Below the pieces are notes generated by a model. It saw nothing but the letters and a program-made list of their open reading frames with translations. It was not told where the DNA came from and ran no database searches. Below, in pieces: positions 1 through 64,000 of a stretch of DNA of 64,000 nt (position 1 is the stretch's first letter; every line of letters begins with the position of its first letter). Position numbers and translations under genes: made by a program. Origin of the DNA: a virus (Duplodnaviria > Caudoviricetes); the IMG/VR virus record IMGVR_UViG_3300018492_000150, positions 32,001 to 96,000 of that record. One strand, written 5' to 3'.

Positions 1-2
1 TG

Positions 3-554
3 ATCATTGAGACTTGTGTATTCACAGAGAAAATCAAAAATAGAGAACAATTCAGACAGGCTGTTATTGATACTCTTGATAACTCCAAAGCTTTAGATAT
101 TGATACTAAAGGTATGGCTAGGCTTGGAGTTATCATGAATATCAAAGAAGAAAGTGCTGACTTTATTGATTATGCTGATATAGTGATCGATAGATTTGGT
201 CAGCCATATGAAAAATTTGAGCATATTCAGAATGAAGTAAACAGTATGCCAGAGTTTATCTCGTTCATTGCGTCAGGTATGCAGATGCCTACAGATGAAG
301 TCGAGGCTATCTATAAGAATTACGAAGCTACCGTTAATCGTGTCAACAAGAACAATGACCCGTTCTTCAGTACAATTCATGAGAAACAGATCGATGCTTC
401 CGATAAGAAATTTGATTTGAAAGACAAACAAAAATCAACTGTAAGTAAAGCTGATTTCTTTAAGAATATGCAAAGCCCAAAAGAAGCAGGCTTTAAAAAT
501 ACCAAAACAAAAATGGTATCAGTTCCAGATGGAGCTAATAGTGAATACGAATAA
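3..554 (+). CDS. 5'-truncated gene; probable tubulin/FtsZ-family (PhuZ/TubZ-like) C-terminal domain and tail
   Basis: The frame is open from the window edge (IIETCVFTEK...), so the true start is outside the window. The pattern RLGVIMNI...FGQPYEKFEHIQ...FIASGMQMP followed by a helix and a charged tail resembles the C-terminal domain of phage/plasmid tubulins. The GTPase signature is not in the window. Confidence 0.45.
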   Translation: MIETCVFTEKIKNREQFRQAVIDTLDNSKALDIDTKGMARLGVIMNIKEESADFIDYADIVIDRFGQPYEKFEHIQNEVNSMPEFISFIASGMQMPTDEVEAIYKNYEATVNRVNKNNDPFFSTIHEKQIDASDKKFDLKDKQKSTVSKADFFKNMQSPKEAGFKNTKTKMVSVPDGANSEYE

Positions 555-568
555 AATGAGGTGATCAA

Positions 569-1453
569 ATGTATATCAAACCAGCAGAAGATACTGGATC
601 AGTAACAATAGACTTTTCAGCCAATGTGCTACTAACAAATGATATGCTTGCAGATAAGATCAAATCATTAGATAATCTTAGCGATCAGGATATTTATATC
701 CTGGTCCGTGATTATTATGATACTATTCTTACGGATATCTTTGAGTCTAAAGATAATAATAAGAAGAGTGACTTTATTGATTTATTTATGCAACCTAAAT
801 TTATTATAGCATTGACTCAGGTAATGTATAATATTCCGCCAGAAAATATCACATCTCAAACAAAACGTCGATTGAATAAGATGTCATTTGACTATCTTAT
901 GATTGATGAAAACGATAGAGATAAATATATCAGTGGGTTGCTGATGGCATTATCTAAAACAGTCAATAGGGATAAGATACCAAGATTATGTACTATTCCT
1001 CTTCCCGAGGATATGGCATCTCTTCTAGCATTAGCTAGATATTCATCTGAAAAAGAAGTTTTAAATGTAAAGAGACTTAATAAAGTTCTTATGAGCCAGC
1101 CATTAACTTCTTTATCGGAACAAAAAATTGTCGATATATATTTGGCGTTATTTGAGCATGTACTTCCACTGTTTACTGGAGTATTACTTGACGTAGTATC
1201 TCCGCAAAATATGAATTCAAACTCAAGTGAAATTTATGGTTTGATCACATTAGCAATGCTTGATATTATGAATGAGCTTCCAATAGCCGACATCAAGACA
1301 GGATTAGTGAGATTTGAAGAGACCAGACAAATATGGTACCCTGACAGTCCATTAAGATTGAATCTTGAGAGCTGTTCAGAAGAAGATTACCCGAGAGTAT
1401 TATGTGCAATTGATCAGTTGAAAACTGAAGGAGTTTATATAACGACAAAATAA
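569..1453 (+). CDS. hypothetical alpha-helical protein
   Basis: 294-aa ORF with GAGGTG SD, followed by a terminator. Confidence 0.8.
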   Translation: MYIKPAEDTGSVTIDFSANVLLTNDMLADKIKSLDNLSDQDIYILVRDYYDTILTDIFESKDNNKKSDFIDLFMQPKFIIALTQVMYNIPPENITSQTKRRLNKMSFDYLMIDENDRDKYISGLLMALSKTVNRDKIPRLCTIPLPEDMASLLALARYSSEKEVLNVKRLNKVLMSQPLTSLSEQKIVDIYLALFEHVLPLFTGVLLDVVSPQNMNSNSSEIYGLITLAMLDIMNELPIADIKTGLVRFEETRQIWYPDSPLRLNLESCSEEDYPRVLCAIDQLKTEGVYITTK

Positions 1454-1457
1454 ATAT

Positions 1458-1492
1458 AACCAGGTGCAGTTTATGCACCTGGTTTATTTTTT
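1458..1492 (+). terminator. intrinsic terminator
   Basis: AACCAGGTGCA-gttta-TGCACCTGGTT stem followed by a T-run. Confidence 0.8.
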
Positions 1493-1542
1493 CCTAATTA
1501 TATGGTTTTAGGTACAATCAGGTTATTTTTTATTATAGTAAA

Positions 1543-1554
1543 AACTATATAGTA
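1543..1554 (+). promoter_or_regulatory. variant phage promoter AACT-N6-TA upstream of recA
   Basis: aactatatagta just before the SD; same spacing as the AACA-N6-TA class. Confidence 0.5.
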
Positions 1555-1578
1555 AAATTTATTAAGGAGGTTTTTGTT

Positions 1579-2814
1579 ATGGGTTTAGTGGAAAGTCTAT
1601 TTAGAACCAAAATGAAAGCAATTAAAGACCCAAGAATGAGTAAAGAAAGTGAGCCAGATTTTGCATATCCGACAGGATTTCTTACATTTGATTTTATGAA
1701 TGGAACAGTTGTTCATGTCAAGAAAGATGATATGAAATTTACATATAATTCCATTGGTATTGTAGACGGTTCAATGGTTACAGTTATCGGTAGATCTAGT
1801 AGTGGTAAAACTACTTGGTGTGTACAGACTGCTGGAAATATCATTAGACCATTTAAATCTTCATGTATTTGGATGGATAGTGTTGAAGGTGGTATTGTTG
1901 ATACCAGAGCACAGGCATTGTTGAATATGTATGGAGAAGATTTCAAAGAAAGATGGATTCCTAGAAATACAGGTGTTACTGCAGAGAACTTCTATGAACG
2001 TATCAGATACGTTCATGATTTAAAAATGGAAGTTGCAGATCAGATTACATATGATACAGGTGCATATACTGCTAACGGTGAAAAAATTTATAAGATGGAA
2101 CCGTCCGTATATATTCTTGATAGTTTGGCTATGCTTACACCAGATAAATATACAGAGGAAGAAGAATTATCTGGACAGATGTCAGTTACAGCTGCAGCTA
2201 AGGTTAATACTACGGTATTTAAACGTATTATTCCAATGCTTAAATCTGCAAATATCATCTTATTTGTAGTAAACCATATTACAGAAAATGTAGATATCTC
2301 ACCATTTTCTAAGAGTCAAGGGCAGTTATCATATCTTAAACCTGGAGAAAGATTAGGTGGAGGTAGAGCTGCTATTTATGTAACAAACTTACTGGTTAGA
2401 CTTGATGACCATTCGAAGATGAAATCTGACGAGGGGTTAGGCATTGATGGTTCTCTTGTAGACTTTACATTGTTGAAATCAAGAACTTCAGCTGTAGGTC
2501 AAAAGACAACATTAGTATTTAATTACAGTGGAGGCTTTGATGCTGAGTTATCATTATACTACTTCTTGAAGACTAAGAAGTTGGTTAATGGCGCAGGTAT
2601 TGGATTGTATCTGGGAGATAGAAATGATTTGAAATTCTCTCAGAAGAATCTTAAAACTAAACTTAGAGAAAACGAAGAGTTTAGAAAAGTATTCATATCA
2701 TATTGCTTACAGGCACTTCAGGAACTTATCTATGATCCTGGGGTTGATGAATCTCAAGAAAATACATTTGATCTTACATCACAGATCTTGTCACAGATTC
2801 AAATGGCTGCTTAG
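1579..2814 (+). CDS. uvsX: RecA/UvsX-like recombinase
   Basis: YPTGF motif, Walker A GRSSSGKTT, Walker B-like YILDSLAML, ILFVVNHI, GGRA loop. Confidence 0.9.
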   Translation: MGLVESLFRTKMKAIKDPRMSKESEPDFAYPTGFLTFDFMNGTVVHVKKDDMKFTYNSIGIVDGSMVTVIGRSSSGKTTWCVQTAGNIIRPFKSSCIWMDSVEGGIVDTRAQALLNMYGEDFKERWIPRNTGVTAENFYERIRYVHDLKMEVADQITYDTGAYTANGEKIYKMEPSVYILDSLAMLTPDKYTEEEELSGQMSVTAAAKVNTTVFKRIIPMLKSANIILFVVNHITENVDISPFSKSQGQLSYLKPGERLGGGRAAIYVTNLLVRLDDHSKMKSDEGLGIDGSLVDFTLLKSRTSAVGQKTTLVFNYSGGFDAELSLYYFLKTKKLVNGAGIGLYLGDRNDLKFSQKNLKTKLRENEEFRKVFISYCLQALQELIYDPGVDESQENTFDLTSQILSQIQMAA

Positions 2815-2817
2815 TGA

Positions 2818-2833
2818 TATATTATATATTTGA
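2818..2833 (+). promoter_or_regulatory. early-like promoter TATATTAT-N5-TGA
   Basis: One of 8 copies of YATATTAT-N5-YGA ahead of SD sites; resembles the phiKZ early TATATTAC motif. Confidence 0.6.
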
Positions 2834-2849
2834 AGGAGGTATAGTGTAT

Positions 2850-3032
2850 ATGCCTGATAAAAATATATACTGCGATATGGCTACATATATAGAAGAGGAG
2901 TATATTTGTTGGTACACGGGTCGTCCGTGTACCATCTCTCCTATTCCTAATAAGTATCTATGCCATACATATGACAGTAATGTACAGAAACATAATAAAC
3001 ACAGAGAGGAGAAAAACGTCAATGGAAAGTAA
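2850..3032 (+). CDS. small Cys-rich protein
   Basis: GGAGG SD before ATG 2850; 60 aa with four Cys; overlaps the start of RNAP beta-C. Confidence 0.65.
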   Translation: MPDKNIYCDMATYIEEEYICWYTGRPCTISPIPNKYLCHTYDSNVQKHNKHREEKNVNGK

Positions 3033-5235
3033 TTTCAGTCAAGACATTAAACAGAATGCGGAGAGATTAAACAGCAAAGAAGAAATTTTAGGAAAAGGGT
3101 TATGTCAACCGTTTGTCGACTGTAATTCTGGATCAAGAAAACTTATGTTTTCTATTCATATGGAACAATCATTACCTCTTGTTCATCCAGAAGTCCCATT
3201 TGTAATGACTGGTTATGAACAAGAATATGGAGATAGATCTTCATCTATTATTAAAGCTGATACTGATTATGAAGTTGTGGCAAAGGTATCTAAGTTTGCT
3301 GATGCTCCACAGCACCATTATTTCTTAATCTTAAGAAATATCCATAACAATAAACTCAATTTTATTGAGAGAAAAGAATATACTCATTCAACAGAGACGT
3401 ATGGATATGCTTATGACAATACCGTTCTTGATAATTTGGATATTTCGTACGAAGTTCCAAAAGATGAATTATTGAGAAAATCAACAGCATTTGACCAGAG
3501 TATGAATCCAATGGATAGTGTAAACTTACTTGGAACTTATGTGGCTACTGATGTAACTATGGAAGACAGTATCTGGTTATCAGAATCTGCAAGACAAAAG
3601 TTAACGTCAAGATTATATAAGAGAGTAACAGTAAATATCAATGATAATGATATCCTTCTTAATCTTATGGGAGATGATGATCATTATAAGAGTTTTCCTA
3701 TGATCGGTGAATCTATTAAAAATGGCATTTTATGTGCAGTAAGACGAGAGAAGATTGAAGATTCTTTATTCACTCAGTCAGTAAGTATGCTTCAGAATAT
3801 TCTTATGTCTGATGATAAATACACTCCAGGTGAAAATGGAATAGTTATTGATATGGATATTCATTGTAATAATCCTGAGATTTTAAAAGAGAAGTACTCT
3901 AATTCTCAGGTTCTATATTGTTATAATGACCATATTAGGTTTATAACTGAGTTTGTTAGCACTATTGACAGACTTAAGAAACAATATAATCTTATCGACA
4001 CTGATTTAGACTATCATTTAGGTAAGATGTATTACAACTTTAAAAGAGAATTGGATGGAGTTCAGTTTAGAAATCAGAAAGTCTATAGCGGTATTGTTAT
4101 CGACTTTATTGTAAAAGAATTGAATATTCCATCTACAGGAGATAAATTGGCAAATAGATATGGAGGAAAAGGTGTTATCGCTAAAGTACTTCCAGATGAT
4201 CAGATGCCAAGATTGACTCTTACAGATGAACCTATTGAGATCCTTATCAATAGTTCAACTTGTATTAACCGTGAGAATATTGGACAGTGGCATGAAATGT
4301 CACTCACTCATGTCGGTAAATGTATTACTGACTTAATTAAATTAGGATACTTTGATACAAATGAAGCGTTTCAGGAAATTATTAAATTCTTGGGATTCTG
4401 TGCACCTAAGGAAGCTCAAGATATGGTACAATATATCAATGCGTTATCTAGTGAAGAAAGAGATATTTTCTTACAGTCTATTGTAGATAGTGGAAATATT
4501 GTATTATCTATTCAACCTATGACAGAATCAATGAGTCTTGATATGCTTGCAGAGTTATACAAAGCATTTGATTATGTAACTCAGAGAAGAATAATGATGC
4601 CATTAGAATCATCTACTGGACAGATTAGATTTGTACCAGCAAGAAGACCTGGAGTTGTTGGTCATATTGCAATGTACAGATTACAGCAGTATGCTGAAGA
4701 GAAACATTCAGTTACTTCATTATCTTCTACTAACCTTAGAAATGAGAATAGTAGAAATAAAGCTAATAAGTATTATAAGTCTACACATCAAGCTACTCCT
4801 GTAAACTTTGGAGATATGGAATGTGGAGACCTTGGTCATATTGGATTTGAAAATGTAATCACAATGCTGATGATTCATTCAGTATCACCACATGCAAGAC
4901 GACTTGTAGAGAACATGTTTATTGATGATCCGTATTTGGTAGATATTAAACTTGATGAAAATTCAAGTAATCGTAGTGCAGAAATATTAAACACATATCT
5001 CAAGTCTATCGGGTATAAACTCGAGTTTGAAAAGGTTAGAAAGAAAACAACTAAACCGTTTACTAGAAAACCATTCACTATTACAAGAGATACAAGTATA
5101 AAACCATTTATACAAGTAGATAAACAGATTATCCAGAATATGGAAGATTATCTTAACTGGATGGCTGCTTGTGAGGCTGCTGCTAGAAAGAAACCTTTCA
5201 AGTATAGACCATTCACCTACAGAGATGATAAATAG
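3022..5235 (+). CDS. DNA-directed RNA polymerase beta subunit, C-terminal half (probably non-virion RNAP)
   Basis: PFVDCNSGSRKLMFS, MEDSIWLSE, GDKLANRYGGKGVI, INSSTCINRENIGQ and FGDME match beta conserved regions; start corrected to 3022 (GAGGAG SD); under an early-like promoter. Confidence 0.92.
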   Translation: MESNFSQDIKQNAERLNSKEEILGKGLCQPFVDCNSGSRKLMFSIHMEQSLPLVHPEVPFVMTGYEQEYGDRSSSIIKADTDYEVVAKVSKFADAPQHHYFLILRNIHNNKLNFIERKEYTHSTETYGYAYDNTVLDNLDISYEVPKDELLRKSTAFDQSMNPMDSVNLLGTYVATDVTMEDSIWLSESARQKLTSRLYKRVTVNINDNDILLNLMGDDDHYKSFPMIGESIKNGILCAVRREKIEDSLFTQSVSMLQNILMSDDKYTPGENGIVIDMDIHCNNPEILKEKYSNSQVLYCYNDHIRFITEFVSTIDRLKKQYNLIDTDLDYHLGKMYYNFKRELDGVQFRNQKVYSGIVIDFIVKELNIPSTGDKLANRYGGKGVIAKVLPDDQMPRLTLTDEPIEILINSSTCINRENIGQWHEMSLTHVGKCITDLIKLGYFDTNEAFQEIIKFLGFCAPKEAQDMVQYINALSSEERDIFLQSIVDSGNIVLSIQPMTESMSLDMLAELYKAFDYVTQRRIMMPLESSTGQIRFVPARRPGVVGHIAMYRLQQYAEEKHSVTSLSSTNLRNENSRNKANKYYKSTHQATPVNFGDMECGDLGHIGFENVITMLMIHSVSPHARRLVENMFIDDPYLVDIKLDENSSNRSAEILNTYLKSIGYKLEFEKVRKKTTKPFTRKPFTITRDTSIKPFIQVDKQIIQNMEDYLNWMAACEAAARKKPFKYRPFTYRDDK

Positions 5236-5246
5236 GAGGTAACGTT

Positions 5247-5546
5247 ATGAAAATATTTATTAGTCAACCCATGAGAGGAAAAACAGAACAGCAAATTTTA
5301 GATGAAAGAATGAAAGCTGTAGATAAAGTATCTAAGATTTTTAATGATGAAGAAGTTATTATAGCAGAGTCATACCAAAAAGATCTTCATAAAAATGCAA
5401 ATCCGTTATACTGTCTCTCTAAATCATTGGAATTAATGAGCAAGTGCGATTTGGTTGTATTTGTAGAAGGATACCAGAATGCACGTGGATGTAAAATTGA
5501 GCATGAATGTGCTAAAGAGTACGGATATAATATATTATATCTTTGA
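5247..5546 (+). CDS. DUF4406 / nucleoside deoxyribosyltransferase-like protein
   Basis: KIFISQPMRG...CDLVVFVEGYQNARGCKIEHECAKEYG. Confidence 0.75.
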   Translation: MKIFISQPMRGKTEQQILDERMKAVDKVSKIFNDEEVIIAESYQKDLHKNANPLYCLSKSLELMSKCDLVVFVEGYQNARGCKIEHECAKEYGYNILYL

Positions 5547-5605
5547 TAATAATACAGGTAGGATAGCAAAATATCCTACCTGTAAAAATTCGAAGGAGGT
5601 TTAAA

Positions 5606-8041
5606 ATGATATCTTTAAAAGAGATACTACAGCAATTAAAGTCTGGTAATTTTTCAGCAGCTTATGATAATATAGAATTCATAAATGAAAGAGCTATGGA
5701 AATATTGAATTATCCAGACGATTCTATCAAGAATACAAGTTCATTATTAGATGATTTAACCAATCTTATTTATATTGGTAATATTACGTATAACTATAGC
5801 GATTCTGATGTATTGCCGATAGATGATGGCATATATGATCTATTGATTGCCCAGTTGCAGCGTATAGATTATAATCGTTGTCCTGTAGGAGCGATACCTA
5901 TCGATACTATCAATGTGAATGATAAGTATTCTCCAAAACTTGATTCTGATGAACCTATTAAACCGTTCACAAGAATGACTACTGAGGATATGATTAAATT
6001 GGAAGAAAGTTTCTATCCATCTATCCTCAATATGAACAAAGCATTTGACCCAAGAGCTAATATGGAGAAGCCTTTTATACGATTAGGTGTAAAAGATTCT
6101 TATATAAGTAAAAGGGTTAGAACCGTTTCTCATAATTATCCTAATCTTGTGGGTACTCTTGAGAAGTGCAAGTTTGTTTTAGATAAACAGGCTATTGATT
6201 TAGGGGTATTTGAAGATTCGAATGTCACTGTATTAGAAAGAGACTTCTTTGTTCCATTATTGAACAGAGGTTTGATTGATTATAATACTCCAATTCAAAT
6301 GATTGGTACTCTTAAGTATGATGGAGTATCTATAGAGGCAGATGTAAATACAGAGATTATATCTGCAAGAACAAGAGGAGATACTGATTTAAACGAAGCT
6401 AGTGATTTAACGCCTATCTTCGAAGGTTATAAGTTCCCTAATGCTAGAGAATTATCTGAACCTATCGGTATGAAATTTGAAGCTATTGTACTATATGATG
6501 ATTTAAAGAAACTTAATGAGTTATATGGTACGAATTATATCAATGGAAGAACAGCTATCATTGGATTATTAGGATCATCTGATGCTAGAGCTTTAAGAGA
6601 TTTTATAACTCTAGTTCCATTACAATGTGATTTTGGCCCAGATGTTGTTAAACCTGATAGGGTTACAGAAATACAATTTCTAAATAAATATTATGCAAAC
6701 AGAGAGTATTTGAGATGGGTTGTTATTGAGGATACCTATACCAATTTATTATTCAGAATTAAAAAGTACGTGGAAGAGGCAGAGTATTTTAGAGCATGGT
6801 CTAGATTCATGTATGATGGCGTGGTGCTTGAATTTACAGATCCATATCTTGTAAATACTTTAGGAAGAAAGAACTCTATCAACCAATATGCCATGGCAGT
6901 TAAGTTTAATCCATTAAAAAGAATAACTACCTTTACCGGATTCACTTATACTGTAGGACAGAACGGAGCAATAACTCCAATGATTCATTACACTCCAATA
7001 GAATTTCTTGGTTCTATTCATACTAAGTCTACAGGATCATCATATGAAAGATTTAGAGATCTAAATCTATTCATTGGTGATAAGATTGAAGTGACTTATG
7101 TAAATGATGTGATGCCGTATGTCAATAAACTTGATATAGATGCAAATACTCAAAATCATTTACGAGAACCAAATCCAGAAGAAATGTTTCCAACTCATTG
7201 TCCTTGTTGCGGAACAGAACTTGTAGAATCAGCTAGGGGTAAAACAATGTATTGTCCCAATATGAATTGTGAAGAGAGACAAAATCAGAGACTTACTAAT
7301 ATGCTTAGTAAGTTAGGAGTTAAGAATTTCTCTCAAGCAGTAATAGAAACATTAGGGTTATATACTTTGAAAGATTTCATGAATTGTTCTACAGATGATT
7401 TAGCGGTACTTGGACCTACAAATAAAGTTAAGTTCTACGAAGAGCTTCATAAATTAAGAACAAATCCGTTACCTGATTATATGGTAATTGGAGCTCTTGG
7501 GTTTACTAATATTGCTTCTAAGAAATGGAAGTTGATATTCAGTAATATTAGTCTAGAGAGATTATATATGTCATATATTCAGGAAAATGCTAATCCTGAT
7601 ATGTTTACGATTATGTCTACTTCTGGAGTTGTATATAACTCTTTAGAAGATTTTATATCAAATATAAAAGGAGTAGGGCCTATCACTGCAAAAACTATAT
7701 GTGAAGAGTTCGACTTCTTTATAAAAGATATAGATTATATAATATCTAATAGATTATATAGAGAAACTCCTATAGGTAATTCTGAAGAAAAATACCAGAT
7801 TAGATTCACAGGATTCAGAGATAAACAGTTAGCTGAAGTTCTTAACAAATTTCCATTCATTGATTGTGATGGAGATGCAGGAATTACAAAGAAGACAACA
7901 ATACTATTAGTACCGTTCAAGGGTCATACTTCTACTAAAGTAACTAAAGCTTTAAAGTATGGAGTTAAAGTAGTAGATGTAAAAGAATTTCTAGAACATC
8001 CTGGTTTATATATACCAGAGATGGACGATGTAGAAATTTAA
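5606..8041 (+). CDS. ligA: NAD-dependent DNA ligase
   Basis: Domain Ia (YNY...IDDGIYDLL), KYDG adenylation motif, TRGD, DGVV, AVKF, VGQNGAITP, Cys4 zinc finger, HhH (IKGVGP), C-terminal BRCT. Confidence 0.93.
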   Translation: MISLKEILQQLKSGNFSAAYDNIEFINERAMEILNYPDDSIKNTSSLLDDLTNLIYIGNITYNYSDSDVLPIDDGIYDLLIAQLQRIDYNRCPVGAIPIDTINVNDKYSPKLDSDEPIKPFTRMTTEDMIKLEESFYPSILNMNKAFDPRANMEKPFIRLGVKDSYISKRVRTVSHNYPNLVGTLEKCKFVLDKQAIDLGVFEDSNVTVLERDFFVPLLNRGLIDYNTPIQMIGTLKYDGVSIEADVNTEIISARTRGDTDLNEASDLTPIFEGYKFPNARELSEPIGMKFEAIVLYDDLKKLNELYGTNYINGRTAIIGLLGSSDARALRDFITLVPLQCDFGPDVVKPDRVTEIQFLNKYYANREYLRWVVIEDTYTNLLFRIKKYVEEAEYFRAWSRFMYDGVVLEFTDPYLVNTLGRKNSINQYAMAVKFNPLKRITTFTGFTYTVGQNGAITPMIHYTPIEFLGSIHTKSTGSSYERFRDLNLFIGDKIEVTYVNDVMPYVNKLDIDANTQNHLREPNPEEMFPTHCPCCGTELVESARGKTMYCPNMNCEERQNQRLTNMLSKLGVKNFSQAVIETLGLYTLKDFMNCSTDDLAVLGPTNKVKFYEELHKLRTNPLPDYMVIGALGFTNIASKKWKLIFSNISLERLYMSYIQENANPDMFTIMSTSGVVYNSLEDFISNIKGVGPITAKTICEEFDFFIKDIDYIISNRLYRETPIGNSEEKYQIRFTGFRDKQLAEVLNKFPFIDCDGDAGITKKTTILLVPFKGHTSTKVTKALKYGVKVVDVKEFLEHPGLYIPEMDDVEI

Positions 8042-8066
8042 AAAAGTGTAAACCATATCATAATAG

Positions 8067-8082
8067 TATATTATATACTTGA
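8067..8082 (+). promoter_or_regulatory. early-like promoter TATATTAT-N5-TGA
   Basis: tatattatatacttga upstream of the 8113-11531 gene block that includes RNAP beta-N. Confidence 0.6.
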
Positions 8083-8112
8083 TATACACTATGGTATATT
8101 ACAAAATAAAAT

Positions 8113-8753
8113 ATTTTATTTCAAGGAGGACCATGATCATGGCAAACGTAACAAAATTAGAACAGAGCACAGTACCACAGAACTACAGCACATTATGTGC
8201 ATCAATCGGATGGGAGTTAACTCCAGACGATACATTATTCTGGTTTAAATCAGCATTCGCAGGAATCACTGATGCACTGAATATTCTGAAAAACAAAACA
8301 AATCCGGTAGCGATCCTTATTCAGGATCTCAAAGGAAACAAAGTAGTTTATGCATGTGTACAGTACATTCCATCTGAAGATGCAAGCGAAGCATCTGCAG
8401 GTAACTGGACATACTTCTGGAGCTGGGATTGTGATGACATTGCAGAAGATACTGTAATTTATACAATCGATCAGGAACAGATTCAGAAGATTATCAGCAA
8501 CAGAGCATATGATCTGTATAAGATTTCAATGACATCTCTGTCATTTGTAAGTCAGCTTACAGTATACATGTTTAACGTTCTTTATGACGCTCTTGATCAG
8601 CAAGCTGTTGAAGAAGGCGGCTCTTGGACAATTGAACTTGATGGATTCTTTGAAGCATCAGTTGAAGTTGTTGAAGGTAAGAAAGAATTCTCACTTCTTC
8701 CAAAGGGAGAAATGAAAACGTTGATTAAAGATGACGCAGGTAGCGAAAAATAA
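8113..8753 (+). CDS. hypothetical acidic protein
   Basis: AGGAGG SD before ATG 8113/8119; terminator at about 8768-8803. Confidence 0.8.
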
Positions 8754-8820
8754 TCAACAATAGTAAAAAGCAGAAGGGGTAAATCCTCTTCTGCTTTAAT
8801 TTTTTAGGAGGTTACACAAA

Positions 8821-9474
8821 ATGGTTGACAAACGTGAGATACTTATAAATGGAAGACTATATGAAGTTGCGGATATTGAGCACTATGTTAAACATCAGGA
8901 TGCTTATCTTAATGGGTATACGGCAGTAGATATTGGACAGGATATGATATATCCAGTCATCCCCTCAACAAGTATGGATGCTGGTATTGTAATTAGAAGA
9001 AATGCCCCGTTTAATTATGTAAGAAGACCAGATGAGAACAATGCAGCTCAGTATAACAGATCTAATATGATCGATTATAGAGATGCTGCTAATTATAAAG
9101 AGTTTGCTGAAAAGCAGAATATGGTAAGAGAACTGGAGAAAGATATCCTTACATCTCCAGATAATATCTATGTTCCACCAGAAGATCCAGATGATAGCCC
9201 AGCAATGAAAGCCCTTAAGCAAGCTGTAATTGCGAAGCATATTGATCTGGATAAATATGAACCTAGATTCGGTTCAAACTATAATAATGATAAAAGGATT
9301 TTCAATAAGCCTAATATATCATTACCGATGATCGTTAGAATTGCAAATGCTTTAGATATTAAAGCATCGTTGACATTAGAAGATCAGACAACAGATTCAG
9401 GCGATACTGTTCCTAATCCTATGGGGAATATCATTACAGTAGAATTGACATCAAAGCAGAATTTCGATGAATAA
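8821..9474 (+). CDS. hypothetical protein with possible C-terminal Xre-type HTH
   Basis: GGAGG SD; NISLPMIVRIANALDI resembles the end of a Cro/Xre helix-turn-helix. Confidence 0.6.
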   Translation: MVDKREILINGRLYEVADIEHYVKHQDAYLNGYTAVDIGQDMIYPVIPSTSMDAGIVIRRNAPFNYVRRPDENNAAQYNRSNMIDYRDAANYKEFAEKQNMVRELEKDILTSPDNIYVPPEDPDDSPAMKALKQAVIAKHIDLDKYEPRFGSNYNNDKRIFNKPNISLPMIVRIANALDIKASLTLEDQTTDSGDTVPNPMGNIITVELTSKQNFDE

Positions 9475-9489
9475 GGGAGAGGTTTAAAT

Positions 9490-11226
9490 ATGAGCAACAA
9501 CATAGGACAATTTCAATTTATCAGAGAGTTTAACGATAAAAACAGAACTCCATTCAACGATAAATTGTTTGACAGATCAGATGATGAAATCATCAATGAA
9601 CTAAAGAAAGTTATTTTATCTTGTGAAAGAAGTAAATACTTTACTCTTAAAGTGCAGAACTTCTTTGTAGTAGATGATTATCCTACTATGATGAAGATGC
9701 TTAGAGAACAGGAGAAAGTAAAATCAGATTCAAAAGATAAAGATTTCAATAGATATGATTATATTGCATTGAAAGATTCTGATATAAGACTTTTGGTAGT
9801 TGACTATTTTATCAAAGTAAAATACCCAAAAAAAGAATCTTTAGGAGAGAAAACTCTTCGTGTATTAATCATGGTTCCACGATTTGTGGATAAATATTAT
9901 TTCAAGATATTTGGGAATTACTATTGCCCTAAATATCAGATTGTTGATGGTTCTACCTACAACAACGCAAATAGTAACGCTAAGTGCCAGAATGTGACTT
10001 TCAAATCATTATTCATGGCAACACGTATTTATAAATATAACGCAGACTTTAAATTTATCAATACTCCAGTTGCAGTTAAAGGAAACTTTTATCAATCTGC
10101 TATATTTAACAAAAGTGTACCAGTAATGAAATATATTCTTGCAAGATATGGATTGCTTGGTTCTATGAATGCTCTTGGTGTTCCAGAATTATATATCCAT
10201 AACGAAGATCCTAAGAATGATAATTGGTATACTCTTAAACAGCACAATGTGTATATTTCTATACCAAAATTCTTATTTGATAATGACGTAGTAGCTCAGA
10301 GTTTAATGTATACTGTATATCTTGGTATCACAAACAAAGAGTTCACTGCAGAAATGGTTTGGACAACAGAGTTTTGGTTAAGATCATTAGGTGAGTCTTA
10401 TAGTAATAAGACTCCAGAAAAAGGAATGTCTGTATTAGAGTCATTAGAGTCTATCTATGATATTCCTACAAGAGAAGCATTGAGACTTCCAGATCAATAT
10501 AAGAAAGATATTTATCATGTATTGATCTGGATTATCAGAGAATTTTCTGAATTGAGAAAGAAAAATAATCTTGATGTTGGTACTAAGAGAGTAAGACTTG
10601 CAGAATATATTGCAGCTCTCTATGCATTGAAATTATCAAACGGAATGTTTTCATTCTCTGAGGAAGGTGATAAGATTCAGGTATCTCAAATTGAGAAGAG
10701 AATCTTTACTTTTCCAGATTATCTTCTTAAAGCTATTTCTAGAGATAGAATCATGGCAAGCAAGAATAATGTAAATGACATGGATGCTTTCAGTGCTATT
10801 AAATGGACATTTAAAGGAGTATCTGGATTAGGGGATTCAAAAGATTCGGCTATCCCGCAAGGTTATAAGCAGGTACATCCATCTCATCTTGGAAGAATCG
10901 ATTTGGATTCATCATCGCCTAATGATCCAGGTATGTCTGGAATGTTATGCCCTATGGCTCCAATATTCGATAATTATTTCTCTGATTTTAGTGAACCTAA
11001 TAACTGGAGAGAAGATGTAAGAAATATGCTTCTTGAATATCGTAAGATGAAAGGGTTAAAAGAAGTATTTACATTCCAGAAAGAGATTGGGATTATTCCT
11101 GACGATACAGCAGAAGGGACTGTTGATGAAACTATTGATATTGTAGAGAAAAGAATTGTACCTTTCATTATCCAAGTAGATGAAAGAATGCTTGATATTT
11201 CTCCAGTAAAATTTAGCGAGGTGTAA
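9490..11226 (+). CDS. DNA-directed RNA polymerase beta subunit, N-terminal half
   Basis: FKIFGNYYCPKYQIV, LDVGTKRVRLAEY and KQVHPSHLGRIDLDSSSPNDPGMSG match beta regions (cf. RDVHPTHYGRVCP...GL). Confidence 0.88.
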   Translation: MSNNIGQFQFIREFNDKNRTPFNDKLFDRSDDEIINELKKVILSCERSKYFTLKVQNFFVVDDYPTMMKMLREQEKVKSDSKDKDFNRYDYIALKDSDIRLLVVDYFIKVKYPKKESLGEKTLRVLIMVPRFVDKYYFKIFGNYYCPKYQIVDGSTYNNANSNAKCQNVTFKSLFMATRIYKYNADFKFINTPVAVKGNFYQSAIFNKSVPVMKYILARYGLLGSMNALGVPELYIHNEDPKNDNWYTLKQHNVYISIPKFLFDNDVVAQSLMYTVYLGITNKEFTAEMVWTTEFWLRSLGESYSNKTPEKGMSVLESLESIYDIPTREALRLPDQYKKDIYHVLIWIIREFSELRKKNNLDVGTKRVRLAEYIAALYALKLSNGMFSFSEEGDKIQVSQIEKRIFTFPDYLLKAISRDRIMASKNNVNDMDAFSAIKWTFKGVSGLGDSKDSAIPQGYKQVHPSHLGRIDLDSSSPNDPGMSGMLCPMAPIFDNYFSDFSEPNNWREDVRNMLLEYRKMKGLKEVFTFQKEIGIIPDDTAEGTVDETIDIVEKRIVPFIIQVDERMLDISPVKFSEV

Positions 11227-11228
11227 CT

Positions 11229-11531
11229 ATGGCTAAATGTAATGCATGTGGAAAAGAAATGTTAGATCATGTTTCATGTGATTATAACTTTGTAACTGAT
11301 GGTAAAGAAATTAGAAAAAGAATAAAATGTGGAGATCCAAAAGATCTCCACAATATATCCCCAGGTGAAACTTGTTATGACTGCGGAGCTCCATATGGAG
11401 GTTATCATCATATTTATTGTGATTCAGAAACATGTCCGATATGTGGAGGTCAGTTATTATCTTGCGATTGCGAAATTTATTATACAAAGATTGGTAATAT
11501 ATCTACAAAACCATTTGTATATGAAAAGTGA
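11229..11531 (+). CDS. small multi-CxxC zinc-binding protein
   Basis: CNAC, CYDC, HHIYCD, CPICGGQLLSCDC; ends in TKPFVYEK. Confidence 0.75.
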   Translation: MAKCNACGKEMLDHVSCDYNFVTDGKEIRKRIKCGDPKDLHNISPGETCYDCGAPYGGYHHIYCDSETCPICGGQLLSCDCEIYYTKIGNISTKPFVYEK

Positions 11532-11595
11532 TTTTTCTTTAAAATGAAAAGACATCTCAATAATCGAAAAGTTTTAAAGAAAGAGGTGTAATTAA

Positions 11596-11859
11596 ATGCT
11601 TGGAACTACAAGTGGCAAGAAAAGATATAGATACTTTTTATTTTCACAATCGCAATATAAATTAAGATCGGAAGCAGAACTTTCACTAGGAAAAACATAC
11701 ATTCCAGGGAAAGTTAGATCAAGAGGAAGATGGCAAGATTTTACAGAAATCTCATCTACACCGTCTAATTCTAAATATGCAGATTCTAAAATAGTAGCAG
11801 AAGGCTATCTTGAAGATATGACATACATGATGAATAAAAGTGAATGGAAGGTGAGATAG
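11596..11859 (+). CDS. hypothetical small basic protein
   Basis: GAGGTG SD; GACA-N6-TA promoter variant upstream. Confidence 0.7.
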   Translation: MLGTTSGKKRYRYFLFSQSQYKLRSEAELSLGKTYIPGKVRSRGRWQDFTEISSTPSNSKYADSKIVAEGYLEDMTYMMNKSEWKVR

Positions 11860-11861
11860 AG

Positions 11862-12134
11862 ATGAAAAAAATAAAACCTATACAGTTTTTAAAAGCAAAC
11901 CAATGTCCAGTATGTAGGGGGAAACTTGAATTAGTTGAAGAAGAAACATATGTGGCAGCAATAGACTCAAAAGGACTACCTATCGGAGGGCAATCTTTTG
12001 TAGAACAGAGATTAAGATGTGTGAAATGTCATGCAGAATATAACTGTGAAAAGAAAGGTCCATGCTATCATATAGCTCCAGTATTACCACCTTTACCAGT
12101 TATAGTTGAGGATTTTAATCCTTTTTATCAATAA
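11862..12134 (+). CDS. small zinc-ribbon protein
   Basis: CPVC...CVKC; start corrected to MKKIKPI. Confidence 0.7.
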   Translation: MKKIKPIQFLKANQCPVCRGKLELVEEETYVAAIDSKGLPIGGQSFVEQRLRCVKCHAEYNCEKKGPCYHIAPVLPPLPVIVEDFNPFYQ

Positions 12135-12147
12135 AAATACAAAAAGC

Positions 12148-12180
12148 ATACCCAGTAAGATTCTAATCTTACTGGGTATG
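12148..12180. terminator. hairpin of the CCCAGTA..TACTGGG family
   Basis: catacccagtaagatt-ct-aatcttactgggtatg. Confidence 0.65.
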
Positions 12181-12194
12181 AGGAGAAAATAATT

Positions 12195-12953
12195 ATGAAA
12201 AAATTAACCTTACAGCTTCGTAGCAAAGAACAGGCAGTGACAATAATAGAAAGAACTCTATTAGAACTACTACAGACACTTGATACAACTCAAATAGATT
12301 CCGGTCGGAGCTATATCAAAATAGTCCTATCTAAAGATCAATCTATTATTATCAAAATGTTAAACAGTTATGGAAGCAGTGACTATATTATCCATGCTTA
12401 TTATGTAAAGATGAATAATATACCAGTACCAGTATTTAGTACAGTTATAAATGAATATACTAGAAATGGAAGTATTCTTAATCTATCCCATATGATATCT
12501 GATATATCGATAGATAACAATATCGATGAAATTGCAGTTGAATACAGTTTAGATGAAGATCCTACACTTTCATTTAAAAAAGGAGATGCCACTAATCGTA
12601 CCAATGATGAAATCATAAACTATATCTTCAAATACATGGATAGATATAATGATTGTATTATGATAAAATTAGATTATCTAATTAATGTAGGAACTCCAGA
12701 AGAAATTGCATCTGAGTATACAATGAAAATTCAGTACACTACATCATATGGAAATGAGTATTACTCGATTTTTACTAAAGATACTACAGGTGATACTGGA
12801 GACTTTGTAGATCTAGATAAAGAAGAAGCAGCAATGACTATTGATGATATATTAAATATAATGAGAAAGATAGCTAGTACTGCTATAAAAGAGAAACATG
12901 AAAAAGGAAGAATATTATTATATACATTAATGGAGGAAAGTTACAATGTTTAA
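12195..12953 (+). CDS. hypothetical protein
   Basis: 252-aa ORF with GAGGAG SD. Confidence 0.75.
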   Translation: MKKLTLQLRSKEQAVTIIERTLLELLQTLDTTQIDSGRSYIKIVLSKDQSIIIKMLNSYGSSDYIIHAYYVKMNNIPVPVFSTVINEYTRNGSILNLSHMISDISIDNNIDEIAVEYSLDEDPTLSFKKGDATNRTNDEIINYIFKYMDRYNDCIMIKLDYLINVGTPEEIASEYTMKIQYTTSYGNEYYSIFTKDTTGDTGDFVDLDKEEAAMTIDDILNIMRKIASTAIKEKHEKGRILLYTLMEESYNV

Positions 12954-13695
12954 TGAAATTTATAATGGATTCGTAGAGATTTTAAAAAGAGGACCAGAAG
13001 AAGAAATTGAATATATGAAGAAAGATAAAGGTAGAGTTCCTCACCTGCTATCTTTACTGTATGACTTCGATCCTCTAACTATAGTTAGAGTTAAAACTAT
13101 CAAGATGTCAGAAGGTCCTGATATCGTATTGGTTTTGGCATCTTCGCCAGATCATAATCCGAATATCAAATATATTGAATATCTTACACTTGATGGAAGA
13201 TTGAGTAAGTTAATACTGATCAATATAGACGCACTGATGTCGGAAGAAGACAAAGATGGTTATTCTAGAACAGCTATCTATTCAATTGCATCTTCATTGC
13301 GTAGTGCTATTTCTGGAGTAATGAATTATCATCTTAGAGGATTAGATGATAATATGAGCGAAGTAAGATACATGGGAAGATTTGCTAAACTTATGTATTA
13401 TGCTTCTCCCATCATGATAGTAAAACTTCTTGATAGAATATATGGAGATGGTAAAATAGGAGATGTTGAGATGACAGCAATGTTAGCTGCTATTCATAAT
13501 ACTCCAGATAAAATCAGCATTCAGACTATACAGTCTATTAGAGATCTGTTGAAAGGAACTTCTCTATATGATCTTCTTGACAACAGTTTATTATTAGCTG
13601 CTGATGAAAAGGCATATCCAGGATTATTCTATCAGGATACTGATGAAGATGATACTACAGATATCGAAGAGGGTGATGACGATACGACCGTTTAG
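12946..13695 (+). CDS. hypothetical protein with acidic tail
   Basis: 249-aa ORF, GGAGG SD, overlaps the previous gene. Confidence 0.75.
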   Translation: MFNEIYNGFVEILKRGPEEEIEYMKKDKGRVPHLLSLLYDFDPLTIVRVKTIKMSEGPDIVLVLASSPDHNPNIKYIEYLTLDGRLSKLILINIDALMSEEDKDGYSRTAIYSIASSLRSAISGVMNYHLRGLDDNMSEVRYMGRFAKLMYYASPIMIVKLLDRIYGDGKIGDVEMTAMLAAIHNTPDKISIQTIQSIRDLLKGTSLYDLLDNSLLLAADEKAYPGLFYQDTDEDDTTDIEEGDDDTTV

Positions 13696-13966
13696 TTATG
13701 ATAGGGCAGATACATGTCCATTATGCGGAGAGAATAGATCGGTAGAAGCTTATACAGTTAATGATAAACCTGTTCAGTTAAGTTTGTCTATAGATAGAAA
13801 TAGAGAGCTAACCGGTTTAGGAATTAAATATCTTAAGTGTAGAAGTTGTAAATCAGAATTCTTCCCAATGTGGTTACATAATCATCCATACCCTATGATA
13901 GATATAAACTATTCATACTTTATGAATGGATATATTCAAAGTTTAAAAACATCAGAGACTGTTTAA
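13676..13966 (+). CDS. small zinc-ribbon protein
   Basis: Start corrected to MTIRPF (GAGGGTG SD); CPLC...CRSC. Confidence 0.7.
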   Translation: MTIRPFSYDRADTCPLCGENRSVEAYTVNDKPVQLSLSIDRNRELTGLGIKYLKCRSCKSEFFPMWLHNHPYPMIDINYSYFMNGYIQSLKTSETV

Positions 13967-14033
13967 TTACAGTCTCTGATTTATTTTTATTTATTCCAGA
14001 ACCTAAAATTAATAAATTTGGAGGTTTTAGATT

Positions 14034-16730
14034 ATGAAATTATTATCAGCTAGATTCAAAGGATTGCAAGGAATATATAATAAATCTGGAATCAAAGACA
14101 TTTTTATAGATTTTACAAAATGTCAGCATAACATCATATACATTATTGGAGCAAATGGTAGTGGTAAATCTACATTGATGAGTGTATTACATCCTTTACC
14201 AGATAGTCCTCAAGTGTATATAGATAAAGAACTTGGAGAAAAAGAATTAACGTATGAACAAGATGGGACTGTATATAGAATACTTATACAGTATCCAGTT
14301 TATGGTAATGGATCGAGAGCTACAACCAAAGCATTCTTTACCCAGATGGAACTATCAGGAGCAGTAGAGTTAAATGCTAATGGTACAGTTGGATCATTTA
14401 AAGATATACTTTTTAACAAGTTTAACTTGGATCCTAACTTTATGGCATTATCTCATATTTCTGTAGAAAATAGAGGTATTGTAGAAAAAACTCCTGCAGA
14501 GAGAAAGAAATATGTAGGATTCTTATTAGACTCAGTTGCTGAGTATAATGATATATATAAGACCTTGGTTAAAAGATCTAGTTCATTTAAATCTATCATT
14601 AATAGTATTACTGCTAAGATAGATAGTATTGGAGATGAGCAGAAACTTTTAATGGATAAGAGTGCTGCTGACGCTAGATATGTATCGTTAGAAAACCAAA
14701 AGACGACTTTAACTTCTCAGATATCATCTGCAGAAACTACAATAAAGATATTAGACCCTGAAGGAAAGAATCAGGAGTCTTATAAAAAATTATTTGCAGA
14801 ATATTCTCAAGTAAAAGATACATTGGAATTTTATAATCATTCTTTAAATGGTTGCAAGATAAAATCATTAGAAGATGCCAATAAGTTGTATATGGAGTTA
14901 TCTGGTCAGAAAATGAGATTGGAGACTGATATATTATCTATAGATGAATCTATTCAAGATACTATTCTTTTAAGAGAAGAAGAGTCTAAAATTATATTTA
15001 TAAAGACTCAAAAGTACAATTCAATGACTGCTAATAGCAATATAGACCAGTTAAAGAAATATATCACAGAGTATAGGAAACGTATATTTGAATATGAGAG
15101 TATATTTAAGAAATGTGGAATAGAACCAGGTACTATTACTAAAGATGAATATATCACCGCAATATCTATATTTGAGCAGATACGATCTTCTGTATTAACT
15201 GTGAAATCATATGCAGATGATAGTTCCATTTCAATGGCATGTGATATTATATTAAATGGGGGAGATGCAGCTGTAGAGTTAAATAGGATAGTAGATGAGC
15301 ATCTTGATATAGTAAACAGGCTTAAAACAACTAAAGAATCTATTCAATATTATTTAGGATTGAAAGATAGATTAGATATTCTAAACAATAGACCATCATC
15401 GTGTAATATAAATGAGTGTAGTTTTATTAAAGATGCACTAATCGCTCAATCTAAAGAACCAGAAAAAAATCTAAAAGAATTATACGCTACCTTAGATAAT
15501 CTTGTTTCTGCAGAATTACAGGTACGAAATAAAATGGATAAATCTAACGAGATAATGAAAGTGTATAATGATATAAAGATTATATTAAGATCTATAGATA
15601 CAAATAAAAATATAATTCAAAAATTCCCAATAGCAAATCAATTCCTTGATAAATCTATTTTTATAAATAAGATAAAAATAGGTGATCAATTTAATGAGAT
15701 ATATAATATGACTCAGTATATTGATAGTGCTAATATATTTGAATTATATATTAACGATAAAAAAGTATTGTTAGATTTTGAAGCAGATTATAAAGTAGCC
15801 AAATCTCAAGAAGATATTATTTTGGAATTGCAGAAAGAGATAGAAGAGACTACAGCTAAGCTTAACAATATCGTATCTACTATAGAAAATAAACAATCTG
15901 AAAAGTTAGAAAAACAGAAAGCTTTAGCTTCTATAGAAACTGAAATATCTGCAACAAATAGAGCTATTGATATTTATACTAATATCAATAATGCTACTAA
16001 TAAGAAGATGGAGTTGGAATCTAAACTTAGAGTAATATCTGATAATATTGAAAAAATATCAAGAGAGATAGATACTATAAATAAATCTAACTCTATGCTA
16101 AATTCTATAATTAGAGAATTAGAACCATTGAAGAATATGAAAGATGAGATTAATTATTCTCTGAATAAATTAGCAGAATATAAATCGGAGTTAGAAATAT
16201 ATACAAAGAAGTATTCTACTATAGAATTACTTAAGAAATATTCATCTCCAACAAAGGGAGGTATTCAAACTATATTCATTAAATTGTATATGGATAAAAT
16301 TCTTAACTTAACTAATCAGTTATTAGGAATGCTGTTTAATGGAGAATTAGAATTACTTCCTTATATTATAGATGAAAATGGATTTAAGATACCTGTAAGA
16401 TGTAAAGTGAATAATTTATCTGTAGATGATGTGAGTAACTGTTCTACCTCAGAAAAATCTATGATAGCTGTTATAATGAGCTTTGCTTTGGCATTTCATT
16501 CTAGTCAGATATATAATATTGTAAGGTTAGATGAAGTTGATGGCGGACTAGACCAAGCAAACAGAGCAATGTTTCCTGTCATACTTGATGCTATATGTAG
16601 AACGCTTGATATATCTCAAACTTTCATTATATCACATTCATCTGAATCTGATATGACTAATGTAGATATAATAAGTTTAACACCAGTATCTAATGAAACT
16701 TTAAGAGGAAATGTTATATTTCAATTATAA
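14034..16730 (+). CDS. sbcC: SbcC/Rad50-like SMC ATPase
   Basis: Walker A GANGSGKST, long coiled coils, central Cys hook-like motif (CNINECSF), signature CSTSE, Walker B RLDEVDGGLD, IISH. Confidence 0.92.
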   Translation: MKLLSARFKGLQGIYNKSGIKDIFIDFTKCQHNIIYIIGANGSGKSTLMSVLHPLPDSPQVYIDKELGEKELTYEQDGTVYRILIQYPVYGNGSRATTKAFFTQMELSGAVELNANGTVGSFKDILFNKFNLDPNFMALSHISVENRGIVEKTPAERKKYVGFLLDSVAEYNDIYKTLVKRSSSFKSIINSITAKIDSIGDEQKLLMDKSAADARYVSLENQKTTLTSQISSAETTIKILDPEGKNQESYKKLFAEYSQVKDTLEFYNHSLNGCKIKSLEDANKLYMELSGQKMRLETDILSIDESIQDTILLREEESKIIFIKTQKYNSMTANSNIDQLKKYITEYRKRIFEYESIFKKCGIEPGTITKDEYITAISIFEQIRSSVLTVKSYADDSSISMACDIILNGGDAAVELNRIVDEHLDIVNRLKTTKESIQYYLGLKDRLDILNNRPSSCNINECSFIKDALIAQSKEPEKNLKELYATLDNLVSAELQVRNKMDKSNEIMKVYNDIKIILRSIDTNKNIIQKFPIANQFLDKSIFINKIKIGDQFNEIYNMTQYIDSANIFELYINDKKVLLDFEADYKVAKSQEDIILELQKEIEETTAKLNNIVSTIENKQSEKLEKQKALASIETEISATNRAIDIYTNINNATNKKMELESKLRVISDNIEKISREIDTINKSNSMLNSIIRELEPLKNMKDEINYSLNKLAEYKSELEIYTKKYSTIELLKKYSSPTKGGIQTIFIKLYMDKILNLTNQLLGMLFNGELELLPYIIDENGFKIPVRCKVNNLSVDDVSNCSTSEKSMIAVIMSFALAFHSSQIYNIVRLDEVDGGLDQANRAMFPVILDAICRTLDISQTFIISHSSESDMTNVDIISLTPVSNETLRGNVIFQL

Positions 16731-16739
16731 CAACAAAAA

Positions 16740-16963
16740 CTAGGAGTAAGGCTATAGCCTTACTCCAGTTTATTTTTTTTTCGAAATAGCATTTATCTAA
16801 ATGCTCTTAGTACAATTAATGACCTACTGTTGTTGTTTTTACAATGAAAATCATTTTTTCATATCCATCATGGCAAGACGAATATAATGAAGAAAGCCCC
16901 GAATTCACACATTGAAATTTTCAAGGAGGTGCACTTTTCAGCCAATTGTACCGTAGTATATTT
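16740..16963 (-). ncRNA. candidate late small RNA
   Basis: Perfect AACA-N6-TA promoter at 16963-16974 (-), no SD-led ORF, end-pairing GTACAATT/AATTGTAC, ends at the terminator. Confidence 0.4.
16743..16780. terminator. bidirectional terminator
   Basis: GGAGTAAGGC-tata-GCCTTACTCC with T-rich tails on both strands, between convergent units. Confidence 0.8.
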
Positions 16964-16977
16964 ACCATTATGTTGGA

Positions 16978-17970
16978 TTAATATTCATTCATCAGAGGTT
17001 GTCCTATCAGTACCAGTGGATAGGTTTCTCCAATATTGATATTTCTTGCCACTTTATTCTTCAAATCTATTGTAATATCTTCTAAGAACATAGCATCATG
17101 TTTCTCTGCATTAGGAACAGACTGCCCTGTAGACATATCAATTACATCAAAATATCTTGCACCATTTTCCTGGTTATATACAACAACCTGCTGTATATTA
17201 GGATTTTCTTCAAGATGCATCATATTCTGTTGAGGTGTTAAATTATTTAAATAATTAGCAAAGTTTTCTTCCTGAGACCCTATTGCCATTGTCTGTACAG
17301 GAGAGCCTGCTATCGCCATCTGACTTACATTAGGGAATGGGTTTGTTGAAACAGGAGTATTTACAAATGCTTTATACATTTCCATAACTCTTTGATCATC
17401 ATCGCCATCGTTAGCTGCATTCGCTGCTTTGATTTCTTTGTATCGTTTCATCTCGAAATCATTACATTTAGAAATGGTATTATTTAATTCTCTCGCTGCA
17501 GATATTTTATTTGCAATCATAGTACCCATACTACCTTGTAATAAAGATAAATATTGGTATTTATTTCTCATTGTTTTTGAATGACGAATATCTTCAATAT
17601 CCCCCTGAAGTTCTGTCATTGTAGAATCAAGCTGAACAATTGCAGATCTAAGGATATTGTTAGTTTCCTGATATTTCTTTTCATATGGCTCGTTTGTTTC
17701 CATAAAAGATAATTCACGTTTACTTTTATCATCACCCACGTCAAAATTTTCTGCAACTTGCGTCATATGAGAAGGACTAGAAAACAATGATATCCCTGAT
17801 CCAGCATCATTCTTTCTAGGTCTTCCTCTTTTTTTCTTTCCAGTAGAAGTAGTTTCTTCTACATCTGATGCCATAATAGGGACATCTATAGATTTAGTAA
17901 AATCTATAATAATAGAACCATCAGTAGGTTGTTCTATTTTTGTTTCTATTTCTCTAGTAAATGGTTTCAT
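16978..17970 (-). CDS. hypothetical protein with AT-hook and coiled coil
   Basis: Start corrected to MKPFTRE (GGAGG SD); KKKRGRPRK AT-hook. Confidence 0.75.
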   Translation of the reverse strand: MKPFTREIETKIEQPTDGSIIIDFTKSIDVPIMASDVEETTSTGKKKRGRPRKNDAGSGISLFSSPSHMTQVAENFDVGDDKSKRELSFMETNEPYEKKYQETNNILRSAIVQLDSTMTELQGDIEDIRHSKTMRNKYQYLSLLQGSMGTMIANKISAARELNNTISKCNDFEMKRYKEIKAANAANDGDDDQRVMEMYKAFVNTPVSTNPFPNVSQMAIAGSPVQTMAIGSQEENFANYLNNLTPQQNMMHLEENPNIQQVVVYNQENGARYFDVIDMSTGQSVPNAEKHDAMFLEDITIDLKNKVARNINIGETYPLVLIGQPLMNEY

Positions 17971-18099
17971 TACTAATACCTCCAATTCTTATAAATCATT
18001 AATTTGATGTGTAAACCATATAATTGTAATTTTACAAGCAGAATTACATATAAATAATACATAATTGCACCAGAACTGGGCAAGATAGGAGAGGTTATT

Positions 18100-20061
18100 A
18101 TGGCGCTTTTAACAAGACATCCGAATGGATCTGATTTAACAATTTTAAATACTTCGTATCATTATCCAAGAAGAGATGAAGATACAGGTAAATATAATAA
18201 AGATTTTATTACAGTTGTGTATAAAGATAATATAACAGGAACAAAACATCATGAGATTATCTATGAACCGAATTATAGATTTTATCAAGCTAACGATGAT
18301 GTGAATATAGAACATAATATGTTTTATATTAGTAAAGATAAAGTTCATCCTATGGAATGTAAGTTTTCTGAATTACAGAAAACAATAGCAGAAGTAACTG
18401 GAAATTTAGATTTCTTCTATGAGAATATTAAAACTGGAAATAGAAGAGCTAATAGAGCTTTAAATACGATACCTAGTATTTTTAGTAGTGATGTAAATAT
18501 TGAAGATCATTATAGAGCTAGATTTGCTCAAGATTATGTAAATGAAGTTCATCCAGTAACTAAAGGATATTTCGATATCGAGGTTGATACTAAAAGAATG
18601 AGAGGAGATTTCCCTCAAATGGGAGAATGCCCTGTCAATGCAGTATCATATATAGATGATAAAACTAATACAGTTAATGTGTTCTTATTAAGAGATATCG
18701 AAGGAGATAATCCTTTGATAGAAGAATTTGAAACATCAAATTTTAGTAATCAACAATCTGCCCAACAGTTATTTCAAGAACTTCAACAGTTCATAATTGA
18801 TAATGTTGGAGGTCCAGAGAAAGCAAAGAAATTTGGAGTTGATAATTTAAACTTTCAGTTCATGTTTTTTGATGATGAAGTTAAATTATTATATACATTA
18901 TTCCAAGTTATAAATTCAAATTCTCCAGATTTCATGTTAGCATGGAATATGGCATTCGATATTCCTTATATAATAGAAAGATGTTATACTTTAGGTATAG
19001 ATCCGGCAATGGTATTATCTGCAATGGATTATGTTGAAAAGTATGCTACCTATTATATAGATGAACAGCATAGGAATGAATATGAATTAAGAGGAGATTA
19101 TTATGATATCGCTGCAGATACAGTATATCTTGATCAGTTAGTTCAGTTTGCTTCTAGACGAAAAGGTCAAGCAGCATTCCCAAACTTCAAGCTTGATACG
19201 GCTGCGGATATTATCACTAAAGGAGCAGTAAGAAAGTTAGACTATAGTCATATTACCACAAATCTTACAGAGTTGCCTTATAAAGACTACAAGACATTTG
19301 TTTTTTATAATATCATGGATACAATTGCTCAGAAATGTATCGAAGTAACTGTTGAAGATGTAGATTATATCTATGCGGTTAGTGTAGATAATGATACACG
19401 ATACTGTAAAGGTCACAGACAAACAGTATATCTTACTAATAGAACTAGAAAGTTCTTTTATAGTAAAGGATATATTTTAGGAAATAACTGTAATAGCGGA
19501 GAATCATCTCACTATGCAGGCGCATTAGTAGGAGATCCAACTCATAATAGCGATTACGCTAAATTAAAAGATGGAGATCAGACATATAATATTGTAGATA
19601 ATAGTGATGACTTTGACTTTAAAGCTCTATATCCGAGTGTTGATAGAGAAAATAACTTAGCACCTGATACTATTATCGGAAAGATTCTTATAGATGAACC
19701 TGTTCATAATTTAGAGAATCCGTATCATGATGAAGATTATGATAGAGGAGGACAATTTATTGAAGATCTTGTAACTGGAAATAATCTTGAATTTGGTAAG
19801 AGATGGTTAGGATTAGCTGACGTGAATGAAATGCTCAAAGATATTGATGAATACTTTGAAGTTCATAATCCGTTTAGACCTGTTAATGTATTTACTGAAT
19901 CTGGAAATATCAAACCATTTATCTTTATGCCTAATATTAAAGACGGAGAAATGACAAGACCGTTTATAGTATTGGAAGAAGACGAAATGGTACGTCCATT
20001 TGTACGACATAACGGAGATAAAGATGAAATGGTGAAAAGTGTACTTGATAGTATATTATAA
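18100..20061 (+). CDS. family B DNA polymerase, N-terminal subunit (3'-5' exonuclease plus motif A)
   Basis: ExoI YFDIEVD, ExoII AWNMAFDIPYI, ExoIII YNIMD, YAGALV, motif A DFDFKALYPS; motifs B and C are absent. Confidence 0.9.
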   Translation: MALLTRHPNGSDLTILNTSYHYPRRDEDTGKYNKDFITVVYKDNITGTKHHEIIYEPNYRFYQANDDVNIEHNMFYISKDKVHPMECKFSELQKTIAEVTGNLDFFYENIKTGNRRANRALNTIPSIFSSDVNIEDHYRARFAQDYVNEVHPVTKGYFDIEVDTKRMRGDFPQMGECPVNAVSYIDDKTNTVNVFLLRDIEGDNPLIEEFETSNFSNQQSAQQLFQELQQFIIDNVGGPEKAKKFGVDNLNFQFMFFDDEVKLLYTLFQVINSNSPDFMLAWNMAFDIPYIIERCYTLGIDPAMVLSAMDYVEKYATYYIDEQHRNEYELRGDYYDIAADTVYLDQLVQFASRRKGQAAFPNFKLDTAADIITKGAVRKLDYSHITTNLTELPYKDYKTFVFYNIMDTIAQKCIEVTVEDVDYIYAVSVDNDTRYCKGHRQTVYLTNRTRKFFYSKGYILGNNCNSGESSHYAGALVGDPTHNSDYAKLKDGDQTYNIVDNSDDFDFKALYPSVDRENNLAPDTIIGKILIDEPVHNLENPYHDEDYDRGGQFIEDLVTGNNLEFGKRWLGLADVNEMLKDIDEYFEVHNPFRPVNVFTESGNIKPFIFMPNIKDGEMTRPFIVLEEDEMVRPFVRHNGDKDEMVKSVLDSIL

Positions 20062-20118
20062 ATATGATGAGACTAATCATATGATTAGTCTCATACTTTT
20101 AATTAGGAGGACTGAATA

Positions 20119-20271
20119 ATGTACGATGAAGAAAATGCAAAAGAAGGCAGAGAGCATATGTCTTGTTATGGTAAATTCTATGGAGAAGAAGGAACAGAAA
20201 CATGTTCTGATGGTGTAAGTGGATTATGTTCTTATTGCAACGAATGTCAACAAGACGATCTGCACTATTGA
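20119..20271 (+). CDS. 50-aa Cys-rich protein (not in the ORF track)
   Basis: AGGAGG SD; MYDEENAKEGREHMSCYGKFYGEEGTETCSDGVSGLCSYCNECQQDDLHY. Confidence 0.7.
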   Translation: MYDEENAKEGREHMSCYGKFYGEEGTETCSDGVSGLCSYCNECQQDDLHY

Positions 20272-20285
20272 TAAGGAGATAGGAT

Positions 20286-20429
20286 ATGAAAAATAAACCG
20301 ATATTAACGAAGATAATAATACTTGCCGTATTTATATTATATTTGCTTATATTCAGCGGTATAGTACCAATATACATAAATCTGATATTAGGTGGTATTG
20401 TTGGATATATTTTAGGGAGGATGGGTTAA
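20286..20429 (+). CDS. 47-aa membrane protein (not in the ORF track)
   Basis: AGGAG SD; MKNKPILTKIIILAVFILYLLIFSGIVPIYINLILGGIVGYILGRMG, two hydrophobic segments; stop overlaps the next ATG. Confidence 0.7.
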   Translation: MKNKPILTKIIILAVFILYLLIFSGIVPIYINLILGGIVGYILGRMG

Positions 20430-21037
20430 TGTATGATATTGATGCTACGATGAAGATAGCAAAGAGCATGAAGAGACCTATAGTGCATGTAGGTAATAAT
20501 TATATGCTCGGTACTGATTTAGAATTTTGTACTTTAAGTATAATAGAAACCAATTCGATTATACCAAGACCATTTACAACTACAATAAATGGTTGGTTAA
20601 ATAAAATGGCTAAAGATAAGTATGCTCAAGATCATCCAGAGATATTCTTTACTGAATATTCTCGCTTAGATGATAATCTATATATAAATATATGGGAAGA
20701 AGACACTTATACAAGAAAAATATTTGAATTATTTGGTAAAGTAAATAATTACTTATATGGAAGAGTTCCTATTTATTCAGGAAGTAATTTTGAGAAAGAT
20801 GAAAATTTTATCAGAAACGTAAGTAAACTTAAAGTATCAGATGGACTGAAAACTTATACTATTGATAACACTTACTTGATTACAAGTTTCAATAAAGTGC
20901 ATTGTATTAATGCATCTGATAAAGTATCATTGAATATCTATGATATCGATACTGAATCTTATTTATATGAATTTATTATAGATAAGAAAAAATATATCGT
21001 AAAAGAATACATCAGATATAGAAAGATGAGCATTTAA
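20429..21037 (+). CDS. hypothetical protein
   Basis: 202 aa, GGAGG SD, coupled to the upstream gene. Confidence 0.75.
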   Translation: MYDIDATMKIAKSMKRPIVHVGNNYMLGTDLEFCTLSIIETNSIIPRPFTTTINGWLNKMAKDKYAQDHPEIFFTEYSRLDDNLYINIWEEDTYTRKIFELFGKVNNYLYGRVPIYSGSNFEKDENFIRNVSKLKVSDGLKTYTIDNTYLITSFNKVHCINASDKVSLNIYDIDTESYLYEFIIDKKKYIVKEYIRYRKMSI

Positions 21038-21075
21038 CCATGCTCATCTTTATTTTTTGTCTTATTTATACCCAA

Positions 21076-21087
21076 AACATAAGAATA
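21076..21087 (+). promoter_or_regulatory. late promoter AACA-N6-TA (portal)
   Basis: aacataagaata; matches the AR9 non-virion RNAP promoter consensus. Confidence 0.75.
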
Positions 21088-21116
21088 ATTCGTATTAAGC
21101 AAAGGAGGTTATTACT

Positions 21117-23414
21117 TTGGCTAAGAAAGATGAGAATAAAAATCAGATATCAAAGAATATAATGTCAAAGTTATGGTCTCTACGAAAGCAAATGGCTGGT
21201 GTATATAGAGATACTTATAGCACTGACATTACGAGTAGAGATGAACTTGATAGAATTGGTACTGATATTGAAGATAATATAAGTAAAATCTTATCGAGAA
21301 ATAATACCAAAGATGTTTCTAATATATCTCAGTTGTATTCAGTAGCTAATCTCAAAACTAATTTGAGTGATAAGAAATACACTGAAGGTATTTTAAGTTA
21401 TTTCGAAGATAGTGCAGTAACTGACCAGTTACTTAATTCTTATCTCGATAATAAATGGGTAGTTGAATTAGACAGAGAAATAGATGTAGTTTGTAAATAT
21501 ATGCCTAAAATGGTAGAGGCATTAGACGCTATTAAAGATTCTGTACTTACTGCAGATAATTTTGATAAAGAATACCTTACATTCCAAAGTCCCAATATAG
21601 GATCAGAAGATAATTCTGCATTTATAGAGGAAATTGAGAGTATTAAAAAGACTTATCAATTATATGATAGAGTAGAAAGGTGGTACGATAATACTTCTAA
21701 ATATGGAGAACAGTTTGTATATAAAGTCCCATATAAGAAAGCATTATCTGTATTATTAAATAGACGAAAGAATACTAGATTTACTGGGGTGATGCCAGCA
21801 TTATCTGGTATTGGTGTTAGAGAATCTTCTTTAATTCATGAAGGAGGATTTCCTGTCTCTATGAACAATAATAGAGAACTTTTCGAATCCTATCAAAATG
21901 CTGCTCCGATAATAAAAGAAAATGGTATTCAAAATATTAAACTTGAGATAGTAAAAGACTCTTTATTGATCAGTGCTATAGAAGATAAATCTCATATAGA
22001 AGAAATGACAAATATGATGGAGCAGGTATCTTTTATGTCAGAAGCTTCTTCTACAGATAGAGTAATCGATAATGAGATTTTTGATGTTCCTAAGAATATG
22101 AAAAAAGATACCACTTCTCAAGAAGGAATTATTGGAGATGGTAGGGTAGAACCAGATCAATTAAAAGTTCCAGGTTTATTATTAAAAGAACTTAAGCATG
22201 AAAATATTATCATGCTTTATATGGACGATATTTGCCTGGGATATTATTATCTTGAGTTTATGGATAAAGATGGAGTGTCTATATATCAAGATAACTTATT
22301 CCAAAGAAAATCAGTAAGTTCAGTAGGATATAGTGCAGGTGTTAAATTAGCAGATGAACAGAATCAGCAGAAAGCTACTGATGACTTGCTTAGGTATTTA
22401 TCATCTGCGATTGTTGCAAACTTAGATGATAAGTTTATCAATAACAATCCTTATTTGAAGAAAGAGATTTACTCTGTTCTCAAATATAACGATATGTTTA
22501 ACGGTGGCGGTATAGATAGAGTTAGAGTTACTTATCTTGCTCCTAATGATGTAGAACATATCATGTTTAAAGAAGATCCAGATACCCATAGAGGTATTTC
22601 TGATATCGTTCCTGGATTAATTCCTGCTAAAATGTGGTGTTGCTTATACATTGCAAACACTATAGGAATGCTTACTAGAGGGCAGGATAAAAGAGTATAT
22701 TATGTAAAACAAAATGTTGAACAGAATATTGCTCAAACATTATTGAATGTAATTAACCAGATTAAGAAACAAAATATGAATATTATGCAAATAGAGAATA
22801 TGAATAGTATTCTTGGGATCACTGGTAAATTTAATGACTATATAATTCCAGTAGGTCCTAGTGGAGACCCTCCGATTCAAATGGAAGTCATGCAGGGTCA
22901 AGAGATAGATCCTCAGACTGAGTTTATGGACAAGTTAGAAGAGACTGCTATTAACGCTACAGGTATTCCAATAGAATTAGTAACAGCTAGATTATCTTTA
23001 GACTTTGCCACTCAGCTTACTATGAGTAATAGTAAATTCTTGAGATTTGTATTTAAAAGGCAATCTAAATTTGAAACTCATATTGGAAATATTATGACAG
23101 ATATATACAATACTGAGTATGAAAAGAATAATAATGCTATTACGATAAAATGTGTATTACCAGCGCCACTTATGCTGAATATCAATAATCTTAATCAGAT
23201 CATTGACCTTATATCTCAACAGGCTGATACATTAGCGACAATAGAATATCCAGATACTAATGATGAAGATAATGAATCTAAGAAAGCATTCTTCAAGAAA
23301 GAATACGTTCATTATAAGTTAGGATCATATATCAAACAGAATGAGATAGATATGATTAAAGCTAAAGCTGAATTTGAATTTAATAAAAACAAACCTGTAG
23401 AAGATAATCAATAA
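21117..23414 (+). CDS. portal protein
   Basis: TTG start with AGGAGG SD; MVEALDAIKDSV, KYGEQF and TRGQDKRVYYV resemble T4 gp20-type portals; size and late promoter fit. Confidence 0.75.
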   Translation: MAKKDENKNQISKNIMSKLWSLRKQMAGVYRDTYSTDITSRDELDRIGTDIEDNISKILSRNNTKDVSNISQLYSVANLKTNLSDKKYTEGILSYFEDSAVTDQLLNSYLDNKWVVELDREIDVVCKYMPKMVEALDAIKDSVLTADNFDKEYLTFQSPNIGSEDNSAFIEEIESIKKTYQLYDRVERWYDNTSKYGEQFVYKVPYKKALSVLLNRRKNTRFTGVMPALSGIGVRESSLIHEGGFPVSMNNNRELFESYQNAAPIIKENGIQNIKLEIVKDSLLISAIEDKSHIEEMTNMMEQVSFMSEASSTDRVIDNEIFDVPKNMKKDTTSQEGIIGDGRVEPDQLKVPGLLLKELKHENIIMLYMDDICLGYYYLEFMDKDGVSIYQDNLFQRKSVSSVGYSAGVKLADEQNQQKATDDLLRYLSSAIVANLDDKFINNNPYLKKEIYSVLKYNDMFNGGGIDRVRVTYLAPNDVEHIMFKEDPDTHRGISDIVPGLIPAKMWCCLYIANTIGMLTRGQDKRVYYVKQNVEQNIAQTLLNVINQIKKQNMNIMQIENMNSILGITGKFNDYIIPVGPSGDPPIQMEVMQGQEIDPQTEFMDKLEETAINATGIPIELVTARLSLDFATQLTMSNSKFLRFVFKRQSKFETHIGNIMTDIYNTEYEKNNNAITIKCVLPAPLMLNINNLNQIIDLISQQADTLATIEYPDTNDEDNESKKAFFKKEYVHYKLGSYIKQNEIDMIKAKAEFEFNKNKPVEDNQ

Positions 23415-23418
23415 AAAG

Positions 23419-23452
23419 AATCCCAGTACCAATTAAGGTACTGGGATTTTTA
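23419..23452. terminator. bidirectional terminator (CCCAGTA family)
   Basis: aatcccagtacc-aattaa-ggtactgggatt between the convergent portal and tube genes. Confidence 0.8.
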
Positions 23453-23458
23453 TTGTTG

Positions 23459-24388
23459 TTAGATATTTTCATCTCCAACTTTTTCAACGTAATTAGCAAG
23501 ATCAGATTTGCTATTTGCTGCTGTATAGCTAAATCCTTCAATACTAGCCTGGTCTCCACCAACAGGTTGACCGCCGTCGTATTCAAGATGAACAACTTTA
23601 GCTTTGTCAATCTGACCAATGTTACCAAGATCAACACCTGTAGAGTTAACTCCAGCTGTAGTAGCAACAGCATTCTTAACTGCATTGGACTCGTTGATAA
23701 ATGCAAGAACCTGAAGAGCTCTCATATCAACTTCTGGACCATCAATTACGAAGCACTGCCATGTAAGTTCAACATCTTTCTTTTCGATAGAACCTTTTTC
23801 TGTCTCATAGATAGATGTAGGTACCTTTGTAGGCCAAGCGTTACATAACAGATAAGATTTCTCAAGCTGAAGCATAGTATTGTCTGTAACAAGGTACAGC
23901 AAGTTAAATACTTCATTCTCGAATCCACCTGCCATCTTACCATATTTAATAAGACCATGGTATGTTTTAGCCTGAGTACGAGGATCCTTAATACCTTCAA
24001 GATAATATCTCAAGAAGTTAGTAATAAGAGATCCAGATTTTTCTGTAAATGACATAGATACTTCAGTAGCAGACTGTTTGTTTACTTTACCTACTACATT
24101 CATTGTAGATATACCATCAGTAACTTCCAGTGGATCTACTGTAATATCTTCGATACCGCTAAGACCTTTGAATTCGAATTCAAGAATATAGCAGAATGCA
24201 TCGAGCATCTTAGCTACATCATCATCGACTTTAGCGATCTCTTCAAGATAAGCCGGTTTACTGATTACGCACAGATGTGAATAACCAGATTCATATAAGT
24301 TAAACTGAGCTGCATTAGAGAAGTCAGTAACACCTCTCATCATCGCATATTCAGCAACAGATAATGCTTTCTTTGTATACATTTTCAT
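23459..24388 (-). CDS. tail tube protein
   Basis: Directly downstream of the sheath gene; VSMSFTEKSGS...LCNAWPTKVP...VELTW pattern typical of tube proteins. Confidence 0.7.
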   Translation of the reverse strand: MKMYTKKALSVAEYAMMRGVTDFSNAAQFNLYESGYSHLCVISKPAYLEEIAKVDDDVAKMLDAFCYILEFEFKGLSGIEDITVDPLEVTDGISTMNVVGKVNKQSATEVSMSFTEKSGSLITNFLRYYLEGIKDPRTQAKTYHGLIKYGKMAGGFENEVFNLLYLVTDNTMLQLEKSYLLCNAWPTKVPTSIYETEKGSIEKKDVELTWQCFVIDGPEVDMRALQVLAFINESNAVKNAVATTAGVNSTGVDLGNIGQIDKAKVVHLEYDGGQPVGGDQASIEGFSYTAANSKSDLANYVEKVGDENI

Positions 24389-24406
24389 ATCTTATTCACC
24401 TCCCTT

Positions 24407-26299
24407 TTAATACATTGGTTTGTAGCTAGTATCACTATTAGCCACAGTAGCCTGCTCTGTTCCAAGAGTGTAGATATTAAGAATCTCGCTCTGAACGAAG
24501 TCTTTATGTTTAACTTTAAGGGATGCTTCGAAGATCTTATTAGCCTTCATAATATCATCCTGTACATATACGAATTCGAGAGACTCGAACCATCCTGTAT
24601 ATTTATTGATGATACGATTTACTGCTTTCTTGTAAGATTGCAGATCATCTGTAGAAATGAAGCTGTATCTGAACTTCGGACAGTTATCACGTACGTCTTT
24701 AACGATAGCCTGAATAGCAATAACGTTATTAGCAAATGATAATTGTGTAAGCTCTGCCTGACTTGTAAACTCTGTTTCCATTGTAAGGACATTGTTAAGA
24801 ACAGAAGCATAGTTCAGTCTAATATCATCCAAAGCAATTTTCTGGTTTGTAACCGGAGTGATCTTTGGAGTGAAGTTTACTGTACCTTCGATTGCTTCTG
24901 GGAATGTCCAGCCATACAGAATACCACAGTAAGGCGTATTTCTCTTTGTATTGAGATGATCAATAATACATCTTGAGATACCGTAACTAATTGTTACGTT
25001 GATACGACGTTTTGTGAATGGGTTGAGAATCTGATAAGATTGTCCATACCATCCTGTAAACTTATCTCTAGGCATATCAATCATTTTCATCTGAGCATTT
25101 TCGAAAGTATTTACATCCAGACCAAGGTCTCCGAAGAAATAGAAATCTTTACGGAATTTAGCAAGGTCGTAAATAGCTTTCTTAACTGCATATGGGTAGT
25201 TTGCATCGATACATGCATCTGGTTTATACATATCCAGATTAAAGATATCACTGTCAAATGTACCATTGTAGAACTCAACAAGTTCTTGTTCATATTCATC
25301 AGTGTCGATCGGCTTATCACCGAAAGCACCATTAGTTCCAGATTCAAGGCCAAATCCCATTGTGATACCAAGGTTCTGGCTTGTTTCATCAAGAGCGTAG
25401 CCCTGTACAGGTGCTCCTTTGCTGTCTTTTCCGAACAGAACATCGATTTTATATAATTCATCTACAGAAATACCTGAGATTTCGGAAACTCTAGCATAGA
25501 ATGCGTCTACGCATTCTTCCAAAGCTTCTGCTCTACATTGAAGCATTTCTGTTGATGCCATACCTATATCCATAGATTTTTCCAGATAAATAACACCTGG
25601 AGTTAATGCAAAGTAAACGGATTCAGCATCTAAATCTTCAGATCCGAGATATTTGAATCTATAGATCATGAAGTTCTGATTTTTACTGATACCATACTGA
25701 GGATCAATTCCAAAACGTTTTGTAGAAACACCACGACCATTATCTACGATAACAGCAAGTGGATAAGTGAAGATATTCTCATCTTCATTTTCAACAAAAG
25801 ATTTTCTTGCCTCTTCGGCAATTTCAGCCTGAGTTTTCTTTCCTGTAACAGTAACAAGTTCGAATTTTGTTTTAGCAATGTTGATCATTACTTTTTCATT
25901 GCTCTCGCCAGGATCTGTTGTCTCTTCATGAGTAACAGAATCGATATATAATGGTTTACCGTCTTTGTCAGTTTTCTGAACTCTGTCAGTAGAAACCTTA
26001 GCGACGATAACGATATTTGCAAGAGTTGCATCTTTAGCAACTACACGTTTGATCATTAATTCGCCACCATTGTTGATGATATTGGCAGCCTGGATTGCAG
26101 CCTGTCCATATTTTTCAAAATCGATAAAATAGCCGAATAACTTGTAGAAGTTTTGTCCGACTACACGAGTAATTTTTTCAGGTCCTCTATCGAATGCAGC
26201 CGCCGTTAACAGTAACGGGTTCGGTGTCTTTTCAACAGTAGGTTGTGATTTGATACCAGATTGATCAATCCAGTTATTTATTGTTCCTGGATACTGCAT
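24407..26299 (-). CDS. tail sheath protein
   Basis: MQYPGT..., AFDRGPE, FYKLFG, NNGGELMIKRVV, IDANYP and a sheath-like C-terminus; 630 aa. Confidence 0.82.
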   Translation of the reverse strand: MQYPGTINNWIDQSGIKSQPTVEKTPNPLLLTAAAFDRGPEKITRVVGQNFYKLFGYFIDFEKYGQAAIQAANIINNGGELMIKRVVAKDATLANIVIVAKVSTDRVQKTDKDGKPLYIDSVTHEETTDPGESNEKVMINIAKTKFELVTVTGKKTQAEIAEEARKSFVENEDENIFTYPLAVIVDNGRGVSTKRFGIDPQYGISKNQNFMIYRFKYLGSEDLDAESVYFALTPGVIYLEKSMDIGMASTEMLQCRAEALEECVDAFYARVSEISGISVDELYKIDVLFGKDSKGAPVQGYALDETSQNLGITMGFGLESGTNGAFGDKPIDTDEYEQELVEFYNGTFDSDIFNLDMYKPDACIDANYPYAVKKAIYDLAKFRKDFYFFGDLGLDVNTFENAQMKMIDMPRDKFTGWYGQSYQILNPFTKRRINVTISYGISRCIIDHLNTKRNTPYCGILYGWTFPEAIEGTVNFTPKITPVTNQKIALDDIRLNYASVLNNVLTMETEFTSQAELTQLSFANNVIAIQAIVKDVRDNCPKFRYSFISTDDLQSYKKAVNRIINKYTGWFESLEFVYVQDDIMKANKIFEASLKVKHKDFVQSEILNIYTLGTEQATVANSDTSYKPMY

Positions 26300-26346
26300 A
26301 TCTTTTCCTCCTTTATATTCTATTATACATTTTATACTAATGTAAT

Positions 26347-26358
26347 TACTGATATGTT
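26347..26358 (-). promoter_or_regulatory. late promoter AACA-N6-TA (sheath-tube)
   Basis: aacatatcagta on the minus strand. Confidence 0.75.
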
Positions 26359-26389
26359 TATAATAGGCAATATGTATGGACTATAAAAA

Positions 26390-27130
26390 TTAGCCCGTAA
26401 GAACCCTTTCTAGAGGCGTAGAATCGTTGTTTTTATTCATTACAGCTCCTACTACAGCCTTATCAAAGTTCTCACTTGTAAGCGATGTGAATGGACTTAC
26501 TAATTTAGGAACAGTCTTTACGGATATAGGATTATACGAACATAAATCGTTATCTAAAGATTTGCCTAATCTAAATGGTTTATTGATATCTTTTGGATCT
26601 CTACATAATTCTGAAACTAGCAATCCAAACAATGATGCTGGTAATTTATATGACGAACCATTGATTGCAATTGAATCTAAAAAGTATTTATATAATTCAG
26701 TATACGGTATAGTTTTTGGTATATTACCAGTATCTACAAATAACCTAAAGAAATCCTCTACATTAGTTATATCCTGGGGAACTTTGGTAGATACTATAAT
26801 TTGGTCTTCTCCATTATTTTCATAATGAAAGATACTATAATCTGATACAAAATTATCAGTAATAGCAAAGTTTTTTACTTTTTCTATTCTTCCAGGTTTA
26901 GTTATAAATCTAGATGGAAAATAAAAGTTTTTAATCTTCTTTCCTGTTTCAATTTTATCAGATTTATTATTTATACTATAATTACAGATACCAATCAATT
27001 CAACAAAGTTACCTTCAATAACTGCAACTTTTCTATCGAAATAGACTTCTGGTACAAATAGTAAGAATTCTCCTTCTCCACTATAATACACAGATTCTTC
27101 TTTAACTTTTAAAAATCCAGGTATTGGCAT
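26390..27130 (-). CDS. RNA polymerase beta' extreme C-terminal fragment (probable virion RNAP subunit)
   Basis: FGLLVSELCRD...SPFTSLTSENFDKAVVGAV...TPLERVLTG resembles beta' region H (SFISAASFQETTRVLTEAA...LKENVIVG); late promoter at 27157-27168. Confidence 0.55.
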   Translation of the reverse strand: MPIPGFLKVKEESVYYSGEGEFLLFVPEVYFDRKVAVIEGNFVELIGICNYSINNKSDKIETGKKIKNFYFPSRFITKPGRIEKVKNFAITDNFVSDYSIFHYENNGEDQIIVSTKVPQDITNVEDFFRLFVDTGNIPKTIPYTELYKYFLDSIAINGSSYKLPASLFGLLVSELCRDPKDINKPFRLGKSLDNDLCSYNPISVKTVPKLVSPFTSLTSENFDKAVVGAVMNKNNDSTPLERVLTG

Positions 27131-27196
27131 TTTGTGTCCTCCTTTCTTTTAGTCTTTATAGAAGTGTTCTAGACAAAAAGATATACCAGCGTAGAT

Positions 27197-27622
27197 CTAC
27201 GCTGGTATATATGCATTTAGATATATATTTGCTACATAGGCACTCCAATCGCCTGTAGTTGTTAGCATTATTTCTTTAGTATCTTTTCGCAAAAATATGC
27301 TTGCCATTTGATTATTATTATCTGACCATTGTATTGGATAACTTGCCCAACTCGATAAAATACATGATGATTCTGTGTCTATAGTATAGTCAACAGCCCT
27401 GGATGCTATTTCTGGATTTGCATCTAATATATTTTTAAACCCTATACGATACGTTTGTGTGGCATCAGAATTGGATAAAGTATACGTAATAATTGTTTCA
27501 TATACTTCTAAATCTGAACTTGATTTAAAACCAATTCTTCTTATCATATTTTTTCTAGTAAATTTATAAGGAGCATATTTAGATCCTACAGTATTAAAAT
27601 CTAAAATATCACTATATGCCAT
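27197..27622 (-). CDS. orphan small protein preceded by a 31-bp palindrome
   Basis: Start corrected to MAYSD (GGAGGT SD); hairpin terminator overlaps the stop. Confidence 0.7.
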   Translation of the reverse strand: MAYSDILDFNTVGSKYAPYKFTRKNMIRRIGFKSSSDLEVYETIITYTLSNSDATQTYRIGFKNILDANPEIASRAVDYTIDTESSCILSSWASYPIQWSDNNNQMASIFLRKDTKEIMLTTTGDWSAYVANIYLNAYIPA

Positions 27623-27635
27623 TCTTATATACCTC

Positions 27636-27666
27636 CCTAACATTCATGAAATTCATGAATGTTAGG
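27636..27666. repeat. 31-bp perfect palindrome, copy 1
   Basis: CCTAACATTCATGAA-a-TTCATGAATGTTAGG. Confidence 0.95.
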
Positions 27667-27985
27667 TAAGATTATTGTCTTGTGATATTATTTTTTTATA
27701 CATCCAGCCATCGGTCTTAGTTTTTATCAATCTATGCATAGCTCCCCAACTGAAATAATGCAGAACTAAACAATCTACATAATTTGTATATTTTTTATAT
27801 CCAAAAACTTCATAACTTGATCCTTTACTTGCAACGAAATGTAAAGAAAACACGCCATCGTAAATATCAGAATCTATTATTTTCTGTATAGATGATATAG
27901 CTTGAGAATCATCTACATTTACTTCTCTAGATATTCGTTGTATCCAAGATACATCCTTCATTATCACTTTATCAATATTACTCAT
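27662..27985 (-). CDS. orphan small protein flanked by two 31-bp palindromes
   Basis: Start corrected to MSNID (GGAGGT SD); its TAA stop lies inside palindrome copy 1. Confidence 0.7.
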   Translation of the reverse strand: MSNIDKVIMKDVSWIQRISREVNVDDSQAISSIQKIIDSDIYDGVFSLHFVASKGSSYEVFGYKKYTNYVDCLVLHYFSWGAMHRLIKTKTDGWMYKKIISQDNNLT

Positions 27986-27995
27986 ATTATACCTC

Positions 27996-28026
27996 CCTAA
28001 CATTCGAAATAATTTCGAATGTTAGG
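27996..28026. repeat. 31-bp perfect palindrome, copy 2 (variant)
   Basis: CCTAACATTCGAAAT-a-ATTTCGAATGTTAGG. Confidence 0.95.
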
Positions 28027-28045
28027 AAGATAAAAAAGAAATAAA

Positions 28046-28074
28046 ACTCCCAGTAGGATTTTCCTACTGGGAGT
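28046..28074 (-). terminator. terminator after the tail fibre gene (CCCAGTA family)
   Basis: actcccagtagga-ttt-tcctactgggagt with a T-run on the minus strand. Confidence 0.75.
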
Positions 28075-28083
28075 ATTTTTTTA

Positions 28084-31000
28084 CTATAATGCTTTCTTTT
28101 TATGCATATATAATGTAAGAGTTGTAGACGAATTTATAATTGTATCAATATTACCAAGAACTTCCCAAGTTCCTCCGCATGTAGATGAGAAGAATGTCGC
28201 ACTTGAACTTGTAGTCCATAATACTGTTCCGACAGGGAAATCTACTTTCTTAGCACTATTAGCAGGACCTCCTGCAGAAGAAGAACCTGCATAATTGTGG
28301 GTATGGCTTGTCGGAGCATACCCAGAATGAGAGTGAGATTTTGCCGCGGCACCTATAGCTGCAGGAGTAATGTTAACCTCTTTAGCAGCAGAACCATCAT
28401 AAGTTGCTGCTGTAGTACCATTTGTCTTAACTGTCAAAGCATATGGATTCTTAAGCGATGTAGGTAATCCAGTAATTTGACTTGCTGGATGTGTATGGCT
28501 AGAAGCTGCATAATTGTGGGTGTGTGAAGCAGCAGCAGCACCAATTTCTGACGGAGTTGGTTTATTTACTGAGCTATATATTTCACTCCAACTATTGAAA
28601 GATGTGCCATTATGAAATCTATAATATATAATATTATCACTTCCATGAAGTTTTTGTGCAATATTACCACCAGCTATTCTATACACTTCTAGACCAAAGT
28701 GTTCTACCGATGATGGTTTATTTTTTACAGTATTACCACCAGCAGCAAAATAATTTCCTGGAGTAAGCAAACTGTTCAAATCTTCTGAAGTTAATTGCTT
28801 AGAGTAACTATTTGGGATTTCTATATTCTTAGTTCCGTCGAATGAAATTCCATTAATAGTTCTAGCTGTTGCTAATTTTATTGCACTATTCGCAGACCCT
28901 CCTGCTGATCCAGACCCTGCATAGTTATGAGTATGGCTTGTTGGAGCATATCCAGAGTGAGAGTGGGATGCTGCAGCAGCACCTATAGCTGCAGGAGTAA
29001 TATTTACTGTCTTCGCAGACCCTCCGTTAAAAGTAAATTTATTAGTATCTTCAGTTGTACCGCCATTAAATTGCATGGTAAGTGCATATGGACTTACCTG
29101 TGCTGTTGGAATATTTACTGTTACTGCCCCCGAACCATCATATGTAGCTGTAGCAGCTCCAGTAAACTTAAGAGCATATGGGTTAGACAGCTTAGTAGGA
29201 ATCCCTGTAATTTGACTTGCTGGATGAGTGTGACTAGCCGCAGCTTTACCGTTTAATTGTGTTTGAACTGCACTTGTAACACCTTTCATATAGTTCAATT
29301 CAGTTGCTGAAGCAGTTACTCCTAATGCTGATAATGTTAATGATATAGGCTGCCAAGTCCCATCTCCTCTAAGATACTTGTTATTTTCTCCAACTCCTGG
29401 AGTTGGAACAAAACCAGTACCTCCTGCAGCTGAAGTAGTTGCTCCTTTAAATGTACTATGTCCATGACTAGCAGCTGCAGCTCCTACAGATGATGCCGTA
29501 ATATTAACTTCTTTAGATACAGAACCGTCATATACTGCAGCTGATGTTCCATTTGTCTTAACTGTCAAAGCATATGGATTCTTAAGCGATGTTGGAAGTC
29601 CTGTAATTTGACTTGCTGCATGAGTATGGCTAGCAGCTGCAGCTCCTATTAACGCAGGTGTTATATTAACATTCTTAGCTACTGATCCGTTAAAAGTAAA
29701 TTTATTAGTATCTTCAGTTGTACCGCCATTAAATTGCATGGTAAGTGCATATGGACTTGCCTGTGCTGTTGGAATATTTACAGTAACAGCTCCAGACCCA
29801 TCATATGTAGCTGTAGCAGCTCCAGTAAACTTAAGAGCTTGAGGATTAGGTAATTTAGTAGGTAATCCAGTAATTTGACTTGCTGGATGTGTATGGCTAG
29901 AAGGCGCTGCTCCTATTTCTGCAGCTGTAGGTTTGGCAGCTGCACTATATACTTTCTGCCAAGCCCCAAATGAAGCATTATCACGAACTCGATAATATAT
30001 GATATTATTATTTCCATGTAATTTTTGTGCAATAGGCCCACTAGCTATTCTATACACTTCTAGACCAAAGTAGTCTACCGATGATGGTTTATTTTTTACA
30101 GTATTACCGCCAGCACCAAAATAATTTCCAGGTGTAAGCAATTCATTAAGATCTTCTGAAGTTAATTGCTTAGAGTAATTATTTGGAATGTCTATATTCT
30201 TAGTACCATCAAATGAAATTCCATTAATAGTTCTAGCTGTAGCTAATTTTACTGCACTATTGGCTGATCCTCCAGCTGATCCTGAGCCAGCATAATTATG
30301 AGTATGGCTTGATGATGCTTTACCATTTAATTGTGTTTGAACTGCACTTGTAACACCTTTCATATAATTTAGTTCAGTTGCTGAAGCAGTTACTCCTAAT
30401 GCTGATAATGAAAGTGGAACTACTTGCCATGTCCCATCCCCTCTTAAGAATTTACTTTGTTCTCCTATTGCAGGTGCAGGAACAAATCCAGTACCACCAG
30501 CTGCTGAAGCAGATGCCCCTTTAAATACACTATGGCTATGACCAGATGTAGCAGCTCCAATTGAAGATGGTGTTATATTAACTTCTTTAGCAGCAGATCC
30601 ATCATAAGTTGCTGCAGTTGCACCATTAGTTTTAATACTAAGGGAATATGGATTTTTTAATGATGTAGGCAATCCAGTAATTTGAGATGATGGATGTGTA
30701 TGAGATGAAGCTGCAGCTCCAATTGAAGCTGGTGTTATATTAACTTCTTTAGCAGCAGAACCGTCAAATGTAAATTTATTGGTACCTTCAGTAACGCCAC
30801 CATTAAGTTGTAATGTGAGCTGTGAATTTGTTTTTGAGGTCGTAGGAATATTTACAGTAACAGCTCCAGACCCATCATATGTAGCTGTAGCAGCTCCAGT
30901 AAACTTAAGAGCTTGAGGATTAGGTAATTTAGTAGGTAATCCAGTAATATCAGAAGCAGCAATTTTTTGCCAAGATTCTGATCCTGCAGTAGCACCTGCT

Positions 31001-31296
31001 TTTAAGAATTTACCAGAATTGGTTGTTCCTGTAGCAGGAACATGATGGTTACCATCTCCAGTAGGATGCTTATAAGGAGCTCCTGTTGTGAGAGGATCCC
31101 ATTTAGAACCAGTATATACATAACTTGTACTGTTTTCTTTTACAAATACTCTTAAACCTGCGGTAGCGGCTTTAAGAGTAACGAGTCTATCTCTTTCGGC
31201 AATTGTTTCTACTTGTTGCCGCACATCTAATAACGCTTCAGCTTGAAGCTTAAAAGGTGATGCAACAACAATGCCTTTTTTATCTTCGAATGCCAT
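28084..31296 (-). CDS. long modular tail fibre protein
   Basis: Ala/Gly/Ser/Thr-rich with repeated SHTH/SHSH, YDGS..VNI and FLRGDGTW motifs, two knob-like domains (DLN.LLTPGNYF...IIYYR) and C-terminal FPVGTV; start corrected to MAFED. Confidence 0.85.
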   Translation of the reverse strand: MAFEDKKGIVVASPFKLQAEALLDVRQQVETIAERDRLVTLKAATAGLRVFVKENSTSYVYTGSKWDPLTTGAPYKHPTGDGNHHVPATGTTNSGKFLKAGATAGSESWQKIAASDITGLPTKLPNPQALKFTGAATATYDGSGAVTVNIPTTSKTNSQLTLQLNGGVTEGTNKFTFDGSAAKEVNITPASIGAAASSHTHPSSQITGLPTSLKNPYSLSIKTNGATAATYDGSAAKEVNITPSSIGAATSGHSHSVFKGASASAAGGTGFVPAPAIGEQSKFLRGDGTWQVVPLSLSALGVTASATELNYMKGVTSAVQTQLNGKASSSHTHNYAGSGSAGGSANSAVKLATARTINGISFDGTKNIDIPNNYSKQLTSEDLNELLTPGNYFGAGGNTVKNKPSSVDYFGLEVYRIASGPIAQKLHGNNNIIYYRVRDNASFGAWQKVYSAAAKPTAAEIGAAPSSHTHPASQITGLPTKLPNPQALKFTGAATATYDGSGAVTVNIPTAQASPYALTMQFNGGTTEDTNKFTFNGSVAKNVNITPALIGAAAASHTHAASQITGLPTSLKNPYALTVKTNGTSAAVYDGSVSKEVNITASSVGAAAASHGHSTFKGATTSAAGGTGFVPTPGVGENNKYLRGDGTWQPISLTLSALGVTASATELNYMKGVTSAVQTQLNGKAAASHTHPASQITGIPTKLSNPYALKFTGAATATYDGSGAVTVNIPTAQVSPYALTMQFNGGTTEDTNKFTFNGGSAKTVNITPAAIGAAAASHSHSGYAPTSHTHNYAGSGSAGGSANSAIKLATARTINGISFDGTKNIEIPNSYSKQLTSEDLNSLLTPGNYFAAGGNTVKNKPSSVEHFGLEVYRIAGGNIAQKLHGSDNIIYYRFHNGTSFNSWSEIYSSVNKPTPSEIGAAAASHTHNYAASSHTHPASQITGLPTSLKNPYALTVKTNGTTAATYDGSAAKEVNITPAAIGAAAKSHSHSGYAPTSHTHNYAGSSSAGGPANSAKKVDFPVGTVLWTTSSSATFFSSTCGGTWEVLGNIDTIINSSTTLTLYMHKKKAL

Positions 31297-31307
31297 TTTT
31301 TCGCCTC

Positions 31308-32288
31308 CTACCATTGAAATTTATTATTAAAATTGGTTACTGTAGACTTATCACTAACGTAAACATAATAATCTACAGTAGAGCCATCTAGACATTGAAT
31401 TGGTACGGTATATATTGTAAATGTGCTAGTTACATTGAAATTGTTCTGGTCGTAAATAGCACTTAAAGTACCGTATGATTTTGGATAAGCAAAAACAAAA
31501 CGTTGGTTATTTGCAGTAAATGAATAGGTCTTAGTTCCTTTACTTTCAATATGTTTTGTCAAAGCTTTAATTTCTTCTTGTGTTGGAATTGTATCTGTTG
31601 ATAAACTTCCATGATATATAGGATGAACAAAGGTAAATGTACCTGTGTTTTTTGATACAACTGCTCCTGTGTCATCATATACTTTAGCAGTAAAATATTT
31701 ATTGGTTCTAACTGCTATATTCAAAACAAAATCAAAAGTTCCACCTTTAGAAACTCCATCTGTTTTAGTAGCAATAATATTAGAACCTTCTACAATATCA
31801 ATCTTTGTAAGATTATTTGATTTAATTGTAGCATTAACTCTTATCTTAGTCACAGATACCAATGTACCCATCTCATAAGTTCCTCCATTTCCAGGAGTTA
31901 AAACTTGAGCAGATACAGTTGGAGAGACGTATGGATATAATATCATATCAAACATTTCTTGAAGAGTTTTATTATTAAATGTAGTACCAATAGGTATACC
32001 ACCATGCTCTACATAAGTAGGTATATTTTTATTATACCGTGAACCTAAAGACCAGTTATTTTTCTCTTCTTCAGTAACAAACTGATGGTCTTTATCAGTT
32101 ATAATTTCTCTTGCGGTATGTGTATGATTTTTATCAGCTTTACCGTTGATAGCATCTTCTACATTTGTACCGTCATCCATTATAACAGTCTTAGCCTTAG
32201 TTCTATAATATAAAGGCGTATCATCTTGAGGTTCACCAGTAGAAGGGTCTTCTCCGGGATTATCAATCCTTTCTAATTCTTCTGACAT
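31308..32288 (-). CDS. tail fibre/baseplate-associated structural protein
   Basis: NGKADKNHTH motif, beta-rich C-terminus, in the fibre operon; start corrected to MSEE. Confidence 0.6.
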   Translation of the reverse strand: MSEELERIDNPGEDPSTGEPQDDTPLYYRTKAKTVIMDDGTNVEDAINGKADKNHTHTAREIITDKDHQFVTEEEKNNWSLGSRYNKNIPTYVEHGGIPIGTTFNNKTLQEMFDMILYPYVSPTVSAQVLTPGNGGTYEMGTLVSVTKIRVNATIKSNNLTKIDIVEGSNIIATKTDGVSKGGTFDFVLNIAVRTNKYFTAKVYDDTGAVVSKNTGTFTFVHPIYHGSLSTDTIPTQEEIKALTKHIESKGTKTYSFTANNQRFVFAYPKSYGTLSAIYDQNNFNVTSTFTIYTVPIQCLDGSTVDYYVYVSDKSTVTNFNNKFQW

Positions 32289-32301
32289 GTATGTCACCTC
32301 C

Positions 32302-33183
32302 TTATTCTATTCTTATCCATGTATAGTAATCAACGACACGTTTGCCGTCTTTATCCATACTAGCTCCAGTACCAGCAAATTTCCAAGTACCAGGAAACCA
32401 TTTATTTGGATTAAATTCTCTATCATGAGATTCATATATAGTTCCAACTGGATGAATGTATCTAGCAACCATAGGATCGCCTTTATACGGTTCATCAAAG
32501 TTTGGTGGAAATTCATGAATATGATGATAATAGTCAATGTATAACATGATTTGATCATACATTTTATCTGTATATTCATGATTTTCTTTGTTTATATCAT
32601 CTATTTTTTGGTCTAATCTGTCTATTTCATTTTTTACATAAGTCTTGAAATTAGCAAGATATGTTTGTAAATCTGAAATATCGCTCTTATTAGTTTCATT
32701 ATCTTTTTCTAATACAGTAATTCGCTTTTCATGATCTTTTGAAATTTTCTCTTCTTCCGTAATTCGCTTTTCATGATCAGCTACTATATTTTGAAGTTCT
32801 GATACATCAGAATCTAAACCATCTAGACGTTTAAATATTTCTATAATGTCATTTTGAGCGTCAACAAGATCTTCTTGTATTCGTCCAACTTGTTGTTTTG
32901 TTCGTTCATGATCTTCAAACAAGTTATTTAATCTTGCTTCCAACTCTTCATCTTTATTGATCACATCTTTAAGGTGATCTTCTATATATTTTCGTATCTC
33001 AGCAAACTCTTTCTCCATTTGATCTATAATAGCTTGAAGTTTTTCGTCTGAACTAAAAAATAATTGTAATTGCTCTACTGTTATTTGTTTGGTGTCAGAT
33101 GTATCTTCAATAACCATTATGTCGGTAGGATTGATCTCAGAGTATTGCTTTTTTGGAAGTTCTTTGATCTTAATAGTAGGCAA
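32302..33183 (-). CDS. coiled-coil tail/baseplate protein
   Basis: TTG start after AGGAGG and a late promoter (33210-33221); heptad coil with DHEKRIT duplicated; C-terminal HPVGTIYES...NPNKWFPGTW. Confidence 0.65.
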   Translation of the reverse strand: MPTIKIKELPKKQYSEINPTDIMVIEDTSDTKQITVEQLQLFFSSDEKLQAIIDQMEKEFAEIRKYIEDHLKDVINKDEELEARLNNLFEDHERTKQQVGRIQEDLVDAQNDIIEIFKRLDGLDSDVSELQNIVADHEKRITEEEKISKDHEKRITVLEKDNETNKSDISDLQTYLANFKTYVKNEIDRLDQKIDDINKENHEYTDKMYDQIMLYIDYYHHIHEFPPNFDEPYKGDPMVARYIHPVGTIYESHDREFNPNKWFPGTWKFAGTGASMDKDGKRVVDYYTWIRIE

Positions 33184-33268
33184 ACAAGTCTCCTCCTTTC
33201 CTATTAATTTAATATGATGTTTTTCGATACAGTCTATTATCAAAAAAATATAGAGGATAGCCAAACGG

Positions 33269-34246
33269 CTATCCTCTATTGATTTTTCTTTGTATTTGAA
33301 CTTTCTGATGTTCTATAACTTCATGATATAATGTTTGTGGAGGTAAATCTCCATGAGGTGCATATATAAACCAAGTTCCATCATTCTTCTCATGATCCTT
33401 TACAGTAAACCAGTCATCCCAGAATACTTTTAATCCACTTTCATATATAGAGAAGTTATAAATAGCGTCATATTTTTGTATATCTATAACCTGATTTATA
33501 GGTACACTTACAATTTCAGCTTCCATATTATCGCTGACATCAAGAACCAGATGGATGTTTCGTTCTAATAATTTAGAAGTATCAGATCTTTCACATTCAA
33601 CCTCTTCCATCACAGTTCCAAATGGACTTGTAACAGGTCTAAGTTTCTTTCCATTTTCTGATATAGGAGCATCTGTTTTAGCTACAGTTAATAATCTTCC
33701 TCTATAAATGTGATATTTCCAACCATCATAAGTTGCTATAGACATCATATGTCCAGATATAACTTCTTTGACAATTAATTTAGTACGTATCTTCTTATCT
33801 TTAAAATAAGGTTTTACATACGAAATATCAAAAGCCCTTTTCTCGACAGCTTGTAATACCAATCCTGTATATGAACTAACACTTTTATCTATAAAGCGCT
33901 CTCTGTCATCTGGTGTATAGCTAATCATAGGGTTTTTGATGTGTTTGAGTTGCTCTAATTCTTCAGGTATAAACTGAAAATCTTTTCCATCCTCATCAAT
34001 AGTAGGATATTCTGGTTCAGGTGGATCCGGAGGAAATTTAATATCTAAATTCTCTTCAGATGGATTTCTAAACCTATCATCTGGGTATATAGGGTGAGGA
34101 TAATATACATCACTTATAAAATCATTTCCGGGTTTATGATTTATAGGTGGAGCGCCATGGATATATAGTCCATGGCGTTTTAATATTATCTCTGCTGCTT
34201 TCGAATAATCAAAGCCAGGTATTGAGTCTATATGATGATCTGCCAT
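33269..34246 (-). CDS. hypothetical protein, Pro-rich N-terminus
   Basis: 325-aa ORF with AGGAG SD. Confidence 0.75.
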   Translation of the reverse strand: MADHHIDSIPGFDYSKAAEIILKRHGLYIHGAPPINHKPGNDFISDVYYPHPIYPDDRFRNPSEENLDIKFPPDPPEPEYPTIDEDGKDFQFIPEELEQLKHIKNPMISYTPDDRERFIDKSVSSYTGLVLQAVEKRAFDISYVKPYFKDKKIRTKLIVKEVISGHMMSIATYDGWKYHIYRGRLLTVAKTDAPISENGKKLRPVTSPFGTVMEEVECERSDTSKLLERNIHLVLDVSDNMEAEIVSVPINQVIDIQKYDAIYNFSIYESGLKVFWDDWFTVKDHEKNDGTWFIYAPHGDLPPQTLYHEVIEHQKVQIQRKINRG

Positions 34247-34266
34247 TAATAATCACTCCTTTGAGT

Positions 34267-35538
34267 TTATTTACCAGCACGTCTGTTGTTAATTTCTTCC
34301 AAAAACATGTTGATATTATTAATGAGTTGATCATGAAATTCTACATCTTTCTCATTATTCTTATCATAATAATCCAATGTAAGAATATTCTGAATAAAAT
34401 AATACATGAATGTGTGATCTACTATATTATTCGGATCCATATTCTTCATCTGAGTGTATAAGATAAATACACAGATGAATTCGTTGATTACTATCATATC
34501 AAACTTCTTAGCAGCATGTCTATCAAGAGCTCTTTCTATAAGCTGCACATCCTGAATAATATTCTGACTTTTCTGGTATTTTACATTAAACTCCATGCAA
34601 GTTCTTTTAAACTTCTCAAGCATAATCTTTTTAACTTTAATCTTATGCTTAGCGTAAAGTTCACGCATCTCTTTAAATGTATAAGATTCAATAAATGCAT
34701 CTCTAATAGCAGTGCATTTCTCTGCTTTATCTTTTTCCCCTTTAGCTGCAAATTCTTCTGCAATTTTAGGAAGTTTATCCATGAAATAAGATTTAATATC
34801 ACTCCAATATTTATCTTCTTTCATTTCTTTAACACCCTTATCCATTGCTTTTCTGATATTCCTCTGATAATCATATGTAGCAATATTCATAACTTCGGAA
34901 GAAACAATTTCCTGTAATAAAGTAGATGCCATATAATTTCTTCCTTCTTTTACAAAGTTACCCATCTTAGAACTCATTTCTGCACCGATAGAAGAATTGA
35001 TCTGGGTCTTAATAATCTCTGGCATAGCCGTATAATAAGAGAATTTCTCTCCTTTTTTAAATCTTTCTGCTGCAGTTCTGATCATCTCAAAATCTTTAAT
35101 AGACAGTGTAGTATTTGCAAACATTGCGTTAGTGATATCTTTGACAGTCTCATCTTTGATTTCAACCTTTTCGATATCAATATCATCAACTTCAATAGAA
35201 TCATCCTCAAGCATTTCTTCGAAACTCTGAAGTTCATCTTCATCCTGCTCATATTCTTCTGCCATTACCGGTCTTCCTGTCACAGGATTAATAATAACAG
35301 ATGCTATTGCTTCTTGCCCTTTGTGATCCTCGGCTGCTAATTTTTTAGCTTCTTCCATCATCTTTGCAGACGGAAAGTCTTTTGCGCTATCTTCAATAAT
35401 ATCATTAAGCTGCTCAATTTGATCATCTGTAAGATCTAAACCTGCATCTTCTTTTTTTACTTCACCTTGTAATTTACCATCTTTAGCTAATTCATCTACC
35501 GCTTTAATCATTTTGTCATATTGTTCATTTACGTTCAT
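34267..35538 (-). CDS. hypothetical protein, acidic N-terminus
   Basis: 423-aa ORF with AGGAG SD. Confidence 0.8.
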   Translation of the reverse strand: MNVNEQYDKMIKAVDELAKDGKLQGEVKKEDAGLDLTDDQIEQLNDIIEDSAKDFPSAKMMEEAKKLAAEDHKGQEAIASVIINPVTGRPVMAEEYEQDEDELQSFEEMLEDDSIEVDDIDIEKVEIKDETVKDITNAMFANTTLSIKDFEMIRTAAERFKKGEKFSYYTAMPEIIKTQINSSIGAEMSSKMGNFVKEGRNYMASTLLQEIVSSEVMNIATYDYQRNIRKAMDKGVKEMKEDKYWSDIKSYFMDKLPKIAEEFAAKGEKDKAEKCTAIRDAFIESYTFKEMRELYAKHKIKVKKIMLEKFKRTCMEFNVKYQKSQNIIQDVQLIERALDRHAAKKFDMIVINEFICVFILYTQMKNMDPNNIVDHTFMYYFIQNILTLDYYDKNNEKDVEFHDQLINNINMFLEEINNRRAGK

Positions 35539-35557
35539 AATTATTCTCCTTTTATAT

Positions 35558-36136
35558 TTATTTATAATAAATCTCTACAAAATATTGATATACAAATCTC
35601 ACTAATGAGCTGATTCTACAATCATCACCGAATCCATATTTATCGACAATATCTTTAATAGTAGACTTGTATGTCTTATCTACACCATATTTCATAGATG
35701 ATATAATATCCTGATGATCTATAGCAAGCTGTAAATCCTCTATAGAATCTTTTGAATTTGAAAGCAATTTCAGATATTCTTCATACTGAGGATTGTAATA
35801 TAGTTTATCTATACAAGCAAGCATTAATAAATCCTCATTTAAAGATTCAAATGAAGTTGTATCATGAATAGCTCCTTTGTAAAGATTTCTAGGTCTACGT
35901 CTATCCCCCTCGTCTTCAATAGATATAGAATATTTAAAACTGCAATATCCGACAGGATATAATTCCTGACCACAATAAGATTGGATAAAGTATTTATTTA
36001 ATAATACAGCCAAAACCACGAAAGGCTCCTCTGCTACATATCCGATATTTTTTACAGTCTTATGAATACCATCTACATTTTCTACTAAGTTTATAGATGT
36101 AAGTCTTTGAATTCCGTTAGTTGATTCAATAACCAT
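35558..36136 (-). CDS. hypothetical protein
   Basis: 192-aa ORF with GGAGG SD. Confidence 0.75.
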   Translation of the reverse strand: MVIESTNGIQRLTSINLVENVDGIHKTVKNIGYVAEEPFVVLAVLLNKYFIQSYCGQELYPVGYCSFKYSISIEDEGDRRRPRNLYKGAIHDTTSFESLNEDLLMLACIDKLYYNPQYEEYLKLLSNSKDSIEDLQLAIDHQDIISSMKYGVDKTYKSTIKDIVDKYGFGDDCRISSLVRFVYQYFVEIYYK

Positions 36137-36148
36137 AATACAACCTCC

Positions 36149-36904
36149 TTATACAAGATCTGTAAATTCAACACTAGCTAAACCTTGCAATGCAAATTTA
36201 ACTTGCGTTGTCAGTTCGGCGTAGTGTTGATTAAAATAATTTACTATTTGTCGCTTAAAGAAATCTCCATTATCTAATAATATAGACTGAAGATACTTAG
36301 CAACTTGTCTATTTGGAATATATGCAAGATCGATATATGTATCAAACGGAACATCGTATGCACATATATTTTGCAGAACAAATTCTAAATTAGCATGAAT
36401 AATAGCTAATTTAGAGTTACCGTTTTTATATAATTTCTTGCTGTATGACGAGGCATCTTTTTTCTTTGATGCTAATTCTAAAGTTTCATAAATCATATTC
36501 TTTTCTCGGTTAATATAATTTACAAAGAAATTAGTAATATAAATATTGAATCTTGCTACTAAGAAATCATAGATCCACGTAGCAGCTGAATAGATATCAT
36601 CATTTTCATTACCAATATATGTAAGGTTATGAGCCTTACATACCATATCGATTACTTGACGATAAATATCACATCTTTGAGAATTGATCTCTGAACTGAA
36701 TTCAGGAATACCTGATAACGATACTTTATAATTTTGCTCAATAACTTCTACAATATTAGTCATTGACATTGAATAGTTTCTATATTTATTATTCAATGCA
36801 TCTTCTACTAGATCTTCTATCATTTCTGGTGTAAATCTGCATACTATACTAGCAGCTTCATTAGCAGATATGATAGAAAAATCTGAATTTTGTGATAAAT
36901 TCAT
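36149..36904 (-). CDS. hypothetical late protein
   Basis: 251 aa, GGAGG SD, AACA-N6-TA promoter at 36931-36942. Confidence 0.8.
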   Translation of the reverse strand: MNLSQNSDFSIISANEAASIVCRFTPEMIEDLVEDALNNKYRNYSMSMTNIVEVIEQNYKVSLSGIPEFSSEINSQRCDIYRQVIDMVCKAHNLTYIGNENDDIYSAATWIYDFLVARFNIYITNFFVNYINREKNMIYETLELASKKKDASSYSKKLYKNGNSKLAIIHANLEFVLQNICAYDVPFDTYIDLAYIPNRQVAKYLQSILLDNGDFFKRQIVNYFNQHYAELTTQVKFALQGLASVEFTDLV

Positions 36905-36998
36905 TTTATCTTCCTCCTATACTAATAAATTAATAAGTTGTTTTACCTAAACTTAAAAAGTATATCCAAGAGTATAGTAACTCTTGGATATATCTTGT

Positions 36999-37760
36999 TT
37001 ACCTTATATTTGTTATAGAATCAAAATCTTCTTGAAGTTGTGATTTTTTAGGAGCATCTACATAATATGAATCAAAAACACTATTCGGTATAGTATATAT
37101 ACCAGAACTTTCACCATCATCATGAAGATGATTATGCTCGTACCAAGCTTTCCTAGTTCTAGGATCATTTCTAAGCATTTCATCAGCTCTTCGATTATCT
37201 TCATTTTGTTGGTGATTCCACTCTTCATATGATATGGATTCACAAGAATCAAAGAATTGTTTCTGCTCTGCAGCAAATTCAGATTCGTCCACTACCATAT
37301 CTCTAGCTATATTAGTAGTATCCTCTCCAAGTCCCATCTCTACAGTAATGTCTTCATCTGTAGATATAGTTCCTTTTTGAAGACCAAATCTTTCCATAAG
37401 ATCTTTACCTTCATACCAAATATATAATGCTAGTAAGTATGAGAATATCTGGTCATCGTGAGCATTAGAAGCGTGCTCAATTCTACCATTTTTCTTAACC
37501 TCTAACGTACAAAGTTCATTATATATTATAGGTGATATGAATTTAGCTTTATGATTATCCATTCTATCTCTAAGAATTCCCATCAGTAATTCTCGAGATG
37601 CTTTTGTTTCATCAAAACCGTACACTTTAACTTTTTTAGTTATCTTCTGTATAGACATACCTTGAGCTCTTTCTTCTAACGTACGGTCTTTTATTTCATA
37701 ATACAGATTACGCTTAATTTTAGTTTTAATGAGCTGTGATAATACACTAGCTCCGAAACC
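36999..37760 (-). CDS. terL: terminase large subunit, exon 2 (nuclease C-terminus)
   Basis: GFGASVL...YGFDETKASR...IEHASNAHDDQIFSYLLA; no SD; continues exon 1 across a group I intron. Confidence 0.85.
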   Translation of the reverse strand, partial: GFGASVLSQLIKTKIKRNLYYEIKDRTLEERAQGMSIQKITKKVKVYGFDETKASRELLMGILRDRMDNHKAKFISPIIYNELCTLEVKKNGRIEHASNAHDDQIFSYLLALYIWYEGKDLMERFGLQKGTISTDEDITVEMGLGEDTTNIARDMVVDESEFAAEQKQFFDSCESISYEEWNHQQNEDNRRADEMLRNDPRTRKAWYEHNHLHDDGESSGIYTIPNSVFDSYYVDAPKKSQLQEDFDSITNIR

Positions 37761-38181
37761 CGAATATTTCAATCTAGTCGCAACTTAGATTGCATGGCCA
37801 TTTCCATGTCACTTCCATTACAGAACGTGCGTAGATCATGTGTCATTCCTAAAAAATAATTTAGGACCAGGATTTTTCTTCCTCCATTAGCTTGAGGTTC
37901 TACTCCCTCGTCAAGGGATGATCGTTGAACGTATATCTCACCTTCTTTATATTATATATAGTATATATGAGATATTTCGCTGCTACACGTAGGCTTGTTG
38001 ATAAGAACTTAGGATTTAACCTTATTCTCATCCAGACAACTTTTTTCTGCTTTCGCAACCATCACGCTCATCCTTACGGATCACGTTGTGGTGTGTCTGG
38101 TTCTTGACCTATAAGTCGTAGCAATTAACTCTGTTGAAACTTAACAATTACTCGTTAAGCTGCGATTTGCTGAATAGCTTC
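37761..38181 (-). mobile_element. group I intron without ORF in terL
   Basis: Minus strand has AATTGCT (P), TAGCAG (Q), TTCAACGATCA (R), ACATGATCT (S) and a terminal G at 37761; shares a P5 extension with the pol intron; 5' boundary is either 38181 or 38184. Confidence 0.85.
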
Positions 38182-39606
38182 GCCATTACGCTCTATATTA
38201 ACTATAGCATTCGGTATATACTTAGTTACCAATTCATATATAACTTTAGCTAAATCTGTTGTAGAAATATAGTTGCAGTTTAGACATGCAACTGTTTCTG
38301 TTGTTCTGGAGTCTACTACAGTTATAGCAGAAGCATCCTTACTATAACCTCCAGAAACGTCGACTCCTACTAATGGTGGCCAGTTTACACTTTCAGCCAT
38401 CATAGGTTTATATATATCGAGGAAGTAGTAATTTCCCAATGCAACTTGAGTTACAGGTTCTTTAATAAGAGATTGTACAGTATCCAAATCTTGTTTTGTA
38501 AATGGAGAGTTATCTGAACTATTAGACCATTCAAGTAAAACTTCTCGTCTAATTGCAGGCCAGTTCTTCTTCATATCAATACAGATTTGTCTAAAGTATT
38601 CTTCTCCAGATCCAAGCTGCTTATAAGTAAATCTTATATAGAAGAAACTACTATCAGTATTAGTATTCTTCAATTCTTGGAGTTTTTCTAAGCTCCAATC
38701 GTAATATTGCTCATTAAATGGTATAGCTGCATTTTTAGTTTCAAATGCATCCATTCCTTCATCGGTAGTCATATCACCAGGAGTTGTAGTGATAAGAATA
38801 CCATAAGGAGCACCATTTCGTTTAGCATTCTTAGATGCTGTTGAGAATGCAGGTGTTGCTGCAGAATAGATGATAGAGTTATGCAAAATAAACGCATACT
38901 CATCATACCAGTGTATAGGCATAGTACAACCACGACCGATACTGTTAGCATTAGCTTTGTTCCTAGCACCTGGTTTAGTAGAAATTTTATTTGAGTTAAA
39001 TGGGTTCTTGATAGATTCTACGTTTTCTGATAACTTCATAGGTTTACCATCTTTACCTGGAACTTCATCAAATCTTAGATATCTAGGTAACGCAGATCGT
39101 ATCTCTTTAATTCTAGCCAAGTTCAATTTAGAGTCATCATGTTTCTTGTTCATAAACATCATTTCTGAGTTGGTAGTACCAAATAAGTATACCCATAAAT
39201 ACCAGCATAATGCCGATACAGTTTTACCATGCTGACGAGGTAACTCTAAAAACATATTCCAGTTTAATATGAAACCGAAGTTTAATGCAAGATTACCTCT
39301 ATGAAGTTTATATCTTACACCCCCACCTACTGTATTACCTTGGTCAGGGATAAGAATTACTTCTCTAATAAAATACCAAAAGTTAATCATACACTCTCTT
39401 AATATTTTAGCTTTCATAACTTCATTAAGAGTAGGATCTCGAGGATTAACTCCCGCTAAATCTCTATCATATAATATAAGAAAGAATTTATTATTCTTTA
39501 TTCCTTTAGCTTTCAAAAAATAATGCATTTCAAGGAATGATTTATTACTGGTCTCCATCTGATAGTATACAGATACTGGACCTGATTGTTGTTGCTGAAC
39601 AACCAT
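38182..39606 (-). CDS. terL: terminase large subunit, exon 1 (ATPase and start of nuclease)
   Basis: Walker A LPRQHGKT, GRG, Walker B WYDEYAF, ITTTP, nuclease VGVDVSGG...DAS, NIERN; start corrected to MVVQQ. Confidence 0.92.
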
Positions 39607-39702
39607 ATTGAGTTCACCTCCAATCAATTACTTATATGTACTAGAATGGAGGGTTTATATCAAAAAATAAAAGAGGAAGGTACTTAAACCTTCCTCTTTT
39701 AC

Positions 39703-40002
39703 TTATTCTGTAAATATGCTATCAATCACCTTACTTCTAGGAATAGCATGTTTCCTATATAAATAGAATGATAATTTTGACGCTATGAAATTTGACACTG
39801 CAATCACTATTATAGATATTAATAAATATAATATAATTGTAGATACTGGCGTGAATTCAATATCTGCTGCAGCGGATATAAGACACATTATTATTCCAGC
39901 TCCTGTCATGAATTGTGCAAATTTCGCAATCATATAATATACTACAATTTTAATATCGTTAAATCTTTTTCTTCTCTGTTTTTCTGTCATTACTTTTCTC
40001 AT
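39703..40002 (-). CDS. small two-TM membrane protein
   Basis: Basic N-terminus and two hydrophobic helices; AGGAG SD. Confidence 0.7.
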   Translation of the reverse strand: MRKVMTEKQRRKRFNDIKIVVYYMIAKFAQFMTGAGIIMCLISAAADIEFTPVSTIILYLLISIIVIAVSNFIASKLSFYLYRKHAIPRSKVIDSIFTE

Positions 40003-40119
40003 CTGTATTTTTCTCCTTATTAGTTAAAAATTATTACATTACAGTAATGCTTTTTAAGCATTACCTTCTAACAAGATTGGCGGTCTTACAATCGCAACCT
40101 CTCTTTCTTGCAGAGCAGT

Positions 40120-40989
40120 TTAATGCTGCTCTGCATAATTTTTGATAAATTCATACGCTGTTGAAAGGTATAACTTAATAACTTTCAACACTGCTTTTGC
40201 ATGATCAACATCTTTGTCTTTGATGTAATCATATACAAAACTTACTGTTTTTCGATCTGTGTCATCAACATACTCAGATTTATTCATAGCGTCTAATGCT
40301 TCTACTAATGTCTTGGAAAATAAGTCATTGCTTGTTCCGATCAAGTCATTAATGCAAGATACAACTAAATAATATGATGATCTCATATCATCAGAATAAT
40401 CTGGCACCACTGCATCGGCATTTGATGCTGATAAATCACAAAGAGCTTTAATAAATTTTTTCTGATTATCTTCATCAATAAAAGTTAAAGCCTCACACTG
40501 CACCATCATGGCTCCCAGTTCTACATCTGTAGCTACATCCTGCACAACTCTTTTTAATTCTGTCTCGGTTACATAATTTTCGTTATTTGTATTTGTCATT
40601 TCTTTTTCCTCTTCTTTCTCATTTTTATTATTGTACATTTCATTCATCTGTTCCATAAGAGTACCCATAGTTCTAATGAAAGATTTAATTTCTTTAAATT
40701 CTTCGTCGCATTTTAATAACTCAACGTACCCAAAGAACTGTGAGAAAATATCGTAATCTTTATTACTACATCTTCTCAATAAATTTCGTTCTACGATATC
40801 CATAGTACCATAGAATTCTTCCTGATTTTCAATTTCGCTAAGATTCTTCATTAATATAATAGCATCTTCAAATCCATTTCCAAGAGTGATTCTTTCACTC
40901 TCTAAAACTCTTTTTGAGAAACGTCTAAGTGTTTCCTCATCACTGTTTCTTGAAATCCATACTCTTTCGATAATTTCCATTGCTCTCAT
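40120..40989 (-). CDS. hypothetical early protein
   Basis: 289 aa; CATATTAT-N5-TGA promoter at 41080-41095 (-). Confidence 0.75.
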   Translation of the reverse strand: MRAMEIIERVWISRNSDEETLRRFSKRVLESERITLGNGFEDAIILMKNLSEIENQEEFYGTMDIVERNLLRRCSNKDYDIFSQFFGYVELLKCDEEFKEIKSFIRTMGTLMEQMNEMYNNKNEKEEEKEMTNTNNENYVTETELKRVVQDVATDVELGAMMVQCEALTFIDEDNQKKFIKALCDLSASNADAVVPDYSDDMRSSYYLVVSCINDLIGTSNDLFSKTLVEALDAMNKSEYVDDTDRKTVSFVYDYIKDKDVDHAKAVLKVIKLYLSTAYEFIKNYAEQH

Positions 40990-41163
40990 AATAATCCTCG
41001 TCTTTCTCCTATTTACGCATAGGTGCTTTGATATATTTTCTTTGAATTATGTAATATAGTAGATATTATTATACTATATTCACTATAATAATATGCTATT
41101 GAAATAGAGGACTTTTACAAAAAAGAAAACGGAGTATGGTTAACCATACTCCGTGTTTTATTA

Positions 41164-51503: not shown

Positions 51504-52244
51504 ATGAGACCTATAAATTATATTGATTACGATAAATTATCGGACGATGTATTATATCTTGGGTCTAATCTTTTCTTGAGAATGAATGTATCTTTGTCAA
51601 ATAAAGGTGATCAAGATCAACGATATCATTTCCATAAAGAATATAGATATGATTCCAAATATACATCTAGCGGTAAACTTTTAAGCATAAAAAGATCATT
51701 TAGCTATTATTTATCATTAGATAAAACAGATACAAAAATGAATATTATGATCCGACCACAGGATATGATATTATTCAAGATGAACTTAGAACAAGTATCA
51801 AAATGGTTCAGCGATAATACATTTGGCACTAAAGGACGTGAAGTGATTCTAAGAAATAGAAAAGAATCTATAGTATTACCTGGATTAGCACAACAGAGAT
51901 ATATTCAATTTGATCCTGTTGTAGTTGTTTGGGAAAATACTGGAGATCAAACACCTGGAGTACGGGTCACATTAGGTGACCCGTCTGTTTATGCTGATAT
52001 AAGTGTAGATAAGCTATTTGCACTGCTTTATACTATAAGTGATTTTAATATGTATCAATCTGCACAATTATTAGTAAATTATTTAGGAAGACCTAATTTT
52101 GGAATGAACTTGTATGAGATAGAAGACAATGTATATCTCAAAGAGCAAGAAGGAAAAATAGAAAATGCAAAAGCCAACAGAACAATTCCAAATCAAAAGA
52201 AATCATTTTTTGATAGTATGGATTTAATGGCAAAAGGAGATTGA
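51504..52244 (+). CDS. hypothetical protein
   Basis: GGAGGAGG SD; AACC-N6-TA promoter at 51462-51473. Confidence 0.8.
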   Translation: MRPINYIDYDKLSDDVLYLGSNLFLRMNVSLSNKGDQDQRYHFHKEYRYDSKYTSSGKLLSIKRSFSYYLSLDKTDTKMNIMIRPQDMILFKMNLEQVSKWFSDNTFGTKGREVILRNRKESIVLPGLAQQRYIQFDPVVVVWENTGDQTPGVRVTLGDPSVYADISVDKLFALLYTISDFNMYQSAQLLVNYLGRPNFGMNLYEIEDNVYLKEQEGKIENAKANRTIPNQKKSFFDSMDLMAKGD

Positions 52245-52246
52245 TT

Positions 52247-52435
52247 ATGATTACAAAAAGAATGAAACATTGTGTATGCCCAGAGTGCGAAAAACAGTTA
52301 ATAAGATTAGAACCTTTTGAAAAGGGAATTTATAATTATTGGTGCGATTCTTGTAATATCGATATTGCAATTACCGATAATGATGCCATTGAAAAAGAGG
52401 AGGCCGATGATAATGACGAAAATGATTCACATTAA
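52247..52435 (+). CDS. small zinc-ribbon protein
   Basis: CPEC...CDSC, acidic tail, AGGAG SD. Confidence 0.7.
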   Translation: MITKRMKHCVCPECEKQLIRLEPFEKGIYNYWCDSCNIDIAITDNDAIEKEEADDNDENDSH

Positions 52436-52877
52436 TTTTCTTCACCAGTACGGTGACGAATTTCAAACAAACATTGGGCCTTGTAAAATTAAGCGAGAAT
52501 GGCTAGATGTAATGAAAACTGATATGTATAGACATAAAGTTTTTCTTGAAATGCATACATGGTATCCAAAAATCAGAAAAGATATTTGGCAAAGACAGAT
52601 TGAATCTGGAGAAATATTAAATGATGTTATAAATTACAGTAATCCAGGCCACTATGTAGCTCCAATTATCTATACTGATAATACTGGAATCAATGTATTA
52701 TTAGACGATAAAAATAAATGTATTAAACATGATTTGTTTGTAGATTTATTACAAAATAACAATAAACTGTTTGCTACATTTCTTTTAAAGAGTAATGATG
52801 ATAGAACTGAAGTTATAGGCATAGATAGAATTTGCTTATGCTTAGGTATGATTGACAATAAAATACTATTTGTATAA
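52413..52877 (+). CDS. hypothetical protein
   Basis: GAGGAGG SD before ATG 52413. Confidence 0.65.
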   Translation: MTKMIHINFLHQYGDEFQTNIGPCKIKREWLDVMKTDMYRHKVFLEMHTWYPKIRKDIWQRQIESGEILNDVINYSNPGHYVAPIIYTDNTGINVLLDDKNKCIKHDLFVDLLQNNNKLFATFLLKSNDDRTEVIGIDRICLCLGMIDNKILFV

Positions 52878-52898
52878 AGAAAGGAGGTTTGATAACAT

Positions 52899-53318
52899 AT
52901 GTCGGTTATAGAAATACCATGGGTATTGAAAGAAAATGAGATTATATCAGAAAAAGCTCCTAATCTAAGATGGACCAAAGATTTTATGAAAGATATGTTT
53001 ACAACAAATCCTAATCATATAATTTGTCCATATCCATTAAAAAGAGATATAGAAGCTTTATCTGTAACAGAGTTAATGCAAGTCGATCCATTTCACCAAT
53101 ATGGTGTAATTACATATATGGACATAGATACTATATATCTAGATTTGGACGATGAATTCGAATATGAATTGATAAATATTAATAACAAGGGCATATTAGC
53201 AGCTACTAGCATTTATGCGTTAAACCGATCATTGGTAGATGATGAATATCTTGTAAAAAGAATAAATACGTTTTTAGTAATTACCGATGGTGAACGTAAG
53301 ATAAAGAAGTATATATAA
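52899..53318 (+). CDS. hypothetical protein
   Basis: 139 aa, AGGAGG SD. Confidence 0.7.
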   Translation: MSVIEIPWVLKENEIISEKAPNLRWTKDFMKDMFTTNPNHIICPYPLKRDIEALSVTELMQVDPFHQYGVITYMDIDTIYLDLDDEFEYELININNKGILAATSIYALNRSLVDDEYLVKRINTFLVITDGERKIKKYI

Positions 53319-53333
53319 GGAGAAAAGTAAGAA

Positions 53334-53879
53334 ATGAAAAAAGATTTACTCGATGAAATTATTACTAGAATAACAAAAATTTTTAGAAAATGTTATAATA
53401 AATTAATGGAAATATTTGGAGTTAAACCTAGTCCTTTGTATAACACGACTGTTATTTTAGTAGATAAAACATTTGTCGATACTGATTTTAAAATGGATGT
53501 ATTGAAACTATTTGTAAGAAAGAAAACAAACCAAGATTGCATATATGATTTATCTAAATACAAATATATTCACTCATTGAATAAGATTAGAAATTCATAT
53601 ATCGAGGATTCATTATTTCCTCAAAACTTCTATGAAGATGTATTGAAAAACAAACACAAATATGCCGTATGCGTATTTGATACATCTTGGATAGGAGATG
53701 AAAATTTTGATGATATGGTATATGAATTAGATCTTGATGATAACAATGTTTTTATTAACGACGATAATAAGAAAATAGATGATAAATCTATAATGTACCT
53801 GGATAGTATTTCAGGGCTATTTGGTACAAGAATCATAGACTACGATAACTTTTTTAAAGAATTAGAGCAAATATTGTAA
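53334..53879 (+). CDS. hypothetical protein
   Basis: 181 aa, AGGAG SD; terminator at 53889-53913. Confidence 0.7.
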   Translation: MKKDLLDEIITRITKIFRKCYNKLMEIFGVKPSPLYNTTVILVDKTFVDTDFKMDVLKLFVRKKTNQDCIYDLSKYKYIHSLNKIRNSYIEDSLFPQNFYEDVLKNKHKYAVCVFDTSWIGDENFDDMVYELDLDDNNVFINDDNKKIDDKSIMYLDSISGLFGTRIIDYDNFFKELEQIL

Positions 53880-53923
53880 AAGAAAATGCCAGATGAGGAT
53901 AATCCTCATCTGGTTTATTTTTT

Positions 53924-54673
53924 CTAAATGCACAACATAAGCGGCTGATTTTTATTAGCAGCTGATACATAACTTTCTTTAATATAATTCATTATTTCTT
54001 CTCGTTTCTGGTATTGTTCTTGAAGATCTTCTATTCTGATATTTACATTAGCAAATACAGTTTGAAGATCTTGGAATAATTTCAATTTATTATATAAGAA
54101 TCCAGCTACATCAGCCATAGCTAATGATTCGAAAGTATCCATCTGCGTTGGACTTATGGTTGTGAGATTCGCATTGTGTTCTATGAGTACGAATACATCA
54201 AAGTCGTTCATGCATATCTCAGCTCCATAAGTAGATTCTAATCTGAATCTGTTAGGAGGTTCGAAATTAGGATATATACCATTATTGAATAATGAATTTA
54301 TATTAGCCTGATTAATCAAACCAAACATATCTCCAATATCATATCCAGCAGACATATAATCATACATTCCATATGGTCCGCCAAATACATCATTGTTGAA
54401 TGTTCCCCAGTCTATATTCTTTACTCCCAATATATTTACATCTCCAAATACTTCCTCATCCAGAAGATACCAGCCATTTTTCTTTTTTGTATCTGGCGTA
54501 ATATGATATCTAAATTCATATGGAAAATACCTTGACCATGTAACTAATGTATCAGGAACAATAACCTTTTCAGCCCATACTTCTTTTTTCAATTGATCTG
54601 GAAGATTAAGCATATCTGTACCTAATCTATTCTCAATCTTATTTAGAAGTCTTGTCATATTATTAGCGAACAT
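53924..54673 (-). CDS. probable neck/head-completion protein
   Basis: Co-transcribed with the prohead protease; LLNKIENRLG N-terminus and helical C-terminus reminiscent of T4 gp13-type neck proteins. Confidence 0.45.
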   Translation of the reverse strand: MFANNMTRLLNKIENRLGTDMLNLPDQLKKEVWAEKVIVPDTLVTWSRYFPYEFRYHITPDTKKKNGWYLLDEEVFGDVNILGVKNIDWGTFNNDVFGGPYGMYDYMSAGYDIGDMFGLINQANINSLFNNGIYPNFEPPNRFRLESTYGAEICMNDFDVFVLIEHNANLTTISPTQMDTFESLAMADVAGFLYNKLKLFQDLQTVFANVNIRIEDLQEQYQKREEIMNYIKESYVSAANKNQPLMLCI

Positions 54674-54684
54674 TGTATCACCTC

Positions 54685-55518
54685 CTAATAGTAAGTAGAC
54701 TCACCGATACATGCTCCAATAATTTCATTATGGATATAATTCTCAAGATTAACAATAAATACACCGCCAGCTCTATCCGTAAGCTGAACTTGAGATTTAT
54801 TGTTAATGAGTTTGATATCATCATACAACAGATCGAAAGATTCTCTAATCTGTTTGATATTACAAGACTCTTCTTTAATATAATCAATAACTGATTGATT
54901 AGTGATAGGGATAAGAGTTCCTCTATCATTTTCTTCAAGAAGAAGATTACTTCCCTCACTTACAACTCCATGAGTATAAGCTTTATTATGAGAAGGATAA
55001 ATTACTCTATCATAAGTGATAAGTTTAACTCCCTTTACTTCTGCTCCTCTATTAGTATTCTTGATAGTACCAAGAGCTCTCATAGAGAAAGATGGAGATA
55101 ATCCATACATGAGTTCTTTATTGAATTCTTCTCCCAATGCATTATAAGTGCCGAAGAAGTTACCCATAACAAGATCACCATCTGTCCAAAACTTAGTAAA
55201 GATAACAGAACAATTGTTTGGATCAATAGTCTGCTGTCTAACTAAATCTTTAGATAATGGATGGCCATTCTCACCTCTCATATTGCCTGTTCTAAGTAAC
55301 TCTAATTGTCTTGGAGCTACTAATTCTGGAAATAAATCTCTTGAATCGTAGAATCTACCATTTCTGTTTTTCATATTAGCTTCCTGAAGACATCCTTCAG
55401 CTAATACTCTACCATCGCCACGTTTTTCAATAATTTTTGCTGGCATAATATCTTCTGACGTAGTAGCTGTCTCTATAATTACGTACCCAATTGTATCAGG
55501 CGCCATAGTCTTTATCAT
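54685..55518 (-). CDS. prohead protease (T4 gp21-like)
   Basis: LQEANMKNRNGRFY, GENGHP (His), FSMRALG (Ser), ITYDRVIYPSH; start corrected to MIKTM; late promoter at 55542-55553. Confidence 0.88.
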   Translation of the reverse strand: MIKTMAPDTIGYVIIETATTSEDIMPAKIIEKRGDGRVLAEGCLQEANMKNRNGRFYDSRDLFPELVAPRQLELLRTGNMRGENGHPLSKDLVRQQTIDPNNCSVIFTKFWTDGDLVMGNFFGTYNALGEEFNKELMYGLSPSFSMRALGTIKNTNRGAEVKGVKLITYDRVIYPSHNKAYTHGVVSEGSNLLLEENDRGTLIPITNQSVIDYIKEESCNIKQIRESFDLLYDDIKLINNKSQVQLTDRAGGVFIVNLENYIHNEIIGACIGESTYY

Positions 55519-55541
55519 GACAATTCCTCCTTTTATATTAT

Positions 55542-55608
55542 TATACTGATGTTGCAGTGAGCACAAGTTAACCAATCTCCATTAATTTACAGCTTCAACA
55601 GTATATTA
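55542..55608. promoter_or_regulatory. divergent pair of late promoters
   Basis: AACA-N6-TA at 55542-55553 (-) and 55597-55608 (+). Confidence 0.72.
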
Positions 55609-55635
55609 AATTAATAAAGAGGAGGTCGAATACTG

Positions 55636-58113
55636 ATGATGTCTCAAGGAACTTATGTTTCGTCTTTAGTCAAAGAACGTATTTCTAGGCTAAAGACAGA
55701 TTCGCCTGTTTTAAGGTATAATGAGAAAGTAACTGTAGAATCAGCAATTCCATTAATTAAACCTTTGTCTGTAACAAAGGTTTCTCAAAATGATTTTGAT
55801 TTTTGTATGAGAGTTTTAGAACAAGTTACTCCTAAATCAGAATCAAAAGCGTCGGATATAGCCAGATTTATTTCTACTGAAATTATGTTAGGTGTTGAAC
55901 CTACCGTAGATATAGATATGGCTAAATATAATATTAATGATAGAGATAGAGAGATTATCTCATCAGGAATCAACGAGGCTGCAATAGCAGAAAGAATTAT
56001 CAAAAATCATGATATGCTATGCAAACGATTTAATGTAGATAAAATCGTTAAAGAAAATATGTATAATTCTGATAAGATAGTATCAGAATTATGTGAACTG
56101 ATTGATACTTATAATGTACCAGACCATTATAAGTATAATGTAGCTTTAGAAAATATCATCTACAGTATGGTTAAAAACGGAGTAGATGTAGATGATACTA
56201 AAGTTGTATCTTCTATTACAGAGTATTTTATGTACCGTGATATGAATATATCTGATGAAAAATATAAAAACTACCAGGAAGTTCTTGCTAATAATTACAT
56301 TAGTAGAAGTCTCGGAAAAGATCCATTAATAGAAGCTGTATTGCATAATCCCTCTACAACTTATAGAGATTTAACTGAGTCTTTATTAGGATCATCTTCT
56401 GATTTATTTATTACAGAATATTTCTTGGACAAAGCTTTAGAAATCCATACAGAAGCAGATGCCGCGGATTATATGGAAGAAGTAGAAGCTTATATTAGAA
56501 GAGATATCCCTCAACAAGATAAAGTCGCTCTGTATAAGAGTATTGATAATATCCCGAGATACAGCGGAGTATCTAAAGATTTTATTAATATTAAAAAATC
56601 AAATATTTTTGATAAAGAAAAATTTGATAGTTTATGCACTTTAGATGGTATTGTTAGTGATACTGAGGCTATTAATGAAAAGAATAAATATAATATCTTT
56701 GATAAAGAATCTTTTAAAACAATCACTTTCGAAGCAGATACTTCTGATATTGAAGGACTGATCGCCAAATATAAAGCAGATCAAGATAAATCTCCGTCAA
56801 AGATTAAAAATTTCTTTATTAAATTACATACCAAATCTCCAGAAGTTATTATAGATGATCTTCCTGATGTAATGGCTTTTGCTAGGGCAGGTATATTATT
56901 AGCTGTAGCAACTATTACTCCTATCGGTCCTATTGTAGCTGGAGTATTAGGTTTAGTAAGTTGGTTGATCTCAAAGAAGATTAACGATAAAGAAGCTAAT
57001 AGACTATTATCATATATTAGAAGTGAGAAGAAAAAAGTTCAAGACAAAATAGATAAATCTTCAAATGAAAAGAAAGCAAAACAACTTGAAGAATATCTTG
57101 ATTGTTTGAAGAAATGTGAAGATAAAGTAGAGTCATATTTAGACTCTATTGAAGATGCAGATCATTCAGATCCTGATAACGACGATGATGATTTAGATTT
57201 TGACATGGATTTTGAAAATGCATTTATAAACGTAGCTCAAGCTGCCATGGTATCTGAATCTATTATTAATACCAATATGAATGGAATTAATTGGATACCT
57301 TTTATAACTAAAGGAGCTAAAGCTAATATATTATATGAAATCAGTGATTTGATTTTAAAATCATCGATCCCATTAGATGAATATATGGCTGAATTGAGAA
57401 AAGCAAAACAAACTGTAATATCAGAATCATATACTGTATACGATAAACGTATCACAAATACTGCTATAGATGCAGAGATGTGCAGATTGAGTAATATAAA
57501 AGAAAACTCTTATTATATAAAAAATATATTTGAAGAAGATATTGCAAACCAAGCATTGCTTGAAATGTCTTATCAAGTTATACAAGAGAAATTCAATCTC
57601 AATACAGTTAAACTTGCTTTGCAGAACGCTAAGGCTAAGCTCAAAGAGTTGAATACAAAGCAGAAATCTTTATGGCAATCTGTAGATGCTCAGGGAAGTG
57701 GACTTATTAAGTCCATAGAAAAAGCTTTGACATCAGATAGAAGAGAAGCTATTATTAAAGGATCTATAATACCATCATTTTCTAAATGCATTAAAGGATC
57801 TATTGCATTGGCTGGAACTGGTATTATATTCGGACCTACAGGTGCTTTGATAGCAGCTATAGGAGGATTAGCTACATCTAAAGTATTGAATGATAGGGAA
57901 AGAAAATTATTGTTCGATGAAATAGATACGGAACTTAAAGTTGTTGAAAAACAAATTGAAATTGCTCAGAATGATGGGGATATGAATCAGTATAGATTCT
58001 TATTAAACTATCAGAAAAAACTCACTAGAGAATACCAGAGAATCAAATATGGATTTAAAGTTCAAGGAAGAGATATTCCTAAAGCTTCTATTCCAGGAAA
58101 AGGAGGTCACTAA
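55636..58113 (+). CDS. large late head-associated protein
   Basis: 825 aa in the head module; two related hydrophobic segments (ITPIGPIVAGVLGLV; IFGPTGALIAAIGGL), each followed by a coiled coil. Confidence 0.65.
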   Translation: MMSQGTYVSSLVKERISRLKTDSPVLRYNEKVTVESAIPLIKPLSVTKVSQNDFDFCMRVLEQVTPKSESKASDIARFISTEIMLGVEPTVDIDMAKYNINDRDREIISSGINEAAIAERIIKNHDMLCKRFNVDKIVKENMYNSDKIVSELCELIDTYNVPDHYKYNVALENIIYSMVKNGVDVDDTKVVSSITEYFMYRDMNISDEKYKNYQEVLANNYISRSLGKDPLIEAVLHNPSTTYRDLTESLLGSSSDLFITEYFLDKALEIHTEADAADYMEEVEAYIRRDIPQQDKVALYKSIDNIPRYSGVSKDFINIKKSNIFDKEKFDSLCTLDGIVSDTEAINEKNKYNIFDKESFKTITFEADTSDIEGLIAKYKADQDKSPSKIKNFFIKLHTKSPEVIIDDLPDVMAFARAGILLAVATITPIGPIVAGVLGLVSWLISKKINDKEANRLLSYIRSEKKKVQDKIDKSSNEKKAKQLEEYLDCLKKCEDKVESYLDSIEDADHSDPDNDDDDLDFDMDFENAFINVAQAAMVSESIINTNMNGINWIPFITKGAKANILYEISDLILKSSIPLDEYMAELRKAKQTVISESYTVYDKRITNTAIDAEMCRLSNIKENSYYIKNIFEEDIANQALLEMSYQVIQEKFNLNTVKLALQNAKAKLKELNTKQKSLWQSVDAQGSGLIKSIEKALTSDRREAIIKGSIIPSFSKCIKGSIALAGTGIIFGPTGALIAAIGGLATSKVLNDRERKLLFDEIDTELKVVEKQIEIAQNDGDMNQYRFLLNYQKKLTREYQRIKYGFKVQGRDIPKASIPGKGGH

Positions 58114-58959
58114 ATGAGTTTATTTGATGATATTGTAAGTTCATTCTATCTTACAGAAGACAACACTGGAGATGATGACGAACAAAATACAGAAAACCAA
58201 AATCAGAATCAAGAAGGAAATGAACCTGCTCCTGCAGCTGAAGATAATCAGGATGGTGAGGGTGATAGTACCGGTGGAGAAGAAGGTGAAGGCGCTGATA
58301 ATGGTGATGAATATCAGATGAATGATCCTGAAGCAGATGATGCCGGGGGAGAAGAAGGCACTGACGACAATCAAGAAGAAGGCGGAGAGGATAATCAAAA
58401 CCAAGGAGAAGAAGATGAATATCAGATGAATGATCCTGAAGCAGATGATACTGAAGAAGGAAACGGCCAAGGGGCTGAGGGAGAAGAAGGTAATGATGGA
58501 AATGAAGATGAATATCAGATGAATGATCCTGAAGCAGATGATACTGAAGAAGGCGGCGAAGATACTGATGATACTGCTGGTAGCGAACCAACTGATGATC
58601 CATCATCTAAATTAAAAGATATAGAAAAATCTATCTTTGACCAGTTAACTTCCGAGCAGCAAGCTGCTAAAACTAAAGAACTTAAGAGTCTCTATACTGA
58701 TACTTACAATAAATGTCAAACGATTGTAGATATGGTTAGCACAGCAGAGAAAGAACCTTCTCAAGCTAAAGTATACGACTATATCATTAACAATCTAGTA
58801 GATCTTCAGAAATATATTAGAGATTATCTTGATGATATTTTTGATAGTAAGACATATATAGAAAATATGACTGAACTTCAGAAGTATCTTGCTATATTAG
58901 ATACAATTAATAATGTATTTGAAGAGATAAAGAAAGGATCCGAAACACAGGCAAAATAG
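58114..58959 (+). CDS. highly acidic protein, candidate scaffold/inner-head protein
   Basis: D/E/G/N-rich N-terminal half with three DEYQMNDPEADD repeats; immediately upstream of the capsid gene. Confidence 0.6.
   Translation: MSLFDDIVSSFYLTEDNTGDDDEQNTENQNQNQEGNEPAPAAEDNQDGEGDSTGGEEGEGADNGDEYQMNDPEADDAGGEEGTDDNQEEGGEDNQNQGEEDEYQMNDPEADDTEEGNGQGAEGEEGNDGNEDEYQMNDPEADDTEEGGEDTDDTAGSEPTDDPSSKLKDIEKSIFDQLTSEQQAAKTKELKSLYTDTYNKCQTIVDMVSTAEKEPSQAKVYDYIINNLVDLQKYIRDYLDDIFDSKTYIENMTELQKYLAILDTINNVFEEIKKGSETQAK
58306..58542 (+). repeat. three identical 36-bp intragenic repeats
   Basis: gatgaatatcagatgaatgatcctgaagcagatgat at 58306, 58414 and 58507. Confidence 0.9.
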
Positions 58960-58983
58960 TATCTGTGTAAAATTGGATATAAT

Positions 58984-58995
58984 AACAATATAGTA
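58984..58995 (+). promoter_or_regulatory. late promoter AACA-N6-TA (major capsid)
   Basis: aacaatatagta. Confidence 0.75.
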
Positions 58996-59053
58996 AATAT
59001 TTAATGTAAATTAAATAAGAAAAAATTGATGAGTAAGAAAGGAGACTAATACT

Positions 59054-60820
59054 ATGATTATTGGTGAAGCGCCGAGACGTAATATGTCCGACAGTTTTAA
59101 AAACGACCCAATGCATAGTTTCGTTGAGTCCTATGTTAATCTTACACAGGGCATCTTAAACGAAAATGCAACTGATATATATACAGACCCAGCAAGAGCA
59201 TTTATGGCAAATGGAAGTAACGAAGCTCTTAAAAACTTCTTCGTAGAAAATTCTTACGATCCACAGGGTATGACTCCAGATGAAATCGAAGACCATGTTG
59301 CTACTATGGAACAACAGTATGACAATGACCGTTCAGGTCTTCTTGAGCAGACAATGATGAGCTCTATGAATCCAATGATCGGCATCACAATTCCGATGCA
59401 CAAATGGATTCTTATGAATATGGTATTTGACAAAGGTGCTATTCCGAAGTTTGTTGCTCGTTCACCGAAGTTTACAATTTCTATGGAATATCGTATCTTG
59501 GTTGACACAGAAGGAAATGAACTGGATATGTTCCGTGATCAGAACCTTATGACAGACGCTATCGAAAAGACAGCTCCAGAGGTTGAGTTTGAACTTCCAA
59601 CACTTCCATTCACAGATGACAATGAAGTTGTACACACCTACCTTAACGGTCTTGCAGGCGCAGATCATCTGTCTATTGAGACAAGAATCTCAGCTTTTAA
59701 AATCCAAAACCAGTATTTTGAAATTGGCGATATTCTTCCAGATGAGAAGACTGGATATATTGAGCCAAATGGTAAAGTAGCTACAGAAGCAGGTAATCAT
59801 GATGTTTGGGTTAGATGTAATTATGCATTTGCACCTACATATGGTGAAGTTGAACGTGCTCTTATGGCGAACGTTTCTTATGAGTATAAAGTAAATGAAG
59901 GCGGAGTTAAGATCAAGAAAATTACAGACTTCGTTTCTGGTACAATGCAGAACGACAGACTTAACATTCAGGTTCTTAAAGGAAACCTTAAAGGTATTCG
60001 TATCACTTCAAGATTGGATACATCCAGTGCACGTCTTACAACATGTAGCGTAAGATGGAAAGAGAAAACAGATATTGTTGAAATTCCAAATGCTATTCCG
60101 ATAGACGTAACAGTATCTCCAGAAGAAACAAAAGATATCGCAGCTCTTTACAATGTAAATCAGGTAACTAAGATCATGAGCATGATCAAAACAGTTCTTG
60201 GAAATACAAAAGACGATCAGATCAGAAGAAAACTTGATCAGTCTTATAAGACAATGGATGTACGTTCTAAAACATACAGCCAGTTCGATTACGCTCCTCG
60301 TGAAGGATATCACGGAGATCATGTTGAGTGGAGAAGAAATACATTCTTCGATTTCTTCGATTCTCAGATGACAAAACTGTATCAGGTATTAAACGATCCG
60401 AACATGACAGTTTCTGTATTCGGTGATCCAGATCTTGTAAGAAAGATTACACCGACAGATTATAGCTACCAGACACCGTCTAACATCGGACCAGTGCAGC
60501 TTGACTTCACAAAGACAGTTGTTACTTCTGATTCTAGAGTATACAACTTCATCGGTTCTGATAAACTTCGTGGATCAACAGAATTTATCGTAGTTCTGTG
60601 TCCAAGAGGAACAGATAGAATTATCTACAGAATCTATGATTACCAGATGTATATCAGCAATGAAATTAGAAACGCTGATAATCCGGCATTACCGAACATC
60701 CATGCATTCGAGCGTTGGAAATTCGTAGAATATCAGCCAGTTCAGGGACGTATCAATATCTTACATCCTACAGGATTGACAGATCACTACGACTTTGTTC
60801 AGGTTAAACAAGTTCAGTAA
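59054..60820 (+). CDS. major capsid protein
   Basis: 588 aa, highly expressed-type codon usage, own late promoter and terminator, located after protease and scaffold-like genes; acidic propeptide-like N-terminus. Confidence 0.75.
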   Translation: MIIGEAPRRNMSDSFKNDPMHSFVESYVNLTQGILNENATDIYTDPARAFMANGSNEALKNFFVENSYDPQGMTPDEIEDHVATMEQQYDNDRSGLLEQTMMSSMNPMIGITIPMHKWILMNMVFDKGAIPKFVARSPKFTISMEYRILVDTEGNELDMFRDQNLMTDAIEKTAPEVEFELPTLPFTDDNEVVHTYLNGLAGADHLSIETRISAFKIQNQYFEIGDILPDEKTGYIEPNGKVATEAGNHDVWVRCNYAFAPTYGEVERALMANVSYEYKVNEGGVKIKKITDFVSGTMQNDRLNIQVLKGNLKGIRITSRLDTSSARLTTCSVRWKEKTDIVEIPNAIPIDVTVSPEETKDIAALYNVNQVTKIMSMIKTVLGNTKDDQIRRKLDQSYKTMDVRSKTYSQFDYAPREGYHGDHVEWRRNTFFDFFDSQMTKLYQVLNDPNMTVSVFGDPDLVRKITPTDYSYQTPSNIGPVQLDFTKTVVTSDSRVYNFIGSDKLRGSTEFIVVLCPRGTDRIIYRIYDYQMYISNEIRNADNPALPNIHAFERWKFVEYQPVQGRINILHPTGLTDHYDFVQVKQVQ

Positions 60821-60841
60821 TTAAAAGATGACGCAGCAGAG

Positions 60842-60880
60842 AATCCCAGTACCACTAATGGTACTGGGATTTCTATTTTT
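60842..60880 (+). terminator. terminator after the capsid gene (CCCAGTA family)
   Basis: aatcccagtacca-ctaa-tggtactgggatt followed by T-rich sequence. Confidence 0.8.
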
Positions 60881-60964
60881 GTCTGATTATTTTTATCCTA
60901 TTCTCATAAATACTTTATAATAATATATTATAATAGCGATAAAAATATATAAGGAGGAATAAAT

Positions 60965-61654
60965 ATGAATGCAATTGTGGCTATTGATGATAAGAATGGA
61001 ATTGGAAAAGAAGGACAGCTTTTAATAAAATTAAAAGCTGATATGAAATGGTTTAAAAATATTACTACTAACAAAGTAGTTATTATGGGAAGAAAAACTA
61101 TGGAAAGTATAGGAAAACCACTACCTAATAGATTAAATATTGTACTTACTAGAAATTATACATTAAATAAACCTGGATATATTTTTCTTCATTCTATCGA
61201 AGATCTCATGATGTTTCTGAGACTCAAACGTATCTCTACAAAGGATTGTTTTGTAATTGGCGGACAGCAAATTTATAAAGCTCTAGAAAGACAGATAACG
61301 TATGTATACGTTACAAGAATTCATAAAACATTTGAATCAGACGCAAAATTTCCTATACCATTTAAAGCTATGAAACTACTATGTTCATCTCGTATTAGAG
61401 GAGAAAATGGAATTAATTATGAATTTCAGGTATATAGAAATTGTGGATTGTTCTTAGATTTTTTACAACATATATTAGAAAGACCATTAAGAACTGATGA
61501 GATTGAATTATCTAAAAGAATACTAACTTCTGATACAAATTTGAAATTGGTATTGGTAGAAGGGACAGCAGAACAATTAGGAATAGATACATCTAAAGGA
61601 TTAAGAAGAAAATTCAGTTATGAAACTATAAAAGAATTCTCAGAAGACAAATAA
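60965..61654 (+). CDS. folA: dihydrofolate reductase with C-terminal extension
   Basis: AIVAIDDKNGIGKEGQL, DMKWFKNITT, VIMGRKTMESIGKPLPNRLNIVLTR, FVIGGQQIY, DAKFP. Confidence 0.93.
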   Translation: MNAIVAIDDKNGIGKEGQLLIKLKADMKWFKNITTNKVVIMGRKTMESIGKPLPNRLNIVLTRNYTLNKPGYIFLHSIEDLMMFLRLKRISTKDCFVIGGQQIYKALERQITYVYVTRIHKTFESDAKFPIPFKAMKLLCSSRIRGENGINYEFQVYRNCGLFLDFLQHILERPLRTDEIELSKRILTSDTNLKLVLVEGTAEQLGIDTSKGLRRKFSYETIKEFSEDK

Positions 61655-61795
61655 AAGAGAGGATAGGATTAAATCCTATCCTCTATATATTTTTTTGGAA
61701 TTATTTCAAATTTTCAATTACATATTATCATCATGAAAAGGATACAGAGTCACACCTCTGTATCCTTATATCCCCAATTGAAAGGAGATGATTTC

Positions 61796-61969
61796 ATGAA
61801 AAACCTTCTTATGGAACATACGTTCCATGATTGCATGGTCGGAGATATACTCCAGCCTGTACCCGTGATCGTAACACAGGATAATGGCGATGGTACTTAT
61901 CAAGGTTATCTTGACCTAGATAAGATGTCAGCTAAACAACGTATCGTAGCAGATATGTTTAGCCATTAA
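61796..61969 (+). CDS. 57-aa hypothetical early protein
   Basis: AAGGAG SD; CATATTAT-N5-TGA at 61721-61736; leader hairpin; own terminator. Confidence 0.6.
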   Translation: MKNLLMEHTFHDCMVGDILQPVPVIVTQDNGDGTYQGYLDLDKMSAKQRIVADMFSH

Positions 61970-62093
61970 CCATAACAATAGAGAGTTATCGTCCCACCTC
62001 TCTATTATTTTTTTGTTACCTAATATATTATTTTACCAATACTTAATATCTTCACATACAAGTAATTTATTAGTATGAAAGGAGCTAAATACA

Positions 62094-63341
62094 ATGAATC
62101 AAAATTTAGAAGGATTATACAAATGTATACTTGAATTAGGTTCAACATCTGATTTTGAAAATATAACACCTTTGAATGATTTGACCAATGCAATGAGAAG
62201 AGAACTGAACAGATTGTTTCCTGATTTTAAGTGTGGAGAAGTGATTATCAATAAAAATACAGATAAACAGTTTTTTGGTATTATAGTAGTTCCGGATTAT
62301 AAATTTGGATCTTGCTCTGATTTTGCTCAAAGAGTTCTTCAGGGATATAAAGGAACTTATGTACATAATGCAGTTAGAGAATTCGAACCTTTTAAAGAAT
62401 GTGCATATACATTAGAAATAGATATGCAGTTAATTAGAAGATTTGATCTTAAACCAGGTGAAGTAATTGCTCTTGTATTGAGAGAAATATGTGTTATGAA
62501 TTCTCCGAAACCATATTCCGATTTAAGAAACATCATTGACAGATTCGTTGCTCTAAATAATATAGAGCTTGACGTATATGAAATTCTAACAAGACCTGAA
62601 TTATTTTCTACAGTATGCGATGTAACTATGCATAACATAACAAGTATATTCGAAGGAAATAATCTTGAATTATATAGGAATGATGTCCCTGATGTATTGA
62701 GAACATTTGAAGATAATATTCCGGATTATTATTTATCTGCAACAGAGAAGCTTTATTCTGTAGCTACTCCTGAGAGTATAGATACTGCTACTGTATTAAT
62801 GGATTGGTATCTTAGAATATATGATAAATTAGATCAAAGCAGGGAAATAGAATATCTTCTTAGAGATAGTATAGAAATAGAATCAAGTATTATTATTAAA
62901 CGCATGCTCGCATATTGCTATAAGAGTATGTCAACAGTTTCTCCAAGAGACGAGAAATACTATCAAGATGTAGTTCAAGAGTCTTCAAGAAGAAAAGGTC
63001 TTATTTATCAAATGAAACGTAATGGATTGAAATCTATTGAAGAGGACTTATTTGAATATAATATGAGATTGCGAAATGTGGAGACCCAGGACGATGCTAT
63101 TTTGTTAATGAGACAGATTAACAGCAGAATGAGTATTCTTGAAGATTATCTTATGGGAGAAAAAGATCTTGATGATAAAGAAAGAGAAAGATGGGAGACT
63201 TGTTACAAGAAATATCTTGATCTTAGAGAGTCTTTATCTAAAAAGACAGTATATAATAAGAAGATGTACGGTTTATTCGTAGACTATAATGCGTTGCAGA
63301 ATATGTCTCAGAGCGGAAATCTTATGAATACTTATTACTAA
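62094..63341 (+). CDS. hypothetical (probably virion) protein
   Basis: 415 aa, AAGGAG SD, CACA-N6-TA promoter variant, terminator at 63348-63377. Confidence 0.75.
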   Translation: MNQNLEGLYKCILELGSTSDFENITPLNDLTNAMRRELNRLFPDFKCGEVIINKNTDKQFFGIIVVPDYKFGSCSDFAQRVLQGYKGTYVHNAVREFEPFKECAYTLEIDMQLIRRFDLKPGEVIALVLREICVMNSPKPYSDLRNIIDRFVALNNIELDVYEILTRPELFSTVCDVTMHNITSIFEGNNLELYRNDVPDVLRTFEDNIPDYYLSATEKLYSVATPESIDTATVLMDWYLRIYDKLDQSREIEYLLRDSIEIESSIIIKRMLAYCYKSMSTVSPRDEKYYQDVVQESSRRKGLIYQMKRNGLKSIEEDLFEYNMRLRNVETQDDAILLMRQINSRMSILEDYLMGEKDLDDKERERWETCYKKYLDLRESLSKKTVYNKKMYGLFVDYNALQNMSQSGNLMNTYY

Positions 63342-63398
63342 AAATATCAGAGATAGCGGATATTCTCCGCTATCTCTTTTCTTTTTATATATTTCTTA

Positions 63399-63429
63399 CC
63401 TAACATTCATGAAATTCATGAATGTTAGG
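63399..63429. repeat. 31-bp perfect palindrome, copy 3
   Basis: CCTAACATTCATGAA-a-TTCATGAATGTTAGG. Confidence 0.95.
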
Positions 63430-63442
63430 GAGGTATATACGG

Positions 63443-63892
63443 ATGAGCTCTACTGATAAAATTATGTTCGATTTTTCATCTAAGTTTAATATTAAACTTA
63501 AATCAAATATACAACTGAATTCTGGAAAAAATTATTATTGGATAAATACATATTACTTTAATATAGAGGCATATGGAGATACCTCAGGAACTTACATAGG
63601 AGGTAATGTAAGTGATGCTATGATGGTAAATGGAATGTGTTTTGTTCAGTTTAATCTTACGGGTAATTATATAAACTATAAAAATAGCTGGTTAGAATTT
63701 GTTTCTGGAGAGGGATATGGGTCGAAAATATATTCAACATATTTGTCAGATTCTGAAAAACATAGTGGAGGAAATCCATTAAATATATATCAAGGAATTA
63801 GACAAATGATGTTAGTTATAGATACTACTCAAGCTTGCACATTATTTCCAAATAATTTACTTTTCCATATATGGAGAATAAATTGTAGATAG
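63443..63892 (+). CDS. orphan small protein preceded by a 31-bp palindrome
   Basis: Start corrected to MSSTDK (GGAGGT SD); aromatic, beta-rich; hairpin at 63887-63916 overlaps the stop. Confidence 0.7.
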   Translation: MSSTDKIMFDFSSKFNIKLKSNIQLNSGKNYYWINTYYFNIEAYGDTSGTYIGGNVSDAMMVNGMCFVQFNLTGNYINYKNSWLEFVSGEGYGSKIYSTYLSDSEKHSGGNPLNIYQGIRQMMLVIDTTQACTLFPNNLLFHIWRINCR

Positions 63893-63924
63893 ATTGGATA
63901 TAATTCCAATCTATCTATTTCTTA

Positions 63925-63955
63925 CTTAACATTCATGAATTTCATGAATGTTAAG
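63925..63955. repeat. 31-bp perfect palindrome, copy 4 (variant)
   Basis: CTTAACATTCATGAA-t-TTCATGAATGTTAAG. Confidence 0.95.
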
Positions 63956-63971
63956 GTAGGTGATATATAAG

Positions 63972-64000
63972 ATGAATATAATAAAATTTAAGCCATATTA
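63972..64000 (+). CDS. 3'-truncated gene following palindrome copy 4
   Basis: AGGTG SD then ATG AAT ATA ATA AAA TTT AAG CCA TAT, open to the window end. Confidence 0.5.

What the first reader, a model, noticed from the sequence alone, without database searches (positions are those of the whole stretch)
27197..64000. Palindrome-headed gene cassettes: four perfect 15-1-15 inverted repeats, each abutting the RBS of a small orphan gene
Seen: 31-bp perfect palindromes at 27636, 27996, 63399 and 63925. Length is invariant and differences are fully compensatory (inner ATGAA/TTCAT vs GAAAT/ATTTC in copy 2; outer CC/GG vs CT/AG in copy 4), so symmetry itself is conserved. Each is followed immediately by an SD (GGAGGT or AGGTG) and a gene; the three complete genes are 107-149 aa, aromatic/beta-rich and not visibly similar to each other. 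Three copies share the upstream flank TCTTAC. They occur as tandem pairs at two loci 36 kb apart in opposite orientation. One pair sits right after the tail fibre gene and the other runs off the window end, so that array may continue. They lack the U-tail of the terminators here, and three follow a separate terminator. The arms contain AACA, the late-promoter core, but not TA at the usual distance. Inference: these are either recombination sites for an integron/shufflon-like array of exchangeable genes (possibly receptor-binding or anti-defence modules), or a dedicated dyad operator/hairpin promoter defining a regulon. No recombinase gene is visible in this window.
Basis: partly seen in the sequence, partly recalled or inferred. 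Interest (0 to 1): 0.8.

Follow-up and report, generated by a model that had tools for sequence, protein, structure and literature searches.

The report
Palindromic expression head of phage cassettes
A giant human-gut phage puts the same perfect 31-base palindrome plus ribosome site in front of each of its small, rapidly exchanged accessory genes; this is most likely a portable control module that also marks where genes are swapped, not an integron-like recombination site.

Summary
The four perfect 15-1-15 palindromes are real (0.02 expected by chance). They are the only copies in the 113.6-kb contig, so the array does not continue past the window.

Each is the core of a polar head of about 60 nt: TTTCTTAC flank, palindrome, GGAGGTATAT ribosome site, ATG. 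The phage is an AR9-like jumbo phage. Related viral and human-gut contigs add 43 distinct heads in front of at least 19 protein families.

Core genes of these phages are 97-100% identical. No tyrosine, serine or Y1 recombinase was found, which argues against an integron or shufflon mechanism.

Variation inside the palindrome favours an RNA hairpin on the sense strand:
- compensated changes;
- six G·U-type changes against one mismatch;
- no A·C.

The 5' arm also carries a near-consensus late promoter at the usual distance from ATG.

Best reading (about 45%): a T4 e/I-TevI-style promoter-in-hairpin leader, multiplied into a PeSL-like module that doubles as a recombination patch. Transcript ends were not mapped, so the mechanism is inferred.

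The parts
27636..27666 (-). Palindrome copy 1 (ATGAA type). It heads the 141-aa gene, and its outer TAA is the stop codon of the upstream 107-aa gene.
27996..28026 (-). Palindrome copy 2 (GAAAT inner variant). It heads the 107-aa gene and follows the tail-fibre terminator.
   Evidence: the same variant sits at the orthologous spot in G001, G002 and G005
63399..63429 (+). Palindrome copy 3 (centre A). It heads the 149-aa gene.
63925..63955 (+). Palindrome copy 4 (outer CT/AG type, with ribosome site GTAGGTGAT). It heads the 152-aa gene, which runs off the window.
27197..27622 (-). Cassette gene A, 141 aa. A low-confidence model gives a beta-sandwich. The G002 allele is 51% identical (dS 0.87), and the gene is absent from G001.
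27662..27985 (-). Cassette gene B, 107 aa. Alleles are 49-57% identical. The model (pLDDT 79) resembles phage receptor-binding or tail-fibre domains only at middling Z (6-7).
63443..63892 (+). Cassette gene c3, 149 aa, 91% identical in G001, with dN/dS about 0.5.
63972..64000 (+). Start of cassette gene c4 (152 aa in the contig). In G001 an unrelated 152-aa ORF takes its place between the same head and the same terminator.
63385..63398 (+). Pyrimidine-rich 5' flank (ATATATTTCTTAC) of head 3. It is predicted to pair with GGAGGTATAT in read-through RNA. The equivalent flanks are 27667-27674(-), 28027-28034(-) and 63911-63924(+).
28046..28074 (-). Hairpin terminator with U-run after the tail-fibre gene, directly upstream of head 2.
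63349..63377 (+). Hairpin terminator with U-run after the 415-aa gene, directly upstream of head 3.
63886..63917 (+). Hairpin after cassette c3, upstream of head 4.
27181..27210 (-). Terminator closing cassette A. A canonical late promoter (AACA-N6-TA) for the next virion gene follows.
28084..31296 (-). Tail-fibre gene with a variable C-terminal part. The cassette pair sits just downstream of it.

Best explanation
The palindrome is the core of a conserved, polar expression head of about 60 nt: TTTCTTAC-type flank, 31-bp palindrome, GGAGGTATAT ribosome site, ATG. The head serves small accessory genes in a clade of AR9-like jumbo phages from the human gut.

Proposed working (inferred):
- In RNA arriving from upstream, the palindrome nucleates a helix of 14 bp, extendable to 20-25 bp. 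The 5' flank pairs with the ribosome site, so read-through transcripts are poorly translated.
- The phage's own late RNA polymerase starts at a near-consensus promoter (AACA-N6-AA) in the 5' arm, that is, at the centre of the palindrome. This gives a leader of about 30 nt with a free ribosome site.
- This is the logic of the T4 e, soc, 49 and I-TevI leaders, here turned into a repeated module.

The same 50-60 nt recur at many loci in both orientations, and the core is its own reverse complement. The heads therefore also serve as homology patches for general recombination. This would explain why the genes behind them are replaced, gained, lost and inverted between otherwise near-identical phages, as with the PeSL cassettes of T4-like phages. 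No dedicated recombinase is needed.

Shown: the element, its polarity, its conservation, the cassette turnover, and the strand-specific pairing pattern. Inferred: the start site, the translational gating, and the recombination role.
For: Identity of the phage and spread of the element
- Split RNA polymerase subunits.
- AR9-type early (ATATATTAT-N6-G) and late (AACA-N6-TA) motifs upstream of genes (consensus from PMC5312081).
- 43 distinct heads occur in five related viral contigs and in human-gut metagenome contigs. None occurs in prokaryote genomes or in deposited phage records.

Conservation
- About 7-8 changes in roughly 1,290 paired bases, while flanking core genes have dS 0.03-0.26.

RNA hairpin on the sense strand
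- The palindrome helix is 99.8% paired when wobble pairs are counted.
- Five pairs show changes on both sides.
- All four one-sided changes give G·U or U·G.
- In total there are six G·U-type changes, one mismatch and no A·C in gene orientation.
- Core genes show no strand bias: 978 versus 1,011. My own binomial estimate is p about 0.01-0.06.

Occlusion of the ribosome site
- Fold energies are -22 to -27 kcal/mol, z -5.4 to -7.1.
- Predicted unpaired probability of the ribosome site is 0.22 in the full leader, 0.66 in RNA starting at the centre, and 0.54 for other genes.

Promoter
- AACA-N6-TA is enriched 10-fold upstream of genes, with a median distance of 40 nt from AACA to ATG.
- In the heads this distance is 38-44 nt (41-44 in the ATGAA-type heads).
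- In AR9, position -1 matters less than AACA and +1 (PMC5449584).
- Most heads sit just after a terminator or face a divergent gene, so they need a promoter of their own.

Cassette turnover
- Head-bearing genes are variable in 40 of 42 genome-pair comparisons, against 205 of 1,028 for other genes.
- Presence or absence polymorphisms.
- The same site is occupied in opposite orientations.
- One ORF is replaced exactly between the head and the terminator.
- Alleles A and B have dS 0.87-2.1, against 0.26 or less in the flanking genes.
- Chimeric heads exist.
- The centre base is only A or T, with at least five A/T flips between orthologous heads.
Against: - No transcript ends are available, so the start site is a guess.
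- The promoter match lacks the T at -1, and AACA-N6-AA is not enriched upstream of other genes.
- The GAAAT variant fits only with N8 spacing.
- Three natural variants break the 5'-arm AACA (to GACA, AGCA and AATA) while keeping pairing. This fits a pure RNA element better than a promoter.
- The flank to ribosome-site extension is only moderately supported: 67% paired, and 14% of control genes are as occluded.
- Two of the G·U cases (T2·G30) could be products of recombination between head types rather than of selection.
- Empty sites carry no solo palindrome, so simple palindrome-to-palindrome excision does not explain the indels.
- Several cassette families may be distant paralogues: hhalign gives up to 86% probability, and they share an N-terminal motif. 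Part of the shared head may therefore reflect common descent.
Confidence: 0.45

Rival explanations
1. A purely RNA-level 5'-UTR element. The genes are transcribed from upstream, and the hairpin is a stabiliser, an RNase III processing site, or the operator of an RNA-binding translational regulator. There is no promoter inside it.
For: - The G·U pattern is specific to the sense strand, and there are compensated changes.
- Variants that destroy AACA keep the pairing.
- Copy 1 lies inside an operon, overlapping the upstream stop codon.
- The helix of 20-25 bp is long enough for RNase III.
- The near-invariant sequence suggests a sequence-specific binder.
Against: - Most heads lie 10-25 nt after strong hairpin-plus-U terminators or face divergent genes.
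- No canonical promoter lies between the terminator and the palindrome.
- A helix of -25 kcal/mol over the ribosome site would block translation unless it is processed.
Confidence: 0.25
2. A DNA operator, or a symmetric and orientation-independent promoter, bound by a dimeric phage regulator or by the polymerase. It would define a co-regulated set of accessory genes, and no RNA structure would matter.
For: - The dyad is perfect, with nested sub-palindromes (TTCATGAA twice, or TTCGAA twice).
- AACA is present on both strands.
- Leftward-facing terminators abut many heads.
- Earlier scan notes report similar palindromic heads with embedded late-promoter motifs in other gut jumbo phages. These are leads only.
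Against: - The one-sided changes are all of G·U type on the gene strand and never A·C. A duplex-DNA site does not predict this.
- The inner five pairs were swapped wholesale with symmetry kept.
- No candidate regulator has been identified.
Confidence: 0.15
3. A site-specific recombination site for cassette capture or inversion (integron, shufflon or IS200/IS605-like). It might be recognised as a folded single strand by a recombinase encoded elsewhere in the genome.
For: - Cassettes vary in number, order, content and orientation.
- The strand-specific tolerance of G·T would also fit a single-stranded DNA hairpin.
- The flank often ends in TTAC, the IS608 target (from my own knowledge).
- The contigs are incomplete (20-68%).
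Against: - No Y1 transposase, tyrosine recombinase or serine recombinase was found in five contigs totalling 587 kb.
- The palindrome is fused to the ribosome site at a fixed distance from the ATG.
- It is perfect, with no extrahelical bases.
- There is a single head per cassette and no matching 3' site.
- Empty sites keep no scar or solo site.
- In the replacement at locus 2, homology runs through the whole head up to the ATG.
Confidence: 0.08
4. A plain transcription terminator or insulator hairpin.
For: It forms a stable hairpin and sits between genes.
Against: - It has no U-run.
- It is A/T-rich, unlike the G+C-rich terminators of this genome.
- Three copies follow a real terminator.
- Copy 1 lies between two co-oriented genes of a pair.
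- The distance to the ribosome site is fixed.
Confidence: 0.02

Closest known systems
PeSL (promoter-early stem-loop) mobile regulatory cassettes of T4-like phages (Arbiol et al. 2010, PMC2839356; Comeau et al. 2014, PMC4122927)
   Same: - A repeated composite motif (stem-loop, ribosome site, start codon, sometimes the upstream stop codon) lies directly before orphan genes.
- It is concentrated where closely related phages differ by insertions, deletions and replacements.
- The proposed exchange is by homologous recombination, without a dedicated recombinase.
   Different: - There is no sigma-70 promoter, because this phage uses its own AR9-type polymerases.
- One stereotyped, perfect 31-bp palindrome replaces variable G/C-rich stem-loops.
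- The stem-loop lacks terminator features.
- The cassettes sit among late and virion genes, not in early hyperplastic regions.
- Mini-circles were not tested.
T4 e (lysozyme), soc, 49 and I-TevI leaders: a late promoter inside the 5' strand of a hairpin that occludes the ribosome site (reviewed in PMC3014915)
   Same: - A predicted helix covers the ribosome site in read-through RNA.
- A late-promoter-like motif in the 5' strand would start transcripts that lack that strand.
   Different: - The promoter type differs: AACA-N6-(T)A for a non-virion multisubunit polymerase, not TATAAATA with gp55.
- The match is imperfect, and neither start sites nor translation were measured.
- The element here is multiplied and portable.
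AR9 late promoters, AACA-N6-T(A/G) (PMC5312081, PMC5449584, PMC9209446)
   Same: - AACA lies at the canonical distance from the ATG.
- A purine would be at +1 in the ATGAA type.
- Canonical promoters of this type are abundant in the same genome.
   Different: - Position -1 is A, not T.
- The motif is embedded in a palindrome, so a mirror copy faces the other way.
- Three natural variants lack AACA.
Integron attC sites and gene cassettes
   Same: Arrays of small, unrelated and exchangeable genes are each marked by a palindromic element. The folding may be strand-specific.
   Different: - attC lies at the 3' end of a cassette, is imperfect with extrahelical bases, and needs IntI.
- Integron cassettes are promoterless.
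- Here the element is a 5' head with its own ribosome site, and no integrase was found.

Membership tests
PeSL-type mobile regulatory cassette | A repeated composite motif directly upstream of orphan genes, including the ribosome site and start codon. | tested here: met
   43 distinct heads share flank, palindrome, ribosome site and ATG.
PeSL-type mobile regulatory cassette | Association with insertions, deletions and replacements between closely related phages. | tested here: met
   40 of 42 comparisons are variable, against 205 of 1,028 for other genes. Indels, replacements and opposite orientations are all seen.
PeSL-type mobile regulatory cassette | Contains a strong sigma-70-type early promoter. 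| tested here: not met
   I saw no -35/-10 pair in the head by eye. The promoter scan tool was not run. The phage carries AR9-type promoters.
PeSL-type mobile regulatory cassette | The stem-loop acts as a terminator or attenuator. | not testable with these tools
   The palindrome has no U-run, and separate terminators precede three of the four copies.
PeSL-type mobile regulatory cassette | Formation of mini-circles by recombination between neighbouring motifs. | not testable with these tools
   This needs reads or PCR.
T4 e/I-TevI-type promoter-in-hairpin leader | An RNA helix that sequesters the ribosome site in upstream-initiated transcripts. | tested here: inconclusive
   Predicted unpaired probability of the ribosome site is 0.22, against 0.54 for other genes. 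The flank helix is 67% paired.
T4 e/I-TevI-type promoter-in-hairpin leader | A late promoter within the 5' strand, so that late RNA lacks that strand. | tested here: inconclusive
   AACA-N6-AA lies 38-44 nt from the ATG (canonical median 40). It lacks T at -1, and three variants break it.
AR9-type late promoter | AACA at -11 to -8. | tested here: met
   Present in the 5' arm of 40 of 43 heads.
AR9-type late promoter | T at -1 and A or G at +1, six bases after AACA. | tested here: not met
   The bases are AA in the ATGAA type and AT in the GAAAT type. AACA-N6-AA is not enriched upstream of genes.
Integron (attC/IntI) | A tyrosine recombinase encoded with the array. | tested here: not met
   PF00589 gives no match in five contigs. 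The genomes are incomplete.
Integron (attC/IntI) | An imperfect palindrome with extrahelical bases at the 3' end of promoterless cassettes. | tested here: not met
   The palindrome is perfect, lies at the 5' end, and is fused to a ribosome site. Terminators separate the cassettes.
Shufflon (Rci/sfx) | A recombinase, plus repeats inside a coding region that invert C-terminal segments. | tested here: not met
   No recombinase was found. The palindromes are intergenic gene heads.
IS200/IS605 or REP/RAYT | A Y1 HUH transposase, and hairpins at both ends of the element. | tested here: not met
   PF01797 gives no match. There is one head per cassette. The palindrome is absent from 185,579 prokaryote genomes.
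Intrinsic terminator | A G+C-rich stem followed by a U-run. | tested here: not met
   The stem is A/T-rich and is followed by GGAGG.

The most novel reading that the evidence does not exclude
The perfect palindrome may be a recombinase-free, orientation-independent exchange site. Because it is its own reverse complement, any two heads can pair either as direct or as inverted repeats. Hairpin formation or template switching at the palindrome would flip its centre. Together these would let whole promoter-plus-gene cassettes, several of them receptor-binding modules, be inserted, inverted and swapped at many loci of a jumbo phage. This would be a new kind of cassette system. Palindromic heads noted in other gut jumbo phage lineages (unchecked notes) may be parallel cases.
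Probability: 0.15. Interest if true: 0.85.

Novelty: new variant of a known kind. Interest (0 to 1): 0.6.

Why it matters
AR9-like jumbo phages transcribe their genomes with their own RNA polymerases, and their post-transcriptional control and genome plasticity are almost unstudied.

A single, near-invariant module that supplies the ribosome site, a likely promoter and likely translational gating to every fast-evolving accessory gene would explain how such phages plug in new genes. It would also explain how they swap host-range modules between strains.

The module also gives practical handles:
- a sequence tag for finding the variable gene set of this clade in gut metagenomes;
- a candidate portable expression element for engineering these phages;
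- a small test system for promoter-in-hairpin control by a non-canonical polymerase.

Tried and rejected
Searches that found nothing
- Megablast and blastn against deposited phages gave no match for either locus or for the head.
- The major capsid protein is only about 21% identical to those of Staphylococcus, Yersinia and Listeria jumbo phages.
- Rfam gave only chance-level hits.
- The palindrome is absent from prokaryote genomes.

Protein function of the small cassettes
- PHROGs and Pfam gave nothing for the four window cassettes.
- The word-index search found one cluster for gene A.
- The full HMMER search found four proteins. One is a eukaryotic Ig-repeat protein that I take as spurious.
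- The ESM Atlas gave generic beta-sandwich leads.
- Fold searches gave Z of 7.2 or less, which is in the noise range. For gene B the top hits were phage receptor-binding or fibre domains.

Ideas rejected
- Mutational strand bias as the cause of the G·U pattern: core genes show 978 versus 1,011.
- An early (virion polymerase) promoter in the flank: ATATATT-TC only partly matches ATATATTAT-N6-G and occurs in a minority of heads.
- Continuation of the array past the window end.
- Right-arm-plus-ribosome-site and inner-core pattern scans of viral contigs added only one further related contig, G005.
- A single-protein locus search found only close relatives, so no distant clade was available for deeper covariation.
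Full report
**Observation.**
Four perfect 15-1-15 palindromes lie at window 27636-27666, 27996-28026, 63399-63429 and 63925-63955. The pattern YTAACATTC-N11-GAATGTTAR gives 4 matches against 0.02 expected, and none of 100 shuffles reaches 4.

The window is bases 32001-96000 of a 113,639-bp IMG/VR viral contig (31.8% G+C, estimated 46% complete). The whole contig holds only these four copies, even with 2 mismatches allowed. The fourth cassette ends at contig position 96430 and a convergent gene follows, so the array does not continue.

The element is polar. A pyrimidine-rich flank (TTTCTTAC, or ATCTTC in copy 2) lies on one side. GGAGGTATAT (or GTAGGTGATAT in copy 4) and an ATG 10-16 nt away lie on the other. 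The stop codon of the 107-aa gene lies inside palindrome 1.

**What the phage is.**
PHROG hits include split RNA polymerase beta-type subunits, split DNA polymerase, terminase, sheath, a major head protein and a 1,070-aa tail fibre.

Upstream of genes I find the AR9 early motif ATATATTAT-N6-G and the AR9 late motif AACA-N6-TA (consensus from PMC5312081). AACA-N6-TA is enriched 10-fold upstream of genes relative to coding sequence, with a median distance of 40 nt from AACA to ATG.

The capsid protein is only about 21% identical to those of Staphylococcus, Yersinia and Listeria jumbo phages, and no deposited phage matches at the DNA level. This is an uncultured AR9-like lineage. Metagenome hits come largely from human-gut assemblies.

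**Spread of the element.**
The palindrome with the same flanks occurs in five further viral contigs: G001 with 7 copies, G002 with 3, G003 with 6, G004 with 1 and G005 with 3. It also occurs in many gut metagenome contigs.

After removing duplicates there are 43 distinct heads. They stand in front of at least 19 protein families as defined by blastp.
- Most are 91-174 aa.
- A 248-aa protein has a Gp10_C fibre domain.
- A 583-aa protein is pectate-lyase-like.

The palindrome is absent from 185,579 prokaryote genomes.

**Cassette behaviour.**
Core proteins of G000, G001, G002 and G005 are 97-100% identical, with dS 0.03-0.26 and dN/dS 0.03-0.12. Genes behind a palindrome behave differently.
- They fall below 90% identity or are absent in 40 of 42 genome-pair comparisons, against 205 of 1,028 for other genes (the comparisons are not independent).
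- A palindrome-plus-132-aa unit lies between the DHFR and capsid genes in G001 and is absent from G000.
- A palindrome-plus-142/144-aa unit lies next to the 530-aa DNA polymerase gene in G001 and G004, but in opposite orientations. It is absent from G000.
- At locus 2 the G000 and G001 sequences agree through the hairpin, flank, palindrome and ribosome site up to the ATG. They agree again from about 12 nt before the terminator. Between these points lie unrelated ORFs, each of 152 aa.
- After the fibre gene, G001 has a 583-aa gene behind the GAAAT-type palindrome where G000 and G002 have the 107/99-aa gene.
- Alleles of genes A and B have dS 0.87-2.1, far above their flanks, so they came from divergent donors. 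c3 and family F4 have flank-like dS and dN/dS of about 0.47.

The cassette reading stands.

**No recombinase.**
Pfam models for the Y1 transposase, tyrosine recombinase and serine recombinase find nothing in the five contigs (587 kb), while the control genomes respond. The empty sites keep no solo palindrome. The element is a 5' head fused to the ribosome site, not a 3' attC-like site. I therefore do not file it as an integron, a shufflon or an IS200-type element.

**At what level does the palindrome act?**
Across the 43 heads the palindrome helix is 99.8% paired when wobble pairs are allowed. Five pairs change on both sides: the inner swap, the outer CC/GG to CT/AG change, and one C-G to T-A change. 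Four pairs change on one side only, always to G·U or U·G.

Read in gene orientation, the imperfect copies show:
- T2·G30, seen twice;
- T3·G29;
- G4·T28;
- G5·T27;
- T6·G26;
- one C2/T30 mismatch;
- no A·C.

In core genes, sense-strand C>T plus A>G (978) equals G>A plus T>C (1,011) among 2,669 polarised changes. Mutational strand bias therefore does not explain the pattern. My own binomial estimate is p about 0.01, or about 0.06 if the two T2·G30 cases are set aside as possible recombinants between the two head types.

This favours a hairpin on the sense strand, most simply in RNA. RNA folds give -22 to -27 kcal/mol (z -5.4 to -7.1). In all four window copies the helix extends from the palindrome into pairing between the flank and the ribosome site. 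Over all heads:
- the predicted unpaired probability of the ribosome site is 0.22;
- it is 0.66 for RNA beginning at the palindrome centre;
- it is 0.54 for other genes, of which 14% are as occluded as the heads.

Flank to ribosome-site pairing is only moderately supported: 67% of cells are paired, and the duplex energy is -5.4 against -2.7 kcal/mol in controls.

**Promoter question.**
Most heads lie 10-25 nt after a hairpin-plus-U terminator or face a divergent gene, and no canonical promoter lies in between. The head should therefore carry a promoter.

The only candidate is AACA in the 5' arm. It lies 38-44 nt from the ATG (41-44 in the ATGAA-type heads), against a canonical median of 40. 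The start would then fall at palindrome position 15.

In AR9, AACA and +1 are essential and -1 matters less (PMC5449584). Against this:
- the heads have A, not T, at -1;
- AACA-N6-AA is not enriched elsewhere;
- three natural variants change this AACA to GACA, AGCA or AATA.

The two lines of evidence can be joined in the known T4 scheme for genes e, soc, 49 and I-TevI. There, read-through RNA folds over the ribosome site, while a late promoter inside the 5' strand gives translatable RNA (PMC3014915). I hold this at about 45%. A purely RNA-level element is the main rival, at about 25%.

**DNA-level dynamics.**
The centre base is T in 34 heads and A in 9, and never G or C. Orthologous heads that are otherwise identical differ only there, in at least five independent cases. 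Ordinary substitutions from A or T are A/T transversions only about 22% of the time.

The centre therefore appears to flip. The cause could be template switching at the hairpin or conversion between oppositely oriented copies. Alternatively, the site may be constrained to A or T.

Chimeric heads exist, with a type II palindrome joined to a type I ribosome site. About 7-8 changes in roughly 1,290 palindrome bases, set against dS of 0.1 or more in neighbouring genes, points to strong constraint or to homogenisation among copies.

**Cassette proteins.**
About half of the head-bearing proteins (11 of 23 in five genomes) begin with M-x-x-x-D-x-[ILV]-x-[FVM], against 10 of about 600 others. Synonymous codon variation indicates a protein-level motif.

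Profile comparison links some families:
- F7-F18 at 86%;
- F2-F12 at 54%;
- F4-F5 at 46%.

Part of the set may therefore be one fast-evolving superfamily.

Gene A models as a low-confidence beta-sandwich (pLDDT 62). Gene B (pLDDT 79) has phage receptor-binding and tail-fibre domains as its top matches, but only at Z 6-7.2. I treat a tail or host-range role as a lead, not a finding.

**Comparison with known systems.**
The closest analogues are the PeSL cassettes of T4-like phages (PMC2839356, PMC4122927), which match on the architecture and on the role in shuffling, and the T4 promoter-in-hairpin leaders (PMC3014915), which match on the proposed control logic.

This case differs in several ways:
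- the promoter type is different;
- there is one invariant perfect palindrome;
- the cassettes sit among late genes;
- they occur in either orientation.

Earlier notes of this scan describe similar palindromic heads before small fibre genes in other gut jumbo phages, and a centre-flipping palindrome. They are unchecked leads, and I did not examine those genomes.

**Verdict.**
- The cassette idea is supported.
- The integron-like mechanism is not supported.
- The element is a new variant of a known kind.
- The mechanism remains inferred until 5' ends are mapped.

Noticed in passing
window 61796-61969 (+), and contig 97186-97353, which lies beyond the window: Two paralogous genes of 55-57 aa flank the second cassette locus. 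Each has its own conserved head: a hairpin, then ATATCCCC..GAAAGGAGATGA, then ATG. This is a second, different family of hairpin-headed small genes.
   Followed up: no
whole window, for example 60900-60960 (+) upstream of the DHFR gene: AR9-type early promoter motifs (ATATATTAT-N6-G) and late motifs (AACA-N6-TA, enriched 10-fold upstream of genes) occur throughout. This uncultured gut phage therefore probably shares AR9's two-polymerase transcription programme. It also encodes DHFR (60965-61654), so whether its DNA carries uracil like AR9 is open.
   Followed up: partly
starts of the palindrome-headed genes, for example window 27596-27622 (-) and 63443-63469 (+): About half of the otherwise unrelated cassette proteins share the N-terminal motif M-x-x-x-D-x-[ILV]-x-[FVM]. 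A Gp10_C-type fibre protein in G003 also has it. It may be a docking or targeting strand.
   Followed up: partly
relatives: G003 37403-37426, G002 about 168230-168254, L091, L125: Many heads are preceded by a second hairpin, GGTAAGARAC-N4-GTYTCTTACC. Its 3' arm is the head's flank. It shows a compensatory A-T to G-C change with a G·T intermediate, and it is followed by a T-run only in the direction leading away from the gene.
   Followed up: partly
G003 27685-27713 and L097 about 835: One GAAAT-type palindrome has the TCTTACC flank mirrored onto the gene side and no adjacent ribosome site. This is what an exchange within the palindrome between oppositely oriented heads would produce.
   Followed up: no
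window 28084-31296 (-): The C-terminal part of the tail-fibre gene carries HxH repeats. It diverges (67-84% identity over partial lengths) between phages whose neighbouring genes are 97-100% identical. The fibre in G002 is only 610 aa.
   Followed up: no
contig ends in L089, L122, L077 and G002: Several metagenome contigs end at or within a few dozen bases of a palindrome. This fits assembly breaks at a repeated element or real structural heterogeneity there.
   Followed up: no
window 14034-16730 (+): The phage encodes an SbcC-like subunit of a palindrome/hairpin nuclease (PHROG 77). This could bear on how its perfect palindromes are processed.
   Followed up: no
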